This document shows, piece by piece, positions 1 to 64,000 of a stretch of 64,000 bases of DNA; positions within the stretch are counted from its first letter, which is position 1; each line of letters opens with the position of its first letter. A program made the position numbers and the translations under genes. The stretch covers positions 11,222,001 to 11,286,000 of the forward strand of contig JBHGNT010000011.1 of the NCBI GenBank assembly GCA_043228905.1, read 5' to 3'. The notes beneath the pieces were generated by a model. That model worked only from the letters and a program-made list of their open reading frames with translations. It searched no databases and had not been told where the DNA came from. Source of the stretch: Azolla caroliniana. Taxonomy: Eukaryota; Plantae; Polypodiophyta.

Positions 1-1237
1 CCTGGTCGGGAGCCCATTTGTGAATCCCTTGATTGACTTGTAGCATTAGTAGGAGTGATGGGGCTAAAGAAAGTTGTGATTGTCCTTTGTGGATGAGCTT
101 GTGTGGCCGTATTGTTGTTCTTCAACAACTTTTCCCTATGTCTCTTGATTACCCTGTATTATTGTTCTACCAAGAAAAGTCCTAGGCACCGTTGGTCCTC
201 ATATTCCATTACCTTGTGTAGCGAGCCAAAGCCTTGTTTAAAGAGGCAATGGTATCTCCCTCTAATTTCATTAAAGACACTACAATGACAAACATAGTGT
301 TCTCCAAATTCCACTCCTTGATAACACAATTGGCAAATTCTTTCTTCTAGAGGTATTCGTGTAAATCTGCCTACCTCAATCTCTAACTGATGTGAGGATG
401 TCCGCTTGCTGCCCTATCACACTGCGTCGTGCATAGGATAGATGGATGTCCATATAAGGTGGCCTAATGATTGGTTCATCCTCCAATGTGTGTAAGAAGT
501 GTGTCTTATAGTGCAACATCCACTGATGATTGGTTCATCCTCCAATGTGTGTAAGAAGTGTGTCTTATAGTGCAACATCTTTGTACCAAGTGAAATTATG
601 GGGCTGATCCATGTTATCATGTTTTCCAAGTTAATAATATCAGTTCAAATCACTCTATTCTTATCCACTTTGGTCATATTTAGATGGGGAGAGTCCAAGC
701 TATATTGGAACGGGGGTAATGCATTTATACTCATGCCATGTGACTCGAACCATTGCTACATTTCCGCATACCAACAATGAGTGTCTCCATTTTCAGCCAG
801 TTGTCTTGATGACATAAGTGCCAACCTTGGGTACCTTCGTTTTGAGAGCTCCCAAAGACGTTGGAGACATGTGACTAATCGGAACAATGCCTCGGTGATT
901 ATAGGTGCCGCTCCCATCTCTGCCGTGTTATATCATGGGGCACCAATGATTTGCTCCTTATCATGCGGGCAATCATTGACACTAAAGGTCTCTCTAAATC
1001 TTTCCACTGATTTGCCTTGTTAAGACTCAGTCCCCACGTTTCTACTTCATAGAGAAGAGTTCGTGTGACGAGTGTATCAAGTAACCACAACTTAGTTTGT
1101 GGCTCTTGGAACTGCAAACATGCACATTGTCTTTCAAGAGCACCAAGGTAAGCATATCCACAAGAAAGTCAGGCACAAACAGCCTCCCTTAAGGAAAACC
1201 TAGGTCATGTAAGTGTTACTCCTAGGTATGTGTAGGA
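1..1237 (-). mobile_element. RTE-X-like LINE, 5'-truncated copy (3' part of ORF2: end of RT, C-terminal Cys/His region); continues off the left edge
   Basis: Minus-strand frames give YLGV...LLDTLVTRTLLYEVETWG and LEIEVGRFTRIPLEERICQLCYQGV...HYVCHC, with frameshifts. Highly similar to 2960-3490 and 15765-16946. Contains a 59-bp tandem duplication at about 467-580. Confidence 0.85.
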
Positions 1238-1630
1238 ACAAAGATATGTAACATCTTTTACAAGGCGAAAATGGCCTATGAGACCAAACAAGAGATTACA
1301 TCTTAAAATGGTGCCTAGTCATTGAGAGCAACAAACCAAAACAAATACAATTAGATATATGTTCTAAAGAATATAGTTAATCAGCACTTGAGATTCTGAA
1401 ATCAGTGTGAAACTAAATATGGGCCACTTCCATATGGATAGATAGATGCTTTTAGCATCCATAGAAGAAAGAAAGAAAGAAAGATATATTAACGTATTTT
1501 AAGAGGCCAAAATGGCCTATAAGAACAATTAAGAGATTACATCTTAAGTGTTGTCTCGTCTTTGAGAACAAATCAAAATAAAATAAATATTACATAGTAA
1601 ATATAAAAGTAAATAACATGAAAAGAAAAG
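1238..1630 (-). mobile_element. Two short LINE 3'-end fragments, the second with a (TTTC)n tail
   Basis: Plus-strand motif (gaaa)n-gatatattaacgtcttttaagaggccaaaatggcctataagaccaaa...gagattacatcttaa recurs at about 1240, 1465, 2900, 6535, 8640, 11015, 11295, 13770, 13855 and 49200. Confidence 0.75.
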
Positions 1631-1984
1631 AAATAACAGTAAATAGAGAGGCCAATATTGACCCATGGGACTTAAGTACAAAAGTTTTCTTGATGTGTAA
1701 CTCCTTCCTAAGTCCGGATATTCATACTTCGAAGCGCGCCAAGTCTCAATGTGTGAATAAGGCATACACATATGAGATCATCGTTCTACATGTTGTCTTT
1801 AGTATGACACTCAAGTCATCACCCGCTCTTAATATATCATCATAGCTTTCACAGAGATCTTCAGAGAGAAGTACCTTCAGTTCCAAGTGAAGATACTCTT
1901 TACTTATTAATAACAAGGGTAACAAAACCATGAATCAAATGTTCAGGTTCCATGTGCACAACACATTATTATTGCACAATCTAC

Positions 1985-2860
1985 TATAACCCCTTCATGT
2001 GTCCTAGTAGAGACACCAATTGTGTGGCCCTTGATTGAGTTGTAGCGTAAGGTGTGATGGAGCTAAAAAACAGCCACAATGGTTCTTTGTTGATGAGTTA
2101 TGGTTGTATTGTTGTTCTTCAGCAACTTACGGTGCAAGTTATGTCTCTTGAGTTCCAGCAGAAACTATCCCAAGCAGCATTGGTCTTTGTATTCCATTAC
2201 CTTGTCTAATGGGCCAAAGAATTGTTTGAAAAGGTGTTGGTATCTCCCTCTTGATTCATAAAAAATGGCACAATGGCAGATGATGTTCTTCCAATTCCAC
2301 CCCCAACAGCCAAATTGGTAGATCAATTCTTCCATAAATTTATATGCATATTTTCCTAACTCAATTTGATGTGACGAGAGTAGGTTATAGTACACCCCTA
2401 TTTTATTCCAATTATGAGCTGAAGATGTAGTACAACATCAAAGGCTATCTTGAAATCCACTGCGCAACTATCGATTCTCTTGTTTATGTGCTTGTCGCTC
2501 CTCAATAAGGGCTTGAAGGGTCAATATGTGATCCATAGTTGTGAAACCCTTCTGGAAAGGTACCTGTCCAGCTGAACAGCAGCTATTTCCTTCTACCCCC
2601 AGGTAATGGCTACTCATGATGGTCCTATAATTGCTAGGGATCATGGGATCTCCACTCTTGAAAATTGGTACAATACTCTTGCATATTATGCCAAGCTTGA
2701 GGTAAGGCCAGGTTTCTCGTGCCCATTTATGTGTAGAAATTTCCCAGGTTGCTTCTCCTTGGAATCATCTCTTTGTATTACTACACTCCTCATCATACCA
2801 ACTATTTTCTGTGCCTCTACTACACATGGGCGCATTGGCAACTGGCATAGTACCATCTCT
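1985..2860 (-). mobile_element. Older, internally deleted LINE copy of the same family
   Basis: Diverged homology to the ORF2 C-terminus (CHCAIFYESRGRYQHLFKQ) joined to RT N-terminal pieces (FTTMDHI; PIFKSGDPMIPSNYRTI). Confidence 0.7.
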
Positions 2861-2889
2861 TAAGAGAGGAAATGCCCAACAAGACCAAG

Positions 2890-5800
2890 AGAAAGAAGAA
2901 AAAAAGAAAGATATATTAACGTCTTTTAAGAGGTCAAAATGGCCTATACGACCAAATAAGAACGCGGGTAGTGCATTTATACTCATGCCATGTGACTCGA
3001 ACCATTGCTGCATTTCAGCATACCAACAATGAGTGTCTCCATTTTCAGCCAGTTGTCTTGATGACATAAGTGCCAACCTTGGGTACCTTCGTTTCGGGAG
3101 CTCCCAAAGACGTTGGATAAATGTCACTAATCGGAACAATGCCTCGGTTATTATAGGTGTTGCACCCATCTCTACCCGGATTATATCGTGGGGCACCGAT
3201 GCTTTGCTCCTTATCATGCGAGCAATCATTGACACTAAAGGTCTCCCTAAATCTTTCCAATGATTTGCCTTGTTAAGACCCGGTCCCCACGTTTCTACTC
3301 CATAGAGAAGAGTTGGTGTGACAAGTGTATCAAATAACCACAACTTAGTTCGTGACTCTTGGAACTACAAATGTGCACATTGTCTCTCAAGAGCACCAAG
3401 GGCTGCATATCCACAAGAAAGTCGGGCACAAGCAACCTCCTATAAGGAGAACCTAGGTCTTGTAAATGTTACTCCTAGGTATGTGTAGGAGCGTATGTAT
3501 TCCACCTTTTCCTCTCCCAAGAAGAATTCTGGTTCTGATCTTGTTACCCATGCTTGAGTGGTGTTAAACACCATCACTTTAGTTTTGTCCATGTTGATTG
3601 ACAAACCTTTGTCCGTACAAAATAGTTTTAAGGCATTTAGATGTCTTTGTATTCCCTCCGGAGAGTCAAAAATCAGCACAATGTCATCAGCATATAGTAA
3701 TATTTGTATAGCTATACCTGTTAGGCATGCTCCAGAACCCTTGAATCTCTCTATGTAATGTGATACCTCATCTATATAGAGACCGAAGAGAGTGGGGATA
3801 GTGGGGGGATAGTGGGCATCCTTGCTTCACTCCAACTGTGCTAGCCACCACCTCTGACAAGCCCTTGGAAGACCGCACTTTTCCTGACACGGATTCATAG
3901 AGTGCATAGATTCCCCGTTGGATATATGCAGGAACACCAAGGGCTTCTAGCCGTTGCATAAGCCGAGCACATGGCACAGTGTCAAAGGCTTTTCGGAAAT
4001 CCACAAAGCAGCAATAAATCCTCTTATTGTGGCCTCTTCCCTCCTCAATAAGGGCCCAGAGGTTGAATATGTGATCCAAAGTTGTGAACCCCTTTCCGAA
4101 AGCCTGCCTGTCCAACTGAACGGCAGCCATTATGCTCTGCCCATATACTCAATTCTAATTCTAGAATCAACCCATATAGTTTAGACAAGTAATGGCCAAT
4201 CATGATTGTCCTATAGTTGCTTGGCATCATGGGGTCTCCACTCTTGAGGATTGGCACAATGGTATGCTGAGTCCATCTAGTAGGGAAACCTTCACAAATG
4301 GCTCTATTAAAGATGTGTGCTAGCAATGGGAGCAAGGTGTCACGGGCATAGATAAAGTGCTCACCCACCAATCCATCATGATCTTGGGTCTTCCCAAATT
4401 GTAGCTGATCAATGGCATTTCTTACATTTTGTGGTGTAAAGAAGGTTGATTCATGTGGCGTGAGGCATTCGGGTGGGGAAGAGGAGGTTGCCCCGGGATA
4501 TCATATAGAACCTTTGCATATTCATGCCACACCTATGGTGAGGTTAATTGTGTGGTGGGTTGCCTCTCATTAAACATTTTCCATGCTCTTTTACTCTCCT
4601 GTCCTAGAAACAAGTGATACAAATGATCTTCAAATTTGGCCAAATACAATCTCTTCTTCTTCCTTATGAGATAGTAGCGTTGGAAGGTTGCTCTCGCTTG
4701 GTTGTGTGTATAAATGCCCCGTGTTACATCACGTTGCAAGCATCTCCTTGTATCACGACATTCCTTATCATACCAACTATTTTGTATTACTCTACCAAGT
4801 TTGGGGGGATTGGCCGATGTGTGAGGGAAGGCATTTGTAGCCGCTTTATGCAATGATTTGGACAATCCTTGGGTAACCTCTTTAAGGGGTGCGAAAGGAT
4901 CCAAATCTAGCATGCCATTGTATACACTACAACTATACACATCAATTGTCTCGCGAGTAAATAGATACTTAGCCAGCCCATCTCCTTAGCATATACATCC
5001 TTTGTGCATCCATCCTTTACCTTGAAGCGTAGATATGCATGATCTGCTGCCAAGCCAATAGGTCTACCCAATATTGTGAACACTGTTATTTCAAGTATAA
5101 GAGATGGAGATCCCATTAGATAATCGACTGTGCTTGCACCCCCTTTTGGGTTCCAACATGTCAAAGCATTTGATCCAAGCCATTGTGCCAAGCCATTATA
5201 TATCACAAATCCCAAGGCTAGAAAGTGTTTTCCATATTCAGTTATAGCACTCATATATTGAGCTTGTCGCTTTAGACCAACCTCTTCTGCCATAACGTCT
5301 CCATAAACTGCCTCGTTGGTGTTAAACATAGTTGGTTGTTCATCCTTGGTTCGTGTATTATCTCCTAATAGTATTATCATCATATAGTGGTAGATATGGT
5401 GATTCACCTAGAGGTGAAAACCTTGAGTAGGCAAGTGGAAAGTAGCAAATTGCAATATATAACTCCCTAAGATCCCCTCTTTTTATTCGTATCCACATGT
5501 AGTGTGCATCTACATCCTTATGGATAACATGCACTCTATCATGGAGCTCCTTTTATGAAGCTCTTTTGTGTATAGCACAGCCACTCCTCCCGAACCTCTA
5601 GTGCTTCCTTGTGCTCGAGGTTAAGGGCGACATATTGACTCCCAGTTATATCCTTGTACCTCGGGGAGTTTGCTAGCCATGCATTGGCGAGTCTCTATAT
5701 ACATAGCAATATCTGTGTTTTTCAATGTATCTTCAAAATATCTGACATCTGTCCGTAGAGAGCCGTTGCAATTCTATATGGTCATGTGTAGGGTCTCATA

Positions 5801-6531
5801 GGCGATATATCGTCATGCAGTCCTCTTCTCTGTAATAATGACCTTGCCATCTCTATAAACGGCCCATTTTCCTTCCTTTCTTGCATCAAGCACTCGTGGC
5901 ATGTTTTCTTTGTGGTGTGCCACTTGGGCTGGAGTGAGATCGTCATCTAAGTATATTTTTTCACCCTTGAGTGCCCTTCTTTTAGAGAGGAAAGTTGTTT
6001 TCTTGTTAATATCCATGAAACGGATGATAAGGGCTTTAGCTCTAGACTCATCTCTTCCCACCCTCCATGCCAAAGCAAATGGAATATCTAATGCTCCAAT
6101 CTTTGTTCCGAGATTCTTGGCATCTTCTTGTGGACTTCCTTTTTCAGCCCAACCAAGAACTCGTACATGCAACACATGAGCTTTCCTCTTGGCTTCTTCT
6201 TCTAATGTAGCATTCATCATTGCCCTCCTATCCATGGATGTTCCTTTTTGCTTTTTCACTACCTCTATCCAAGGAGCATTTGCTTTAATTTCGTTTTGGG
6301 CGTGCTCAGCTTGAGCTTTGGCATCTTTGGCCATGTCTGGTCATGTTTGCATTTCCTTAGTGACATTGGCTTTCACTGTAGAGATGCATCTTTCCACTGC
6401 TTCTTGTCCTTTTTCGAAATCCACTTTTATAGCTCCTAACTCAACCTTACTTAAGGATATTTCATCCTTAAGGTATTGTGTCATATCATCCTTAAGATCT
6501 AAGTGTGATTTCTTCACATGGCTTATTATGT
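2890..6531 (-). mobile_element. Near-full-length RTE-X-like LINE (ORF1 + APE endonuclease + RT), disrupted
   Basis: ORF1 5813-6484 (coiled coil, then RVG...KALIIRF...KIYLDDDLT). Endonuclease from about 5785 (MTI*NCNG, GSGGVAV, LLGDN, STVDYL, DHAYL). RT motifs PSNYRTI, YCCFVDFRKAFDTV, GVKQGCPLSP, YADD, GLSINMDKTKVM, YLGV. An internal deletion fuses ORF2 to the 3' tail at about 2960. Confidence 0.9.
5813..6484 (-). pseudogene. LINE ORF1 (coiled-coil + RRM-like, L2/CR1/RTE-X type)
   Basis: ORF track 5813-6334 is in frame with upstream 6341-6670 across one stop codon. It lies immediately upstream of the endonuclease domain. Confidence 0.75.
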
Positions 6532-6716
6532 CAAAGAAAGAAAGAAAAAAAGATATATTAATGTCTTTTAAGAGGCCAAAATGGCCTATAAGACCAAATA
6601 AGAGATTATATCTAAAGAGTTGTCTCGTCTTTGAGAACAAATCAAAATAAACATACCAAAATAAACACATACAATAAACTAGTAAAACTGCAATGAGGAA
6701 TGAGGGAGCAGTTTAC

Positions 6717-9700
6717 CTGTTGCTGACGATGTCTTTGAGAAAAAAATGGACGAAAGGAATCCCATAGCAATTTGTAAATTTATGTATACAAAATAGAATA
6801 TGCATTGGATGCCATATGAATTTCGTTTGAAGAAATTTAGACCTATAAACATAAACACAATCCACATAAGAGTTTTTTTCACATATAAGGGGGTTCATGA
6901 GACTATTAATGGGTTCATTTAAACCCCAAAAGGAGGAAAATAAGAGGTTTAGGACATCATACTAGTCTAACTTCTCTTGCTGAATATAGCTCAGATGTAG
7001 GCATCTGATGACAGAAATTCAAAATGCTTTAAACAAATTATGCCACTGAATAAGAATCATCCATCTATGTAACGATACACTATAGACGAGAGTTTTGAGC
7101 TGATGCCTTTGGGAAACTTTTCCAATATAATTAAAATGACCCACCTCCCAGTATCATCCATATATGTAGCTCATATGACCTCAAAATAAGGATTCTTAGT
7201 TAAAATATAATCTAAATGTGGTTGTCTAGTTCTAAAGAGTCTTTGTATTATCCATGAGCTCCATGGTTAGTTCGTGTCTACTATCCATTCATTATGTGAG
7301 GAATTGAGGATACTTATCCCCTTCGTATCCTATATTCTAATAACCACATGCTGACCTCTAATTCTCGCAACGATGGTAGGTCAATCAAAGGTGGGCTAGG
7401 TCTGTATGTTAATACTCAATCATGGCAATGACATGAGATACAAGAAATACGCAAGGTCCGTGTTCTATCTTACAGGGAAGCATCGTCATTTTATGGCCAC
7501 CACACTAGAAAGTCACCGGCCACACTATGCTCTTGACAGCATCACTACACTGCTTTTGGGTTGTATTCCTCAGATCAGGAACAATAAATAAAACCCTAGA
7601 CTTCATGATCCCTGATTTTCTTAATGAGAAACCCTTACCATAATGCAAGTTCTTTAATCAAAATCCATAACTATACTCAATAAATTGTAATCTAGATTCT
7701 TCAATAATCTTAGTACATAGTCCAGAATTTCTAAATCCGAATCCTCATATACACAAATATAATATCCACCTTCACATGTATCAATTCACAAACAGAAATA
7801 CCAATAACAAACTTCAAAAAGTTATTCTGCTGTGAATAAACATGCTATCTGTCCTCTCAAAACAATTGTGAAGTTGGGTGTGTGTATGTGTATAGCAGAT
7901 CCTTTGAGAGGAACGCATTATCATCACAGGGGATCATTACAGCTGTGGCAAAGAGATTTCCCCATTTACTTCAACTACAGATACATTCACACTAACTGTA
8001 AACTTCGATAGTCGGGTATCTGAGATATCAACGGATAGGGCCCTAAAGATGTATCTACATTAGCATCTATGTTTTTCATAAACAATACTGAGCAGAATGA
8101 GGGTACTGAAGTAGCTAGACCCTATAAATCATGGGCTACATTGTGCCAAACACAGAACCCATTAGATAAATTGAGACGATTTTGTGTCAGTGCTCTAGTT
8201 CCAGCAGATACTGCATGGATGTATACCTACATTTCACATTTCTGATCAGATTGTTATAGAACAAAGAAACATAAGTAGGTTTGCAGTTGGTTTACCAATC
8301 AGAGAACCAAATATCATGAAACATATCATATAAACTACTGAGATTAACAGAAAGAAAAAGTAAGTTATCAGCCAATATGCTCCATCTTCAAGCCCATGCA
8401 TCTTCATCATTATTCTGAGCTTTTGTTGCTTTTCATACACGAGAGTTGCAATAATCACCTAAGACAATCACCAAATTTTCTTTATTACACAAATTATATC
8501 TATTCCAAGCATAAACAATGACACACTTTGACAATGTTCTTTATTTTCAATAGCTACTCTATACAATTGGTGTTGGCCCTCATCGCTACTGTAATCCTGT
8601 ATAGAAAAGATCTGAAGCACCCATTTGCATCTCCAAAGAAGAAAGAAAGAAAGAAAGATATATTAACGTCTTTTAAGAGGTCAAATGGCCTATAAGACCA
8701 AACAAGAGATTACATCTTAACTGTTGTCTCGTCTTTGAGAACAACAAATCAAAATAAAATAAATATTACTCAGTAAATATAAAAGTAAATAAGATAAAAA
8801 GATACGAAAAAATCTGGTTTTCGGCACATGTGAGATTCTCAAGTTAGATATATTCTAACTTTTGTCTTCAAAAGATCTCTAGCATAGGTCAACCCAAAAA
8901 CGGAGAGGTCTCCGAAGCGAGGGAAGCACCTGTTATGGTGGGAGATAATGGCCTTTATTTGTCGATGACAAGGGTGCTAAGGTCGTGGTCCATGACGCCG
9001 AGGCCTACATGCACAAAAAATTGCTATTCCCCACATGTGAGATTCTCAAGTTAGATATATTCTAAGTTTTGTCTTCAAAATATCTCTAGCATAGGTCGAT
9101 CCAAAATGGAGAGGTCTCCGAAGTGAGGGAAGCACCTGTTATGGCGGGAGATAATGACCTTTATCTGTCGATGACAAGGGTGCTGAGGTCGTGGTCCATG
9201 ACGTCGGGGCCTACATGCACAAAAAATTGCTATTCCCCAATCTATTGTAACCCCTTTGTTATGTCCTAGTCGGGAGCCCATTTGTGTATCCCTTGATTGA
9301 CTAGTAGCATTAGTAGGAGTGATGGGGCTAAAGAAAGTTGTGATTGTTCTTTGTGGATAAGTTTGTGTGGCTGTACTATTGTCCTTCAACAACTTTTCCC
9401 TATGTCACTTGAGTTTTACCAAGAAAACTCCTAGGTACCGTTGGTCCTCATATTCCATTACCTTGGGTGGTGAGCCAAAGCCTTGTTGAAAGAGGTGATT
9501 TCATAAAAGACACTACAGTGACAAACATAGTGTTCTTCATATTCTACTTCTTGATGACAATTGGAAAATTCAGATTCCACTCCTTGTTACATCTGAGATG
9601 TTGCAAGAATTTGACTCAGTAGAGTTGGGCTTGAGTTGGCGATCCACGGATTCTGAAAACTTACAGAGTATGGAAGATATCTTTAGAAATGTTATCTACA

Positions 9701-12700
9701 CACGGATTAGCCATTTTGAACAGGCTAGAAAGATATTCATGAGGTCATGTTTTTACTTGATTTCCACATATGCATGTCACTAACGTAGTGGATTATATTC
9801 TTGCTCCCACCACATTTGTGCCTTTTATACATGAGCTCTCAGTGTCACCTAAACCCATTGTACACAGAAGAGATGTTTTGTTCCTTATTATGTAGGCAGC
9901 CATCAAATGTAAAGCTCATTCGTAATCTCTCCAATTATGTGCTCACGAATGCTCAATCCCCAAATTTCTACACCCTAAAGGAGATGTAGTCATTCGTATC
10001 AAACAACCACAATTTTGTTCACAGTTCTCAGAACTGACTATGTGCACATTGTCTTTCAGGGTGCATATACACGAGAGATTCAAACACAGACATCCTCCTG
10101 TAGGTAAAACCAAGGCCCTCTGAATGATACTCCTAGGTATGAATGTAACCCTGTGAATGATACTCCCAAATAAGTATTCTAGTTCTGATCTTGTTGCCCA
10201 TGCTTGGTGGTGTTAAATATCATCCCGTTACTTTAATCAAGGTTTACAGACAATGCTAATTTATACAAAACAACAATAGAGCATTCCATGTCTTTTTAGT
10301 CTCTCCAAAGAGTCAAAATTCAACACAATGTCATCAGCATATAGTAGCATCCGTATGGCTATCTCCACCCACACATTCTCCTGCAGCACCCAATCTCTCG
10401 ATGTAATTTGATACCTTATCTATATAAAAACCAAGACAATGGACATCCTTGTTTCACACCAATCATGCTAGCCACAACCTTTGACAACCCATTAGAAGTG
10501 CCACTTTCCCAAACACATACATATAGTGCATATATTTTCCATAGCATATATATAGGAACTCAAAGGGCTCCTAGCTGTTGGATGAGCCCAGCACATGATA
10601 CAATATGAAGGGGTTCCTGAAAATCCAAAAAGTGGCAATAGATTCTCTCTTTTGGGCTCTTCCTTCCTCAACATGGTCTTGAAAGATCAAGATGTGGTCC
10701 ATAGTGGTGAACCCTTTTGGAAACCTTCCTAACACGGTGAATGGACACCATTTCTCTCTGCCCATACACTCAATCCTGTCTCTAAAATTGAGCCATATAG
10801 TTTGGCCAAGTAATGAATGGCCAATCAAATTTGTCCTATAGTGGCTAGGTATCACAGGATCTCTGCTCTTGATGATTAGTACAATGATATGTTCTCCAAC
10901 TAGTAGGAAACCTTCACATATACAAGAACGAATGCTAGAAGTCAAACCATTGAGGCAGGGGCACAGACAAAATGCTCACCTTGGGCTTTTCCAAATTGTT
11001 ATAAACACTTCAGAGAAAGAAAGATATGTTAACATAGGTTAAAATGGCCTATGAAACCAAAATGGGAGATTACATCTTAAAATGTTGTCTCATCTTGAGA
11101 AACAACAATAACTAAATTAGTAGAATTGCTTAAGTTACCTGAGAATATTGTTCACCAAGCACTCATATTCTAAGGTTAGATAAATTTCTGCCTTCAAAAG
11201 ATCTCCAAAGTAAGGGAAGCACCTTCGGTGTCAGGTGATAATGGCTTCATTTGTCAATGACAAGGATCACAGATACATGGTAGACATGCACATATTTAAA
11301 GACGCCAAAATGGCCTAGAAGACCAAATAGTACACCCTAAAATGTCCCGTATTTGAGAACAAATTGAAATATAACTAAATAGTAAAACTTCCTAAGGTAC
11401 CAGATATTCTCTTAAGCTAATCATATGTTCATTATTAGAAAAAAAATGAGCTGAGGAATTGTACAGAAGAAAAACTTACAGGATACAGTAGCTGTATCAC
11501 CCACATGAAGAACAATGGACCAAGTAATGATGAAAAGTCTAACATAATATGTGTAGTTAATTTAGGCATTTCTGAAATAAACCACAAGGGAAGCTGTGCA
11601 CTTGACCCAAGAATCAGACGTAAATATGCCTGAGACACCTAGGATCAAGAAAATAAAAATATACTCCTTAGGATAAAAAGTAGCCACATAATGAAAAATA
11701 ACGAATGAATTAATAGGTTTCGCATAGATCTTTTCTATTCGTCAAAAAGTTCAGCATATACATAACTCAGGAATTAGATCACCACGATAGAAATATGAGC
11801 AGGATAATGCATACTAAAATGTTCCGTGGATGTGTTCACATATCAACTTTTCACATTCAGAAAGATTAGCAATTCATGTGCATTAGGTTTATTAGAAGGT
11901 ATGGGAGTCAACTTTTAAGAAATTATTAAGTATAAATGGTACAAGTATTATTAAAAGCTACATTATATTTCTTTCTGATTTATGGTTGATAATATCATTA
12001 AAATATTGAAAACAGATCAAATATGCTATTTTAACCATAAGAAGTCCAAAATCATAAAATAAAGAAAATGCATGGAGCTAATTAAAATGTTAGTTTCAGC
12101 TATTAGAAGGTGATTTTTACTGAATTCATCCACATGCTATATGACCCGATTCAGAATTAGCATGATGAAGATATTTTCTTCTTCTATTCTACATAGAAGC
12201 TATCATTAAACTACTGGAAACAGATCAAATATGCTAGTTCATCCATAAAAAGTTCATGAGCATAAAATAAAGAAAAATGCATGGAGATCCTTAAAATGTT
12301 GGTTTTTGCTGTTGGAAGGAGAATTTTGATGATTTCATCAATGTGATATGAGCTGATTCGGGATTATCATGATGAAGTTTTATTTTCTTCTTTTTTCTAT
12401 TCTAGATAAAAACTACCAATGATATCAAGATCACGAGTGACAATGAGTATGACTGATACCACAGGATTGGTCAGATAGGTCAAGTTCCTCATAAGCTGTG
12501 CCTGTAAACTCAAATTATGACATCCAAACATGCTGGATATCATCATTTGAATTGAAAGTTTTAGAATATTCTCTCCTCAATATAGTGATTGATGTTCTGA
12601 ATATCTTACTTACAATTCCAAGTACATTATGTGTTGTTTTGCTACTCTTAATTATTCAAAACCATTGCATCATCCAACTAACAGCTCAATATTTGGAGCA

Positions 12701-15700
12701 ACTGTCAAGAGTAGCTACCTACATGCCAATGATCAAAAGTTTTCACATGGCTACTAAAAGTATTGGCCTATTAAGAGGAAGTCTGGTGTATGCTATACTA
12801 GATGCATCATGATATTTGTAAAATATGTTCACACTTTATGAATAATCTCCTCAACCACCATATACAAATTGCATAGTTTAAAATATGATCCACTTCGAAT
12901 GGAATGTCTCAGATATCTTTCCCTATATAGCAGGGCTTTGATCAAAAGTTTTCACATGGCTACTAAAAGTCTTGGCCTATTAAGAGGAAGTCTGGTGTAT
13001 GCTATACTAGATGCATCATGATATTTGTAAAATATGTTCACATTTTATGAATAATCTCCTCAACCACCATATACAAATTGCATTGTTTAAAATATGATCC
13101 ACTTCGAATGGAATGTCTCAGATATCTTTCCCTATATAGCAGGGCTATAGGAACCCATAACCTTCAAGGCTATTTATTCCTTGGAGATCTTCCCAAAGTT
13201 TCACATGCAGTTCTGCAAACAGAGTTTATCTCGATGACACGTCAATATATTAGACTACCTCAGAAACATCAAAAAACACAGATCAAGAGCATACCAGATT
13301 CATAGATCGGGGTAATCGAAGCAATCCAGGTGGTCTATTTATAGAAGAACTTCTTTTTGTGTCATTATACCATATTGTCACATCAAAATTTTGCAAGGAA
13401 GTACTTCCAAAGTCATATGCTGTTCCAATTTAAATGTCCAAAAGCTTTATTTTATGATTTAAATAAGTAAAGCTTCATTCTTGGTTCACTAATTTTTTTC
13501 CAGAGCTGTGGGGTCAACAAGGTATACCTGCTGTTATTTCATTGATCATGTTTGCTGGATTTCCATTGAAATATCCTTGGTAAAGCTCTCGATTTATGCT
13601 AGTTGAGTTGTCACGCCACAACAACAATGTTTCCACACAACTGTAATCTGAGATAGTATATAATGTAATCCGAGTATTTCTTTTTCTGATGGATTAATTA
13701 CGATTATATAAAAAAAATTGCATCCACCAAATCTCCAAATTAAAGATTTCAATTGTGGTTGACTAAGCAAAAGATATATTGACATCTCTAAGAGGCAATT
13801 AGAACCAAGAAAAGATGCATCTTACAATGCTTTCCCCTCCTGAAGATTGATGAAAGAAAGATATATTGACATCTTTTAAGAGACCAAAATGGCCTATATG
13901 ACCAAATGAAAGATTACATCTTAACTGTTGTCTCATCTTTGAGAGCAACAAAAAAAAATGTTACTAAGTAAACCAATATAAACACTAGCAAGTAAAAAAT
14001 TAAATAAGATAAAACGTGACTAAAGAATCTTGTGATCAGTATATGTAAGATTCTCAAGTCAGATATATTGTAATGTTTTTCTTTGAAATATCTTAAGCAT
14101 TGGTTGATCTAGAATTGAGGGGTTGTTAGCCGGCCGGCAAGGGAAGTCCAGAATGGGAAACGGGGGATAATTAATAACGGGGAGCTGATTATATATATAT
14201 ATATAGAATTATTATGATTTGAGAAGCGAACGGACGGACCCGGAATCGGTATGCTGATCCGGATCCGGACCGGTTCGTAGCCGGTTGCCGGTTGGCACTG
14301 GTTTGTACCTAGAGCCGGAGACCTATAAAAGGGCCTGGTTAAATTGTAATCATTAGCGGATAATTAATAGAGTGTTGTTGTTCTGTATCTTAATCATTGT
14401 TAATTACCGTTCTGTGCTAAGTGTAAGTTATCCTACGCGTGTATTGTGACTAATGATCTTGCCGCTTAGTAACCAATTAGGGTTCCATTAATAGTCGGTC
14501 TAAATTTATCTCACCGCAACACCCCTTTGGTGAAGTGTCTCAAGGGGACACTCTGTGTTAGGCCATTGTCCGGCCCTAGCTATAACAGGGGTCTCCAAAG
14601 CGAGGGAAGCACCTTAGATGGCAGGAGATAATGGCTTTTATCCGTCAATGACAGGTGATAAGATCATGGTCCACAAGGCCGGGGCCTACACGGACAGAAA
14701 ATTGTTATTGCCCAATCAATTGTAACCCCTTTGCTGTCCTGTTTGGGAACCCATTTGTGTAGCCCTCGATTGACTTGTAGCATGAGTAAGAGTGATGGGC
14801 TAAAGAAAGTTGTGATTGCCTTTTTTTAATGAGCTTGTGTGGCTGTATTATTTTCCAACAACTTTTCCCTGTGTCGTAGCAAGAAAAACTCAAGCACATT
14901 GGTCCTCATATTACAATACCTTGCGTATTAAGCCAAAGCCTTGATTAACGAGGCAATGATATCTCCCTCTTATTTCATAAAAAACACTACAGCAATAAAC
15001 ATAGTGTTCTTCAAATTTCACTCCCTGCTAACACAAATGGTAAATTCTCTCTTCTATGGATGTTCATGCATATCTACCTATCTCAATCTCTAACTAATGT
15101 GATAAAGTTCGCAACTGCCCTATCACACTATGCAGCTATTAGGATAGATGTATGTCCATATAATATGGCTTGACAATGAACCCATCCTTCAATGTGTGTA
15201 AAAAGTGTCTTATAGGGAGGGGTCCATCTTCCTACCAAGTGATTTGACCTAGTGTATTCCAAATATAATAAATCCCATAGTTATTTGACCATAGATGTGA
15301 GTTTATGTGTGCTCAAATGAGATATGATTTTTTTCTTCAGATTATCTCCCACATAGGCTGGTTCAAATTGGAGAAATAAAAAGTTCTTAAGACAATTGTG
15401 AACAGAAATACTTATTAACACTGACTATGGAATGTATGAATGAGACGCGCAAGGAAATGGCTACAGGGACCAAGATAGAAATGCATCTCAACATCAAGAA
15501 TGTGAGAGCAACAGCTCTTCTAAATGTAACAAAGAATAATTCTAGAGGTGTGCGTCAAGAATATCAAAAGTACTGATCCCAGAGAAATATAAGCAGTTTG
15601 CTAGCCAGCACGTGAAAGAAATAGACTCATACCACACCACCTATCATGAGCATGCAAAGAGAGCCAAAGGCAGTGAACCGCAGGCACAAGATCCTCACAC

Positions 15701-18700
15701 ATACCCCAAGTAGGATCATGGCCGACACAGTCTGCCAATGTTCCCAAATGCAATCTGATATATTGTCTATTGTAACCCCTTTGTTCTGTCTTGGTAGGGA
15801 GCCTATTTGTGTGTCCCTTGATTGACTTGTAGCATTAGTAGGAGTGATGGGGCTAAAGAAAGTTGTGATTGTTCTTTGTCGATGAGCTTCCATGGTTGTA
15901 TTATTGTCCTTCAACAACTTTTCCCCATGTCTCTTGACTTCTACCAAGAAAAGTCCTAGGCATTGTTGGTCCTCGTATTCCATCACCTTGCATAGCAAGC
16001 CAAAGCCTTGTTTAAAGAGGCAATGGTATCTCCCTCTAATTTCATAAAAGACACTACAATGACAAACATAGTGTTCTCCAGATTCCACTCCTTGATGACA
16101 CAATTGGCAAATTCTTTCTTCTAGAGGTATTCATGTAATCTGCCTACCTCAATCTTTAACTGATGTGAGGATGTCCGCTTGCTGCCCTATCACACTGTGT
16201 CGTGCATAGGATAGATGGATGTCCATATAAGGTGGCCTAATGATTGGTTCATCCTCCAATGTGTGTAAGAAGTGTGTCTTACAGTGGGCCATCTTCGTAC
16301 CAAGTGAAATTATGGGACTGATCCATGTTATCATGTTTTCCAAGTTAATAATATCAGTTCGAATCACTCTATTCTTATCCACTTTGGTCATATTTAGATG
16401 GGGAGAGTCCAAGCTATATTCGAATGGGGGTAATACATTTATATTCATGCCATGTGACTCGAACCATTGCTGCATTTCAGCATACCAACAATGAATCTCC
16501 ATTTTCAGCCAGTTGTCTTGATGACATAAGTGCCAACCTTGGGTACCTTCGTTTCGGGAGCTCCCAAAGATGTTGGATACATGTCACTGATCGGAACAAT
16601 GCATCGGTGATTATTGGTGCTGCTCCCATCTCTGCCCAAATTATATCATGGGGCACCAATGCTTTGCTCCTTATCATGCGGGCAATCATTGACACTAGCA
16701 GTCTCTCTAAATCTTTCCAATGATTTGCCTTTTTAAGACTCGGTCCCCACATATCTACGCCATAGAGAAGAGTTGGTGTGATGTGTATCAAATAACCACA
16801 ACTTAGTTCGTGACTCTTGGAACTGCAAATGTGCACATTGTCTCTCGAGAGCACCAAGTGCTGCATATCCGCGAGAAAGTCAGGCACAAGCAGCCTCCCG
16901 TACGGAGAACCTAGGCCCTGTAAATGTTACTCCTAGGTATATGCAGAGAAACGAAAGCACCAAGGATTTCCTCGTTTCCCTAGGGCACTCGTCTTTCTTC
17001 AATTAGTTCCTTCGAGACATTGCTAGGTGGTATACTCCCTCATGCTGAATGATATACTACAGAGTTAACATACAGCCTTGTTTTACTACAAAACATAATA
17101 ATCTTAACGTACATAATACATATCAAAGTGCATGTTTCTTACAAGCATTCTCCCTGAAAGAAAGTGAATCCACACAGCAGCAGAATTTCTACTTTGGAGA
17201 TATAATGAAAAAGATGAATATATAAATATAATGGTATCAACCAGTAACAATCAATTGTAGGGAATTTTGATTATCATCTGGAGTTCCCAAATCTTGTAAC
17301 ATTTAATCTGTGTCCCAAACAAAGAATGGGAGAGAAAGTTTTTTTAGGAAGATAAGAGTAAAAAAGCATTTTGGTTTTGCTACTTGCATTGATGAGTTCA
17401 CATAAATAGTTTTAAATCGTTGAAAGGTCTCAGAGGCAATTGGGGTCATTTAGAAACATTAATACATCTTTCCTTCAACAAAATGCAAGGAAGAGAAAAG
17501 TTTATTAAAATGGATTCCAAAAGAGAATCCCAAGAAAATCTTACAAGAATAAGTAAGGCTTGAGCAGCTGGGTTGTAAGATATATATTTCGCGACCATTA
17601 TAAAATGCTGTCTCTAGGAAGTTGCTTGAAGGTATACCATAACGAGTTCCCTAGATGCTGCAAGGTTGTTAGTATAGCGACCCTTGAACAACAAAAAGAG
17701 GTTGGAAACATGTATGTTATTCTTGAAAAGATAAATGATTGCATAGCCTCATTTTGATTTAGAGATGAAATGATTTCTTACTGGTACTAGCTCAGCCAAT
17801 GTCAATAGCAAATCTGAAGTGTTTAATGAAGATGGGGTTGAAAAGAAACCAGATACAATCCCTGCAAAGGCGAAGAGACTCACATTCATTATTAATCTCA
17901 AGAAAATATCTCAAACATTAGTTTGAGATTTATTGATAAGTTGAATGAAAGTAATACCATCACCAATAGACTGATTTGTGCCAGTGTAAAGGAAGCTGGT
18001 GGGACAAGTTCCCCACCACCGACATGAAATATCTGGCAAGCCTGGAAACTCATCAATATGTTCATCAACTGCCCTATATGGAAATGATGGAACTTGAAGC
18101 ACTGCTGGCCAATGTGGTGGCTTTGGAATAGCACAAAAAATTGCCTGTGATGGAGTTGAATACTCTATACCACACATGTCTTTGCACACACTTGTATCAT
18201 TTGTGGGCACGCAAGAGCAGCCACATTGATGATTAGGCCCATTCAGAGCTTTGTTTATGATTACTTGGAATATGACAAGCAGTGTACATAATATTACCGG
18301 AAAACCGATCAAGCATATATTTGTGGCCATCTTACGTTTCTGTGTCAAGAAAAACAAGTAATAACAGGTGTTTCATTAGACTCTTAAAACATTCTTTTGA
18401 AGCTTCAAAATTCAAACATAACTAAAATAACGCAAGAAACAAAATTTTGCCTAGAAGGGGGCATAACTCTTACATACTTTATTAAATTTTAAATATACCA
18501 AATAATCACAAGAACATTATTTAAACTGTCAGCCCAAAAGTAGAGAAGACCCATTAATGTGTTCCAAAATTAGGGAACTTGCAATTATTTTCAGTTCTAG
18601 AAGGGGAATTAGCAATCATTAGTCACGTATCAAATAAATACTATTAATATAACCAGGATTAACCCGCTGATCATACATGCAATTAATCATATGTACCAAA

Positions 18701-21700
18701 TATGTACTATTAGCGTGTTATTTTGCCCTATGTGACATAACAAGTTACAGAACTACTTGGTTCCCTCATAAGATTTGGTCATAAAAACATAGCAGAAGTA
18801 TTCAAAAAGGTGATGCATGGTGTAGGTATAGAGATGCAATGTAATACATGATCCATAGATGTTTCTTTGCTCTTTTCTGAGAGTTTTCGATTTCTAGACA
18901 TAGTAGATGATTGCAGAGTTCAAGGATAACAAAAGCTTATCACTAATTGGCAAGAGGTCAATTATTATATACAGGATATTATCAATGAGACAGCTACTCA
19001 ATTTTTTTTGTCTAATCACATTAGGAGCTCAAACAAGGGGATGGAAGAAACAAAATAGCTGAAAGGAAGCTGGAAAATGGTCATCACTGTGACTATAATG
19101 GAAAAGGATAAGAGCTCAACACAAGAATGTCTCCACAAATGCCACGCTGCAAGTATCAAATGGAGGAGGATTATATTATAGAAATTTTTGAATTCAGATA
19201 ATACTTATCAATCATAAGTACCTATTAATAGAAATTGAAGCATCTACCCTTGGGTAACCAGGCATTTTCATGCAATACTTCCATAGGAATTTATTCGATT
19301 TCAAATGACTTTCATTCAGAGGTTTAAGCTATAAAACACCCCTATTCTTGTAGATTTGGAGGAACAACATGCATAGATTATATCCAAATAGTAATTGGGT
19401 TCAGTCGAAAAAGAGAAGGAAGGACTTTGATTGGATTAATTTCTGGTTCAACAGATTTCTGAACATTGGAAATCTTTTGAGAGGGTTCCTGGAACGCCAC
19501 AAGATAGGTTTAAACCATTCTCTACAACTTATATAGAATAATGCATTTTTCTTTCCTTCCATATCTGCTACAAACTAATCACGAGCAAATAATCCAGCTA
19601 GTAGCCCTAGGATAAGTGAAAGCAGAGTGAATTCCTTAATTGTTGCTTCGGTTATTGGGGTTCCATGTACCAGTTACACAAAACAAGGAAATGGCATTAC
19701 AACCCCTTGCTGTGTGTATAGAATACATTTCCTTGACTGACCTCCCTTTCATAATAAAAAGGAACAGCCACAATCTGAGTTACACTTTTCATGCAAAATG
19801 AGCAAAATTAAGTAAAAGAATATAACTCGGTAGAGTACTTTTACTGAATGTAAAGAGATTCATGACGCTCAAGAGTTTTTAGTTATTAATAAAGGAAATA
19901 TGCAGCATTAGATAGCACAACTGTTTTTTTCTGAAGAAAAGAGAGCTCTATATCATCATACAAAAGTCCTTCAGAATACTCATGTGAATTAATTCTAAGA
20001 GAAGTACAAAGCATACCATGTACAACAGTTGTAGCCAAAAACCTCAGCTATAACACAGAGACACTATTCAAAATAAACTACAGTTGTGTATATCACCATG
20101 TACTAATATCAAACAAGAAACCAAACAAAGAGATGACAACGCCCCAAGCTTTTGAAAAAGACTGACTTCTTTCTTCAGTCGCTGGCCAAGGAAAAACTAG
20201 CTGATGCATCCCACCGATTCTTCAGAATATTAATCACCTAAGCCCAAAACTCAAACACTGGTCAATTTTGGTGCTCTAAAGGACATGAGAACACCAATTC
20301 TCCCGACACGCCAAAGCAAAATACTAGCAACTGTGCAGAAGACTGTATCCCTGTAGTGATCCCCAGAGTCATCAAGTGCAATCAATCCTAACATCCCTGT
20401 GGAATACCTGGAAAGTGCCAAAATAAAGACAGGGTCTGAGAAATTCCCCTAGAGTATAATTGAAGAACACAGCTCTTAACTCCATATTGTAGCATTATTT
20501 GTCATCTTTGTGCAAAATTTGCAAACTATATAGACATGATCAATGTATCTTGGAACTATGCCATCACATTCTATTCTACAAAAGCTATCTATAGTCACAA
20601 TCTACAACTGAGAACACATCAAAGTGCTATCTCCATAGACTATGGAAACATCAAAGTCGACTTTTACAAACCTTATTGGCTCATTATGGGGTTTCCTAGC
20701 ATATTCACGTGTATATTATTGCCAAAAAATTTCATAAATGAGACCACAAACACACACCAAAGATCCTCTTACACTCCTAACTTATTGTGTATTTTTCTAT
20801 CGTATTCACACATACATTCTTGCATAAGAATCTGGACATTACTAATAATATAACTTCACTATATGATAAACAATGTGATTATAGATATGATTGCACAAGA
20901 ATGCATCTACATATATAATTATATTAATCCACAAAGTCATGATTATGCTCTAAAAGAAATGTGTTTTCCACGTTAACATATTAACATATATGATTGCACA
21001 CTGGCCAAAATAACACACAAAGACATGAGTATATTCCAAAAATTTGTGATTTCACATCAACATATATTATGATCACACAAAAAGTGTCTACAAAAAACCT
21101 AATTTTACATATTTCACCTCGTAGACATGATTGTATTTAAAAAATGTGATTTTTCGAGACTTTATATTTGATTAACACATGTATTATGATTGCACAAAAA
21201 CTATCTGCATAAATCATGATTTAACATATTCCATAAGATTTCGAGATTATATACAACATGAACTACGATTGACAAGAATTATGCAAAGTCATGTGATTAA
21301 CAAATCCCAAACACCTTTGATCCACATATATCCAAAACAAATATGATCCCCATATTAACTAACCTACAAATACACGGTTATAAAAGGATTTCAAATTTAA
21401 AATATCCATCACAGAAAAAACTATCCATCACAGAAAATCCATTTTGGCATATTCCAAATCAATTCAAAACTATCAACTACAAAAAATATATATGCTCTAA
21501 TGTTTTCAAGATTATATGCACGTGTGTGTGTGAATGTAGGTAGGTAGGTAGGTATATATGTTTGTGTGTACGTGAGATCAAAGTTAATATACCAAATACA
21601 TGATTCATTTATATAAAACCCGGAAAAATATCGACCTGAAGACGCAGAAGGATACGAGAGTTAAGAGCATATTCCAGAGAGTAACCTGGAAAATGACATT

Positions 21701-21763
21701 TTTTCGAAGCAGAGCGTTGGCTTGCATCCGGAAGGAAGTGGTGAGGATTCGATCCATGGCCAT
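6717..21763 (-). CDS. ABC transporter subfamily A (plant ABCA3-12/ABCA7-like), 5' portion; gene continues beyond the window start
   Basis: GT-AG exons with consistent phases: 21686-21763 (MAMDRILTTSFRMQANALLRKNVIFQ), 17958-18339 (Cys-rich CGCSC...CGIEYST...CAIPKPPHWPAVLQVP), 17782-17861, 17545-17650, 13528-13647, 13295-13419 (AYDF...VTIWYN...RLPRSMNL), 11480-11638, 8296-8458 (LVYEKQQKLRIMMKMHGL) and 6717-6842 (GLNFFKRNSYGIQ). A small extra exon near 17245-17295 is possible. The NBD exons are not in the window. Confidence 0.92.
8635..9570 (-). mobile_element. LINE 3' portion (tail, 3' UTR, ORF2 C-terminus) with a 207-bp internal tandem duplication
   Basis: (GAAA)n tail at about 8637, then 3' UTR, then QRTITTFFSPITPTNATSQSRD as in the other copies. 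Segment 8825-9031 is repeated at 9032-9238. Confidence 0.85.
9990..11390 (-). mobile_element. Diverged LINE RT fragments and 3'-end pieces
   Basis: LLYADDIVL, GVKQGCPLS, GFTTMDHI and PSHYRT motifs with many frameshifts; 3'-tail motifs at about 11015 and 11295. Confidence 0.75.
11993..12412. repeat. Tandem duplication, 208-bp period, diverged
   Basis: Units start tatcattaaa...aacagatcaaatatgcta at 11993 and 12201. Confidence 0.85.
12730..13147. repeat. Tandem duplication, 209-bp period, near-identical
   Basis: gatcaaaagttttcacatggctact...ccctatatagcagggct at 12731 and 12940. Confidence 0.95.
13765..15250 (-). mobile_element. LINE 3' portion, interrupted by a solo LTR
   Basis: Tail motifs at about 13770 and 13855. 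The 3' UTR homology resumes at 14588 after the LTR, followed by the ORF2 C-terminus (GQLRTLSH*LEIE). Confidence 0.8.
14124..14587 (+). mobile_element. Solo LTR (464 bp)
   Basis: TGTTA...TAACA ends, 5-bp TSD GGGGT (14119-14123 / 14588-14592), TATA-like cctataaaagg at about 14322. Confidence 0.9.
15765..16946 (-). mobile_element. 5'-truncated LINE copy
   Basis: Colinear and highly similar to 1-1237, and ends at the same YLGV position. Confidence 0.88.
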
Positions 21764-23310
21764 CGCAGAGAGACAAACAGACGGACGGACAGACAGAAAA
21801 TGTATGCAAACAAAAAACAAACGAGAAAATAAAGCGAAGATGAAAAATTCGTCTCCTGTTTTATCCTTTTCTGGTAAGGTTAAAAAGGGAGGGAAAAAAT
21901 AACAGAAAATTAGCTTGATTATGTTTAATTTCCAATTAATTCGTGGCCTACCCCTCGCCCCCAAGGAAACAAAACAAAACCTCTTGTTTTTTTCTGAATT
22001 GCCGAGATGCCCCTCCACTCTAATTAGTCCGTCTGTGTCCGTCACCTCGCTTGTAATTTGCTTCGGCTTCTCGTTACAAACGATTTACTTCTTGGGTGCC
22101 ACATAATGGTACATTATCGTCGTTAGCTTGTGATTGCTCTCCACAAGCTCATCAATCATCGGTCTATTACTGCCCATCATTGCGTCTTCACTGATCAGGT
22201 TATATTCAAGAACAGATTATCATTGTTACATTAATTACATCGATTTGCATTGTGTGCCTAAGTAGAGAACGGAACTTTCGTAATTCTGAAAAATCGAGAG
22301 GTATCCTCCAGAACATGGTCATTTTCTATTAATATTGTGTTTCGCATCATAAATAGACGTCAACTAAAAAGGTTAAAAGGTATGTGAAAATTGAAATGAT
22401 CATAAAAAAGAGAATGCAGAAATTTTATGAGGACTTTATAAGGTTTCATCAAAATGTTGTTAAATTTTTGGAAGTTACAAGTCCGTTCCTTTTTCACACT
22501 ACTAGTTAATAGCAATTTAACATAATCAAACAAAAATCAATGCAAAGAGCAAGTAATACCCAATCATTATACTCATCACCAATTAAACTTGTTTTTTTAT
22601 TATTTATACATGACCATTCGGATGCATTATGTATATATGTAGTTGTGTTTCCTAGCTACTTTTGATTGACATTTATAATGCATTAATTAGTTATTGCCTA
22701 CACTAAACTAGCTATCATGCTTCATGGTAAATAGTGGGGCATTAATTGATAGCTAACTACACTATTGTTTATAAATAATTATGCATCAATCCTCACCTCA
22801 CAATCACATATCTATAAAAGGTTATAAATTATAATATATATACACATTGCAACGTATCTTAAGGATTATGGGGTTATGAGTCTTCTTCAAAGAAGTTATG
22901 ATATCAAATCTTTACGATGAGTATGGAATTTTGTATTTGTGCTCATGTTCAAATCTTTGGAATAATTGTGGCATTTTGTTGATATGTCTATGATAATGAT
23001 ATACCGTCCATCTATATATTTCTTACGATTGATCTTGATAGCTCTCAAGTGAAAATCCCATGATTTTTGCAACTTAACCCCACAATTACTAACCAAATCG
23101 ATATAAGTCTACATGTAATTTGAGGCTAGCATTATTGCAAAGCTTCAAGAAATTTCGCAATGAGTCTAACGAAAATAATTATGAATGGTTGATCACACTC
23201 AAATAAAGTAACAACAAACATACATAATCAACCATCATCTTTAGAGTCTACATACGTACTCTTCCAAATGATCATAATTAAAAATAACATACTAGTAGGT
23301 ATCAAGAAAA

Positions 23311-23632
23311 TTAAGATCTTGGCTAGTAAATAAAGCTTATGTTTCTAAAAATTAGGACAATGCCTACTTTTTAATAGGAGCATAGTAGCAACTAAATGTT
23401 CTAATTAGCATAAAACATTTCCTCACAATTGCAAAAGAATAGTTATAATCTTGCGCATCATTCTTCAAGGTTTAGCCATGCACGTGCAACTTAAGATCTT
23501 GGTTAGTGAATAAAGCTTATGTGTCTCACACTTAGGACAATGCCTACTTTTCAATAAGAGCATTAGTAGCAATTAGATGTTCTCATTAGCCCAAAACATT
23601 TCATCACAATAACAAAGAAATAGTTATAATCT
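23311..23632. repeat. Tandem duplication, 180-bp period
   Basis: ttaagatcttgg(c/t)tagt...aaagcttatg...ttaggacaatgcctactttt at 23311 and 23491. Confidence 0.85.
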
Positions 23633-26333
23633 AAAGTTGTTTAGCCATTGTGATGCTTTTTTGGATAAGGGGTCATAATCTTGTGTATGTTTTTTTAATG
23701 GTTTCGCCATGTGTGTAATCTTAAGTTGTCACATGATCAAGGGGCCAACTTTGAGCAACACATCATAAGGGTATTTTTGAAAAAGAACAAAACAAACTAT
23801 TTGGAAATATGAATGTATGTAGCCGTGTTTTAGTAATTGTACTTGAGATGATATATACATGTATACATATGTGATTTATTTGCATTAAATATATGGAATA
23901 AGTATCGCTAATAAGTAAGCATATTCTTGGGTCAGACTATACAACTGCAGTTGAACGGTTCCCTATGCAATGGCTAACGGACATTGGCCATCCTTGACAA
24001 GGTGCTCAATACCTTTTGGAAGGGTCTCTAGCGTCTCCATGGGCTTGAGAAAATCAAGCTATATTGGTGGCAAATTGGCCATAACATGATACTCATTGGC
24101 GAATGGCTAGGTAAACGTGGCGACCCGATAGCTTGCCCACTCTATTCTTCACCTATTGAGACTCCTAAGGCATTGTTTGTGGGATTGCCCTCAAGCTAAG
24201 AGGGTATAGGATAGGGTGACTTGCCTCCTAATTGCTTGCAAAGTGGAAGGAACAACATCGTGCAACACAACGGCTTAGATCAATATCTCGGTTGATAGTT
24301 TGATGGATGCCTTCAATGCAAACATTTGGTGCTATGAATGCATACGAGGTAAACTCATCAAGACCCGATTTGAGAGAGGCTCGAAGACCGCATCCCATTG
24401 GTTTCGGGAGATTTGGATGTTGATCGCAAGCTTCACCTGGTTGTATGTATGAAAAGCACGTTACCTAAAGGTCTTCCAAGTTCTTGCATGCCCCTCGAAT
24501 GAACAGATCATGGATATATGGTTCACGATTATCAACTGCCTATGTGGCCAATTGGACAAGCTTTGCAGCCGCTCCAACAATGTGGTCACTACCCCTTTGC
24601 ACTTCTAGCAGAAATGGTGGAACACGTCGACGGTGACACAAGGAGGAAATGGCATGAGGTGGAACTACCAGCCCCCACAATGTTTGTTTCCTACTCACCT
24701 CCCACCCTCCCTTTGTCGTAGGCCATAGGATCCGGCTTGTACTGGCCGGTGATGAAGGGCACTAGTTTATAGCAATAAGTGTCTACTTACATTAAGTAGT
24801 CTACTTGAAAGGATATGTACGTAGTCTCATATTCTTGAACTTGGTCGGAGGGTGATTCCCCGATTTATGTATGTTAATAATTAGGTAATTAACTAATGGT
24901 TAATTAGTATCTAATTATGTGAGTAGTTAATCGCGTATGTGATTAAGCAATAGAAGGTTAAGTGATATGTGTGTGTATGTGTATGAGAGAAAGAGTGAGA
25001 GATGAGTTAGATAACCTTTCTCTATATTAATACGCATGAAAAAACAAAAATACCCACAATGAGGTATATATACATCTCATGTGCAACGATGCACATGTGT
25101 GAGGAGAATATAGGTACAAGGATATAAGTCCTATACTAAATGTACTTGGAAGTGGAGGATCTAGAATGTATCTCACTTAAGTACAAGGTCCTATTTAAGG
25201 CTTTAAGGTCAACATACTAACTAGAATTGATTTATGTAATTTAGTTATATAATTGACAAAATAACTAAACCTGGTTGAGCTTGATATCTCAACAGTGTAT
25301 AAGCCACCTTGTATAGTCTTTATGTAATAATCTATCCTAACCAATGGGAAAGTAATTTCTTTTTGGAAAAGAAGACGAAGTAAGGATATTCTAATCAAGA
25401 TGAAATATGGATTCAAACCATTTGACAAAGCATATTCGAATATGCTTAGTTAAACATGGATGCAAACCCTTTGACAAAGAAGGTGCTAATTTCAAAATTC
25501 AAAGTGGCCCATAATCTTGTGTGGGACAAATGCTCCAATAAAAAATCAACTACCTCAAAAAAACATAACTTGATAATGAATATGTAAAACCTTAAAAATT
25601 AGAAAAAACAAAATGTTATTCTTTTGTTTCAAAGTTCAAACATTCAAATCTTATGCTATTGTTTGCTTGGAAGACTCTAAATAGGGCCCTTATTTTCATG
25701 CAAACAATCATTATTTGTCATGTCAAAATGATGCACATAACTTGTGACCTGGTCCTTAATTATACCTCAATAATGTCTTTAGGAAGATCACATGATATTT
25801 ATTTATAAATCTTGCCATAGGTATAGCTTTTTGCTACATCTTCTCTCTAATTTGTTTTTCGTGGTTAACTTAGTGCCATAATATCTCTTGAACTTGCTTA
25901 ATGAATTCCTACTTGACCTACGGTTAGGGGTATCTATATGTGTGGCAATCACCATTAGTTCACCTTGACTTACATGTAGCACTCCTTGAACTCTTCATAG
26001 TGCATTGTGCCATGGTCTAGGATTGAGTGATAGTTTTTAATACATTTTGCCTTCAAACCGCCTCCATCAAGATGTCAATAATTTTACATTTACACCTTTA
26101 AAAAGCAAAAGGGACTCGACATTTAGTTGTTCCAAAATTTGTAGCCATTGATGGGATAATATCATTAAACACAATGTCATGATATTCCATCTCAGAGTTT
26201 TTATATTACAAATGCCACATTTTGTTCCATTGATGCCATTGACAAAAAACGCGGTCTTTTCTACATGGAGAGCTTTATCAAACCATAGATGTCCAAATAT
26301 CTACTCTGAAAAGACTAAATTGTCTCAAACTAA

Positions 26334-28641
26334 CTATGAATCTGCTGCCCCAAAGAGATTTAACAAAGATAGAAACAAGTTAATGATGTCCAAGTAGAGA
26401 GAAATAGATGCCCATATGTATTCATCATAGGTATATCTCTTAATCAAATTGTCAGTATCATATATTATGAAGCCACTGAATATGAGAGACGCAATCCCTC
26501 CGTATATCATAAGTGACAACCTTCCAAGTGGAAAAAATACCTGCCAAACATTTCAAAAGAGTTGAAAGAATGAGACCAAAATATCCTAATGAGTACAATC
26601 TCTTAAATCAAAATTACAAAGGGAAAAACATCAAAATACCCACAACTTTTGTTGCCCAAAATTTTCAAACGTTACTAGGATACCCACCCCTATGTTGTAC
26701 AATATATATGGGTATTCTGGCAATTTTTGAAAATTTTGGAAATACTCCCTAGCTTTCATAGTATTCCCAGAAAACCCCTTTGAAGTTGTGAACTTTCACT
26801 ACATAGGAGTATTTGGGTGTTTTATTTTTGTCTATTAAATAATAAATCCACAATACATTCCATTAATTCGTACCTGGATGAGAATGAAAAGGATGAGTAT
26901 AATGAGCCCGGAAAACAAGAATGGACCCAAAAAGCTGAAATCATAACCTCTCCTTGAAGCCCAAAATGTATATATAGTCAAAGCGATCACCACTGCCGTT
27001 GTCAACAATGCAGATTCCCATATTATCTCACCTAAAACATTTTGTATAGCATAATGTATTAAATGAATACTCAAGAATACACCACCTTTTGAACAAAGAG
27101 AAGCACTCAAATGGCATACATATATATGAGGGAGAGGAGAAACATCAAGATATTCCTCAACTTTTCCGACATTTACTAAAATACCTCGGGAAACTTTGGG
27201 GCGTTATGGTAGATACACAAAAATGTTGGGGCTATTTTGGTATCTTCTCTTATACTTGGTGTTAACTTCCGATACTTGCACTTTTTACTTCGAGTCTATT
27301 TTCTAGTAAAACATATGTAATAGCGTACCTCTAGTGAAAGCACAAGTTATGCCGATGGTGACACTGATAGAAATTGTGAATAGTGCAAGCAGCACTAGGT
27401 TAATTGGGTGCTTTTGCCGATAGTAGTACAACGGGCAAAGAACTGCAAAAACATTTGACATAGAATGTAAGTATCCAAAAATGGATTGTTTATTAAGGAA
27501 GTCTGAATGTAAAATCAATTTTCTAGTTGATATAGAATGTGGATACCCCAAAAAGAATAAATCTCTAATGAAATGTTTAGCAAAAAAAACTCCTTCAGGT
27601 GTTAAGCTTTTCTTACAAATACCGTGGCAGAGAAATTCGGAGTTTTTTTTAATTAGACACAACAGGGCTTCCCGAGTTCATACATAGCTCAAATCACAAT
27701 CTTTCTGAGGAGACTCAAGCCGTAAAGTCTATGCAAGGAGAGGTAAATTTATTCTTAAGTCGCTGCAATCGAGCCATAAACAAAATGGATGAGGATAGAC
27801 AGAAGAAAATGAAGAATCCATCCCATCTGACATACCAGTGGAACAAAATCTATGAACTGCATGAAGTGGAAATACAGAAGGTACAAAGGAAAACAAAAAC
27901 AAAAACAGAAGTATGTATTCGAGGCTGTTCACAAAAATGTTTATTTACTTGTCGGATCCTTCATGATGGACATGAAAAGATAAGGTGAGGGTAGACAGAA
28001 AAAAAATGCAGCGGAAATGAATGATACTTTTTCATAATGGACTGCAATTATACAGCAAAACTAAAGAAAGTGAATAAAACGTATCACGAATACGCAGACC
28101 AAAATGCAGAGAAAAATGGAAGGCCACATATTAACAATCAGTCGCAATATAACTGAATCCATAGAAAACCCTAAAAGACGTGAATTAGCAAAACAGACAT
28201 TCGACAGGCAAAAGGAAATAGCCATTTGAGAACCCTCACATTATGTCTACTTGCTGTCAAACATTAGCTGCAGATTAGACAGGAATAAAGAGACTTACGG
28301 ATGAAGGGCAAGAAAACCATGGCGATGAGTAGACCTGGTGTCCGGACTAAGAAGAGAGCGAGGGGATGATAGAAGACAACAACACCCGCTATTGCGACAG
28401 TGAGAAGGAGCTGCATGAAGAGGATGGAATAGACTTTCCTTATTAAATTCCATCGCCTTCTATTCTCATCAGCATCAATGTTGTGATAAAGCATCATATT
28501 ATTAGTATTCTGTTGTTGTTGTTGTTGTTGTTGTTGTTGATAATAAGGTGGAGCCAGTAGAGGAGGATTGGACATATTATGATTTTCAGTATTATTCTTG
28601 TACCCTAATTCGATGTCAGGGTTCTGATGATCCATAGCCAT
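26334..28641 (-). CDS. Bax inhibitor-1/TMBIM family, LIFEGUARD (LFG)-like membrane protein, 273 aa
   Basis: Four GT-AG exons, 28299-28641, 27329-27442, 26874-27031 and 26334-26540, total 822 nt in frame. Motifs RWNLIRKVYSIL..QLLLT, LCPLYYYRQKHPINL, GYDFSFLGPFL, IIYDTDNLIKRYTYDEYIWASISLYLDIINLFL. N-terminal polyQ from (CAA)n. Confidence 0.95.
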
Positions 28642-29769
28642 GGATTAGGTCAATGTAAAATAGTTGGCAGGAAGGTGGTGGCAGTGTTGCCTTTTGACGG
28701 CTAACATTGCCTGTCAATGTAAAAATAGTTGGCAGGAAGGTGGTACCGTGGTGGTGCAAGAGAAGTTAGGAATCGAAGATCGATCAAGCAAAGCAAGCAA
28801 TCTAAGCAAGAAAGAAAGAAAGAAAGAAAGAAGAGAGAGAACGCGAGGCAAAGGAATTGAAGCTTCCCTGACGCGTTTTTACGTATAGAGAGAGAGAGAT
28901 AAGCATCATCTACTTCTCAAAGAAATCGACCAAACCAAAGAAGGAAAGAACGTAAGAAAGAAGGGAAGGCGAGAAAGCATGCAAGTGAAGCATACATACA
29001 AATACCATAAAGAAGGGAAGGCAAAAGCATCGACCTCTATAACTCCTACCATATCATCAAGAGGCCTCCCTTCGTGGTTGGCGAGGGAGGCCACGGACTG
29101 TGCAGGGCTATGGGCCCAGGTGTAGTCCAATGTGGGGAAAAAAAAAACGGGAGCCTGAGAAGCCCGACCATTCAAATGGCAGGAGCTCGACTCATTGGGG
29201 ATACACATTGTTGCAGGAGCCTGGCCGTCGCAGGAGGAGCCCGACCATTCAAATCTCAGGAGCGAGACTCATAATTGGAGCCCTGTTGCATGGTTGTAAC
29301 ATATGTAGCATACCGTACGTGTACAATACGTATGTTACGTATTTTATAAGTATTTTAAATTATTTTTATAAGTTCTTAGAATACGTATTTAAAGGTAAAA
29401 TATGTAGAGTTCGTTGAGTACGTTAAATACGTTGAATACTTTAACACCATTGATGTTGAATGCAAAGATACCGGGATTTGAATAGTATTTACTATATAGT
29501 AAATACAAATTATCTTTATTTCCCATGGATAACACATGGTTATCTATGTTTCAATACATGTGGTATACATATTTTAAAATGAAAGTGGAGATTCAAGAAT
29601 CAAGAACATAATTGAATTTTGAATCAAAACACATATTATTTCAATCCTCATAGAAAATGAATAAAGTAATAAAAAAACTATTAAAATTTAAAACTTTCTT
29701 CATACTCATAGTTATTGGTTCTTAAATTCAAATAAATATGTAAAAACCAACAATCCATGCAATTTTCGA

Positions 29770-32700
29770 TTATGTTTCTTCTTCAACATCATCATTAGAA
29801 GATTCCGTTGTATCATCATAGTTGTCCACATAATCACTATCTGAAGATGAATCAACTATGGCATTGTCAATGTCTTCATCCTCTTGATCTCCATCATCAT
29901 TTCCATATTCAGCATTGCAAGCCTCAATTGTAGTTTGTCCAGTATTTATCCTTCTTGTACTTGCAAATCTCGTGCAAACTCTTCTAATAGTGCTAGATCT
30001 TGATCCCACCAATCCTTCATCCACAATCATATTGGCAAACTTAGATCTACTTGGAGTAACCCGACCAATATGCATAGCCTCTACTTCCTCAAAATATGCT
30101 TGTGCGACTTGAGTATCAATATTGGTTGTTGATGGAGGCATTTCAACAGTCTTGTCAATGTCTATCTCATCAGGATTTACCTAAATCAAATAATATTTAC
30201 CAATTAACAAGGTTTGTTAATTAACCTACAAATGATTTTCTAAACATCAACTTTCAAGTGTCAAACATGAGTAAGAAAGATGTAGACCTGCATGAGTTTG
30301 AAAGCTTCGAATAAGCCTTAAGTTTTCTCTAACATATACTAATCTCTCCACTTGTTTCACCTTCAAACGGTGTCGTGAAGAAAACCATCCCTAGGCGGAA
30401 ACCGAGTTTAGCATGTGTAAACCGGCCCTTACACGCGAGCGCACTTTTCGTTGTAGAGTAAGTAGGTAGGTACAAGTCGGCTGAGGTGAAATCCCAGGTA
30501 GCACGCTTTCAATAGGGAGAGAATCGAACTGTATCTCTGTTCGAAAGGACAGAGAATTAATATGATGTAACGGGTGATAACGGCCTCCCTCCTTGGGCTA
30601 TAAAAGAGAGGGAGAGGAATGAAAAAGGGAGAGGCGCTAGAGAGGACGAGGTGCTGCCGGACTGGGACAGAGCGCTTCTTCTCTGCCACTCGCCATAGCC
30701 ATCCTCACGCAGGCTTTCGGGAGGCTGACTCTGCTCCGCGGAACGCCCGCGTGCTTCTGGCAGAGACTCCATCTCGCTCTTCTGTGTGGGTGTGTGAGCA
30801 GGCGTCGGTGTCCGCCTTGCCGGCCTGTTAGTTGTAACCGTCTTGATATTTATATACATTTATATACATACATGTTCATATACTCAGACTTCGAGTTGTC
30901 TCGTTTGCTGTGTTGTTGGACTATGATTCTTGTGTGCTCCCGTGTCAGTGCGTGTGCAAGTGCGTTTGTTGCCTTTCCGTTCTCCTCCTTCTCAGCTATT
31001 TCTCGGTCCAAGGCCCCGGTGGTCCCGCCTCGTTCTCCATGCACGCGCGTAACAACGCGAGAACGGTTCCTCCTTTTTGTATGTGCCAATGCATGTGCAT
31101 TCCAATTTCTTTCAGCAGCTCCAGAAGAGCAATCCTATGACACAAAGTATTAAGCAAACAATACATGTCATTGTAGAAGATTAATAAAATTGAAACATTA
31201 ATAAAAAAATGAGTTATAATACCTGAGACAATACTCTACAAGCTAATGACTGTAGCAAGGGCACATTGTCTCCATATCTTTCCCACCATGAAACAGGTTT
31301 ACATTTTGCAATGTGTGACTTTGATAGCTCATTGCTAAATCGGCCCACACCATTTCTATACATGTCAAATTGATCTTGCAAGATTTCACATTCATTTATA
31401 GAATATACTTTTTGAATATATGGAAGCCATCCATCCGTCATCTCTGCATTCATAATAGTTGGTTTATCTTTGGGCTTCCATAAAGGATGCAAAATATGTG
31501 CAACAATATGAATTGGCTTTTTGAACCACGACCAACGACAATCAAAACATTCCAAAACCTCTTTATATCTCCATTAACATTTGACAAACTTAAATCAAAA
31601 CTGGAAATCAGTTACTGAAATATGCATAATACAGACAACAACAATGATTCAAAGAAATGAAAAAGATGCAATAAACAACAATTGTACATACTACATAGTA
31701 CATAAAAATAATAATATTAGAATAGAAACATATTACCTGTCCTTGTGTAATGTGTCGTCTCTTGCTCCTCGTTCCAATGTGTCTCTAGCCCTCCTCATGA
31801 ACTCATAAAGTAAGCCCATTGTAGATCCTTCATGATCAGTTAGCCGCAAAACAGAAAATAGTGGACGCATAATCGAAATTACAATCATAATTGAAGGCAA
31901 AGTAGAGCTATCTTGCACAATGGACTTCACCTTGACAACATCTGGCCTTTTGGAGTCACTCTAATCCTCCCAATAGTTACTAACCACAGTTTGTTCTAGG
32001 GCTCTCCAAACTCTTGCCAGCCTCTCAAGGACAATAAGGATATAGCCAAATCGAGTGGCACTTGGCCTAAGGAGCACAAGAGATGAGTAGTTGCTGAAAA
32101 TTTTTCGTGCATTCCTTTTCTTGGTGAATAGTCTAACCACATAATTTGCTCTCTTGTGCACTCCACGAACCCAAGACAACTTCCCAATATCCTCTAGCAA
32201 TAAATCTAAACAATGTGATGCACAAGGAGTCCATACAAGGCCTGGGAATTTAGTCTCTAGAATGTGACCCATGCTAACACAATTAGATGCATTGTCAGTG
32301 ACAATTTGCACCACATTTTCTACTTTTACTTCATTTATTGTAGTTGATAGCATTTCAGCCAACCATGGACCGTCGACCCTTGTAGAAACACCACTACAAT
32401 CAATAGTTTTAAGGTACATAGTGCCATAACAACATGAGACCAAAATATTCACAAGTGCTCGCTTGCTAGTGTCAATCCATCCATCTGAAAGTATGGTAAC
32501 TCCATATTTTGGCCAAAGGGCTTTCACATTTTCCACTTTGTGTTGCACATTCAAATGCTCTTTCTTTAAATATTTAGCTCTTAAATCATTGTAGGTAATA
32601 CCACTATACTTTTCCCCAATATCAGAGAAAGCTAGCAACATGTTCCTCCAACATGACATTTTCAAAAGATTAAAAGATAGATTACCTTCCATAATGCATC

Positions 32701-33220
32701 TAACCAACATTGTGTTTGCATGGTCTTTCTTGATCAACATAGCAGCATTTGATCCTCTCCTTATCGTGCTTTGAGTGAGACCTTTTCTTCTTGAACCTTT
32801 TGTATCTTCAATATCAATAGGAATTTGGTCTATTGAATCCTTCTTAGATGAGGCACTTATGCTAGCCATTGAAGGTTGTGATTGGAACATTGAATCAACC
32901 ATTGAATCCACAATGCCTTCTTGAAGCTCAATTTGTTGTTCCATGGCTTCCACTTCTTTAATGCGTTTTAGCTTCTTGCGAGTCAATTCACTTTCTTGTG
33001 CTACTACCATAGCCTCTTGATATGCCTCTAGAGTTACTTGCACACACTTGTCTATACCTTCACCTTTAATTCCAGCAAGGTGAGCAACTAAACGTGTTAG
33101 TGTCCTAGACCCATGAAAATCACATAATATACAATCCCAATAATAGTTCCCAGATGACTTCCCAGCTTGTCTGTTCACACAATATTTATCCCATAAGGGG
33201 GATTCCTTGCGTGGCATAGT
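29770..33220 (-). pseudogene. hAT transposase pseudogene (spliced)
   Basis: BED finger (LWDKY...CILC...RLVAHLAG...C), TILSDGW, VVQIVTDNASN, WTPCASHCLDLLLEDI, PSATRF, premature TAG at 31961, HILHP, SWWERYG, and dimerisation-domain SSGAAERNW...HTKRRNR|LKVKQVERLVYV split by the 30371-31062 insertion. Acidic tail. Confidence 0.9.
30371..31062 (+). mobile_element. Solo LTR (692 bp), TGTCGTG-ended, inserted in the hAT transposase
   Basis: Starts TGTCGTG, ends CGCGAGA (degenerate CACGACA). 4-bp TSD ACGG (30367-30370 / 31063-31066). Removing it restores the KRRNR-LKVKQ reading frame. TATA ctataaaag at about 30598. Confidence 0.88.
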
Positions 33221-35993
33221 TGATTGAGTATGACAAGTTCTAGAGATTCGAAGTTGTCTTTTATATTTTCCTAGATTCATGAATTCACAATGTTAAATAT
33301 GTGAATAAGGAAATCATGTGATGTAACAATGTAGGAAGAGATTGTTTGAATGATAAGCATAACCAAATGACAAATCTGAATGGAAGCTAGCTACCTAAGC
33401 AAATGGCATTCCATCCATATTAAGAGGAAAAAATTATTATTCATTAGAAATGAATTATAAAGAGCATCATATGAAACTTTTACCTGTGATATAGGTGTGC
33501 TCTTGAATGAAGAGACTATTCTTTGATAAGCCACCACAAGCTATCAATGTCTCTATCAGCCACCAACATTGTTATATTAAAGAAGGGATAGACACACATA
33601 TAACCAAACCATACATGTAACATGTTGAACTATACAATAGTCTATTTATGCATATAAATTAATGGAATTTGTGTTTTGATGAATTCAATAGGGAAAACTC
33701 CAAACAATCTTGGATGGTGTCGTGGCGGTGATTTAACATCTCTACCGAATCACCGATAATTAGCTTTTATCAAATTAATAATCATTGAAGAATGCTTGAG
33801 AAGAGAGTAAGAGTGTGGTATATAGAACACATTACATCGATTGACCATAAAGCTTATCATCCCCCATAAAGCTTATTCTTCGATAAAACAAAGAAGACTA
33901 AACTAGGGAGAACTAAGAAACTACTTATGCCTCCAAGTTTTGCAATATTTCAACAGAAAACGAGTGTAGGGAGAAATAAAGAAGCAATTTTCTGCAATAA
34001 CGCCTTTCCATAGATTGAGGAGAAGGAAGAAGTAATCTATCCAATGATTAAAGAATTTTATTTAGGCTTTTGAACCGAATAATTGTGACTAAATGAGGGA
34101 GAAAGAAGAGATTATTTCTTCCTAATTTAGTCCAATTTACTGCTTAATCATACAAGATCAATGGAAAGAAAGGAAATTCCTCCTTACTTACATCTAAGTT
34201 TATATTCAAGCAATTTCTCCTCAATTATGAATGCAAATCAGTTAATCAACAGAACTTGAAGCATTTTGACAGGAAAAAAGTCACTAAATTAGGGAGAGGA
34301 ATTCCTAATTAAGCCCATCCAATATGCATGCCTTCCAAAGAATTAACATTTTCAAGAACATCAAAAACTAAACAGGTGAATAAAGAGATAATTTCCTACA
34401 ATATATATACAAATTGCAGGTAATGAATTGAAGATTAATGGAGTCACATCAGATAATTAGTAGACGGATGACTCTTCAAAATTTTCATTACATGTAGGGA
34501 GAAGGAAAAAAGCAATTTTTCTCCTAAATAAGTTCACTTTTAGATCAAAATCGATAGATAGAGGTCGTTCAACACACTAAATAGAAGTTCCAATAAGAAG
34601 AATCAAGCAGAAATATATCCCTCAATCGACAGGAATTGATCTCTCTTGAGTTAACCGCAAACTAGAAGGTTGTTAAATTTCAAGAATTTTTTAAGAAGAA
34701 AGAAGGAAATCAATGAAGGAGAATATACCTTGTAGTATGTACGTTGAGCTCTTAAAAGGGAAGAAAGGGAGGAGGAAGAAGAAGGGATTCATAGCTTCAT
34801 AGTTTGGATTTCGTTTAAGAAGCTTCCATGTACCTGTGTAAAAACCTAGTGTCTACAAAATGCAAACACTGCAACACTCGTTACAAAAACCCCCAAATTG
34901 TTTTTTTTCATTATTAAAAAAAGCCCTAGAAAATTCATTTTTAAATTATTTACAAATTTAGGCTTACAAAAAATGGTAGTTCCAAAAGGTAGAATACGTT
35001 TAGAATACGTGTGGGTATTCTAAAACGTACTCTATTTATAAAATACGCGTTTTTTAACAACAAAGCCCTGTTGAATGCGGGTCTCTAATGGACGTATTCA
35101 CACTGTCTCCTTTTTGTACACACTAGGTCTAGGCTATTTATGTCAATAGTGAGAAGGGCAGTTGCCCTAAGTTAGTTAGTATATAAACTGACTTTGTAAC
35201 CTAGTTTTGTCGGTTGATATAATTTAGTTCATCTTGTGCTCACCGTCTCTCTCTCTCTCTCTCTCTCTCTCTCGCGTTCTAAGTGGCTCATTGTTCTATG
35301 TCTCTATTGCCATCAATCTACCTTGATTGTATTTGCTTATTGATCTTCTTTCAGAAGAGTGTTGATTTGTTCCGCACTAGATGACCGCGTTGTCGTGAGA
35401 ATCCGTTGTCGTGCCTTTCGGCTCCGGATCGTTGCGTGAGTCGGGTGGGAACCGCTGGGGTTTTGGACTAGGAAGAGGAGAGTTTTAAGGCTAATAAGAA
35501 TATAAATATGTTGTAAGAAAGAGTTATAGCAAACTCGTGAATCCCACGAGTGTATTGTATTAGATTAATCACTATGAATATAAGAATATAAACTTCGGTT
35601 GAAAGAGAATGATATAGAATTCTCGTGAATCCCACGAGTATAGTTTATTAATTGGTGTTTTTTAGAAACATATCCAGTTTCCAAATATTTTTCACACACA
35701 ATTACATTGTGCTCCCCATCCTTATGTAGTGATGGGAGAGACTAAGCATAGCTACATGTTTTTTTTCTAATATGTTCATGCACACTAAATGTGCATGTGA
35801 TGCTTTTCTAATCCTTGCTTTTATTTGCTAAATATAGTGCTCATGCACGCTAGATGTGCATGAGTCACTTTTTAGTCGCTTGCGTTTTTCTATAAAATAT
35901 TCACGCACTCTAAAAATACATGATTTACCTTTTAATAAAGGTAGGCGCAAATAAAGCACTTATAGTTATTAAATCTATTTATAGAACACTAAA

Positions 35994-36092
35994 GATAAGG
36001 TAGTGTAATGGTAAAGTTGAGGTTTGGCTACGTGGAGGTACAAGGTTCGAATCTTGCCCTATGCACGTGATAAATATCTTGATATATTATTT
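35994..36092 (+). promoter_or_regulatory. tRNA-like Pol III internal promoter (A box + B box + T-run) inside the LTR; second copy at about 38681-38780
   Basis: TAGTGTAATGG (36001-36011) and GGTTCGAATC (36044-36053) at tRNA spacing, followed by a T-run at about 36089-36092. Confidence 0.6.
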
Positions 36093-36548
36093 TATTTATT
36101 TATATGTAATTAAATCGGTTATATTATTTTTACTTTTTCACGTAGTGTACGAAATACACTACGACACTCGCCCCCTCCGAACCCGCACATCCTCCGGTAT
36201 GTGCCGAAGTTGCCGATGCTCGTTGTCTCCCCTTCATCCTCCGTTTGTTCCGCTATGTCAACTTTGTCTCTCCATTTTGAGTAGACCCATTCTTTCCACC
36301 CGAACCATTGTCGCCATCCGATCCACCATATTCTTTGTTCTCTCTCGTCATATTCTTGGCCCTTGTCATTCGTGGTAGTGTCTTTTACTGGCCTCTTTCT
36401 TGTCTTCATCAACCTTGACTTTTTTCCGGATCGCTCTCGTCCGATCAACTTTCGGTTTGATCGGCTTCCGATCGGATTCGTATTCGGCCGAATCGGAATC
36501 GGTTGTTCGGTTTCGATTGAGTTGGTCTCCTTCCGGCTCGGTTTCGAT

Positions 36549-38054
36549 CTATCGGTTTCGGTTTCGGTTGGCTTTCTTTTCCTCGTTTTCACCAGCCTCG
36601 ACCGGTCTAACCTCCGATTGAGTCGGATTAGCTTCTTTCCAGAATTTGTCTCGTCCGATTGGCTTTCGGCTAGGTCGGCTTCCATCCATATTCGCGTTCG
36701 GCCAAGTCAGACTCGGTCGATCGGTTTTGACCGAGTTGACCCCTTTTCGGGTCGGCTTTCTTTCGGGTCGGAATCCCGTCCGGATCACCTTCCATCCGAA
36801 CCGGCTTCCGACTTTACCTTTCTTGCCGCCACCTCCCGTCTCTCCGGTCTCACGTTGGTTCTCGGACACAACCGCCGAAGTCTCTAGAATTAGTGGGTAG
36901 GAATCCTCGGTATTATCATCCTCTGTCATTTCAACCATAGCCTCCTTCTTGGCTATCTCTCCGTCGTATGAATCGGCTTCGACCTTTGTTTTCTCTCCAC
37001 CACCTTCCGTCTCTTCGGTCTCACGTTGCCTTTCGAACGCAACCGCCGGAGTCTCTGGAATCAGTGGCGGGGAAGTCTCGATATGGCAATCCGCCATTGA
37101 TTCGTCCATAGCCACCTCCGATTCGATTTCGTCTTTTGTGGCTACCTCCTTAATCACATCCGCTTCACACTCTTTATCTGCATCAATTATGCAAACATCT
37201 ATTATGCTTACCCCTTTTTGGCCCGATGTCTCGAGCACTTGTATCCCGAAATTTCCTTCTACACTTGAATTATCGGCCTTATCCTTCGCCATCGTTCTTT
37301 CACAAGACGAGTGGGTGTCTTGTTCCACTCTTTCTCCCGTGGTACCATCATGTTGTATTTCGGCCTTCATATTGGCTTCATCGTTTTTCCTCAATCGACC
37401 ATCCTTCATGGGCCATGTCGTTGTTGACGAGATTCTCAGCTTCCTTTCATCATGTCTTCGGCATACCCTTTGGACTTCGGCCCAATCTTCGGTAAGACCA
37501 TTCGTACCTTCATCGTCTTCGAGTTCGATCCCGATGTCCATCCTTTCTTTTCGATCGATCAATTTTACGAACATTAGGACTTTATCTTCTCCCACCAATC
37601 GTTGTTCCCGCTCCGAGAGTCGAGCAAAACGATGCTCGAACTCTAGGAATGCTTGTGTTGCACTTCGGTGGGTCTTCTCCGATGCCACCCATTCGTCGAA
37701 TTCTCGCCGATCTTGTCCCTTCGATCTCTTGTAATCATATGACTCTCGTAAAGCTTCTTCGAATGATCCCCATGTCGAGTTTTGTTGCCGTATCTTGTGG
37801 ATTCTCTCTTGTAGCTCATCCGTGGCTACCCGACTGAAGGATATCACTTGCAATCCTTCCGGTATCCCACATCGCATCATCTCCCCTTTGTAGTCACGTA
37901 GATAGCGTGACACATCGTTTCCGTTGAATTGTCCGTTTCGTTGTACGAGCCGCTTTACTGCCCCCGTGATCTCCGACATCACTCGTTGTTCTTGTAGCAT
38001 CCGCTCGAACATCATCATCATCGTTATGCTCATTGCCTCTTGTTGATTCTCCAT
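36549..38054 (-). CDS. Gag-like protein with long acidic then basic low-complexity tail (about 500 aa)
   Basis: Uninterrupted ORF starting just after the PBS. Its N-terminal 150 aa align with the gag at 63553 onwards (MFERMLQEQR...LVQRN..FNG.DVSRYL..YK.EM.RC). Internal repeat PLIPETPAV / PLILETSAV. Confidence 0.8.
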   Translation of the reverse strand: MENQQEAMSITMMMMFERMLQEQRVMSEITGAVKRLVQRNGQFNGNDVSRYLRDYKGEMMRCGIPEGLQVISFSRVATDELQERIHKIRQQNSTWGSFEEALRESYDYKRSKGQDRREFDEWVASEKTHRSATQAFLEFEHRFARLSEREQRLVGEDKVLMFVKLIDRKERMDIGIELEDDEGTNGLTEDWAEVQRVCRRHDERKLRISSTTTWPMKDGRLRKNDEANMKAEIQHDGTTGERVEQDTHSSCERTMAKDKADNSSVEGNFGIQVLETSGQKGVSIIDVCIIDADKECEADVIKEVATKDEIESEVAMDESMADCHIETSPPLIPETPAVAFERQRETEETEGGGEKTKVEADSYDGEIAKKEAMVEMTEDDNTEDSYPLILETSAVVSENQRETGETGGGGKKGKVGSRFGWKVIRTGFRPERKPTRKGVNSVKTDRPSLTWPNANMDGSRPSRKPIGRDKFWKEANPTQSEVRPVEAGENEEKKANRNRNR

Positions 38055-38070
38055 CTCCTTGCCACCCGTC

Positions 38071-38088
38071 TTCACGTCGGGTTCACCA
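38071..38088 (-). promoter_or_regulatory. Primer-binding site complementary to the 3' 18 nt of cytosolic tRNA-Trp
   Basis: Plus strand ttcacgtcgggttcacca matches the recalled 3' end of plant tRNA-Trp(CCA) including CCA. It lies 5 nt from the LTR, and an identical PBS occurs at 63519-63536. Confidence 0.85.
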
Positions 38089-41000
38089 ACTTGTGTCGTG
38101 CCTTTCGGCTCCGGATCGTTGCGTGAGTCGGGTGGGAACCGCTGGGGTTTTGGACTAGGAAGAGGAGAGTTTTAAGGCTAATAAGAATATAAATATGTTG
38201 TAAGAAAGAGTTATAGCAAACTCGTGAATCCCACGAGTGTATTGTATTAGATTAATCAATATGAATATAAGAATATAAACTTCGGTTGAAAGAGAATGAT
38301 ATAGAATTCTCGTGAATCCCACGAGTATAGTTTATTAATTGGTGTTTTTTAGAAACATATCCAGTTTCCAAATATTTTTCACACACAATTACATTGTGCT
38401 CCCCATCCTTATGTAGTGATGGGAGAGACTAAGCATAGCTACATGTTTTTTTTCTAATATGTTCATGCACACTAAATGTGCATGTGATGCTTTTCTAATC
38501 CTTGCTTTTATTTGCTAAATATAGTGCTCATGCACGCTAGATGTGCATGAGTCACTTTTTAGTCGCTTGCGTTTTTCTATAAAATATTCACGCACTCTAA
38601 AAATACATGATTTACCTTTTAATAAAGGTAGGCGCAAATAAAGCACTTATAGTTATTAAATCTATTTATAGAACACTAAAGATAAGGTAGTGTAATGGTA
38701 AAGTTGAGGTTTGGCTACGTGGAGGTACAAGGTTCGAATCTTGCCCTATGCACGTGATAAATATCTTGATATATTATTTTATTTATTTATATGTAATTAA
38801 ATCGGTTATATTATTTTTACTTTTTCACGTAGTGTACGAAATACACTACGACACCGTCACTATGTGCGGATCGTGAGACGGAACCGCCGAGGTTATGGAC
38901 TGGAAGGAATTAGTACACACATGCACAACACAAGCAAGATTCACATATAAGATAAGTAGATGAGAGGAAACATTCGTTTATTGCAAAATAAATCGATTCT
39001 TTATAAACTTAGAATCATGTTACAATGGATTGGATATGAAAATGAGAGATAAATCTTTTAAAGAAAGGAGCTAACATCCATATAAGGAGTGGTCCAATAT
39101 GAATATGAGAGATTATTCTTGAAAGGAAGGAGCCAACAACCATGTAAGGAGTAGTCTGATATCAATATGAGAGAGATTTCTTCCCCCAAGGAATGAGAGA
39201 GAGAAGAAGAAAAGAAAAGAAAAAACTAGAGGGAAAAAATGGAACTTATATCGAGCTCTTTGTTGATCCCCCTTCTCAATGTTACTTTGCATGTCCACTT
39301 TTAGTTGCATGGCCTTGGCTTTTAGTTGCATGCGACCGTCCGTATAATTCGGCCAAATGACCCAATCATCCATAAAGTTTAGCCCGTGCGCAATCCGTAC
39401 GTGCATCGCAATCAAACCGTAGACGTGTCCGCGCGCAAAAGTCCTGACCCATCCGTGCGCTCATCCGTCAGAGCGTCCCAGGAGGCCGTGCACGTGCGCG
39501 TTCGTCCGAAACATCCACACGGCCATGCACACTTACACTCGAAACTTGCACATGCGCATATGTCCGAAAACATCCACACGGCCGTGCACACGTGCGTACG
39601 CCTGAAATGTGCACACCACATAGTGTAGCCCAAGTCACCTTGAACATTCTGTCCTCCACACGTTAATATAATGAATAGGTTTTGGCTTTCTATATATATT
39701 GGGGAATCCAATGTTATCCTATCTACGTGGGATATCTCACAGTTTTGTTTTTTTCCCCTTTTCTCTTCAAACTTCTCACTCACATAACGTGATGCTTGTT
39801 TATCCATTTCATGCGTAGGAAAATACGTTATGAAGCTCTTGAAGACATCTATCTTTCCATATCAATACATTAAGCTAATCTTAAATAATTATTTTACTAG
39901 TTTTTATATCGTGTGGGAAAAACCACATGACAACGTCTCAAACATCTGGTATCAGAACTTGAGGCTCTTTCCATTCTGCTGTTGTAGTCTATCTAGTTTC
40001 TATCAGCAACACTTCTTCTGTACATCGTGAAGATGTCATCTCGGTTGGCAACTCTCTACAATATCATTTTCGTGAAGAGAAACGTTGACAAAATCTGCAC
40101 TCCACTATTCTAAATCACCATTGAAGTGAGCCAACTGGCTGCACTTCACTCCTGTGATTGTCGCCACTCAGAGTGAGATTTTGCTTCACAAGCTCTGCCT
40201 CAGTGGAACTACATTGGATTAGACAACAATCGAATAGGTCACCTCACGTTAGTCACTCGCTTGTCGTAATCACTCGTAGTTGTCTGGGCTCCAAGAACAA
40301 TCCCCTTCCGTGCTTCATTCGGCTAGAAAACATTAAGAAAGATTGGTTAAATTTGTTCTTCTCATTGTCGTAGTCACTTGAAGCATAATCATGATCACTG
40401 ATGATGTTGTTGGGAAGACCATGGTGCCAAAATACTTCGCGCATAATGATACATGTGGTGTCTTCACTAGTGATCTCTTTAGTACAGGGAAAGAAATGCG
40501 CCATCTTAGTATATCGATCAACCATTGTTAAGATGACGTTGAAGCCCTTAGAATCTGGAAGATTTGTGATAAAATCCAAAGAAATGGATTGCCATGGCTT
40601 GCTTGGGATCGGTAATGGCTCCAATAAACCATATGGATGATGTCGGGGCATCTTTGCCCTACAACAAGTATCACATGTCCGAACATAGTCTTCGACAAAT
40701 CTTCGTATATGGGGCCACCAGAATGATTGGGTTACTAAATCCAATGTTTTAGTACTACCAAAATGTCTAGCTATGTATGTACCACGACAATTTTGTATGA
40801 CCCAAAGGCAAGATGGACCATTGGGAACATAATAAAGATTTTTAAATAAGACTAATCCATCATGCCATTTGAATTGCCAATAATCCGTACTTGGTTGTTG
40901 TGACTGTGAACAGGATGCTCAAGTGGGATCAATCCGATATAGGATATCTTGAGCAAAGACATATGTCTTCAAATTTTGACGTATTATATCAATAATGTTG

Positions 41001-43321
41001 GAATCCAATGGAGTATCAAAAACCAAAGTTGCTTGCAATTGTGTCAGACCCAGGATTACCTGTTTTTGATTATCGAAGATCGGATCACTAGGACAAGGTG
41101 CTAGATATGAGCGTCGTGATAATGCATCTGTCTTCCCTTGCTGCTTACCCGAACGATATGTAATCTTGAAGTCAAAATGAGTGAGAAACTGGACTCGTGG
41201 AGCTTGTCGTCTAATTAATACACAAGCATTATGGAAATAGACAAGATTCTTGTGATCACTGAATACAATGACTTGATGAGGAGATCCTTGTAGGAAATGC
41301 CTCCATTGTGTAAAAGATTCCACTATAGCTAATAATTCCTTGTCATGTACCTCGTTGTTGATTTCAGCAATGTCAAATTTGCACGTGGAAAGCCACAAGA
41401 TTTAGCTTCTTATTGTCGCCTTGGTGTGACAAAATACTACCGAGTGTGAAATCCAATGAATCTACTTCAATGATAAATGGTTTTTGTGGATCAACATGAG
41501 CTAGAATAGGAGCTGATGTAATGCTTTCTTTAGATCCACAAAAGTAGTATCTGCTGCATTAGTCCAAAAAAATGATTGCCCATTCTTTGTGAGTTGTGTG
41601 AGGGGCAAAATAAGCTTCGAGAAGTCTTGTAGAAACTTGCGATAAAAATTCGCGAATCCTAAAAAACATTGCATGTCTCGCAATGATCGTGGAGTCTACC
41701 ACTCTAACACTGTTTGGACCTTAGCTAGATCCATAGAGATTCCTTCAGAGGAGATGACATAGCCTAGAAATTCCACTTGTTTACAATCAAAACTACACTT
41801 TTCGAGTTTTGCATAAAGAACATGATCTCGTAGTCGTTTTAGTACTAATCATACATGAGAATCATGCTCCTCCTATGTTCTTGAATAAATTAATAGATCA
41901 TCCAAGTAGATTATCAAACAAATGTTCAAAGATATTGAAATATATCATTTGCCATGTGTTGGAAGACTGTTGGTGCACCATTAATCCTTTCTAAAAAGAC
42001 TCGAGATAAGGGGAAGTGCATACCTATTCCTGATGGTGAACTTATTAAAGCCATGATAATCTAGGACTAGACGAAGTGATCCATCCTTTTTCTTTACAAA
42101 CAAAATAGGTGCGATGGCTGGAGATTTTGAGTGTCGAATGAACACATTTGCCAAGTTTTCCTTTATGTAGGCTCAAAGAACTTCAAGCTCGGTTGGTGAC
42201 AAGTTGTAGATCGGTCCCCATGGTGGATCTTTTCCTAGTGGTAAATCAATGGGACAATCATACGATCGATGTTGAGGAAGAGTAATTGCTTTTAGCTTAT
42301 AAAAAACGTCGACATAATGGTGATACTTCTTTGGTAGTTGGATTGTTGACTCCTCCTTAATGATACTAGAAGGTTTCACTGATACTACAAATACAAACAT
42401 TGGTTCCTTTCGTCCTTCCTCATGCAATTGATGTAGTAAAATGGTTGAAATTCTATGAGTGGATGCTTGGGGTTGACGATACCAGACTTCTCTTGTTCTC
42501 CAATCGATTTCGGGATTGTGTAATTCGAACCATGGCAACCCCAAAATAATTGGATGCTTTGAACTACTAATTATATTAATTGATAGGGAAAAGTACTAGG
42601 ATACCCCTGGAAGTTCTAAATTTACCAGAATGCCCCTGGAAGTTCTAAATTTACCAAACTACCCCTATGTCCAAAAAAATACACTTTATAAAGTAATTAT
42701 ACACTCAAATCTACAAGTCCTATTTACCATAATACCCTTCAAACATAAATTTCTTTACTTAAACAACAGTGTGCGAATACATTAAGAAATATCCTACGTT
42801 AACTATTGTTTTTTGTATCTTCTCATTTTCAATGGTTAAGTCAATACAAGTCATCAGATCGTGACAATGATGGTAGAGATCATTCGAAAAGGTATTATGT
42901 GGTTACCAGCTTTGGCACATTTGCTACTATCATGTCTATGTTACATTTACAAATAAGACCATAGTAGCTATTAATTGCCATAGAATTTCTTCATAGCCAC
43001 GAGCATAAGCAATTCCCACAGTTGTTAACCCCGTATCGCTGTTGGGGACACCTGAGCTCTCTAGCAGTGATGAGCATGGCAAGGTGGCACAAGAAAGAAC
43101 GCATGGGATCTCATCCGCTGCGAGGATTTATTAGGCATACTCAAAGTTGTTGGGGCATGACCACATCCATAGCTCAACAGAGTAAGAAGCCCCCTCCTGT
43201 CTCCTTCTTCTTTCTTTCATTCATTTATTCATTCATTCTTTCTTCATTGATTTGATTAATCCATCATGTCTCCAGGCACGTACGCTGTACATTCAAAAAT
43301 TCGAGGGGCAGGGCAGGATCA

Positions 43322-45300
43322 ATGACCATGCCATCCCGCCGCCTGTTGTTGTCGATGGTGATGATGGTCGCCATCACTATTGCCTTCATGGTTAACCCCT
43401 CCCCCTGCGCTTACTAGAACGTCACCACCCTCCTCTGAAACCACCCTACCTGCAGGTCCTTCAACACCTTGTTCTCCAGCTATGGCGTTGACAGGAACCG
43501 CACGCTCCCTATACGCAACGCTCGGCCACAACCGAGCTTAGAATCATACACAGAAAATGGGAAATAAAGAACGACACGAAGAAGAGACAAGTACGCAGGA
43601 TGTTTACGTGGAAAACCCAAACTAAGGGAAAAACCACGGCAGCCCACAGGCTGCAAACTATCACTATGTTAGAATGTACAACAGTGAGTTCACGGAGGCA
43701 ACGACCTCGTGCTCACGATCCTCGCCACAGGCGGTGGTTACAACAGAGGCAACGACCTCTTTCTCTCTCTCTCTCTCTCTCTCTGTACACAGTTACGCGC
43801 TCTCTCTCTCCTTGCACCAACAAGAATGACAACAACCACATCAAAAGGTTTGCCCTAAGTCATATTTATACTAATATGACTTTGCGGCTATTTACAAATA
43901 TAGCCACGATGGACTCTCAGAGACATATTCACAAATATGTCTCTTCATCCGGAGAGCACTCCTCACCGGGTCTGCACCATCCGGTCCTCCGTAGCCGAGT
44001 ACTCCTCATCCGGTTCTCACCGGGTTAGTACCATCCGGCTCTCCGTAGCCGGGTACTCCTCATCCGGTTCTCACCGGGTCTGCACCATCCGGCTCTTCGT
44101 AGCCGGGTACTCCTCATCCGGTTTTGGCCTCGGTCGAGTTTGTTCATCGACACTGTTCTTCTCCCTTTCCATCCAGAGGGACCTGTCTCCCAACAGGCGT
44201 CGCCTCTGCCATCAATAGTCGCACCACAATCACTGTGCTCTGCCCCCCCAATGCCGCCACCGATGCGTTCTTCTCCGCCTCCCGCCTCTCCGACGACCGT
44301 GAGACTGTCTTCAACGTCCTAAGCTTCCATGTCCTGCTCGATTACTCTGATCCCTCTCTGATGGCTCTGCAATCATCACCACGCTCTTCTAGACCACTGG
44401 CCTCTCGGCCGGACTCAACGGCTTCCTCAACCTGACCACCCTAAGTAATGGAACCACGCTCCTCCGCTTTGCATCTGCCCCTCCCGAATCTCCGCCACTG
44501 GCTTCTGTGTTGGGCTCTCTAGAGAGCTTCCCTTTCAACATAAGAACACTCTCCATCTCAGTTGTGCTTACACCCATGGGAGCTTCCCTTCCACCACCAT
44601 TGCCAGTCAATGTCACATACGTCCTTGCTCAATCAGGGGCAGGGAATTTATCCACCTTTGTCTCGTTGCTAGTATCATCTAGGGTTGATAAGATCTTCCA
44701 ATTCCATGATTCATCACTAGGATTGACAATCTTTGCACCCACCAACAGTGCATTCGATCGCATGTATGGATCGATGGTGTATGCCAGCCTCTCCATGACT
44801 CGGAGGGTCTCGCTTCTCGAGTTCCATGGGACCGCTTCATTTTTCCCCACACAAGAGTTGTTGGGTTCCGCAGGGTCCCAGCCCACCCTAGCTACCACAT
44901 CAGGCAATGTTGATTATAAGGTCTCTTCGACTCGATCGACAAAGACTGGTGTAGTTTCAATCATAACCAATGGCAATGGAAACCCTGTCCCGATAATGGG
45001 AACGCTCTACTCTAGCAATCCCGTGTCGATCTTCTCCATTGATTCGTTGCTCCTTCTTGCTGAAATCTTTTCATTGATTGTAGCATCGCCACCTTTGTCC
45101 ATAACATTAGCCCCAAGACCTAGTGGACTTGCATTGTCTCCGCCTGACTCAAGTTCGGCTATTTTGCAAGTGATGTCTCTGGCATCGGCTTCGGCCCCGG
45201 CAATGCAAACTCCTAAATTATCGAGACCTGCATCATCACCACCAAGTTATTCGCCCCTTACTCCACCTGCAGACAAACATGGCCTCGACAGTGTTTCACA
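43322..45300 (+). pseudogene. Captured fasciclin-like arabinogalactan protein (two FAS1 domains, FLA1/2/8/10-type) pseudogene
   Basis: Signal peptide MTMPSRRLLLSMVMMVAITIAF, *NVTTLL*, INSRTTITVLCPPNAA, FHVLLDY, TTLF*TTG..GFLNLT, second domain GLTIFAPTNSAF...LEFHG, Pro/Ser/Ala tail. Premature TAG/TGA codons, a frameshift and an LTR insertion. Confidence 0.88.
43489..44195 (-). mobile_element. Solo LTR (707 bp), Copia-like, inside the FLA pseudogene
   Basis: TG...CA ends with 5-bp TSD GGCGT (43484-43488 / 44196-44200). Motif tttacgtggaaaaccc...gggaaaaaccacgg; about three 60-bp tandem units at 43945-44123. Confidence 0.9.
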
Positions 45301-46065
45301 ACTAAAAGTTGTTGGGGCAATTCCATTTTCATCGCCTCCTCCCTTCGTCCCAGGCATATCTCCTTCTTCTTTAGGGGCAATATCGACAGAAAACGAAATC
45401 TTTTCTTGAAATATCTGAGCAATGCATACAGGGAGGATTAAGCCATTCTCAGCGTAGCTATTTCCAGTACGGAGAGGAATATGAAACGCTTCAATTTCTT
45501 CTCCTTGAGAACAACCTTGTTTACCATGAAAGGATCTTACTTTATCTTACAATTCAGCTTCTCCTCATATAGTTCACCATTTACTTCTGCATTGCGTTTG
45601 AAGGGTATTCTGGTAAATAGGGCTTGTAGATTTGAGTGTATAATTACTTTATAAAGTGTATATTTTTGGACATAGGGGTAGTTTGGTAAATTTGGAACTT
45701 TCAGGGGTATTCTGGTAAATAGACGAACTTCCAAGGGTATCTTGGTACTTTCCCCTAAATGATATTGCCCATGCCAAATTATCTAGGACAACATGAACCA
45801 GTTTGGACTCTTTTACGATATTTCCAGAAGCAATGGGGTGACCATCAATGACTACTACAAAAGCTAGGCAAGGAAGCTTTCTTAGGGATATCTGATGAAC
45901 TTGAGGCAAACTTTTTATCCATGAAACAAGAATGAGCTCCGGTTTCTAAGAGTGTTAAGACATGTACTGGAGGGTTACTTATAGTACTAACTTTTACTTG
46001 AGCTAAGAACACCTTGCTAACTTGCTTAGAAGGAATGGAACCACAAATGGGTTGCACAGATCTAG

Positions 46066-46781
46066 GGTTGTCCAACCAAACGATTCATATTTTCGGCTGG
46101 AACTTCCTCTACATTTCCAGATTCATAATGTCTTCCATGCCTCTCTCCTTGAACCTCATCATCCATCCACTATTCCTGGAAGACACTCTCCACTCTCCAC
46201 CTCCACCTCCAATCGAGCTTTCCACAGGTGAGGAGTATGAGGTTGAGAAGATTCTAGACTCTTGTCGACATTGACGACAACTTCAATATTTGGTCCTCTG
46301 GAAAGGGTATCCCATTTTCGAGGCAACTTGAGAACCAACCAACACTTGGAAAATGCATCGGATGTTGTTCATGCATTTCATGACCAATATCCACAAAACT
46401 GGGGAGGCATCTTAAGGGCCGGCCTTAGTGAAAGGATAGTGTCATGGACATGACAATAGTCATGTCATGAATTCGAACTCTTGGCCTATTGTATTATAAT
46501 CAAATGATGTGTTTTAACCAACACATTCAATACATGGTCATGTTACTTTAGTAGATTATTAGTAGATTATCTATTCCATATGCTAGGAGATGCTTCCAGA
46601 AGCTTGTGCATGAAAATGAGTCTCTACTGCATGAAACTACATTTAGAGCCCACAAACATGTATAAATACAGGGGATTCACCTTGACCATATAATTCAGGG
46701 GGTTTACCTTGACCATATGGTCAAGGTGAAAAACACCAATTATAGAATCCAATATTTTGCTTGTCTATCTCTTGCTTCCTT

Positions 46782-46821
<40 letters not shown>

Positions 46822-46890
46822 AAGTGTCTTACCTTTCACCTAGACTTGTTTTGCTAGACTTGTTTTGCTCTACTGTATCTGTCTGTGACA
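46066..46890 (+). mobile_element. Chromovirus 3' end: integrase C-terminus, chromodomain, PPT and 3' LTR (46440-46890)
   Basis: FRLELP...IHNVFHASLLEP, EEYEVEKILDS...QYLVLWKGYP...AT*EP, purine tract gaaaggatag, LTR with TGTCA...TGACA ends, TATA and (CT)n. Confidence 0.85.
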
Positions 46891-47512
46891 ACATGCAATT
46901 TTGAGCATGCATGCTACACGAGCGTAACCAACCAGCAACAGAACATGGGTGGGCGGACACATTACCGGTGGCCCGATGACAAGTTTCCTATGGCCAATGA
47001 ATGGGGTGGGTGTTGCGCACACGCACAGACACACAGACACAGACACACATGCATATTGATTTGGTAGTGGCAGGTAGGCCGCGTGTTCCCCACCCGCCAA
47101 CCGGCCGGCCATTTTCCGGCTCCGGCGGCTACCGTGACACGTCAAGATGTGATTGTGATGTCTCGTCCGGCCTCCTTCCTTTTTGCCTTCCCTTCCTTTT
47201 GTCCTGTTTACGATGGGATGGGGATGGGAGACGCCATGCCGTTTTGGCGCGAAGCAGAAGCAGAAGCAGAAGCAGAAGCATTTCCCATGAAGGATCAGAG
47301 TAATTGTATGTATGTATGGCCATAGCCCGCGCTTGGCTTGCTCGATAACGCAGAAGAAGAGAAGGGAGAACGAAGCTTCGAAGGACGGACGGAAAGCAAG
47401 CACGCGGAACTGGAAGAACTAGACGAAGCAGCAGCAGCAGCATAAGTAGTAGTAGTAGTAGTAGTAGTAGAAAAAGAAGAAGAAGCAGAAGCAGAAGGTA
47501 AAATAGCGGGTA

Positions 47513-47628
47513 ATGGATAAAAAACAGCGAAATGGATTAGAGGTGACACGCATCGGCAGTCTGTACCAAGGTCCATGGGAGAAGAAGTACTGGAGTAGCT
47601 CTCGAGTATGACTTCCTTCTCCCTCTCC

Positions 47629-47673
<45 letters not shown>

Positions 47674-50600
47674 AAGTCTCTAGTTTGAAGAATATTGTGG
47701 ATTTACATCTGCCAGCTCTACATTTCATACAAAATCCTCTCTAAATTTAGAGAAATTTGCCATTGTTATCTACTTGTTTTTGAAAGCATATGCATTTGCC
47801 TCTGTCCGCCATACTAAATCTTCTGTGAAGTGAAGATTTTGTTTCTGTCTGCCCCTCCGTTTGATATACTTCCATGGATTTTTTGAAATGCTCCCTCCAT
47901 TTATACAACTTTTCATGGATTTTCTCATCGAGTTGAACTTTACGTTTTTCGGTTCTCTATTCGATCAACATCTCATGAATTTCCTCCAATACTTCCCTTT
48001 GAATCAAAGTTTTGGCTTTCACGTGTCCCTCCATCGATCTAGTTTACATGATCTTCCACGTTTCTCTAAAAGGAATCTTGGTTTTCTGTCTATTCCCCTT
48101 TTGGTATTTATCATGTTTTTCTTTCACATGTTACTGTCCCATGATCCACACCTCCTACTAAATATCTAATGATCAAGCTTCTTGGAGCTTGTGTTCTATC
48201 TATCTATATAACACATTCAAGTTTCGGCTTTGGAAATATCTCCGTCATGTATTAACAAATAGCTTGACAAGTGTGCTAGTGGATTCATCATTTTCTGTTT
48301 ATTACACCAAGATTTACACCTATGTAATGTAACCAATATTTCTGCACATTGTAGGATCGTGTGTTAATTCTATAGAGGTAAGTGATGTCCGTTCCTTGTT
48401 GATCCCGATCTAGTATATTGACTTGAGGCCATGGGCTGGAGAAAACAAACTATGATTCTTCGAAGAACCTAAAACAAGATGATCTCGGGCATCTGTCACA
48501 GTGATAGATGATTCATCTTTAGACATCCATCAGCATTGAACTTTTGCCAAAATCTCTTTTTGTTAGAAAATTTAGATGTGTTGACGTTATTGATTTGTAT
48601 GGACTTATAGATGATGTTTTTTTATATTTTGAATGTTATACGAGATGGATATCACCATTCATTTCTGATACTACTGATGTGATGCTGCAGGGAAAAGATA
48701 GATATCCTTACCCAGTTGGGTTCCATGCTGTGCGATGCTATAATGGAGAAACATATCAAATGGAGATTCATGAAGGAACACGGGGACCTTTGTTTGTGGT
48801 GAGAAATTGCATTAGACAGCCAGAACTAGACCTGCTGCTCAGAATAAAATTCTATTTGTCTTATCTGTGTATCTCACCTATACTTTTCACATTTGAATAT
48901 TTGCTTTCATTGTGATTGTCTTATGGATTCATTGCATGGAACAGGTTTCTTTTGGAGATAAAATGACATGCTCCGGTGATACACCAACCATTGCTTGGCA
49001 AAATGCTATGAAAAAGTTGAATTCACATTCAAGGAAGGCAAATCAAAGATTATTGAATGCCAATTCCAATGGGTCAGAGGTGCTTTTTTAAACAAATAAC
49101 CTTCTTAACAAGATAGAAACAAATCTAAATGAACTTCGTGGTAGGATTCCAACTTTTCTGCCATGCCAATTCTAATGGTGCAGCTGTGGCTTATGAAATA
49201 AAGAAATAATGTATTAAGAGGCCAAACTGGCTTACGAGATCAATTTAGAGATTACATCTCAAAATGTTGGCTCGTCTTGGAGAACAAACCAAAATAAATA
49301 GACTAGTACTCCAGCATTTGGCTAAAACCATACACTCTAAATACACTAGAAAAAATGCCTAAAATGCAGTGTCTTTTATCCAAGAATTTGGCTGAGAGCA
49401 TACACTCTTGACATTCCATGCTCTTTAGAATAAATAAATAAAGAAAGAGCAATGTATGAATGCCTCTAAAAGACTTGACAAATTTTACAACTGTTTATAT
49501 TAATGCATCAATGCAAGTAACAAAAAAAAACAAAAACAATAAGGAATAAAACAAGCAAAAGGAAAACAAAAAGAAAAGCAAAATGAAAATTGCTTTTTCT
49601 TTCTAACAAAAAACACATAGTTTTGGGCCTGATCATTGAACTTGAATTCCTGCTCTCTAAAAATATTCACCATAGCTAATCCAACGTGGAAAAGTCAATG
49701 GGATGAAGAGACCGCCTTTTGATGCTGTGTGATTATGGTTTTGAACTTACAAAGACATGCACATCAGGGTCATGTTCTGGGCTGGCTTTGGAGACGTTCA
49801 CGTAAATTCTTGTTTCTCTAGTCGTCGACCTCCCCTGATCCTTGAATGCACTCTGGTAATGATGTGCTTATAGATCATGAAGAATGTCCTTAGTAGTATG
49901 CACGTGGAAGAAACCTGTGTGTGTTGACGTCTCCAGACCTTGTCATGGTATTTTGTCCCTAAAAGAAATGGTACCAAGGATTATTTTGTCAATATACTCC
50001 ACTCTATGGAAGGTCCATGAGAGAAAACAAGCAATTACATCTTAAATGTTTGTATCATATCTGAGAATGAACTAGAATAAGTACATTTGTCTTTCTGCTC
50101 ATTTCTATCCATGTGTGGTATCATCCACTTCATTATTTTCTACCTGATTTTTTTCCCAACACTTCTCTTTATAATACAGCTACTTCCATTCTTCTCCTGT
50201 TAACCTGCTCTTGTTACAATTGTCATTCCATTGATTACTCTACGTGTCTACTGTCAAAAATATCATAGAGAAGACTTCATCTTTCCCTTCCTTGGATAGA
50301 GTGTTAACAAAATGCTATCATCTAATGGTCTGGAATATAAGATTAATTGCTATAAATTGAAGGGTTTTTGTAAATGCCCAGCTTTTTGGATTTCTGAATC
50401 CTTTGGTTCAACGGCTATTTCGAGAACTTGTTTCGTCACAAGGTGGAGAGGCCCACCGAAGTGATGAACTGTATGAGGCATTTTCACAGAACTACGTGGA
50501 AATTAAGCAGGAAAGAAAAGCAGTTGAACAAGATGAGTCAAAGGCTTTGCCGACAAACCTTTCTTGGCAATCAACAAAAACTTTATCTGTTCGAAAGTCT

Positions 50601-53600
50601 AGAACATCAATTGTTAACTCCAGTAAGTACATGGTAAGGCTGGTGTTTTTTTCAAAAGAGATTATATACTGAGTGGAAGGGATTGTGATGATTCTTCATA
50701 GATCAAACAATGATAGCATTTCTGAATTCTTTCTGTACAATTCTGTGTGACCAAGTCAGGGAATTCCAAACTTATTACAGACAGTTCAGAGAGATCTCAT
50801 CTGCAGAGAGAGCCAGGTACATGCAAAACAGCTGCCAAGGATACTTTTGGTTTTTCACCACTTGAAGTAAGTATGTGCTGAACATCTAAATTTCTTTGTT
50901 AGAATTGTCATGTTTTTTAAGGGTATTATTTTTTCATTGTTATGTCATGGAAAATGTCAATGTCAATGTTGTATGTCAATTTTTTGTGCAAGACTTCAAG
51001 CTAATAGCTAGAGTTCTTATAATTAACAAAATTTCAATCCAATGCTTGAGACCGGAACTAACAACCTTAATGTTGGAAGTGCGAGCTTTATCACTACATT
51101 ATCATGTTTATATTAATTTCAATCTGGCAACCTAATCGTTCAATACCCAATAAATTTCGAGGACATCCAAAGTATTGTATATGATATAAATAGGAAATGT
51201 TTCACATTGTGGTTCACATGTAATATATATATTGTCTGGTTGGCCTTGCCTTAATGGTTCTATACTAGATTTAGATGAAGTCTGAGTAAAAATGCATTCA
51301 TCTTTTCAGGATCAAGCAGATATATCTCATCCAACGGAATCATGTAATCCAAGTGGTGGTAGGAAGCGATTGAAATTACTGAAGCCAACAAAAATAACAG
51401 AGCAATCATCACCTAATAACAAGCCTAGTAGTTGCATGTTTCCTGAGCCTATTGCAAATGCCTCCTCACCAGACTTGCCGCTGGATCAATCTGATACTGA
51501 GCAGGGAAATAGACAAGGTACTTCCATAATATGCAGAGTTTATGAATCATTTGGATTTGTTTGGATTCAAAATCTCTCCGTGATGGATGAGCAACAAATA
51601 CAGATAGTTTATGTTAGACTGAACTACCATGCTATTAATAATTGACTTAAATTGTGTTGGGTGTCACATACACACAGTGGCATATAACCATCTTCGATAC
51701 TAATGAACATGCTGTACAACATTTCAATCACCCTAGGAGTTAAAAGTTAAAAGCTTTGTACCACCAAATATCCAAATCTCTATTGCTTGTTATGGCCGTT
51801 TTTTCCTGTGCATCCATGAGAGCTTTTGTAAGTTTGTTCTTCCTTCAGAATTAGGCCATATGATGTTAGCCTGTTTTCTTGGGAAGAAAAAAACCTGTGA
51901 GTGCTACCACACAAGTCTTAACTAAAGAGAAATATTTAATAAAAAATGTCATGAGGGTAGAATTTTAGCATTTACATGAACACACACTTTTTAGTTTGTA
52001 TGAATGCAAATAGCATTGTCAACTCATTTATATGCTTGGACGTCAACCTCAAACTGGCTTGTATTTATATTGACATCTTGTAATTTTTTTCCGTTTAAGA
52101 TGTTTTGGATCAGATCATACTGAAGCATATAATATAATGTATTTTTGAAGGAAATTAAGTGTGTTATATTGATTTGTAATTTTGGTATATGAAATTTATT
52201 TAGTTTTGTATTGATTGGGAACGTGCAGATGATAAATATTTTATTTGTGGAATAAATTCATCAAGTGATATGAAAAGGCACAAACTGAACAGTTCTTCCA
52301 AGGATGTGAATGGGAACAAAGCTGTTAATTTGGAAACTATGGCTGTTGTGATTCCTGATTCATTTGATGACTTATCTTCACAAATCCTGATTAGAGACAC
52401 GGAACAAGTTGTGTCTTCACTTCCACATTCTTCAGTACTGAAACCGGATCCAAAGAATGTGACTCCTTTTCTAGATTCTCACAGGAACGCAACTTTTAAA
52501 GAGGATAGACTTGTGGTTCCGGACACCTTTGATGAACTCTCTCAGGTATACAAAGAAAGAGGCAAAGAACAAGAACCACAAACTTCCAAGCAAATAATTC
52601 CAGTTATTGAAACAAATCTGGATAGAAGTACCTGCCCTGAAAATAAGAATCGGGACTCAAATCTACTAATTAGGGGTGAAGAAAAACTTCAACTCATGAT
52701 GAATGAGCTAGTTCCAGACTCATGTGATACTGAGAATGTTTCAATGCTTTCTAAAGATGCAAGCAAATCAACAGGGGGTGTTATAATGAATTCACAGGGG
52801 TTGCTGGTGGAGATACCTGGTGATAAGATGCTTTTAGAACATACAACCAAGTCACTAGAAGGGGCCGCCATCAGTTCACAAGGATCATTGGAGAAAAATC
52901 CTGTTGATACATGTAAAGGCTCGTCTCATTGCAGTACATTAGACAATAGTCAATGGAGTGACAACAATATGGAAAAGTGTGAATCAGATTCTTTGGGTCA
53001 AGAGATTACCAAATCCATGATAACTCTGCTGCTTCCACAAGCTCTACAACTTATGGAAAAGAAAAGGAAAAGAAAAATAAAGTCAGTAATACCACCTTCA
53101 GTGGATGAATCTCATATGCAATCAGATGCCATATGTCAGCCCAATGATGTTTTTGATAAAAATATGAAGTCTGTAAATGATGGCTTGTTGGACGCAAACA
53201 TTTACACTAATGCAGTCAGATGTGATGGGGATGTTAAAGACAAGTGCAATAGGGTAGAGAAATATGGTCCACAACATTCTGAGAATAGTAGATGTAATTC
53301 TTCGGTATGTAAACCTTGTAAAGTGGTGGCTTCCATTGAGGCAGATAAATTTTACTCTTTGCAATGTCCAAATGTGAAAGACTTAGTGCTGCTAGATCAA
53401 GAACTAGATGGTGTTCATGATGCAATGACAGTTGTTGATGGGATATCAAGAGATTCTGCCATTGCAAATTCATCATCCTTGACTGGCAAAAATGATCCTA
53501 AACGTTTTGAAATGCTTGCTACTCCCCCTGGAAACCTGGAAAAGTGTGATGACCTTGAACTTTTTCTACATGAAATGCTACCCCAATCTTCAGTATCCTT

Positions 53601-56109
53601 GGATGCTGACAAACCATTTGGCATTTTTAATTCTACAAAATCAGAAGACTTTGCCCATCCAGATGCTGAAAATATTTTAGATTCTGGGTGTCAAAATGTT
53701 TGTCCGTCTCCAGCACAATACTTAGATGCTGTTCATGGACCTTCTACTGACTTCAAGTCTACTGTATTAGAAGTAAAAGATGCTCTATGCCATCCAAGAG
53801 TGTTAGCATATTTGCCTACGATTGAGACTAATGCATCAGAACAGCCTGACAAAAATGTGTCTTCTCCAGATTCAAAATTTGAAATGCCATGTTCTTCCTT
53901 TGCATTCAAAAGACACTTGCCACAATCTGATAATTTTGAACCAAAGGCATGCTTGGAGCATCCAATGCCAGTATTGGCCATGAAATTGCATGTTCAAAAT
54001 GATGACATTCGATTCTTTGTATTGTGTGGATATCCAAATCGAAATTCGAGAATCTTATTTGTATATAATGTAACAGAAAAGGGGGTCGGACTGTCTTTGA
54101 TTAACAGCATTAATCTCAACGTTTTAGAATGTGGGTGTGATGTGCCCCATATAGAGGTAAGATCCTGCCTTTTTTGATAAAAAGAAGAGGTCCTTTGAAC
54201 TCTGGGTTTGGACTCAAATTATATACAGAACATGTAACTTAGTTGATCTGCATTGGTTTTTTATTTTCTTCAGCTTGCTGAAACTAATGGGATATGTTTT
54301 ACACCTGATGGACAAGAGCTTGTTCTGCTTGGTACATTCTCTATCAATAGAGAAAGGTGAGAGTTAGTAGTGTCCCTTGTAATTTTCAAGATAGTTTGTG
54401 AAAACCGAATTTATAGATATTATCTATATTGCAGGGATCACATTGATGAGAGATCAGCATTAGTTTCTCAAAAACCAAAGTGTCTTCATGGTGTAACCTT
54501 GGTCTCCTACACAAACTCTGAAGCTTCTGTGCATACAGAGCTCAGCTCATTTGGACGGCATGTGTACAGTTTGCTTGTTTGTAATCCACACATGGTGATT
54601 GCTGGAGGAGAGAATGGCTTTGTCAGTGGTTGGGAGATGGATTCCATATGGAGGTTAGATTAGTGCTATCGAGCTTTATCTATTGTTTGACAATTGCGAA
54701 TTGCATCCGCCCTCCGCATCTATACAATAGATTATCTTTTGAAATTGTGTGAATAAAATGTGTAAATAATTGAAGGATACATTGTTTTTTGCATATTCTT
54801 GCAAGGTTCATCTAGATTCTAACATTTGTTTTGTCTTTGTTGACGATCAATGGTGGTGTATCGTTTACTGTACTCAGAAATTGCAAAAAGAACTTCATAT
54901 TACCTGTACCAGAAGGAATTGAACTTTCCCATGTTATTCAACTGTTAGCTGTGCCATACTATCCATATCTTGTTGTTGGTTGTGATGATCGAAGTATAAT
55001 GGCTATCTGGTATATTCTGAGTAAGAATTAGTGTAAAAATTGATTCTTTTACAGAAATGCTGCCTAATCGTATATTATGCTTGGTATTTTCTAGGAACAT
55101 TTCTAATCATCAACTGTTAAGAACATCAAGTCTCTTTGTTGTGTCACCGCTAGAAGTACACATTTTGGAAATCGATATATTGAACCAGCAACAAAATGAT
55201 GGGAGTGAGATCAATACAAACCCTGACCGGAAATTTGAGGAAACTGGAGATAGTATTGCAGTTTCTCTACTCTGTGGTACCCTGGGTCGAAATGATTCCA
55301 ACTCTCTCAGTTCTACAGAGCAAACTTTTTCAAGAACATGGGCCCTAGAGGTTTTCCAAAGAGATGGCAATACTTGTGTTTTCCTTCTAGATATGGATCA
55401 AAGGTATGAGATATCTTCAGATTAGATATCTGGAAGGAACTAAGTAACATTTTGTTCTATTATCTTGTATTTATCATGTTTCAATTGTGCAGCATATATT
55501 TGATATACCATGGGAGAAGTCAAACTGCTTGGTTTTCGTCTTAGTTATCTTACCACTATACTTGTTTGATTCATTTTCTATAATACTGCTTCCTATCTTT
55601 TGCGTTTGTTCTTGAAGGATTTTGATTAGTTACATTATCCCTCATATAGTCCCACCACATCCTTCGAAAATTTCCTAATGTATTGGTGCCTATGTGTATA
55701 TGAACATGGACATATTCATGAAAGAAGATTTACTAGGAATACATTGATCAAAGAATGAATATGGTAGTAGATATGTTTCTGTTTAAAAGAGCCATGCCAT
55801 ACATCTTTCAGGGTTTCAGCAATGTCCATAATGGACAGACTAGGAATTGCAGGAACATATGGTGGATATGTTTATATATGGGATACCATAGAAGGCTCAA
55901 TCAAACAGACATACAAAGATTTTGAAGGTGATGAATACGTCAATTTTTTTTTTCTTGATTCATGCATTTTTGATATACTTTCTATTGATTATTGGATCCA
56001 TGTAGGTGTACCCATTGCATGTATTGCGAGCAACTGGGCCTGTGATGTGGTAGTTGTCGCTGACGTGAATGCCCGTGTTATGATATACATGAAACAAGCA
56101 AGCATGTGA
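47513..56109 (+). CDS. FYR-domain + disordered linker + C-terminal WD40 protein (about 1247 aa; At1g26330-like, candidate PALB2 homologue)
   Basis: 13 in-phase GT-AG exons: 47513-47605, 48691-48798, 48945-49079, 50382-50633, 50760-50816 (less certain), 51310-51517, 52229-54156, 54274-54356, 54435-54653, 54878-55009, 55095-55403, 55812-55927, 56006-56109. FYR motifs IGSLY.GPWEKKYWSSSRGKDRYPYPVGF...GPLF...TPTIAW...GSELFGFLNPLVQRL. WD-like blades ending GYVYIWD...VMIY. Confidence 0.88.
49195..49300 (-). mobile_element. LINE 3'-end fragment in intron 3 (weaker copy at about 50020-50085)
   Basis: aagaggccaaactggc...gagattacatctcaaaatgttggctcgtcttggagaacaaaccaaaataaat matches the LINE 3' motif. 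Confidence 0.7.
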
Positions 56110-58810
56110 GACATAAATATGGGTTTGAACTTAAGGTACTATGAGGATATTTAGGCCGAATAAATATGGGCTTTGATATCATTCTTTGTGAGTTGAACCG
56201 AATATTCCTACTCATTCCCATATAGAGAGATGCCATTGCGCATAAGGCAAACCTTTTTGGGCAAGTCTATATCAATTTATCTCAGAGGAAATTCTGACTT
56301 TCTTTTTAACTCACTATATGATTAGGCTTTGGAATTCTATTTAGATGAATTCTCATTTTACCATAGTAACCCAGTGTTCATAGCTCCCAATCATATTTGC
56401 TGTTTTTGGCTTTTATAAAGTCTTTTTTCCAACAGTTTGTCAAAGTTAGTTCCCCTCTACATTCTCTTAACTGTGCTATTAGTAGTTCCAAATTAATAGC
56501 GCAAAATTTAGATCCTTTGAGGTCACTCGTGGCGATTATCCTGGTTTTTATTCTTATTGAACTATCATCTTATACTAGTGGCAAAATAAAGTGGAACCTT
56601 AGCTTGGACGAAATAAGTTCTCAACCTCACATGAACAAAGAATGGAGCATTTGTGGAGGTTTTGTAGCATATGCTACTAGAGCGCGTAAAATCCAGCACT
56701 GTGTAACTATGTGAGGGTGTTCTAATAGCTATCTTTGACACGAAGTATGTATGCATCAGGAAAAACCTGCTGTAAAATCCCAAAATGGGAGATGATAAAG
56801 AATGCACTTAAAACCCTTCATGAACTTTTCATAACTAAAAAATATAGCTTGATGTTGAGAAAGAAACAAATTTGTGAATACTAATTTATAGTTAGCCTAT
56901 CCTATATGAATGTAACACAGTAGAGCCTTAAATAACTGATTATAATAAGATGTTTTTTATGGTCTAATTGAAGGAGATTATGTTGCAAAGATATTAGATA
57001 TTTTTAGCATCCATAGAGGCCATTATAGATATCAAGGTGGAATGAGCTATATTAATGCACATGAATTATGTGTGCAGATGTAGTGCTCGTTTGTGTTGAC
57101 CCATTCAACTGTAGATATTAAGGTGGAATGAGCTATGTTAATGCCCATTGTGGATGTGTGCAGATGTAGCACTCGTAAGTATTTTGTGATTGTTGTAATA
57201 ATATTCAAGATTTGACCTCTCTTCTATAATCTTTGCTTGTCTGTGTTGATCCAAAGGTTCTGCTGGTTTCCAACATAATCTTTGGGTTATGGCATGCAAA
57301 AAGAAATGTTTGATAGAAATGTTTTACAAACAAAATGATAGATACATATTACAGATCATTCTCATTAAAGGAAGGACTTGTCTTTTGTTAGGTGTTTTCC
57401 TGGAGTTTACAGGGAGTAGTATTATGACAAATCTCTTTTGTGAAACATTTGAAGGAGACGGCATGCATTTGCAGCATGCTCTATATTCATTGAGGCATGA
57501 TATGATTAGAAAAATTTCAACAAAGATGGCATATATATCATGTCATAGCAAGAATGTTAAGATACCCGGGATAAAACTCTATTATCAGTTGAAAATAGTT
57601 TGGCTACAATTGTTTACAAGGTATCCATTTGTGCACGAGACCCAAACTTTTACCCATTTACAGAAACAAATGTGTGGGAGAGCAAGAGGTATGCAGGCAA
57701 AAATGCGAAAACACTCGGCTGTTTGTGACCAAGTCCAAGGCAGATGAATTGTTCAATCATAAAATGTTTGCATAAAATGATAAGGGTAACCAAACATAAT
57801 AATATACTTCAACTAATTGTGTTTTCTTGGTGACTTTTTCTTTAATCCTGTGAATGGTCTTCATCAACTCAAAAGATGGGAAGTAGGGGGTGAATTGACC
57901 ACAAAATTGATGAAATAGCATACATAGTTTTGAGAACAAGGGGATAACTTGACCATATAATTGGCTCTAATATGACATACATTAGGGGTTAAACAAGCAC
58001 ATTTGGTTGGGTTTGGGAAAATAAAGAAAAACCAGAGGGTATATTTCCAAAATGTTTGAATGCATTTCAAAATAATGTGATTGTTGTAATAAAATGCGTG
58101 TTTATTTTTAATGAAGGTGCAATTTCATGGTTGTTAATCATAGTGGATCTACAATCATAGAAGCAGCAATATGTTAATTGGAAAGAATACATGCTACAAA
58201 TTTTATGTTGGTTAAAATTTTAAGTTCAAGAATAGAAAGGAGCACATTCTCAATGAGAAACATCTCTTGGTTAGAAACCACATTGGAAGTAGTACGTTCT
58301 CAATGTGAATACTCCTAACACCTTATAGATGTAGAGCGTAATGAGCTTTCTAATATACATTTTAATGATTCTTTGTGGTGTTCCTTTCATACGAATAATT
58401 AAAGGTATAACTTTCCTTTCCTATGTGGCATTCCTATTATATGCACTATTAAAACTATAATTCTCCTTGCCTTGTTTGTGTGTGGTAGCTGGAAGCTATA
58501 CTCCATTTGGTATGAAATTTTATCACTAGTGGTTAGCTTGTGTTTTTCCATTATGAATTGCATTGGAAGGATTAGATTTTTTAAAGGTGTGAAATTTTGT
58601 CATAAGTGGTTTGATTGTGTTCTCCCCTATGAACTTCGTTGGAAGGACGAATTATATTTCTGAAGGTTGAAGGTTATATTCCTTAATAATTGTATGGCTT
58701 TATCTTTGTTATACTCCCACTACTCGAAAAAGTAAGTTTTTGCACGCAGTGTTATTGGTATGCATAGATGTAGGTATCAAATTCTATATAACAAAAACAA
58801 TGCGAATCTA

Positions 58811-59019
58811 TTGAGAATTATTGTGAATGCCTTCTTAAAGACTCTTTGCTTAATGTTAATAATCCTAGGGATACACAAACTTGATTTGAAAATATTTGTA
58901 TCTCGAGAATTATTTTGAGAATTATTGTGAATGCCTTCTTAAAGACTCTTTGCTTAATGTTAATAATCCTAGGGATACACAAACTTGATTTGAAAATATT
59001 TGTATCTCGAGAATTATTT
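58811..59019. repeat. Tandem duplication, 104-bp period, apparently identical copies
   Basis: ttgagaattattgtgaatgcc...tctcgagaattattt at 58811 and 58915. Confidence 0.95.
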
Positions 59020-59980
59020 CTATACAAGGCAAGTTGGTAACTTACAATGTTTTACATTCATAGAAAACCATAAACTCTTGTTCAAGCTAACTTCTTATAG
59101 AATAACTTATAAGTGGAAGTGACCATAAGTGGAAGAGACTGATTTGAATTGATTTGAACAAGATTGAAAATGGTCCTAAATTTAAGCGTGGATGATAATT
59201 TCATATGCAAACTGTTCTAGATATCATTGAATTATCAAGAACTCCATTAAAACCTAGAGGGTCACAAAACTATCTTGAATGGAATAGAAGTGTTTGCATA
59301 TATGTGGAATCAAGCGTGGAGACGAAAGGTTGTTTCAACTAAGTTTTCCCTTTTAGCCATAACCTAACTATCTATGTTAGACTGACCTAGAATGTAAACC
59401 GATGGTTCCTTATTTTTCTTTTCCCAACACTACCACAACCATTCTTTCCACCATAGCCATGAAGACCATACAATCCACCAAACGCTTCGTCTACACTTTG
59501 TACCACAAAAACCGATTTTCATGGCCACATGTCTTCATCATTCTCTTGGGTCTTTCCATGGTGTGGGCCCAAAGCTTCGATGATTGTCTTCATGCCTTCA
59601 ATTAGACTGTCTCAACTCTTCAGTTGCCCAAGTCTCAAGTTCTACGGTGTCATATCTTGATTGTTCTTGATGTTACGTCTACCACTTGGACGATGTATTT
59701 TCTAGCTCATTAGCTGTCTTTTACAACTTCTTCTTTTTGTATTGTTCCGGGCGTAACAACTTTATTTTGAACTTCTTCAACTTTCACTTCTTCACATGGG
59801 TGGGTAAGTAAATTTTTATTTAGATGCGAAGCTTCTGAAATGGTATTCGTCTCATCGTGCGGACCCCATCTATTTTGTTCATCCGTCTCCATTTTTTTAA
59901 ATTCTGAATTTGTACCAAATGCTCGTCGTTACATTCTCTGGACAATCCCTTGTAATTCCCGTTATCTCATCCTTGAATTC

Positions 59981-62750
59981 TATAAAAGTAAATATGCGAA
60001 AGCTAAGACAACCGGCTCAACCGGATAGCAACAAAATACAGACACAGGTTTAATGGAAACCTTACACGGGAGAGACAGAGAGAGCATAACACAACTCTAT
60101 TTCAAAATAATAATTCTCTGTACTACTCTGTACATACAATGTGCTCAATGAGCACTTTTATACAAGTCCTTACATGGACTGACATAATTATTGACATGTA
60201 CTTCAATGCTCATACGAGCGACTGACACTGACTCCCGAAAATATGCCTACGTACTAGGCTAGATCCGTAGGCCTCTAACGGCCTACCGGTTACAATCCGG
60301 TTCGTCTCTCCGATCCGGCTCTTGGTTCTAGATACCGATCCAGACACCGATCCGGTTCTTTGTTCCGAACTCCGATCCGGCTCTGGCTTATTCAGCCAAT
60401 CTGGATCCGGTTGAGCTTGTCTGCTCAACAGTCCCTGTCAAGCTCAACTTGAGATTGGATCGTAGTGTCAGTGTTAGTGGTAGCCGATCCTCTCCTCAGG
60501 CTCTTCATGGCATCCTCCTGCCTTGCTTGCGCTCCTCGAACCGTCCGGTTTCGCTTTCCACAACCCGTCCAGTCCCGCGCATGTTGACCTTCTCGGTCGG
60601 CTTGTTTGCTCATAAGGCCCATCTCAGCTCCTTTGTTGTTGTGACTTCATCGCTTCTCGACCCGTCGGTTCCTCCGTGTCAGTGTCGACTTCAACTGCCT
60701 TCTTGTCCATTTGGCTTTTAGTTGATCTGGCTCCTCCGAATCAAGCACTGCTTCCGAATCGGGTGACTCCGACTCATTCCAGCACTTCTCTGAATTGGTT
60801 GTCTCCAATTCTTCCTCAATCTCCAGACCCTTCATGACATCGGCCCATGTCCGTGTCTCAGTCTTTTCGGCTTTGCCTCCCCCTTTTTCGGTTGGCCCCA
60901 ACTTGGGTTCTTCGTTTCGGTGGCTCCCCCTATGTACGGTCTCAACTTCTTCAGCCGTCCCATGCACTCCGACTTCTTCAGTTGGGCCGAAGTCGAGATG
61001 GGTTTCTAACTTGGCTTTACGATCGTCTTTCTCATTCCTCCTTTCACTCCTCCCCCTCAAGTTCCGCATATCGAGGTACTGCGCACCCAATGCACCGGAA
61101 AATTGCCACAACTTTAGTGCACCTCGGTGTGCTTAGTCCGAACGTGAAAGATGGGGTTCTTTGCCAACTTGATGCTGCTGAGGTTGTCGTAATAGATCAT
61201 CATCGGATCTAACACCTCCACTCCTAGATCCTTCAGAAGTTTCTTGAGCCATATGGCTTCGCATGTCGCGACAACCGCTCCTCGATACTCGGCCTCGGTG
61301 CTTGACAGTGCTACTATCGGCTGTTTCTTAATGCTCTAGGTGACTGCGGCGCTTCCAAGTGAGAACACATATCTGGATGTGAACCTAGGATCGCCGACAT
61401 TTCTGGCCCAATCGGCATCTGTGTAGCCGACAAGCTGTCCGGCTACACCGGTCCGATACAACAACCCCCTATCCTTAGTGCTGCTTACGTACCTCAATAT
61501 TCGGTGTGTGCACTAAAGGTGTTCCATGATTGGATGCGTCATGAATTGACTAATCAATCCAACCAGATAACTGAGGTCCGACCGGGTGATGGTCAAATAT
61601 ATAAGGCCTCCGACGATCTGTTGGAACCGTTTCGGGTCGCATGCCGTTCTAGAGCTGGGGCGAAGCTTCACATTCCGGTCCAGAGGGGTCGAGATGGATT
61701 TGCATTCTGTCATGCCGAATTTGAAGAGCATACTCAACACATAATGCTGCTGTCTAATCAGTATGCCTTCGGGGTTGCAGATCACTTCGATCCCAAGGAA
61801 GTAATGAAGGTCACCGAGATCCTTCATATCAAACGATGCTATAAGTTGGGATTTGACGCAACCGATTTCGTCCAAGTCGGCGCCGGTGATGACTAAATCA
61901 ACATAAAGTAAAATACTAACCGGCCTATTCCAACCTTGCCGAATGAAGAGAGAAGAGTTCGATTTCGATGGAGCAAACCCCATCCGACGCAGTCTCTGCG
62001 TGATGTTCGCGTTCCAGGCACGTGGGGCTTGCTTGAGTCCGTAGAGGGACTTCTTCAATTGGCACACAACCAATGTGTTCACTTCGGACTGAAATCCGGG
62101 GGGCCGAACCATATACACATGTGCCTCAAGATCACCTTGCAGGAACACATTTTTCACATCCATCTGATGTAGATGCCACCCCTTCGCCACTGCCACCGCA
62201 AGCAAGACATAGATGGTCATCATCTTCACGACGGACGCGAACATCTCATCATAATCAATGCATGTTGCTGCGCGTAGCCCTTGGCCACTAATTGGGCCTT
62301 GTATTGGTTGATGGAGCCGTCAGTGTTGTATTTGACCTTGTATACCCACCAACAACCGATCGACTACACTCCTTCGGTACGTCCACTAAGTCCTGCCTCT
62401 CATTTTCCGTGAGTGCATGCATCTCTTCCTCCATAGCAGCACACCAATTTGCGTCCTTTGCCGCTTCTGCTTAGTTCTCTGGCTGACGCACTATTGCCAC
62501 CTTCACCATGTACGCATAATGATGCGCCATATACTAATTGTACCCATAGCTCTTCTTGGGGTTTTGCTGGTGGGTGGATCAACACAATTCTTGATTCGCC
62601 GATTTTGCGGCCCTCTTGGCCAACACAAACTTCTCTTTCGTAGGTCCATCTCTGTTTTATCCGGAGTTGAATTCGCTGAGGTCCGACTCATCTATGCCAA
62701 CATCGTACTCCGACATCTTCTTCTTCCTCTTTTCTTTGCCCGTGAACCGT
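59981..62750 (-). mobile_element. Ty1/copia retrotransposon, 3' half (RT, RNase H, extra region, 3' LTR about 59981-60430), degenerate
   Basis: HQMDVKNVFLQG, LKKSLYGLKQAPRAW, LLYVD, MKDLGDLHYFLGIEV, GYTDADW, LSSTEAEY, NPIFH.RTKH. LTR starts TGTTG on minus at 60430. Cut at 62750 by the Trp-primed element. Confidence 0.9.
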
Positions 62751-64000
62751 TGTCGTAGTGTAGGTTGCACACTATGTGGAAATTATATTTTTGTTCCTCC
62801 GGATAGAGAATGGAGTGCTCGGTGAGAACCGGAAGAAAATGGCATACTGGCAAGGAAGAGCCGGATAAAGAGACATAAATGTAAAAAAAAAAAGGGAAAT
62901 ACTCACTACTGCTCAAGGCGTGATTCGAACTCTGCACCTCCACGTTGACAAACCCCAACCTTACCATTACATTAACTTATCTTAAGTGTTTTAAATATAG
63001 ATTTAATACGTATAAGACCTTTATTTATGCATACCTTTATTAAAAGGTAAATCGTGTATTTTTTAATATATGAAAAAGAAAAAACACGAGACACTAAAAA
63101 TAACTCATGCACATCTAGCGTGCATGAGCCCTATACTTAGGAAATAAAAAAGCATCACATGCACATTTAGTGGACATGAACACTTTTTGTAAAAAAAAAA
63201 ACATGAAGCCATGCTTAGCTCTTCTTTCCTTATATAAGGAGGAGAGAAATATGTAAAGGGTTGTTGATTATTTGGATTAAGTATTAATTAATACAAAAAT
63301 TATTCGTGGGATTCACGATTTATACATCTACTTCTCTCTTAACACCCTAAGTACCAATTAATATAGTATACTCGTGTGATTCACGAGTTTCTTATCTTTC
63401 TCTTTGCTATTTACTCATAATTAATCTCTATCTCACGAACTTCTTTCTCCTAGTCCAAGACCTCTGTGGTTCCCACCCGACTCACGCAACGATCCGGAGC
63501 CGAAAGGCACGACACAGTTGGTGAACCCGACGTGAAGACGGGTGGCAAGGAGATGGAGGCTCAACAAGCTAACAATATGATGGCGATGTTCGAACGGATG
63601 CTTCAAGAACAACGCACGATGTCAGAGATTTCGGCATCAGTAGAGCGGCTCGTGCAACGCAACGAGCAATTTAATGGTAAGGATGTGTCGCGATATTTGC
63701 AGAACTACAAGGCGGAGATGCTCCGGTGCCGGGCTTCGGAAGGACTGCAAGTGACATCCTTTAACCGGGTGGCGACCGACGGGCTTCAAGGGAGTATCCA
63801 CGGGTTGGAACAACAAAATCCGACGTGGGAAGCATTCGAAGAGGCGTTAAAGACCACGTTTGCCATCGAGGACTCCTCCAAGGCAACGCGGAGGGGATTC
63901 GAGGATTGGGTGGAAACGTCAGGTAAGGGGCTGAAGGTCCTCGAAGTGTTTTCGACATTCGAAAGTCGGTTCGGGAGGTTGTCCGCGAGAGATCAAACTA
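62751..64000 (+). mobile_element. Second tRNA-Trp-primed LTR retrotransposon (5' LTR 62751-63514, PBS 63519-63536, gag), runs off the right edge
   Basis: TGTCGT...ACGACA LTR whose last ~47 bp are identical to the U5 end of the 35407 element. PBS tggtgaacccgacgtgaa. Left flank CCGT. Confidence 0.92.
63553..64000 (+). CDS. Gag N-terminus (open to the window end)
   Basis: MEAQQANNMMAMFERMLQEQRTMSEISASVERLVQRNEQFNGKDVSRYLQNYKAEMLRC... with no stop; homologous to the 36549-38054 ORF. Confidence 0.85.
   Translation, partial: MEAQQANNMMAMFERMLQEQRTMSEISASVERLVQRNEQFNGKDVSRYLQNYKAEMLRCRASEGLQVTSFNRVATDGLQGSIHGLEQQNPTWEAFEEALKTTFAIEDSSKATRRGFEDWVETSGKGLKVLEVFSTFESRFGRLSARDQT

What the first reader, a model, noticed from the sequence alone, without database searches (positions are those of the whole stretch)
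30367..62756. Four independent TGTCGT-ended LTR insertions all sit at a 4-bp CpG-centred target
Seen: solo LTR 30371-31062 has TSD ACGG (= CCGT); element 35407-38853 has TSD CCGT; solo LTR 35391-39932 has flanks GCGT/ACGT; the element at 62751 has left flank CCGT (right flank outside the window). The hosts differ (hAT exon, two LTRs, a Copia) and the LTRs belong to at least three subfamilies. The other solo LTRs have 5-bp TSDs (GGGGT, GGCGT). Established: plant LTR elements mostly make 5-bp TSDs with weak sequence preference, while 4-bp sequence-biased TSDs are known from Drosophila errantiviruses. Inference: an integrase lineage that recognises NCGN, possibly methylated CpG, steering copies into other TEs and away from genes in a CpG-poor genome.
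Basis: partly seen in the sequence, partly recalled or inferred. Interest (0 to 1): 0.8.

Follow-up and report, generated by a model that had tools for sequence, protein, structure and literature searches.

The report
Fern Phygy-type retrotransposons target CG
These jumping genes, in what is likely a fern, almost always insert at a four-letter site with CG in the middle, a habit already published for the moss 'Phygy' group they most likely belong to, so this is mainly a new host and a sharper motif, and nothing here shows that they read DNA methylation.

Summary
All four insertions duplicate 4 bp around a CG, the right flank of the 62751 element is CCGT, and empty sites hold the 4-mer once. 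Genome-wide, 1235 of 1416 host-facing LTR ends are followed by NCG and 90 more by TG, CA or TA, against 2.7% background CpG. Of the 1235, 1180 fit VCGB; control families show no bias. The pattern is already published: Neumann et al. 2019 list Phygy with 4-bp NCGN TSDs and a tRNA-Trp PBS. These elements share both and show no chromodomain or extra RNase H; a tree with moss Phygy could not be built. New here: a likely fern host, three families, the VCGB refinement. CG availability explains most, not all, of the lean towards repeats; methyl-CG reading is untested. No earlier scan note on this pattern turned up.

The parts
30367..30370 (.). left TSD ACGG of solo LTR, family C
   Evidence: empty site skips 692+4 bp in 4 of 4 runs
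30371..31062 (+). solo LTR, family C, inside the last coding exon of a hAT transposase on the - strand
   Evidence: full family members carry the same PBS and a related pol
31063..31066 (.). right TSD ACGG
35387..35390 (.). left TSD GCGT of solo LTR, family D, near the end of a Met-PBS LTR
35391..39932 (-). solo LTR, family D, split after its first 16 bases (on the + strand) by element A
   Evidence: orientation from PBS and PPT flanks of family copies
35403..35406 (.). left TSD CCGT of element A
35407..36166 (-). 3' LTR of element A (family A/B)
36167..36178 (-). polypurine tract of element A
   Evidence: same tract before 3' LTRs of many copies
36549..38171 (-). gag-like reading frame of element A (stop to stop); no pol, so A is non-autonomous
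   Evidence: 54% to the gag of B over 216 aa, no RT hit
38073..38088 (-). PBS of element A, complementary to the 3' end of tRNA-Trp
38094..38853 (-). 5' LTR of element A
38854..38857 (.). right TSD CCGT of element A
39933..39936 (.). right TSD of family D solo LTR, ACGT (one base changed from GCGT)
62747..62750 (.). left TSD CCGT of element B, inside a Copia element; the right copy CCGT lies outside the window (L031:7965-7968)
62751..63514 (+). 5' LTR of element B (family A/B)
63519..63534 (+). PBS of element B, complementary to the 3' end of tRNA-Trp
63454..64000 (+). start of the gag-protease frame of element B (stop to stop); RT, RNase H and integrase follow outside the window in an overlapping frame

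Best explanation
These are Ty3/gypsy retrotransposons, likely of the Phygy lineage and likely in a fern, that insert at 4-bp sites with a central CG (V-C-G-B), most likely because their integrase itself reads that short sequence. Shown: the 4-bp duplication, the CG centre, avoidance of T before and A after the CG, the tRNA-Trp primer site, three LTR families in one RT clade, and a non-autonomous gag-only derivative (element A) with the same target habit. Inferred: the integrase cuts the two strands 4 bp apart, centred on the CG step, and reads the bases directly; the motif is palindromic, has no strong signal beyond the four bases, and is shared by families whose LTRs are otherwise unrelated. 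Inferred: copies gather in other transposons mainly because gene regions here are CG-poor and transposons are CG-rich, with selection or chromatin adding a smaller part. Inferred: after insertion the duplicated CGs are methylated and decay to TG or CA.
For: Counts: 2260 LTR 3' ends, 844 followed by the PBS, 1235 by NCG, 1325 by NYR, 1180 by VCGB; VCGB is only 46% of background NCGN, and TCGA, the commonest background 4-mer (10.8%), occurs in 0 of 58 sampled sites. Family C: 17 of 28 half-sites CG, 11 TG/CA, none other. Family D: 24 CG, 12 TG/CA, 1 other of 37 (hand count, one locus with unclear ends left out). Controls: 1 of 38 (45 printed, 7 PPT flanks that my filter missed removed) and 1 of 28. 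Positions beyond the TSD are near background. Phygy is listed with 4 bp (100%), NCGN and tRNA-Trp (81%). The PBS matches a tRNA-Trp(CCA) gene of this genome. Pfam finds RT, RNase H, H2C2 and rve, no chromodomain and no extra RNase H. Families B, C and D group together (SH-aLRT 90) inside a clade with Riccia and Adiantum elements (99), apart from chromodomain-type and animal Gypsy (quick tree). A precedent for direct reading: ZAM integrase binds CGCGCg in vitro (PMC2527525 abstract). Flank CpG density equals that beside random CpGs (14.3 vs 13.1 per 300 bp, p = 0.18).
Against: No Physcomitrium-named sequence came up among the listed hits (52 of 52 and 120 of 261 shown), so the defining phylogenetic test for Phygy was not run. 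Element B (7214 bp) and two of four family C elements (7.1 and 7.3 kb) are shorter than the published Phygy range of 7656-9968 bp. TatI also has 4-bp TSDs and a tRNA-Trp PBS and is excluded only by a Pfam blank for the extra RNase H. Insertion flanks hit repeats more often than CG-matched controls: 45 of 58 vs 193 of 400 (p = 3e-5; library biased towards flanks of these families) and 31 of 58 vs 224 of 700 with a less biased library, just above the cluster-bootstrap range of 14-50%. On C1, 78 of 96 LTR ends lie in the central region, against 71% expected from CpG density (p = 0.02). So sequence alone does not explain everything. No biochemical test of the integrase exists here.
Confidence: 0.8

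Rival explanations
1. The integrase, or a partner, prefers methylated CG, which actively sends copies into silenced repeats and away from unmethylated promoters.
For: Residual excess of repeat flanks over CG-matched controls and of central-region insertions; TSD CGs decay to TG/CA in older families, so they are likely methylated at least after insertion.
Against: The excess shrinks with region-matched controls: 53% vs 42% (218 of 514) and 78% vs 70% (361 of 514). Flanks show less CpG decay (O/E 0.91) than the background (0.66). Pfam finds no methyl-binding or chromodomain in the integrase. ZAM targets CGCG in Drosophila, which has next to no CpG methylation (recalled). Selection against genic insertions would give the same remainder.
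Confidence: 0.12
2. Same target habit, but a separate sister lineage of Phygy (or an aRH-less TatI relative) that reached NCGN by shared ancestry or convergence.
For: No moss reference in my tree; lengths partly below the Phygy range; Phygy was defined as a species-specific clade.
Against: TSD length, NCGN, tRNA-Trp PBS and lack of extra domains all coincide with Phygy and with no other listed lineage; relatives at 65-70% identity occur in a liverwort and a fern, and Phygy is reported by name in a liverwort genome (PMC12885004 passages).
Confidence: 0.12
3. The CG comes from the element's own ends or from local base composition rather than from the target.
For: The LTR ends and the PBS are CG-rich, and flanks are CpG-richer than the genome (0.048 vs 0.027 per base).
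Against: Empty sites carry the CG-centred 4-mer once; outer TSD bases vary between sites; control families show 1 of 38 and 1 of 28.
Confidence: 0.01

Closest known systems
Phygy (non-chromovirus Ty3/gypsy of Physcomitrella patens; Neumann et al. 2019, PMC6317226; passages and supplementary file 3 read)
   Same: 4-bp TSD, NCGN preference, tRNA-Trp PBS, no extra domain, no extra ORF; Phygy nests into other elements in the moss too (PMC6911290 passages).
   Different: Likely fern host instead of moss; slightly shorter elements (7.1-8.9 kb seen); motif resolved here to VCGB; gag-only non-autonomous copies such as element A; tree placement with moss Phygy not tested.
TatI (PMC6317226 supplementary file 3)
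   Same: 4-bp TSD and tRNA-Trp PBS.
   Different: TatI carries an extra archaeal-type RNase H in 100% of copies; Pfam finds none here; no NCGN is listed for TatI.
Selgy
   Same: Non-chromovirus, 4-bp TSD, overlapping gag and pol frames.
   Different: tRNA-Ala PBS, 4.4-6.7 kb, no NCGN listed.
ZAM/Tirant errantiviruses of Drosophila (PMC2527525 abstract; PMC5408687 passages)
   Same: Works alike: short palindromic CG-centred target, integrase shown to bind it in ZAM.
   Different: Insect elements with a CGCG consensus; errantiviruses have three frames, and B has no third frame between integrase and PPT; not the same clade by host or structure.
Fungal non-chromovirus Ty3/gypsy, Ylt1-like (PMC2864245 passages)
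   Same: The nearest non-plant relatives are fungal (35-44% identity in RT-RNase H) and enclose the plant clade in the tree.
   Different: No labelled Ylt1 sequence was on hand, so the name is inferred; their TSDs were not examined.

Membership tests
Phygy | 4-bp TSD | tested here: met
   17 of 25 candidate solo LTRs identical at 4 bp, 0 at 5 bp; empty sites
Phygy | NCGN target preference | tested here: met
   1235 of 1416
Phygy | tRNA-Trp PBS | tested here: met
   PBS in 844 ends; matches a tRNA-Trp(CCA) gene of this genome; same PBS in families C and D
Phygy | No chromodomain, no extra RNase H, no extra ORF | tested here: met
   Pfam scan of the three long frames of B; ORF list
Phygy | Length 7656-9968 bp (observed range in the moss) | tested here: inconclusive
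   B 7214 bp; family C 7.1, 7.3, 7.8, 7.8 kb; one family D about 8.9 kb
Phygy | RT/RH/INT phylogeny groups with P. patens Phygy | not testable with these tools
   No REXdb; no Physcomitrium-named hit among listed rows; supplement sequences cut at 400 letters
TatI | Extra archaeal-type RNase H | tested here: not met
   No second RNase H family hit at E <= 0.001
Selgy | tRNA-Ala PBS | tested here: not met
   PBS is tRNA-Trp
Chromoviruses | Chromodomain at the integrase C-terminus | tested here: not met
   separate branch
Errantiviruses (ZAM/Tirant) | Third (env) reading frame | tested here: not met
   Integrase frame runs up to the PPT and 3' LTR
Ylt1-like fungal Ty3/gypsy | Phylogenetic grouping with Ylt1 | not testable with these tools
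   Groups with unlabelled fungal elements; no Ylt1 reference

The most novel reading that the evidence does not exclude
An old non-seed-plant lineage, nested among fungal elements, has an integrase that reads methylated CG in a VCGB context and so aims itself at silenced repeats without a chromodomain: a methylation-guided integrase.
Probability: 0.12. Interest if true: 0.75.

Novelty: new member of a known kind. Interest (0 to 1): 0.27.

Why it matters
It extends the one plant LTR lineage known to choose its target by sequence from a moss to a likely fern, with more than 1400 host-facing ends of one family to work with, and sharpens NCGN to VCGB. In a genome whose genes are CG-poor, such a preference is a simple way for an element to avoid genes without a chromodomain. 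The large copy number and the visible empty sites in related samples make the open question (base reading or methyl reading) directly testable. The core pattern itself is already in print.

Tried and rejected
Programmed read-through: element B has a stop in the integrase zinc-binding region, but it is absent from all 61 other places compared, so it is damage in this copy. A longer palindromic motif: positions 5-16 are near background in 105 half-sites. TSDs in other hosts: the viral collection gave nothing; 80 metagenome loci were mostly collapsed internal regions, many with the same PBS, and gave no clean TSD pair, so NCGN was not shown for liverwort, Chara or fungal relatives. A moss reference: not found among homologues or in the supplement of PMC7466625, whose cells are cut. 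Ylt1 TSD: not given in the passages seen. GingerRoot: 6-bp TSD, no base-specific target, not a match. The ESM Atlas gave only 'Streptophyta' for a host gene. The careful tree did not finish; the quick tree is used. Literature: 'Phygy' gives 18 papers, 'Phygy'+'fern' 3, seen as listings only; 'NCGN' gave only unrelated papers among 30 of 93 listed; two searches showed no title on this lineage in ferns. Later REXdb releases, subscription papers and unseen supplements may already list fern Phygy. Rows dropped: L124, L127, L050, L147 before the TSD tallies (mutated PBS, degenerate PPT, adjacent internal DNA, tandem duplicate); L097 in family D; 7 PPT flanks in control E.
Full report
Observation. 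The four sites are as described, with small corrections. The solo LTR 30371-31062 has ACGG on both sides and ends GCGAGA; most of its family ends GCGACA. Element A, 35407-38853, lies on the minus strand with CCGT on both sides and LTRs 99.87% alike. It sits inside the family D solo LTR 35391-39932, flanked by GCGT and ACGT. Element B starts at 62751, runs 7214 bp, and its right flank is CCGT. Empty sites fix the duplication at 4 bp: a joint skipping 692+4 bp in 4 of 4 runs, a single 4-mer site in other family D LTRs, CCGT once in 5 of 11 paralogous Copia copies, and GCGT once in the two closest of 11 paralogues of the LTR that hosts D.

Genome-wide test. An 18-base pattern for the 3' end of the A/B LTR occurs 2260 times. 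Of these, 844 are followed by the PBS, leaving 1416 that mostly face host DNA (some are 5' LTRs with a mutated PBS, so the fractions are lower bounds). NCG follows in 1235 (87%) and NYR in 1325 (94%). Background CpG is 0.027 per base in 200 kb sampled along C1. VCGB accounts for 1180 of the 1235 but only 46% of background NCGN. In 58 sampled sites ACGT leads with 18 and none begins with T. Beyond the four bases the flanks are near background. Older families agree: C has 17 CG and 11 TG/CA of 28 half-sites; D has 24 CG, 12 TG/CA and 1 other of 37 (hand count). Pairs such as ATGT/ACAT and ACGT/ATGT are what CpG deamination after insertion would leave; one CTGG/CTGG pair (L080) could be a true non-CG target. 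Two control families from the window show 1 of 38 and 1 of 28 CG at that position and 5-bp TSDs.

What the elements are. B encodes gag-protease and, in an overlapping frame, RT, RNase H and integrase; Pfam finds no chromodomain and no second RNase H. It carries a stop in the integrase zinc-binding region that no relative shares. A keeps a gag-like frame and no pol. All three families use the PBS TGGTGAACCCGACGTG, complementary to a tRNA-Trp(CCA) gene of this genome, and have a normal PPT. Full C and D elements align to the RT frame of B at 57-59% over its longest stretches and to its integrase at 59-68%. Named homologues come from Riccia (up to 70%), Adiantum (69%), Chara and fungi. In a quick tree B, C and D fall in one clade with Riccia and Adiantum elements (SH-aLRT 99), inside a wider group with fungal and Chara elements (100), apart from chromodomain-bearing and animal Gypsy rows. 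An ABC-transporter exon of the window has its 4 named hits in Adiantum and Ceratopteris, so the host is likely a fern; one earlier AI note on this genome said moss.

Comparison with print. Neumann et al. 2019 (PMC6317226; passages and supplementary file 3 read) state that Phygy elements are the exception among plant LTR retrotransposons in preferring NCGN, and list 186 elements with 4-bp TSDs (100%), tRNA-Trp PBS (81%) and no extra domain. Jedlicka et al. (PMC6911290, passages; author name recalled) report 4-bp TSDs and nesting of Phygy into Tcn1. A liverwort genome paper names Phygy (PMC12885004, passages). Every feature I could test fits Phygy except that lengths run slightly short. The defining tree test could not be run for lack of a moss reference. 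TatI shares TSD length and primer but has an extra RNase H. My searches showed no paper on Phygy in ferns (listings only), which is weak evidence of absence.

Mechanism. Shown: a 4-bp staggered duplication centred on CG with a palindromic VCGB bias, shared by families with unrelated LTR interiors and by a non-autonomous derivative. Inferred: the integrase reads this directly. ZAM integrase binds its CGCGCg target in vitro (PMC2527525, abstract). From recall, foamy virus integrase also makes a 4-bp duplication and bends the target at a central pyrimidine-purine step; it is the closest solved structure by sequence. Flexibility alone does not explain the pattern, since TG, CA and TA centres are rare (90 of 1416) and mostly look like decay.

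Steering. Gene regions of the window hold 0.010-0.016 CpG per base; element A, element B and the Copia hold 0.057-0.077. Flanks have 14.3 CpG per 300 bp against 8.0 in random windows but 13.1 beside random CpGs (p = 0.18). On C1, 78 of 96 LTR ends lie in the central half, against 50% expected by length and 71% by CpG density (p = 0.02; only 20 sampled segments, and paired LTRs counted twice). Flanks match repeats in 45 of 58 cases against 193 of 400 CG-matched controls; with a less biased library 31 of 58 against 224 of 700, and against 218 of 514 in region-matched controls. So most of the lean towards repeats follows from CG supply, and a remainder is open to selection, chromatin or methylation. 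Nothing here measures methylation before insertion.

Verdict. Real and strong, but already known for Phygy. The additions are a likely fern host, three families, the VCGB motif and evidence that CG supply accounts for much of the gene avoidance. Novelty: new member of a known kind. Interest 0.27.

Noticed in passing
window 35407-38853: Element A is a gag-only, non-autonomous derivative with near-identical LTRs; many genome copies have LTR pairs 2.3-2.9 kb apart beside about 6.5 kb apart for full elements.
   Followed up: partly
window 14124-14587; L314-L342: The GGGGT solo LTR belongs to a family whose 3' LTRs are preceded by a conserved non-purine tract instead of a PPT; this looks like the PPT-less family of earlier notes on this genome.
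   Followed up: no
L130, L152, L027, L045: The lineage inserts into itself, including the ACGT inside its own PBS and into its own or family C LTRs; 10 of 58 flanks are own-lineage DNA, not more than CG-matched controls (p = 0.30).
   Followed up: partly
L146-L148, L164, L136-L137; G000:C1:20866982-20872495: Tandem arrays of elements sharing LTRs and elements with an extra LTR occur in family A/B.
   Followed up: no
L365:44-1521: Three tRNA-Trp genes about 700 bp apart on C16.
   Followed up: no
window 29500-35000: Multi-copy hAT transposase gene with introns on the - strand; its C-terminal HTKRRNR motif is cut by the family C solo LTR.
   Followed up: partly
window 1-17000: Several decayed copies of a LINE-like element, repeated in pieces.
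   Followed up: no
window 17900-22100 and 44393-45409: ABC-transporter (ABCA-like) exons and a fasciclin-like frame; the latter lies inside an inverted repeat pair 42584-42744 / 45596-45757, which may be a DNA transposon carrying a gene piece.
   Followed up: no
window 39947-42595: A Met-type PBS on the + strand is followed by Gypsy pol fragments on the - strand; orientation suggests a nested or rearranged element.
   Followed up: no
L195, L200, L223: More distant relatives (56-64% identity) in metagenome contigs keep the tRNA-Trp PBS and show NCGN beside the few LTR ends visible.
   Followed up: partly
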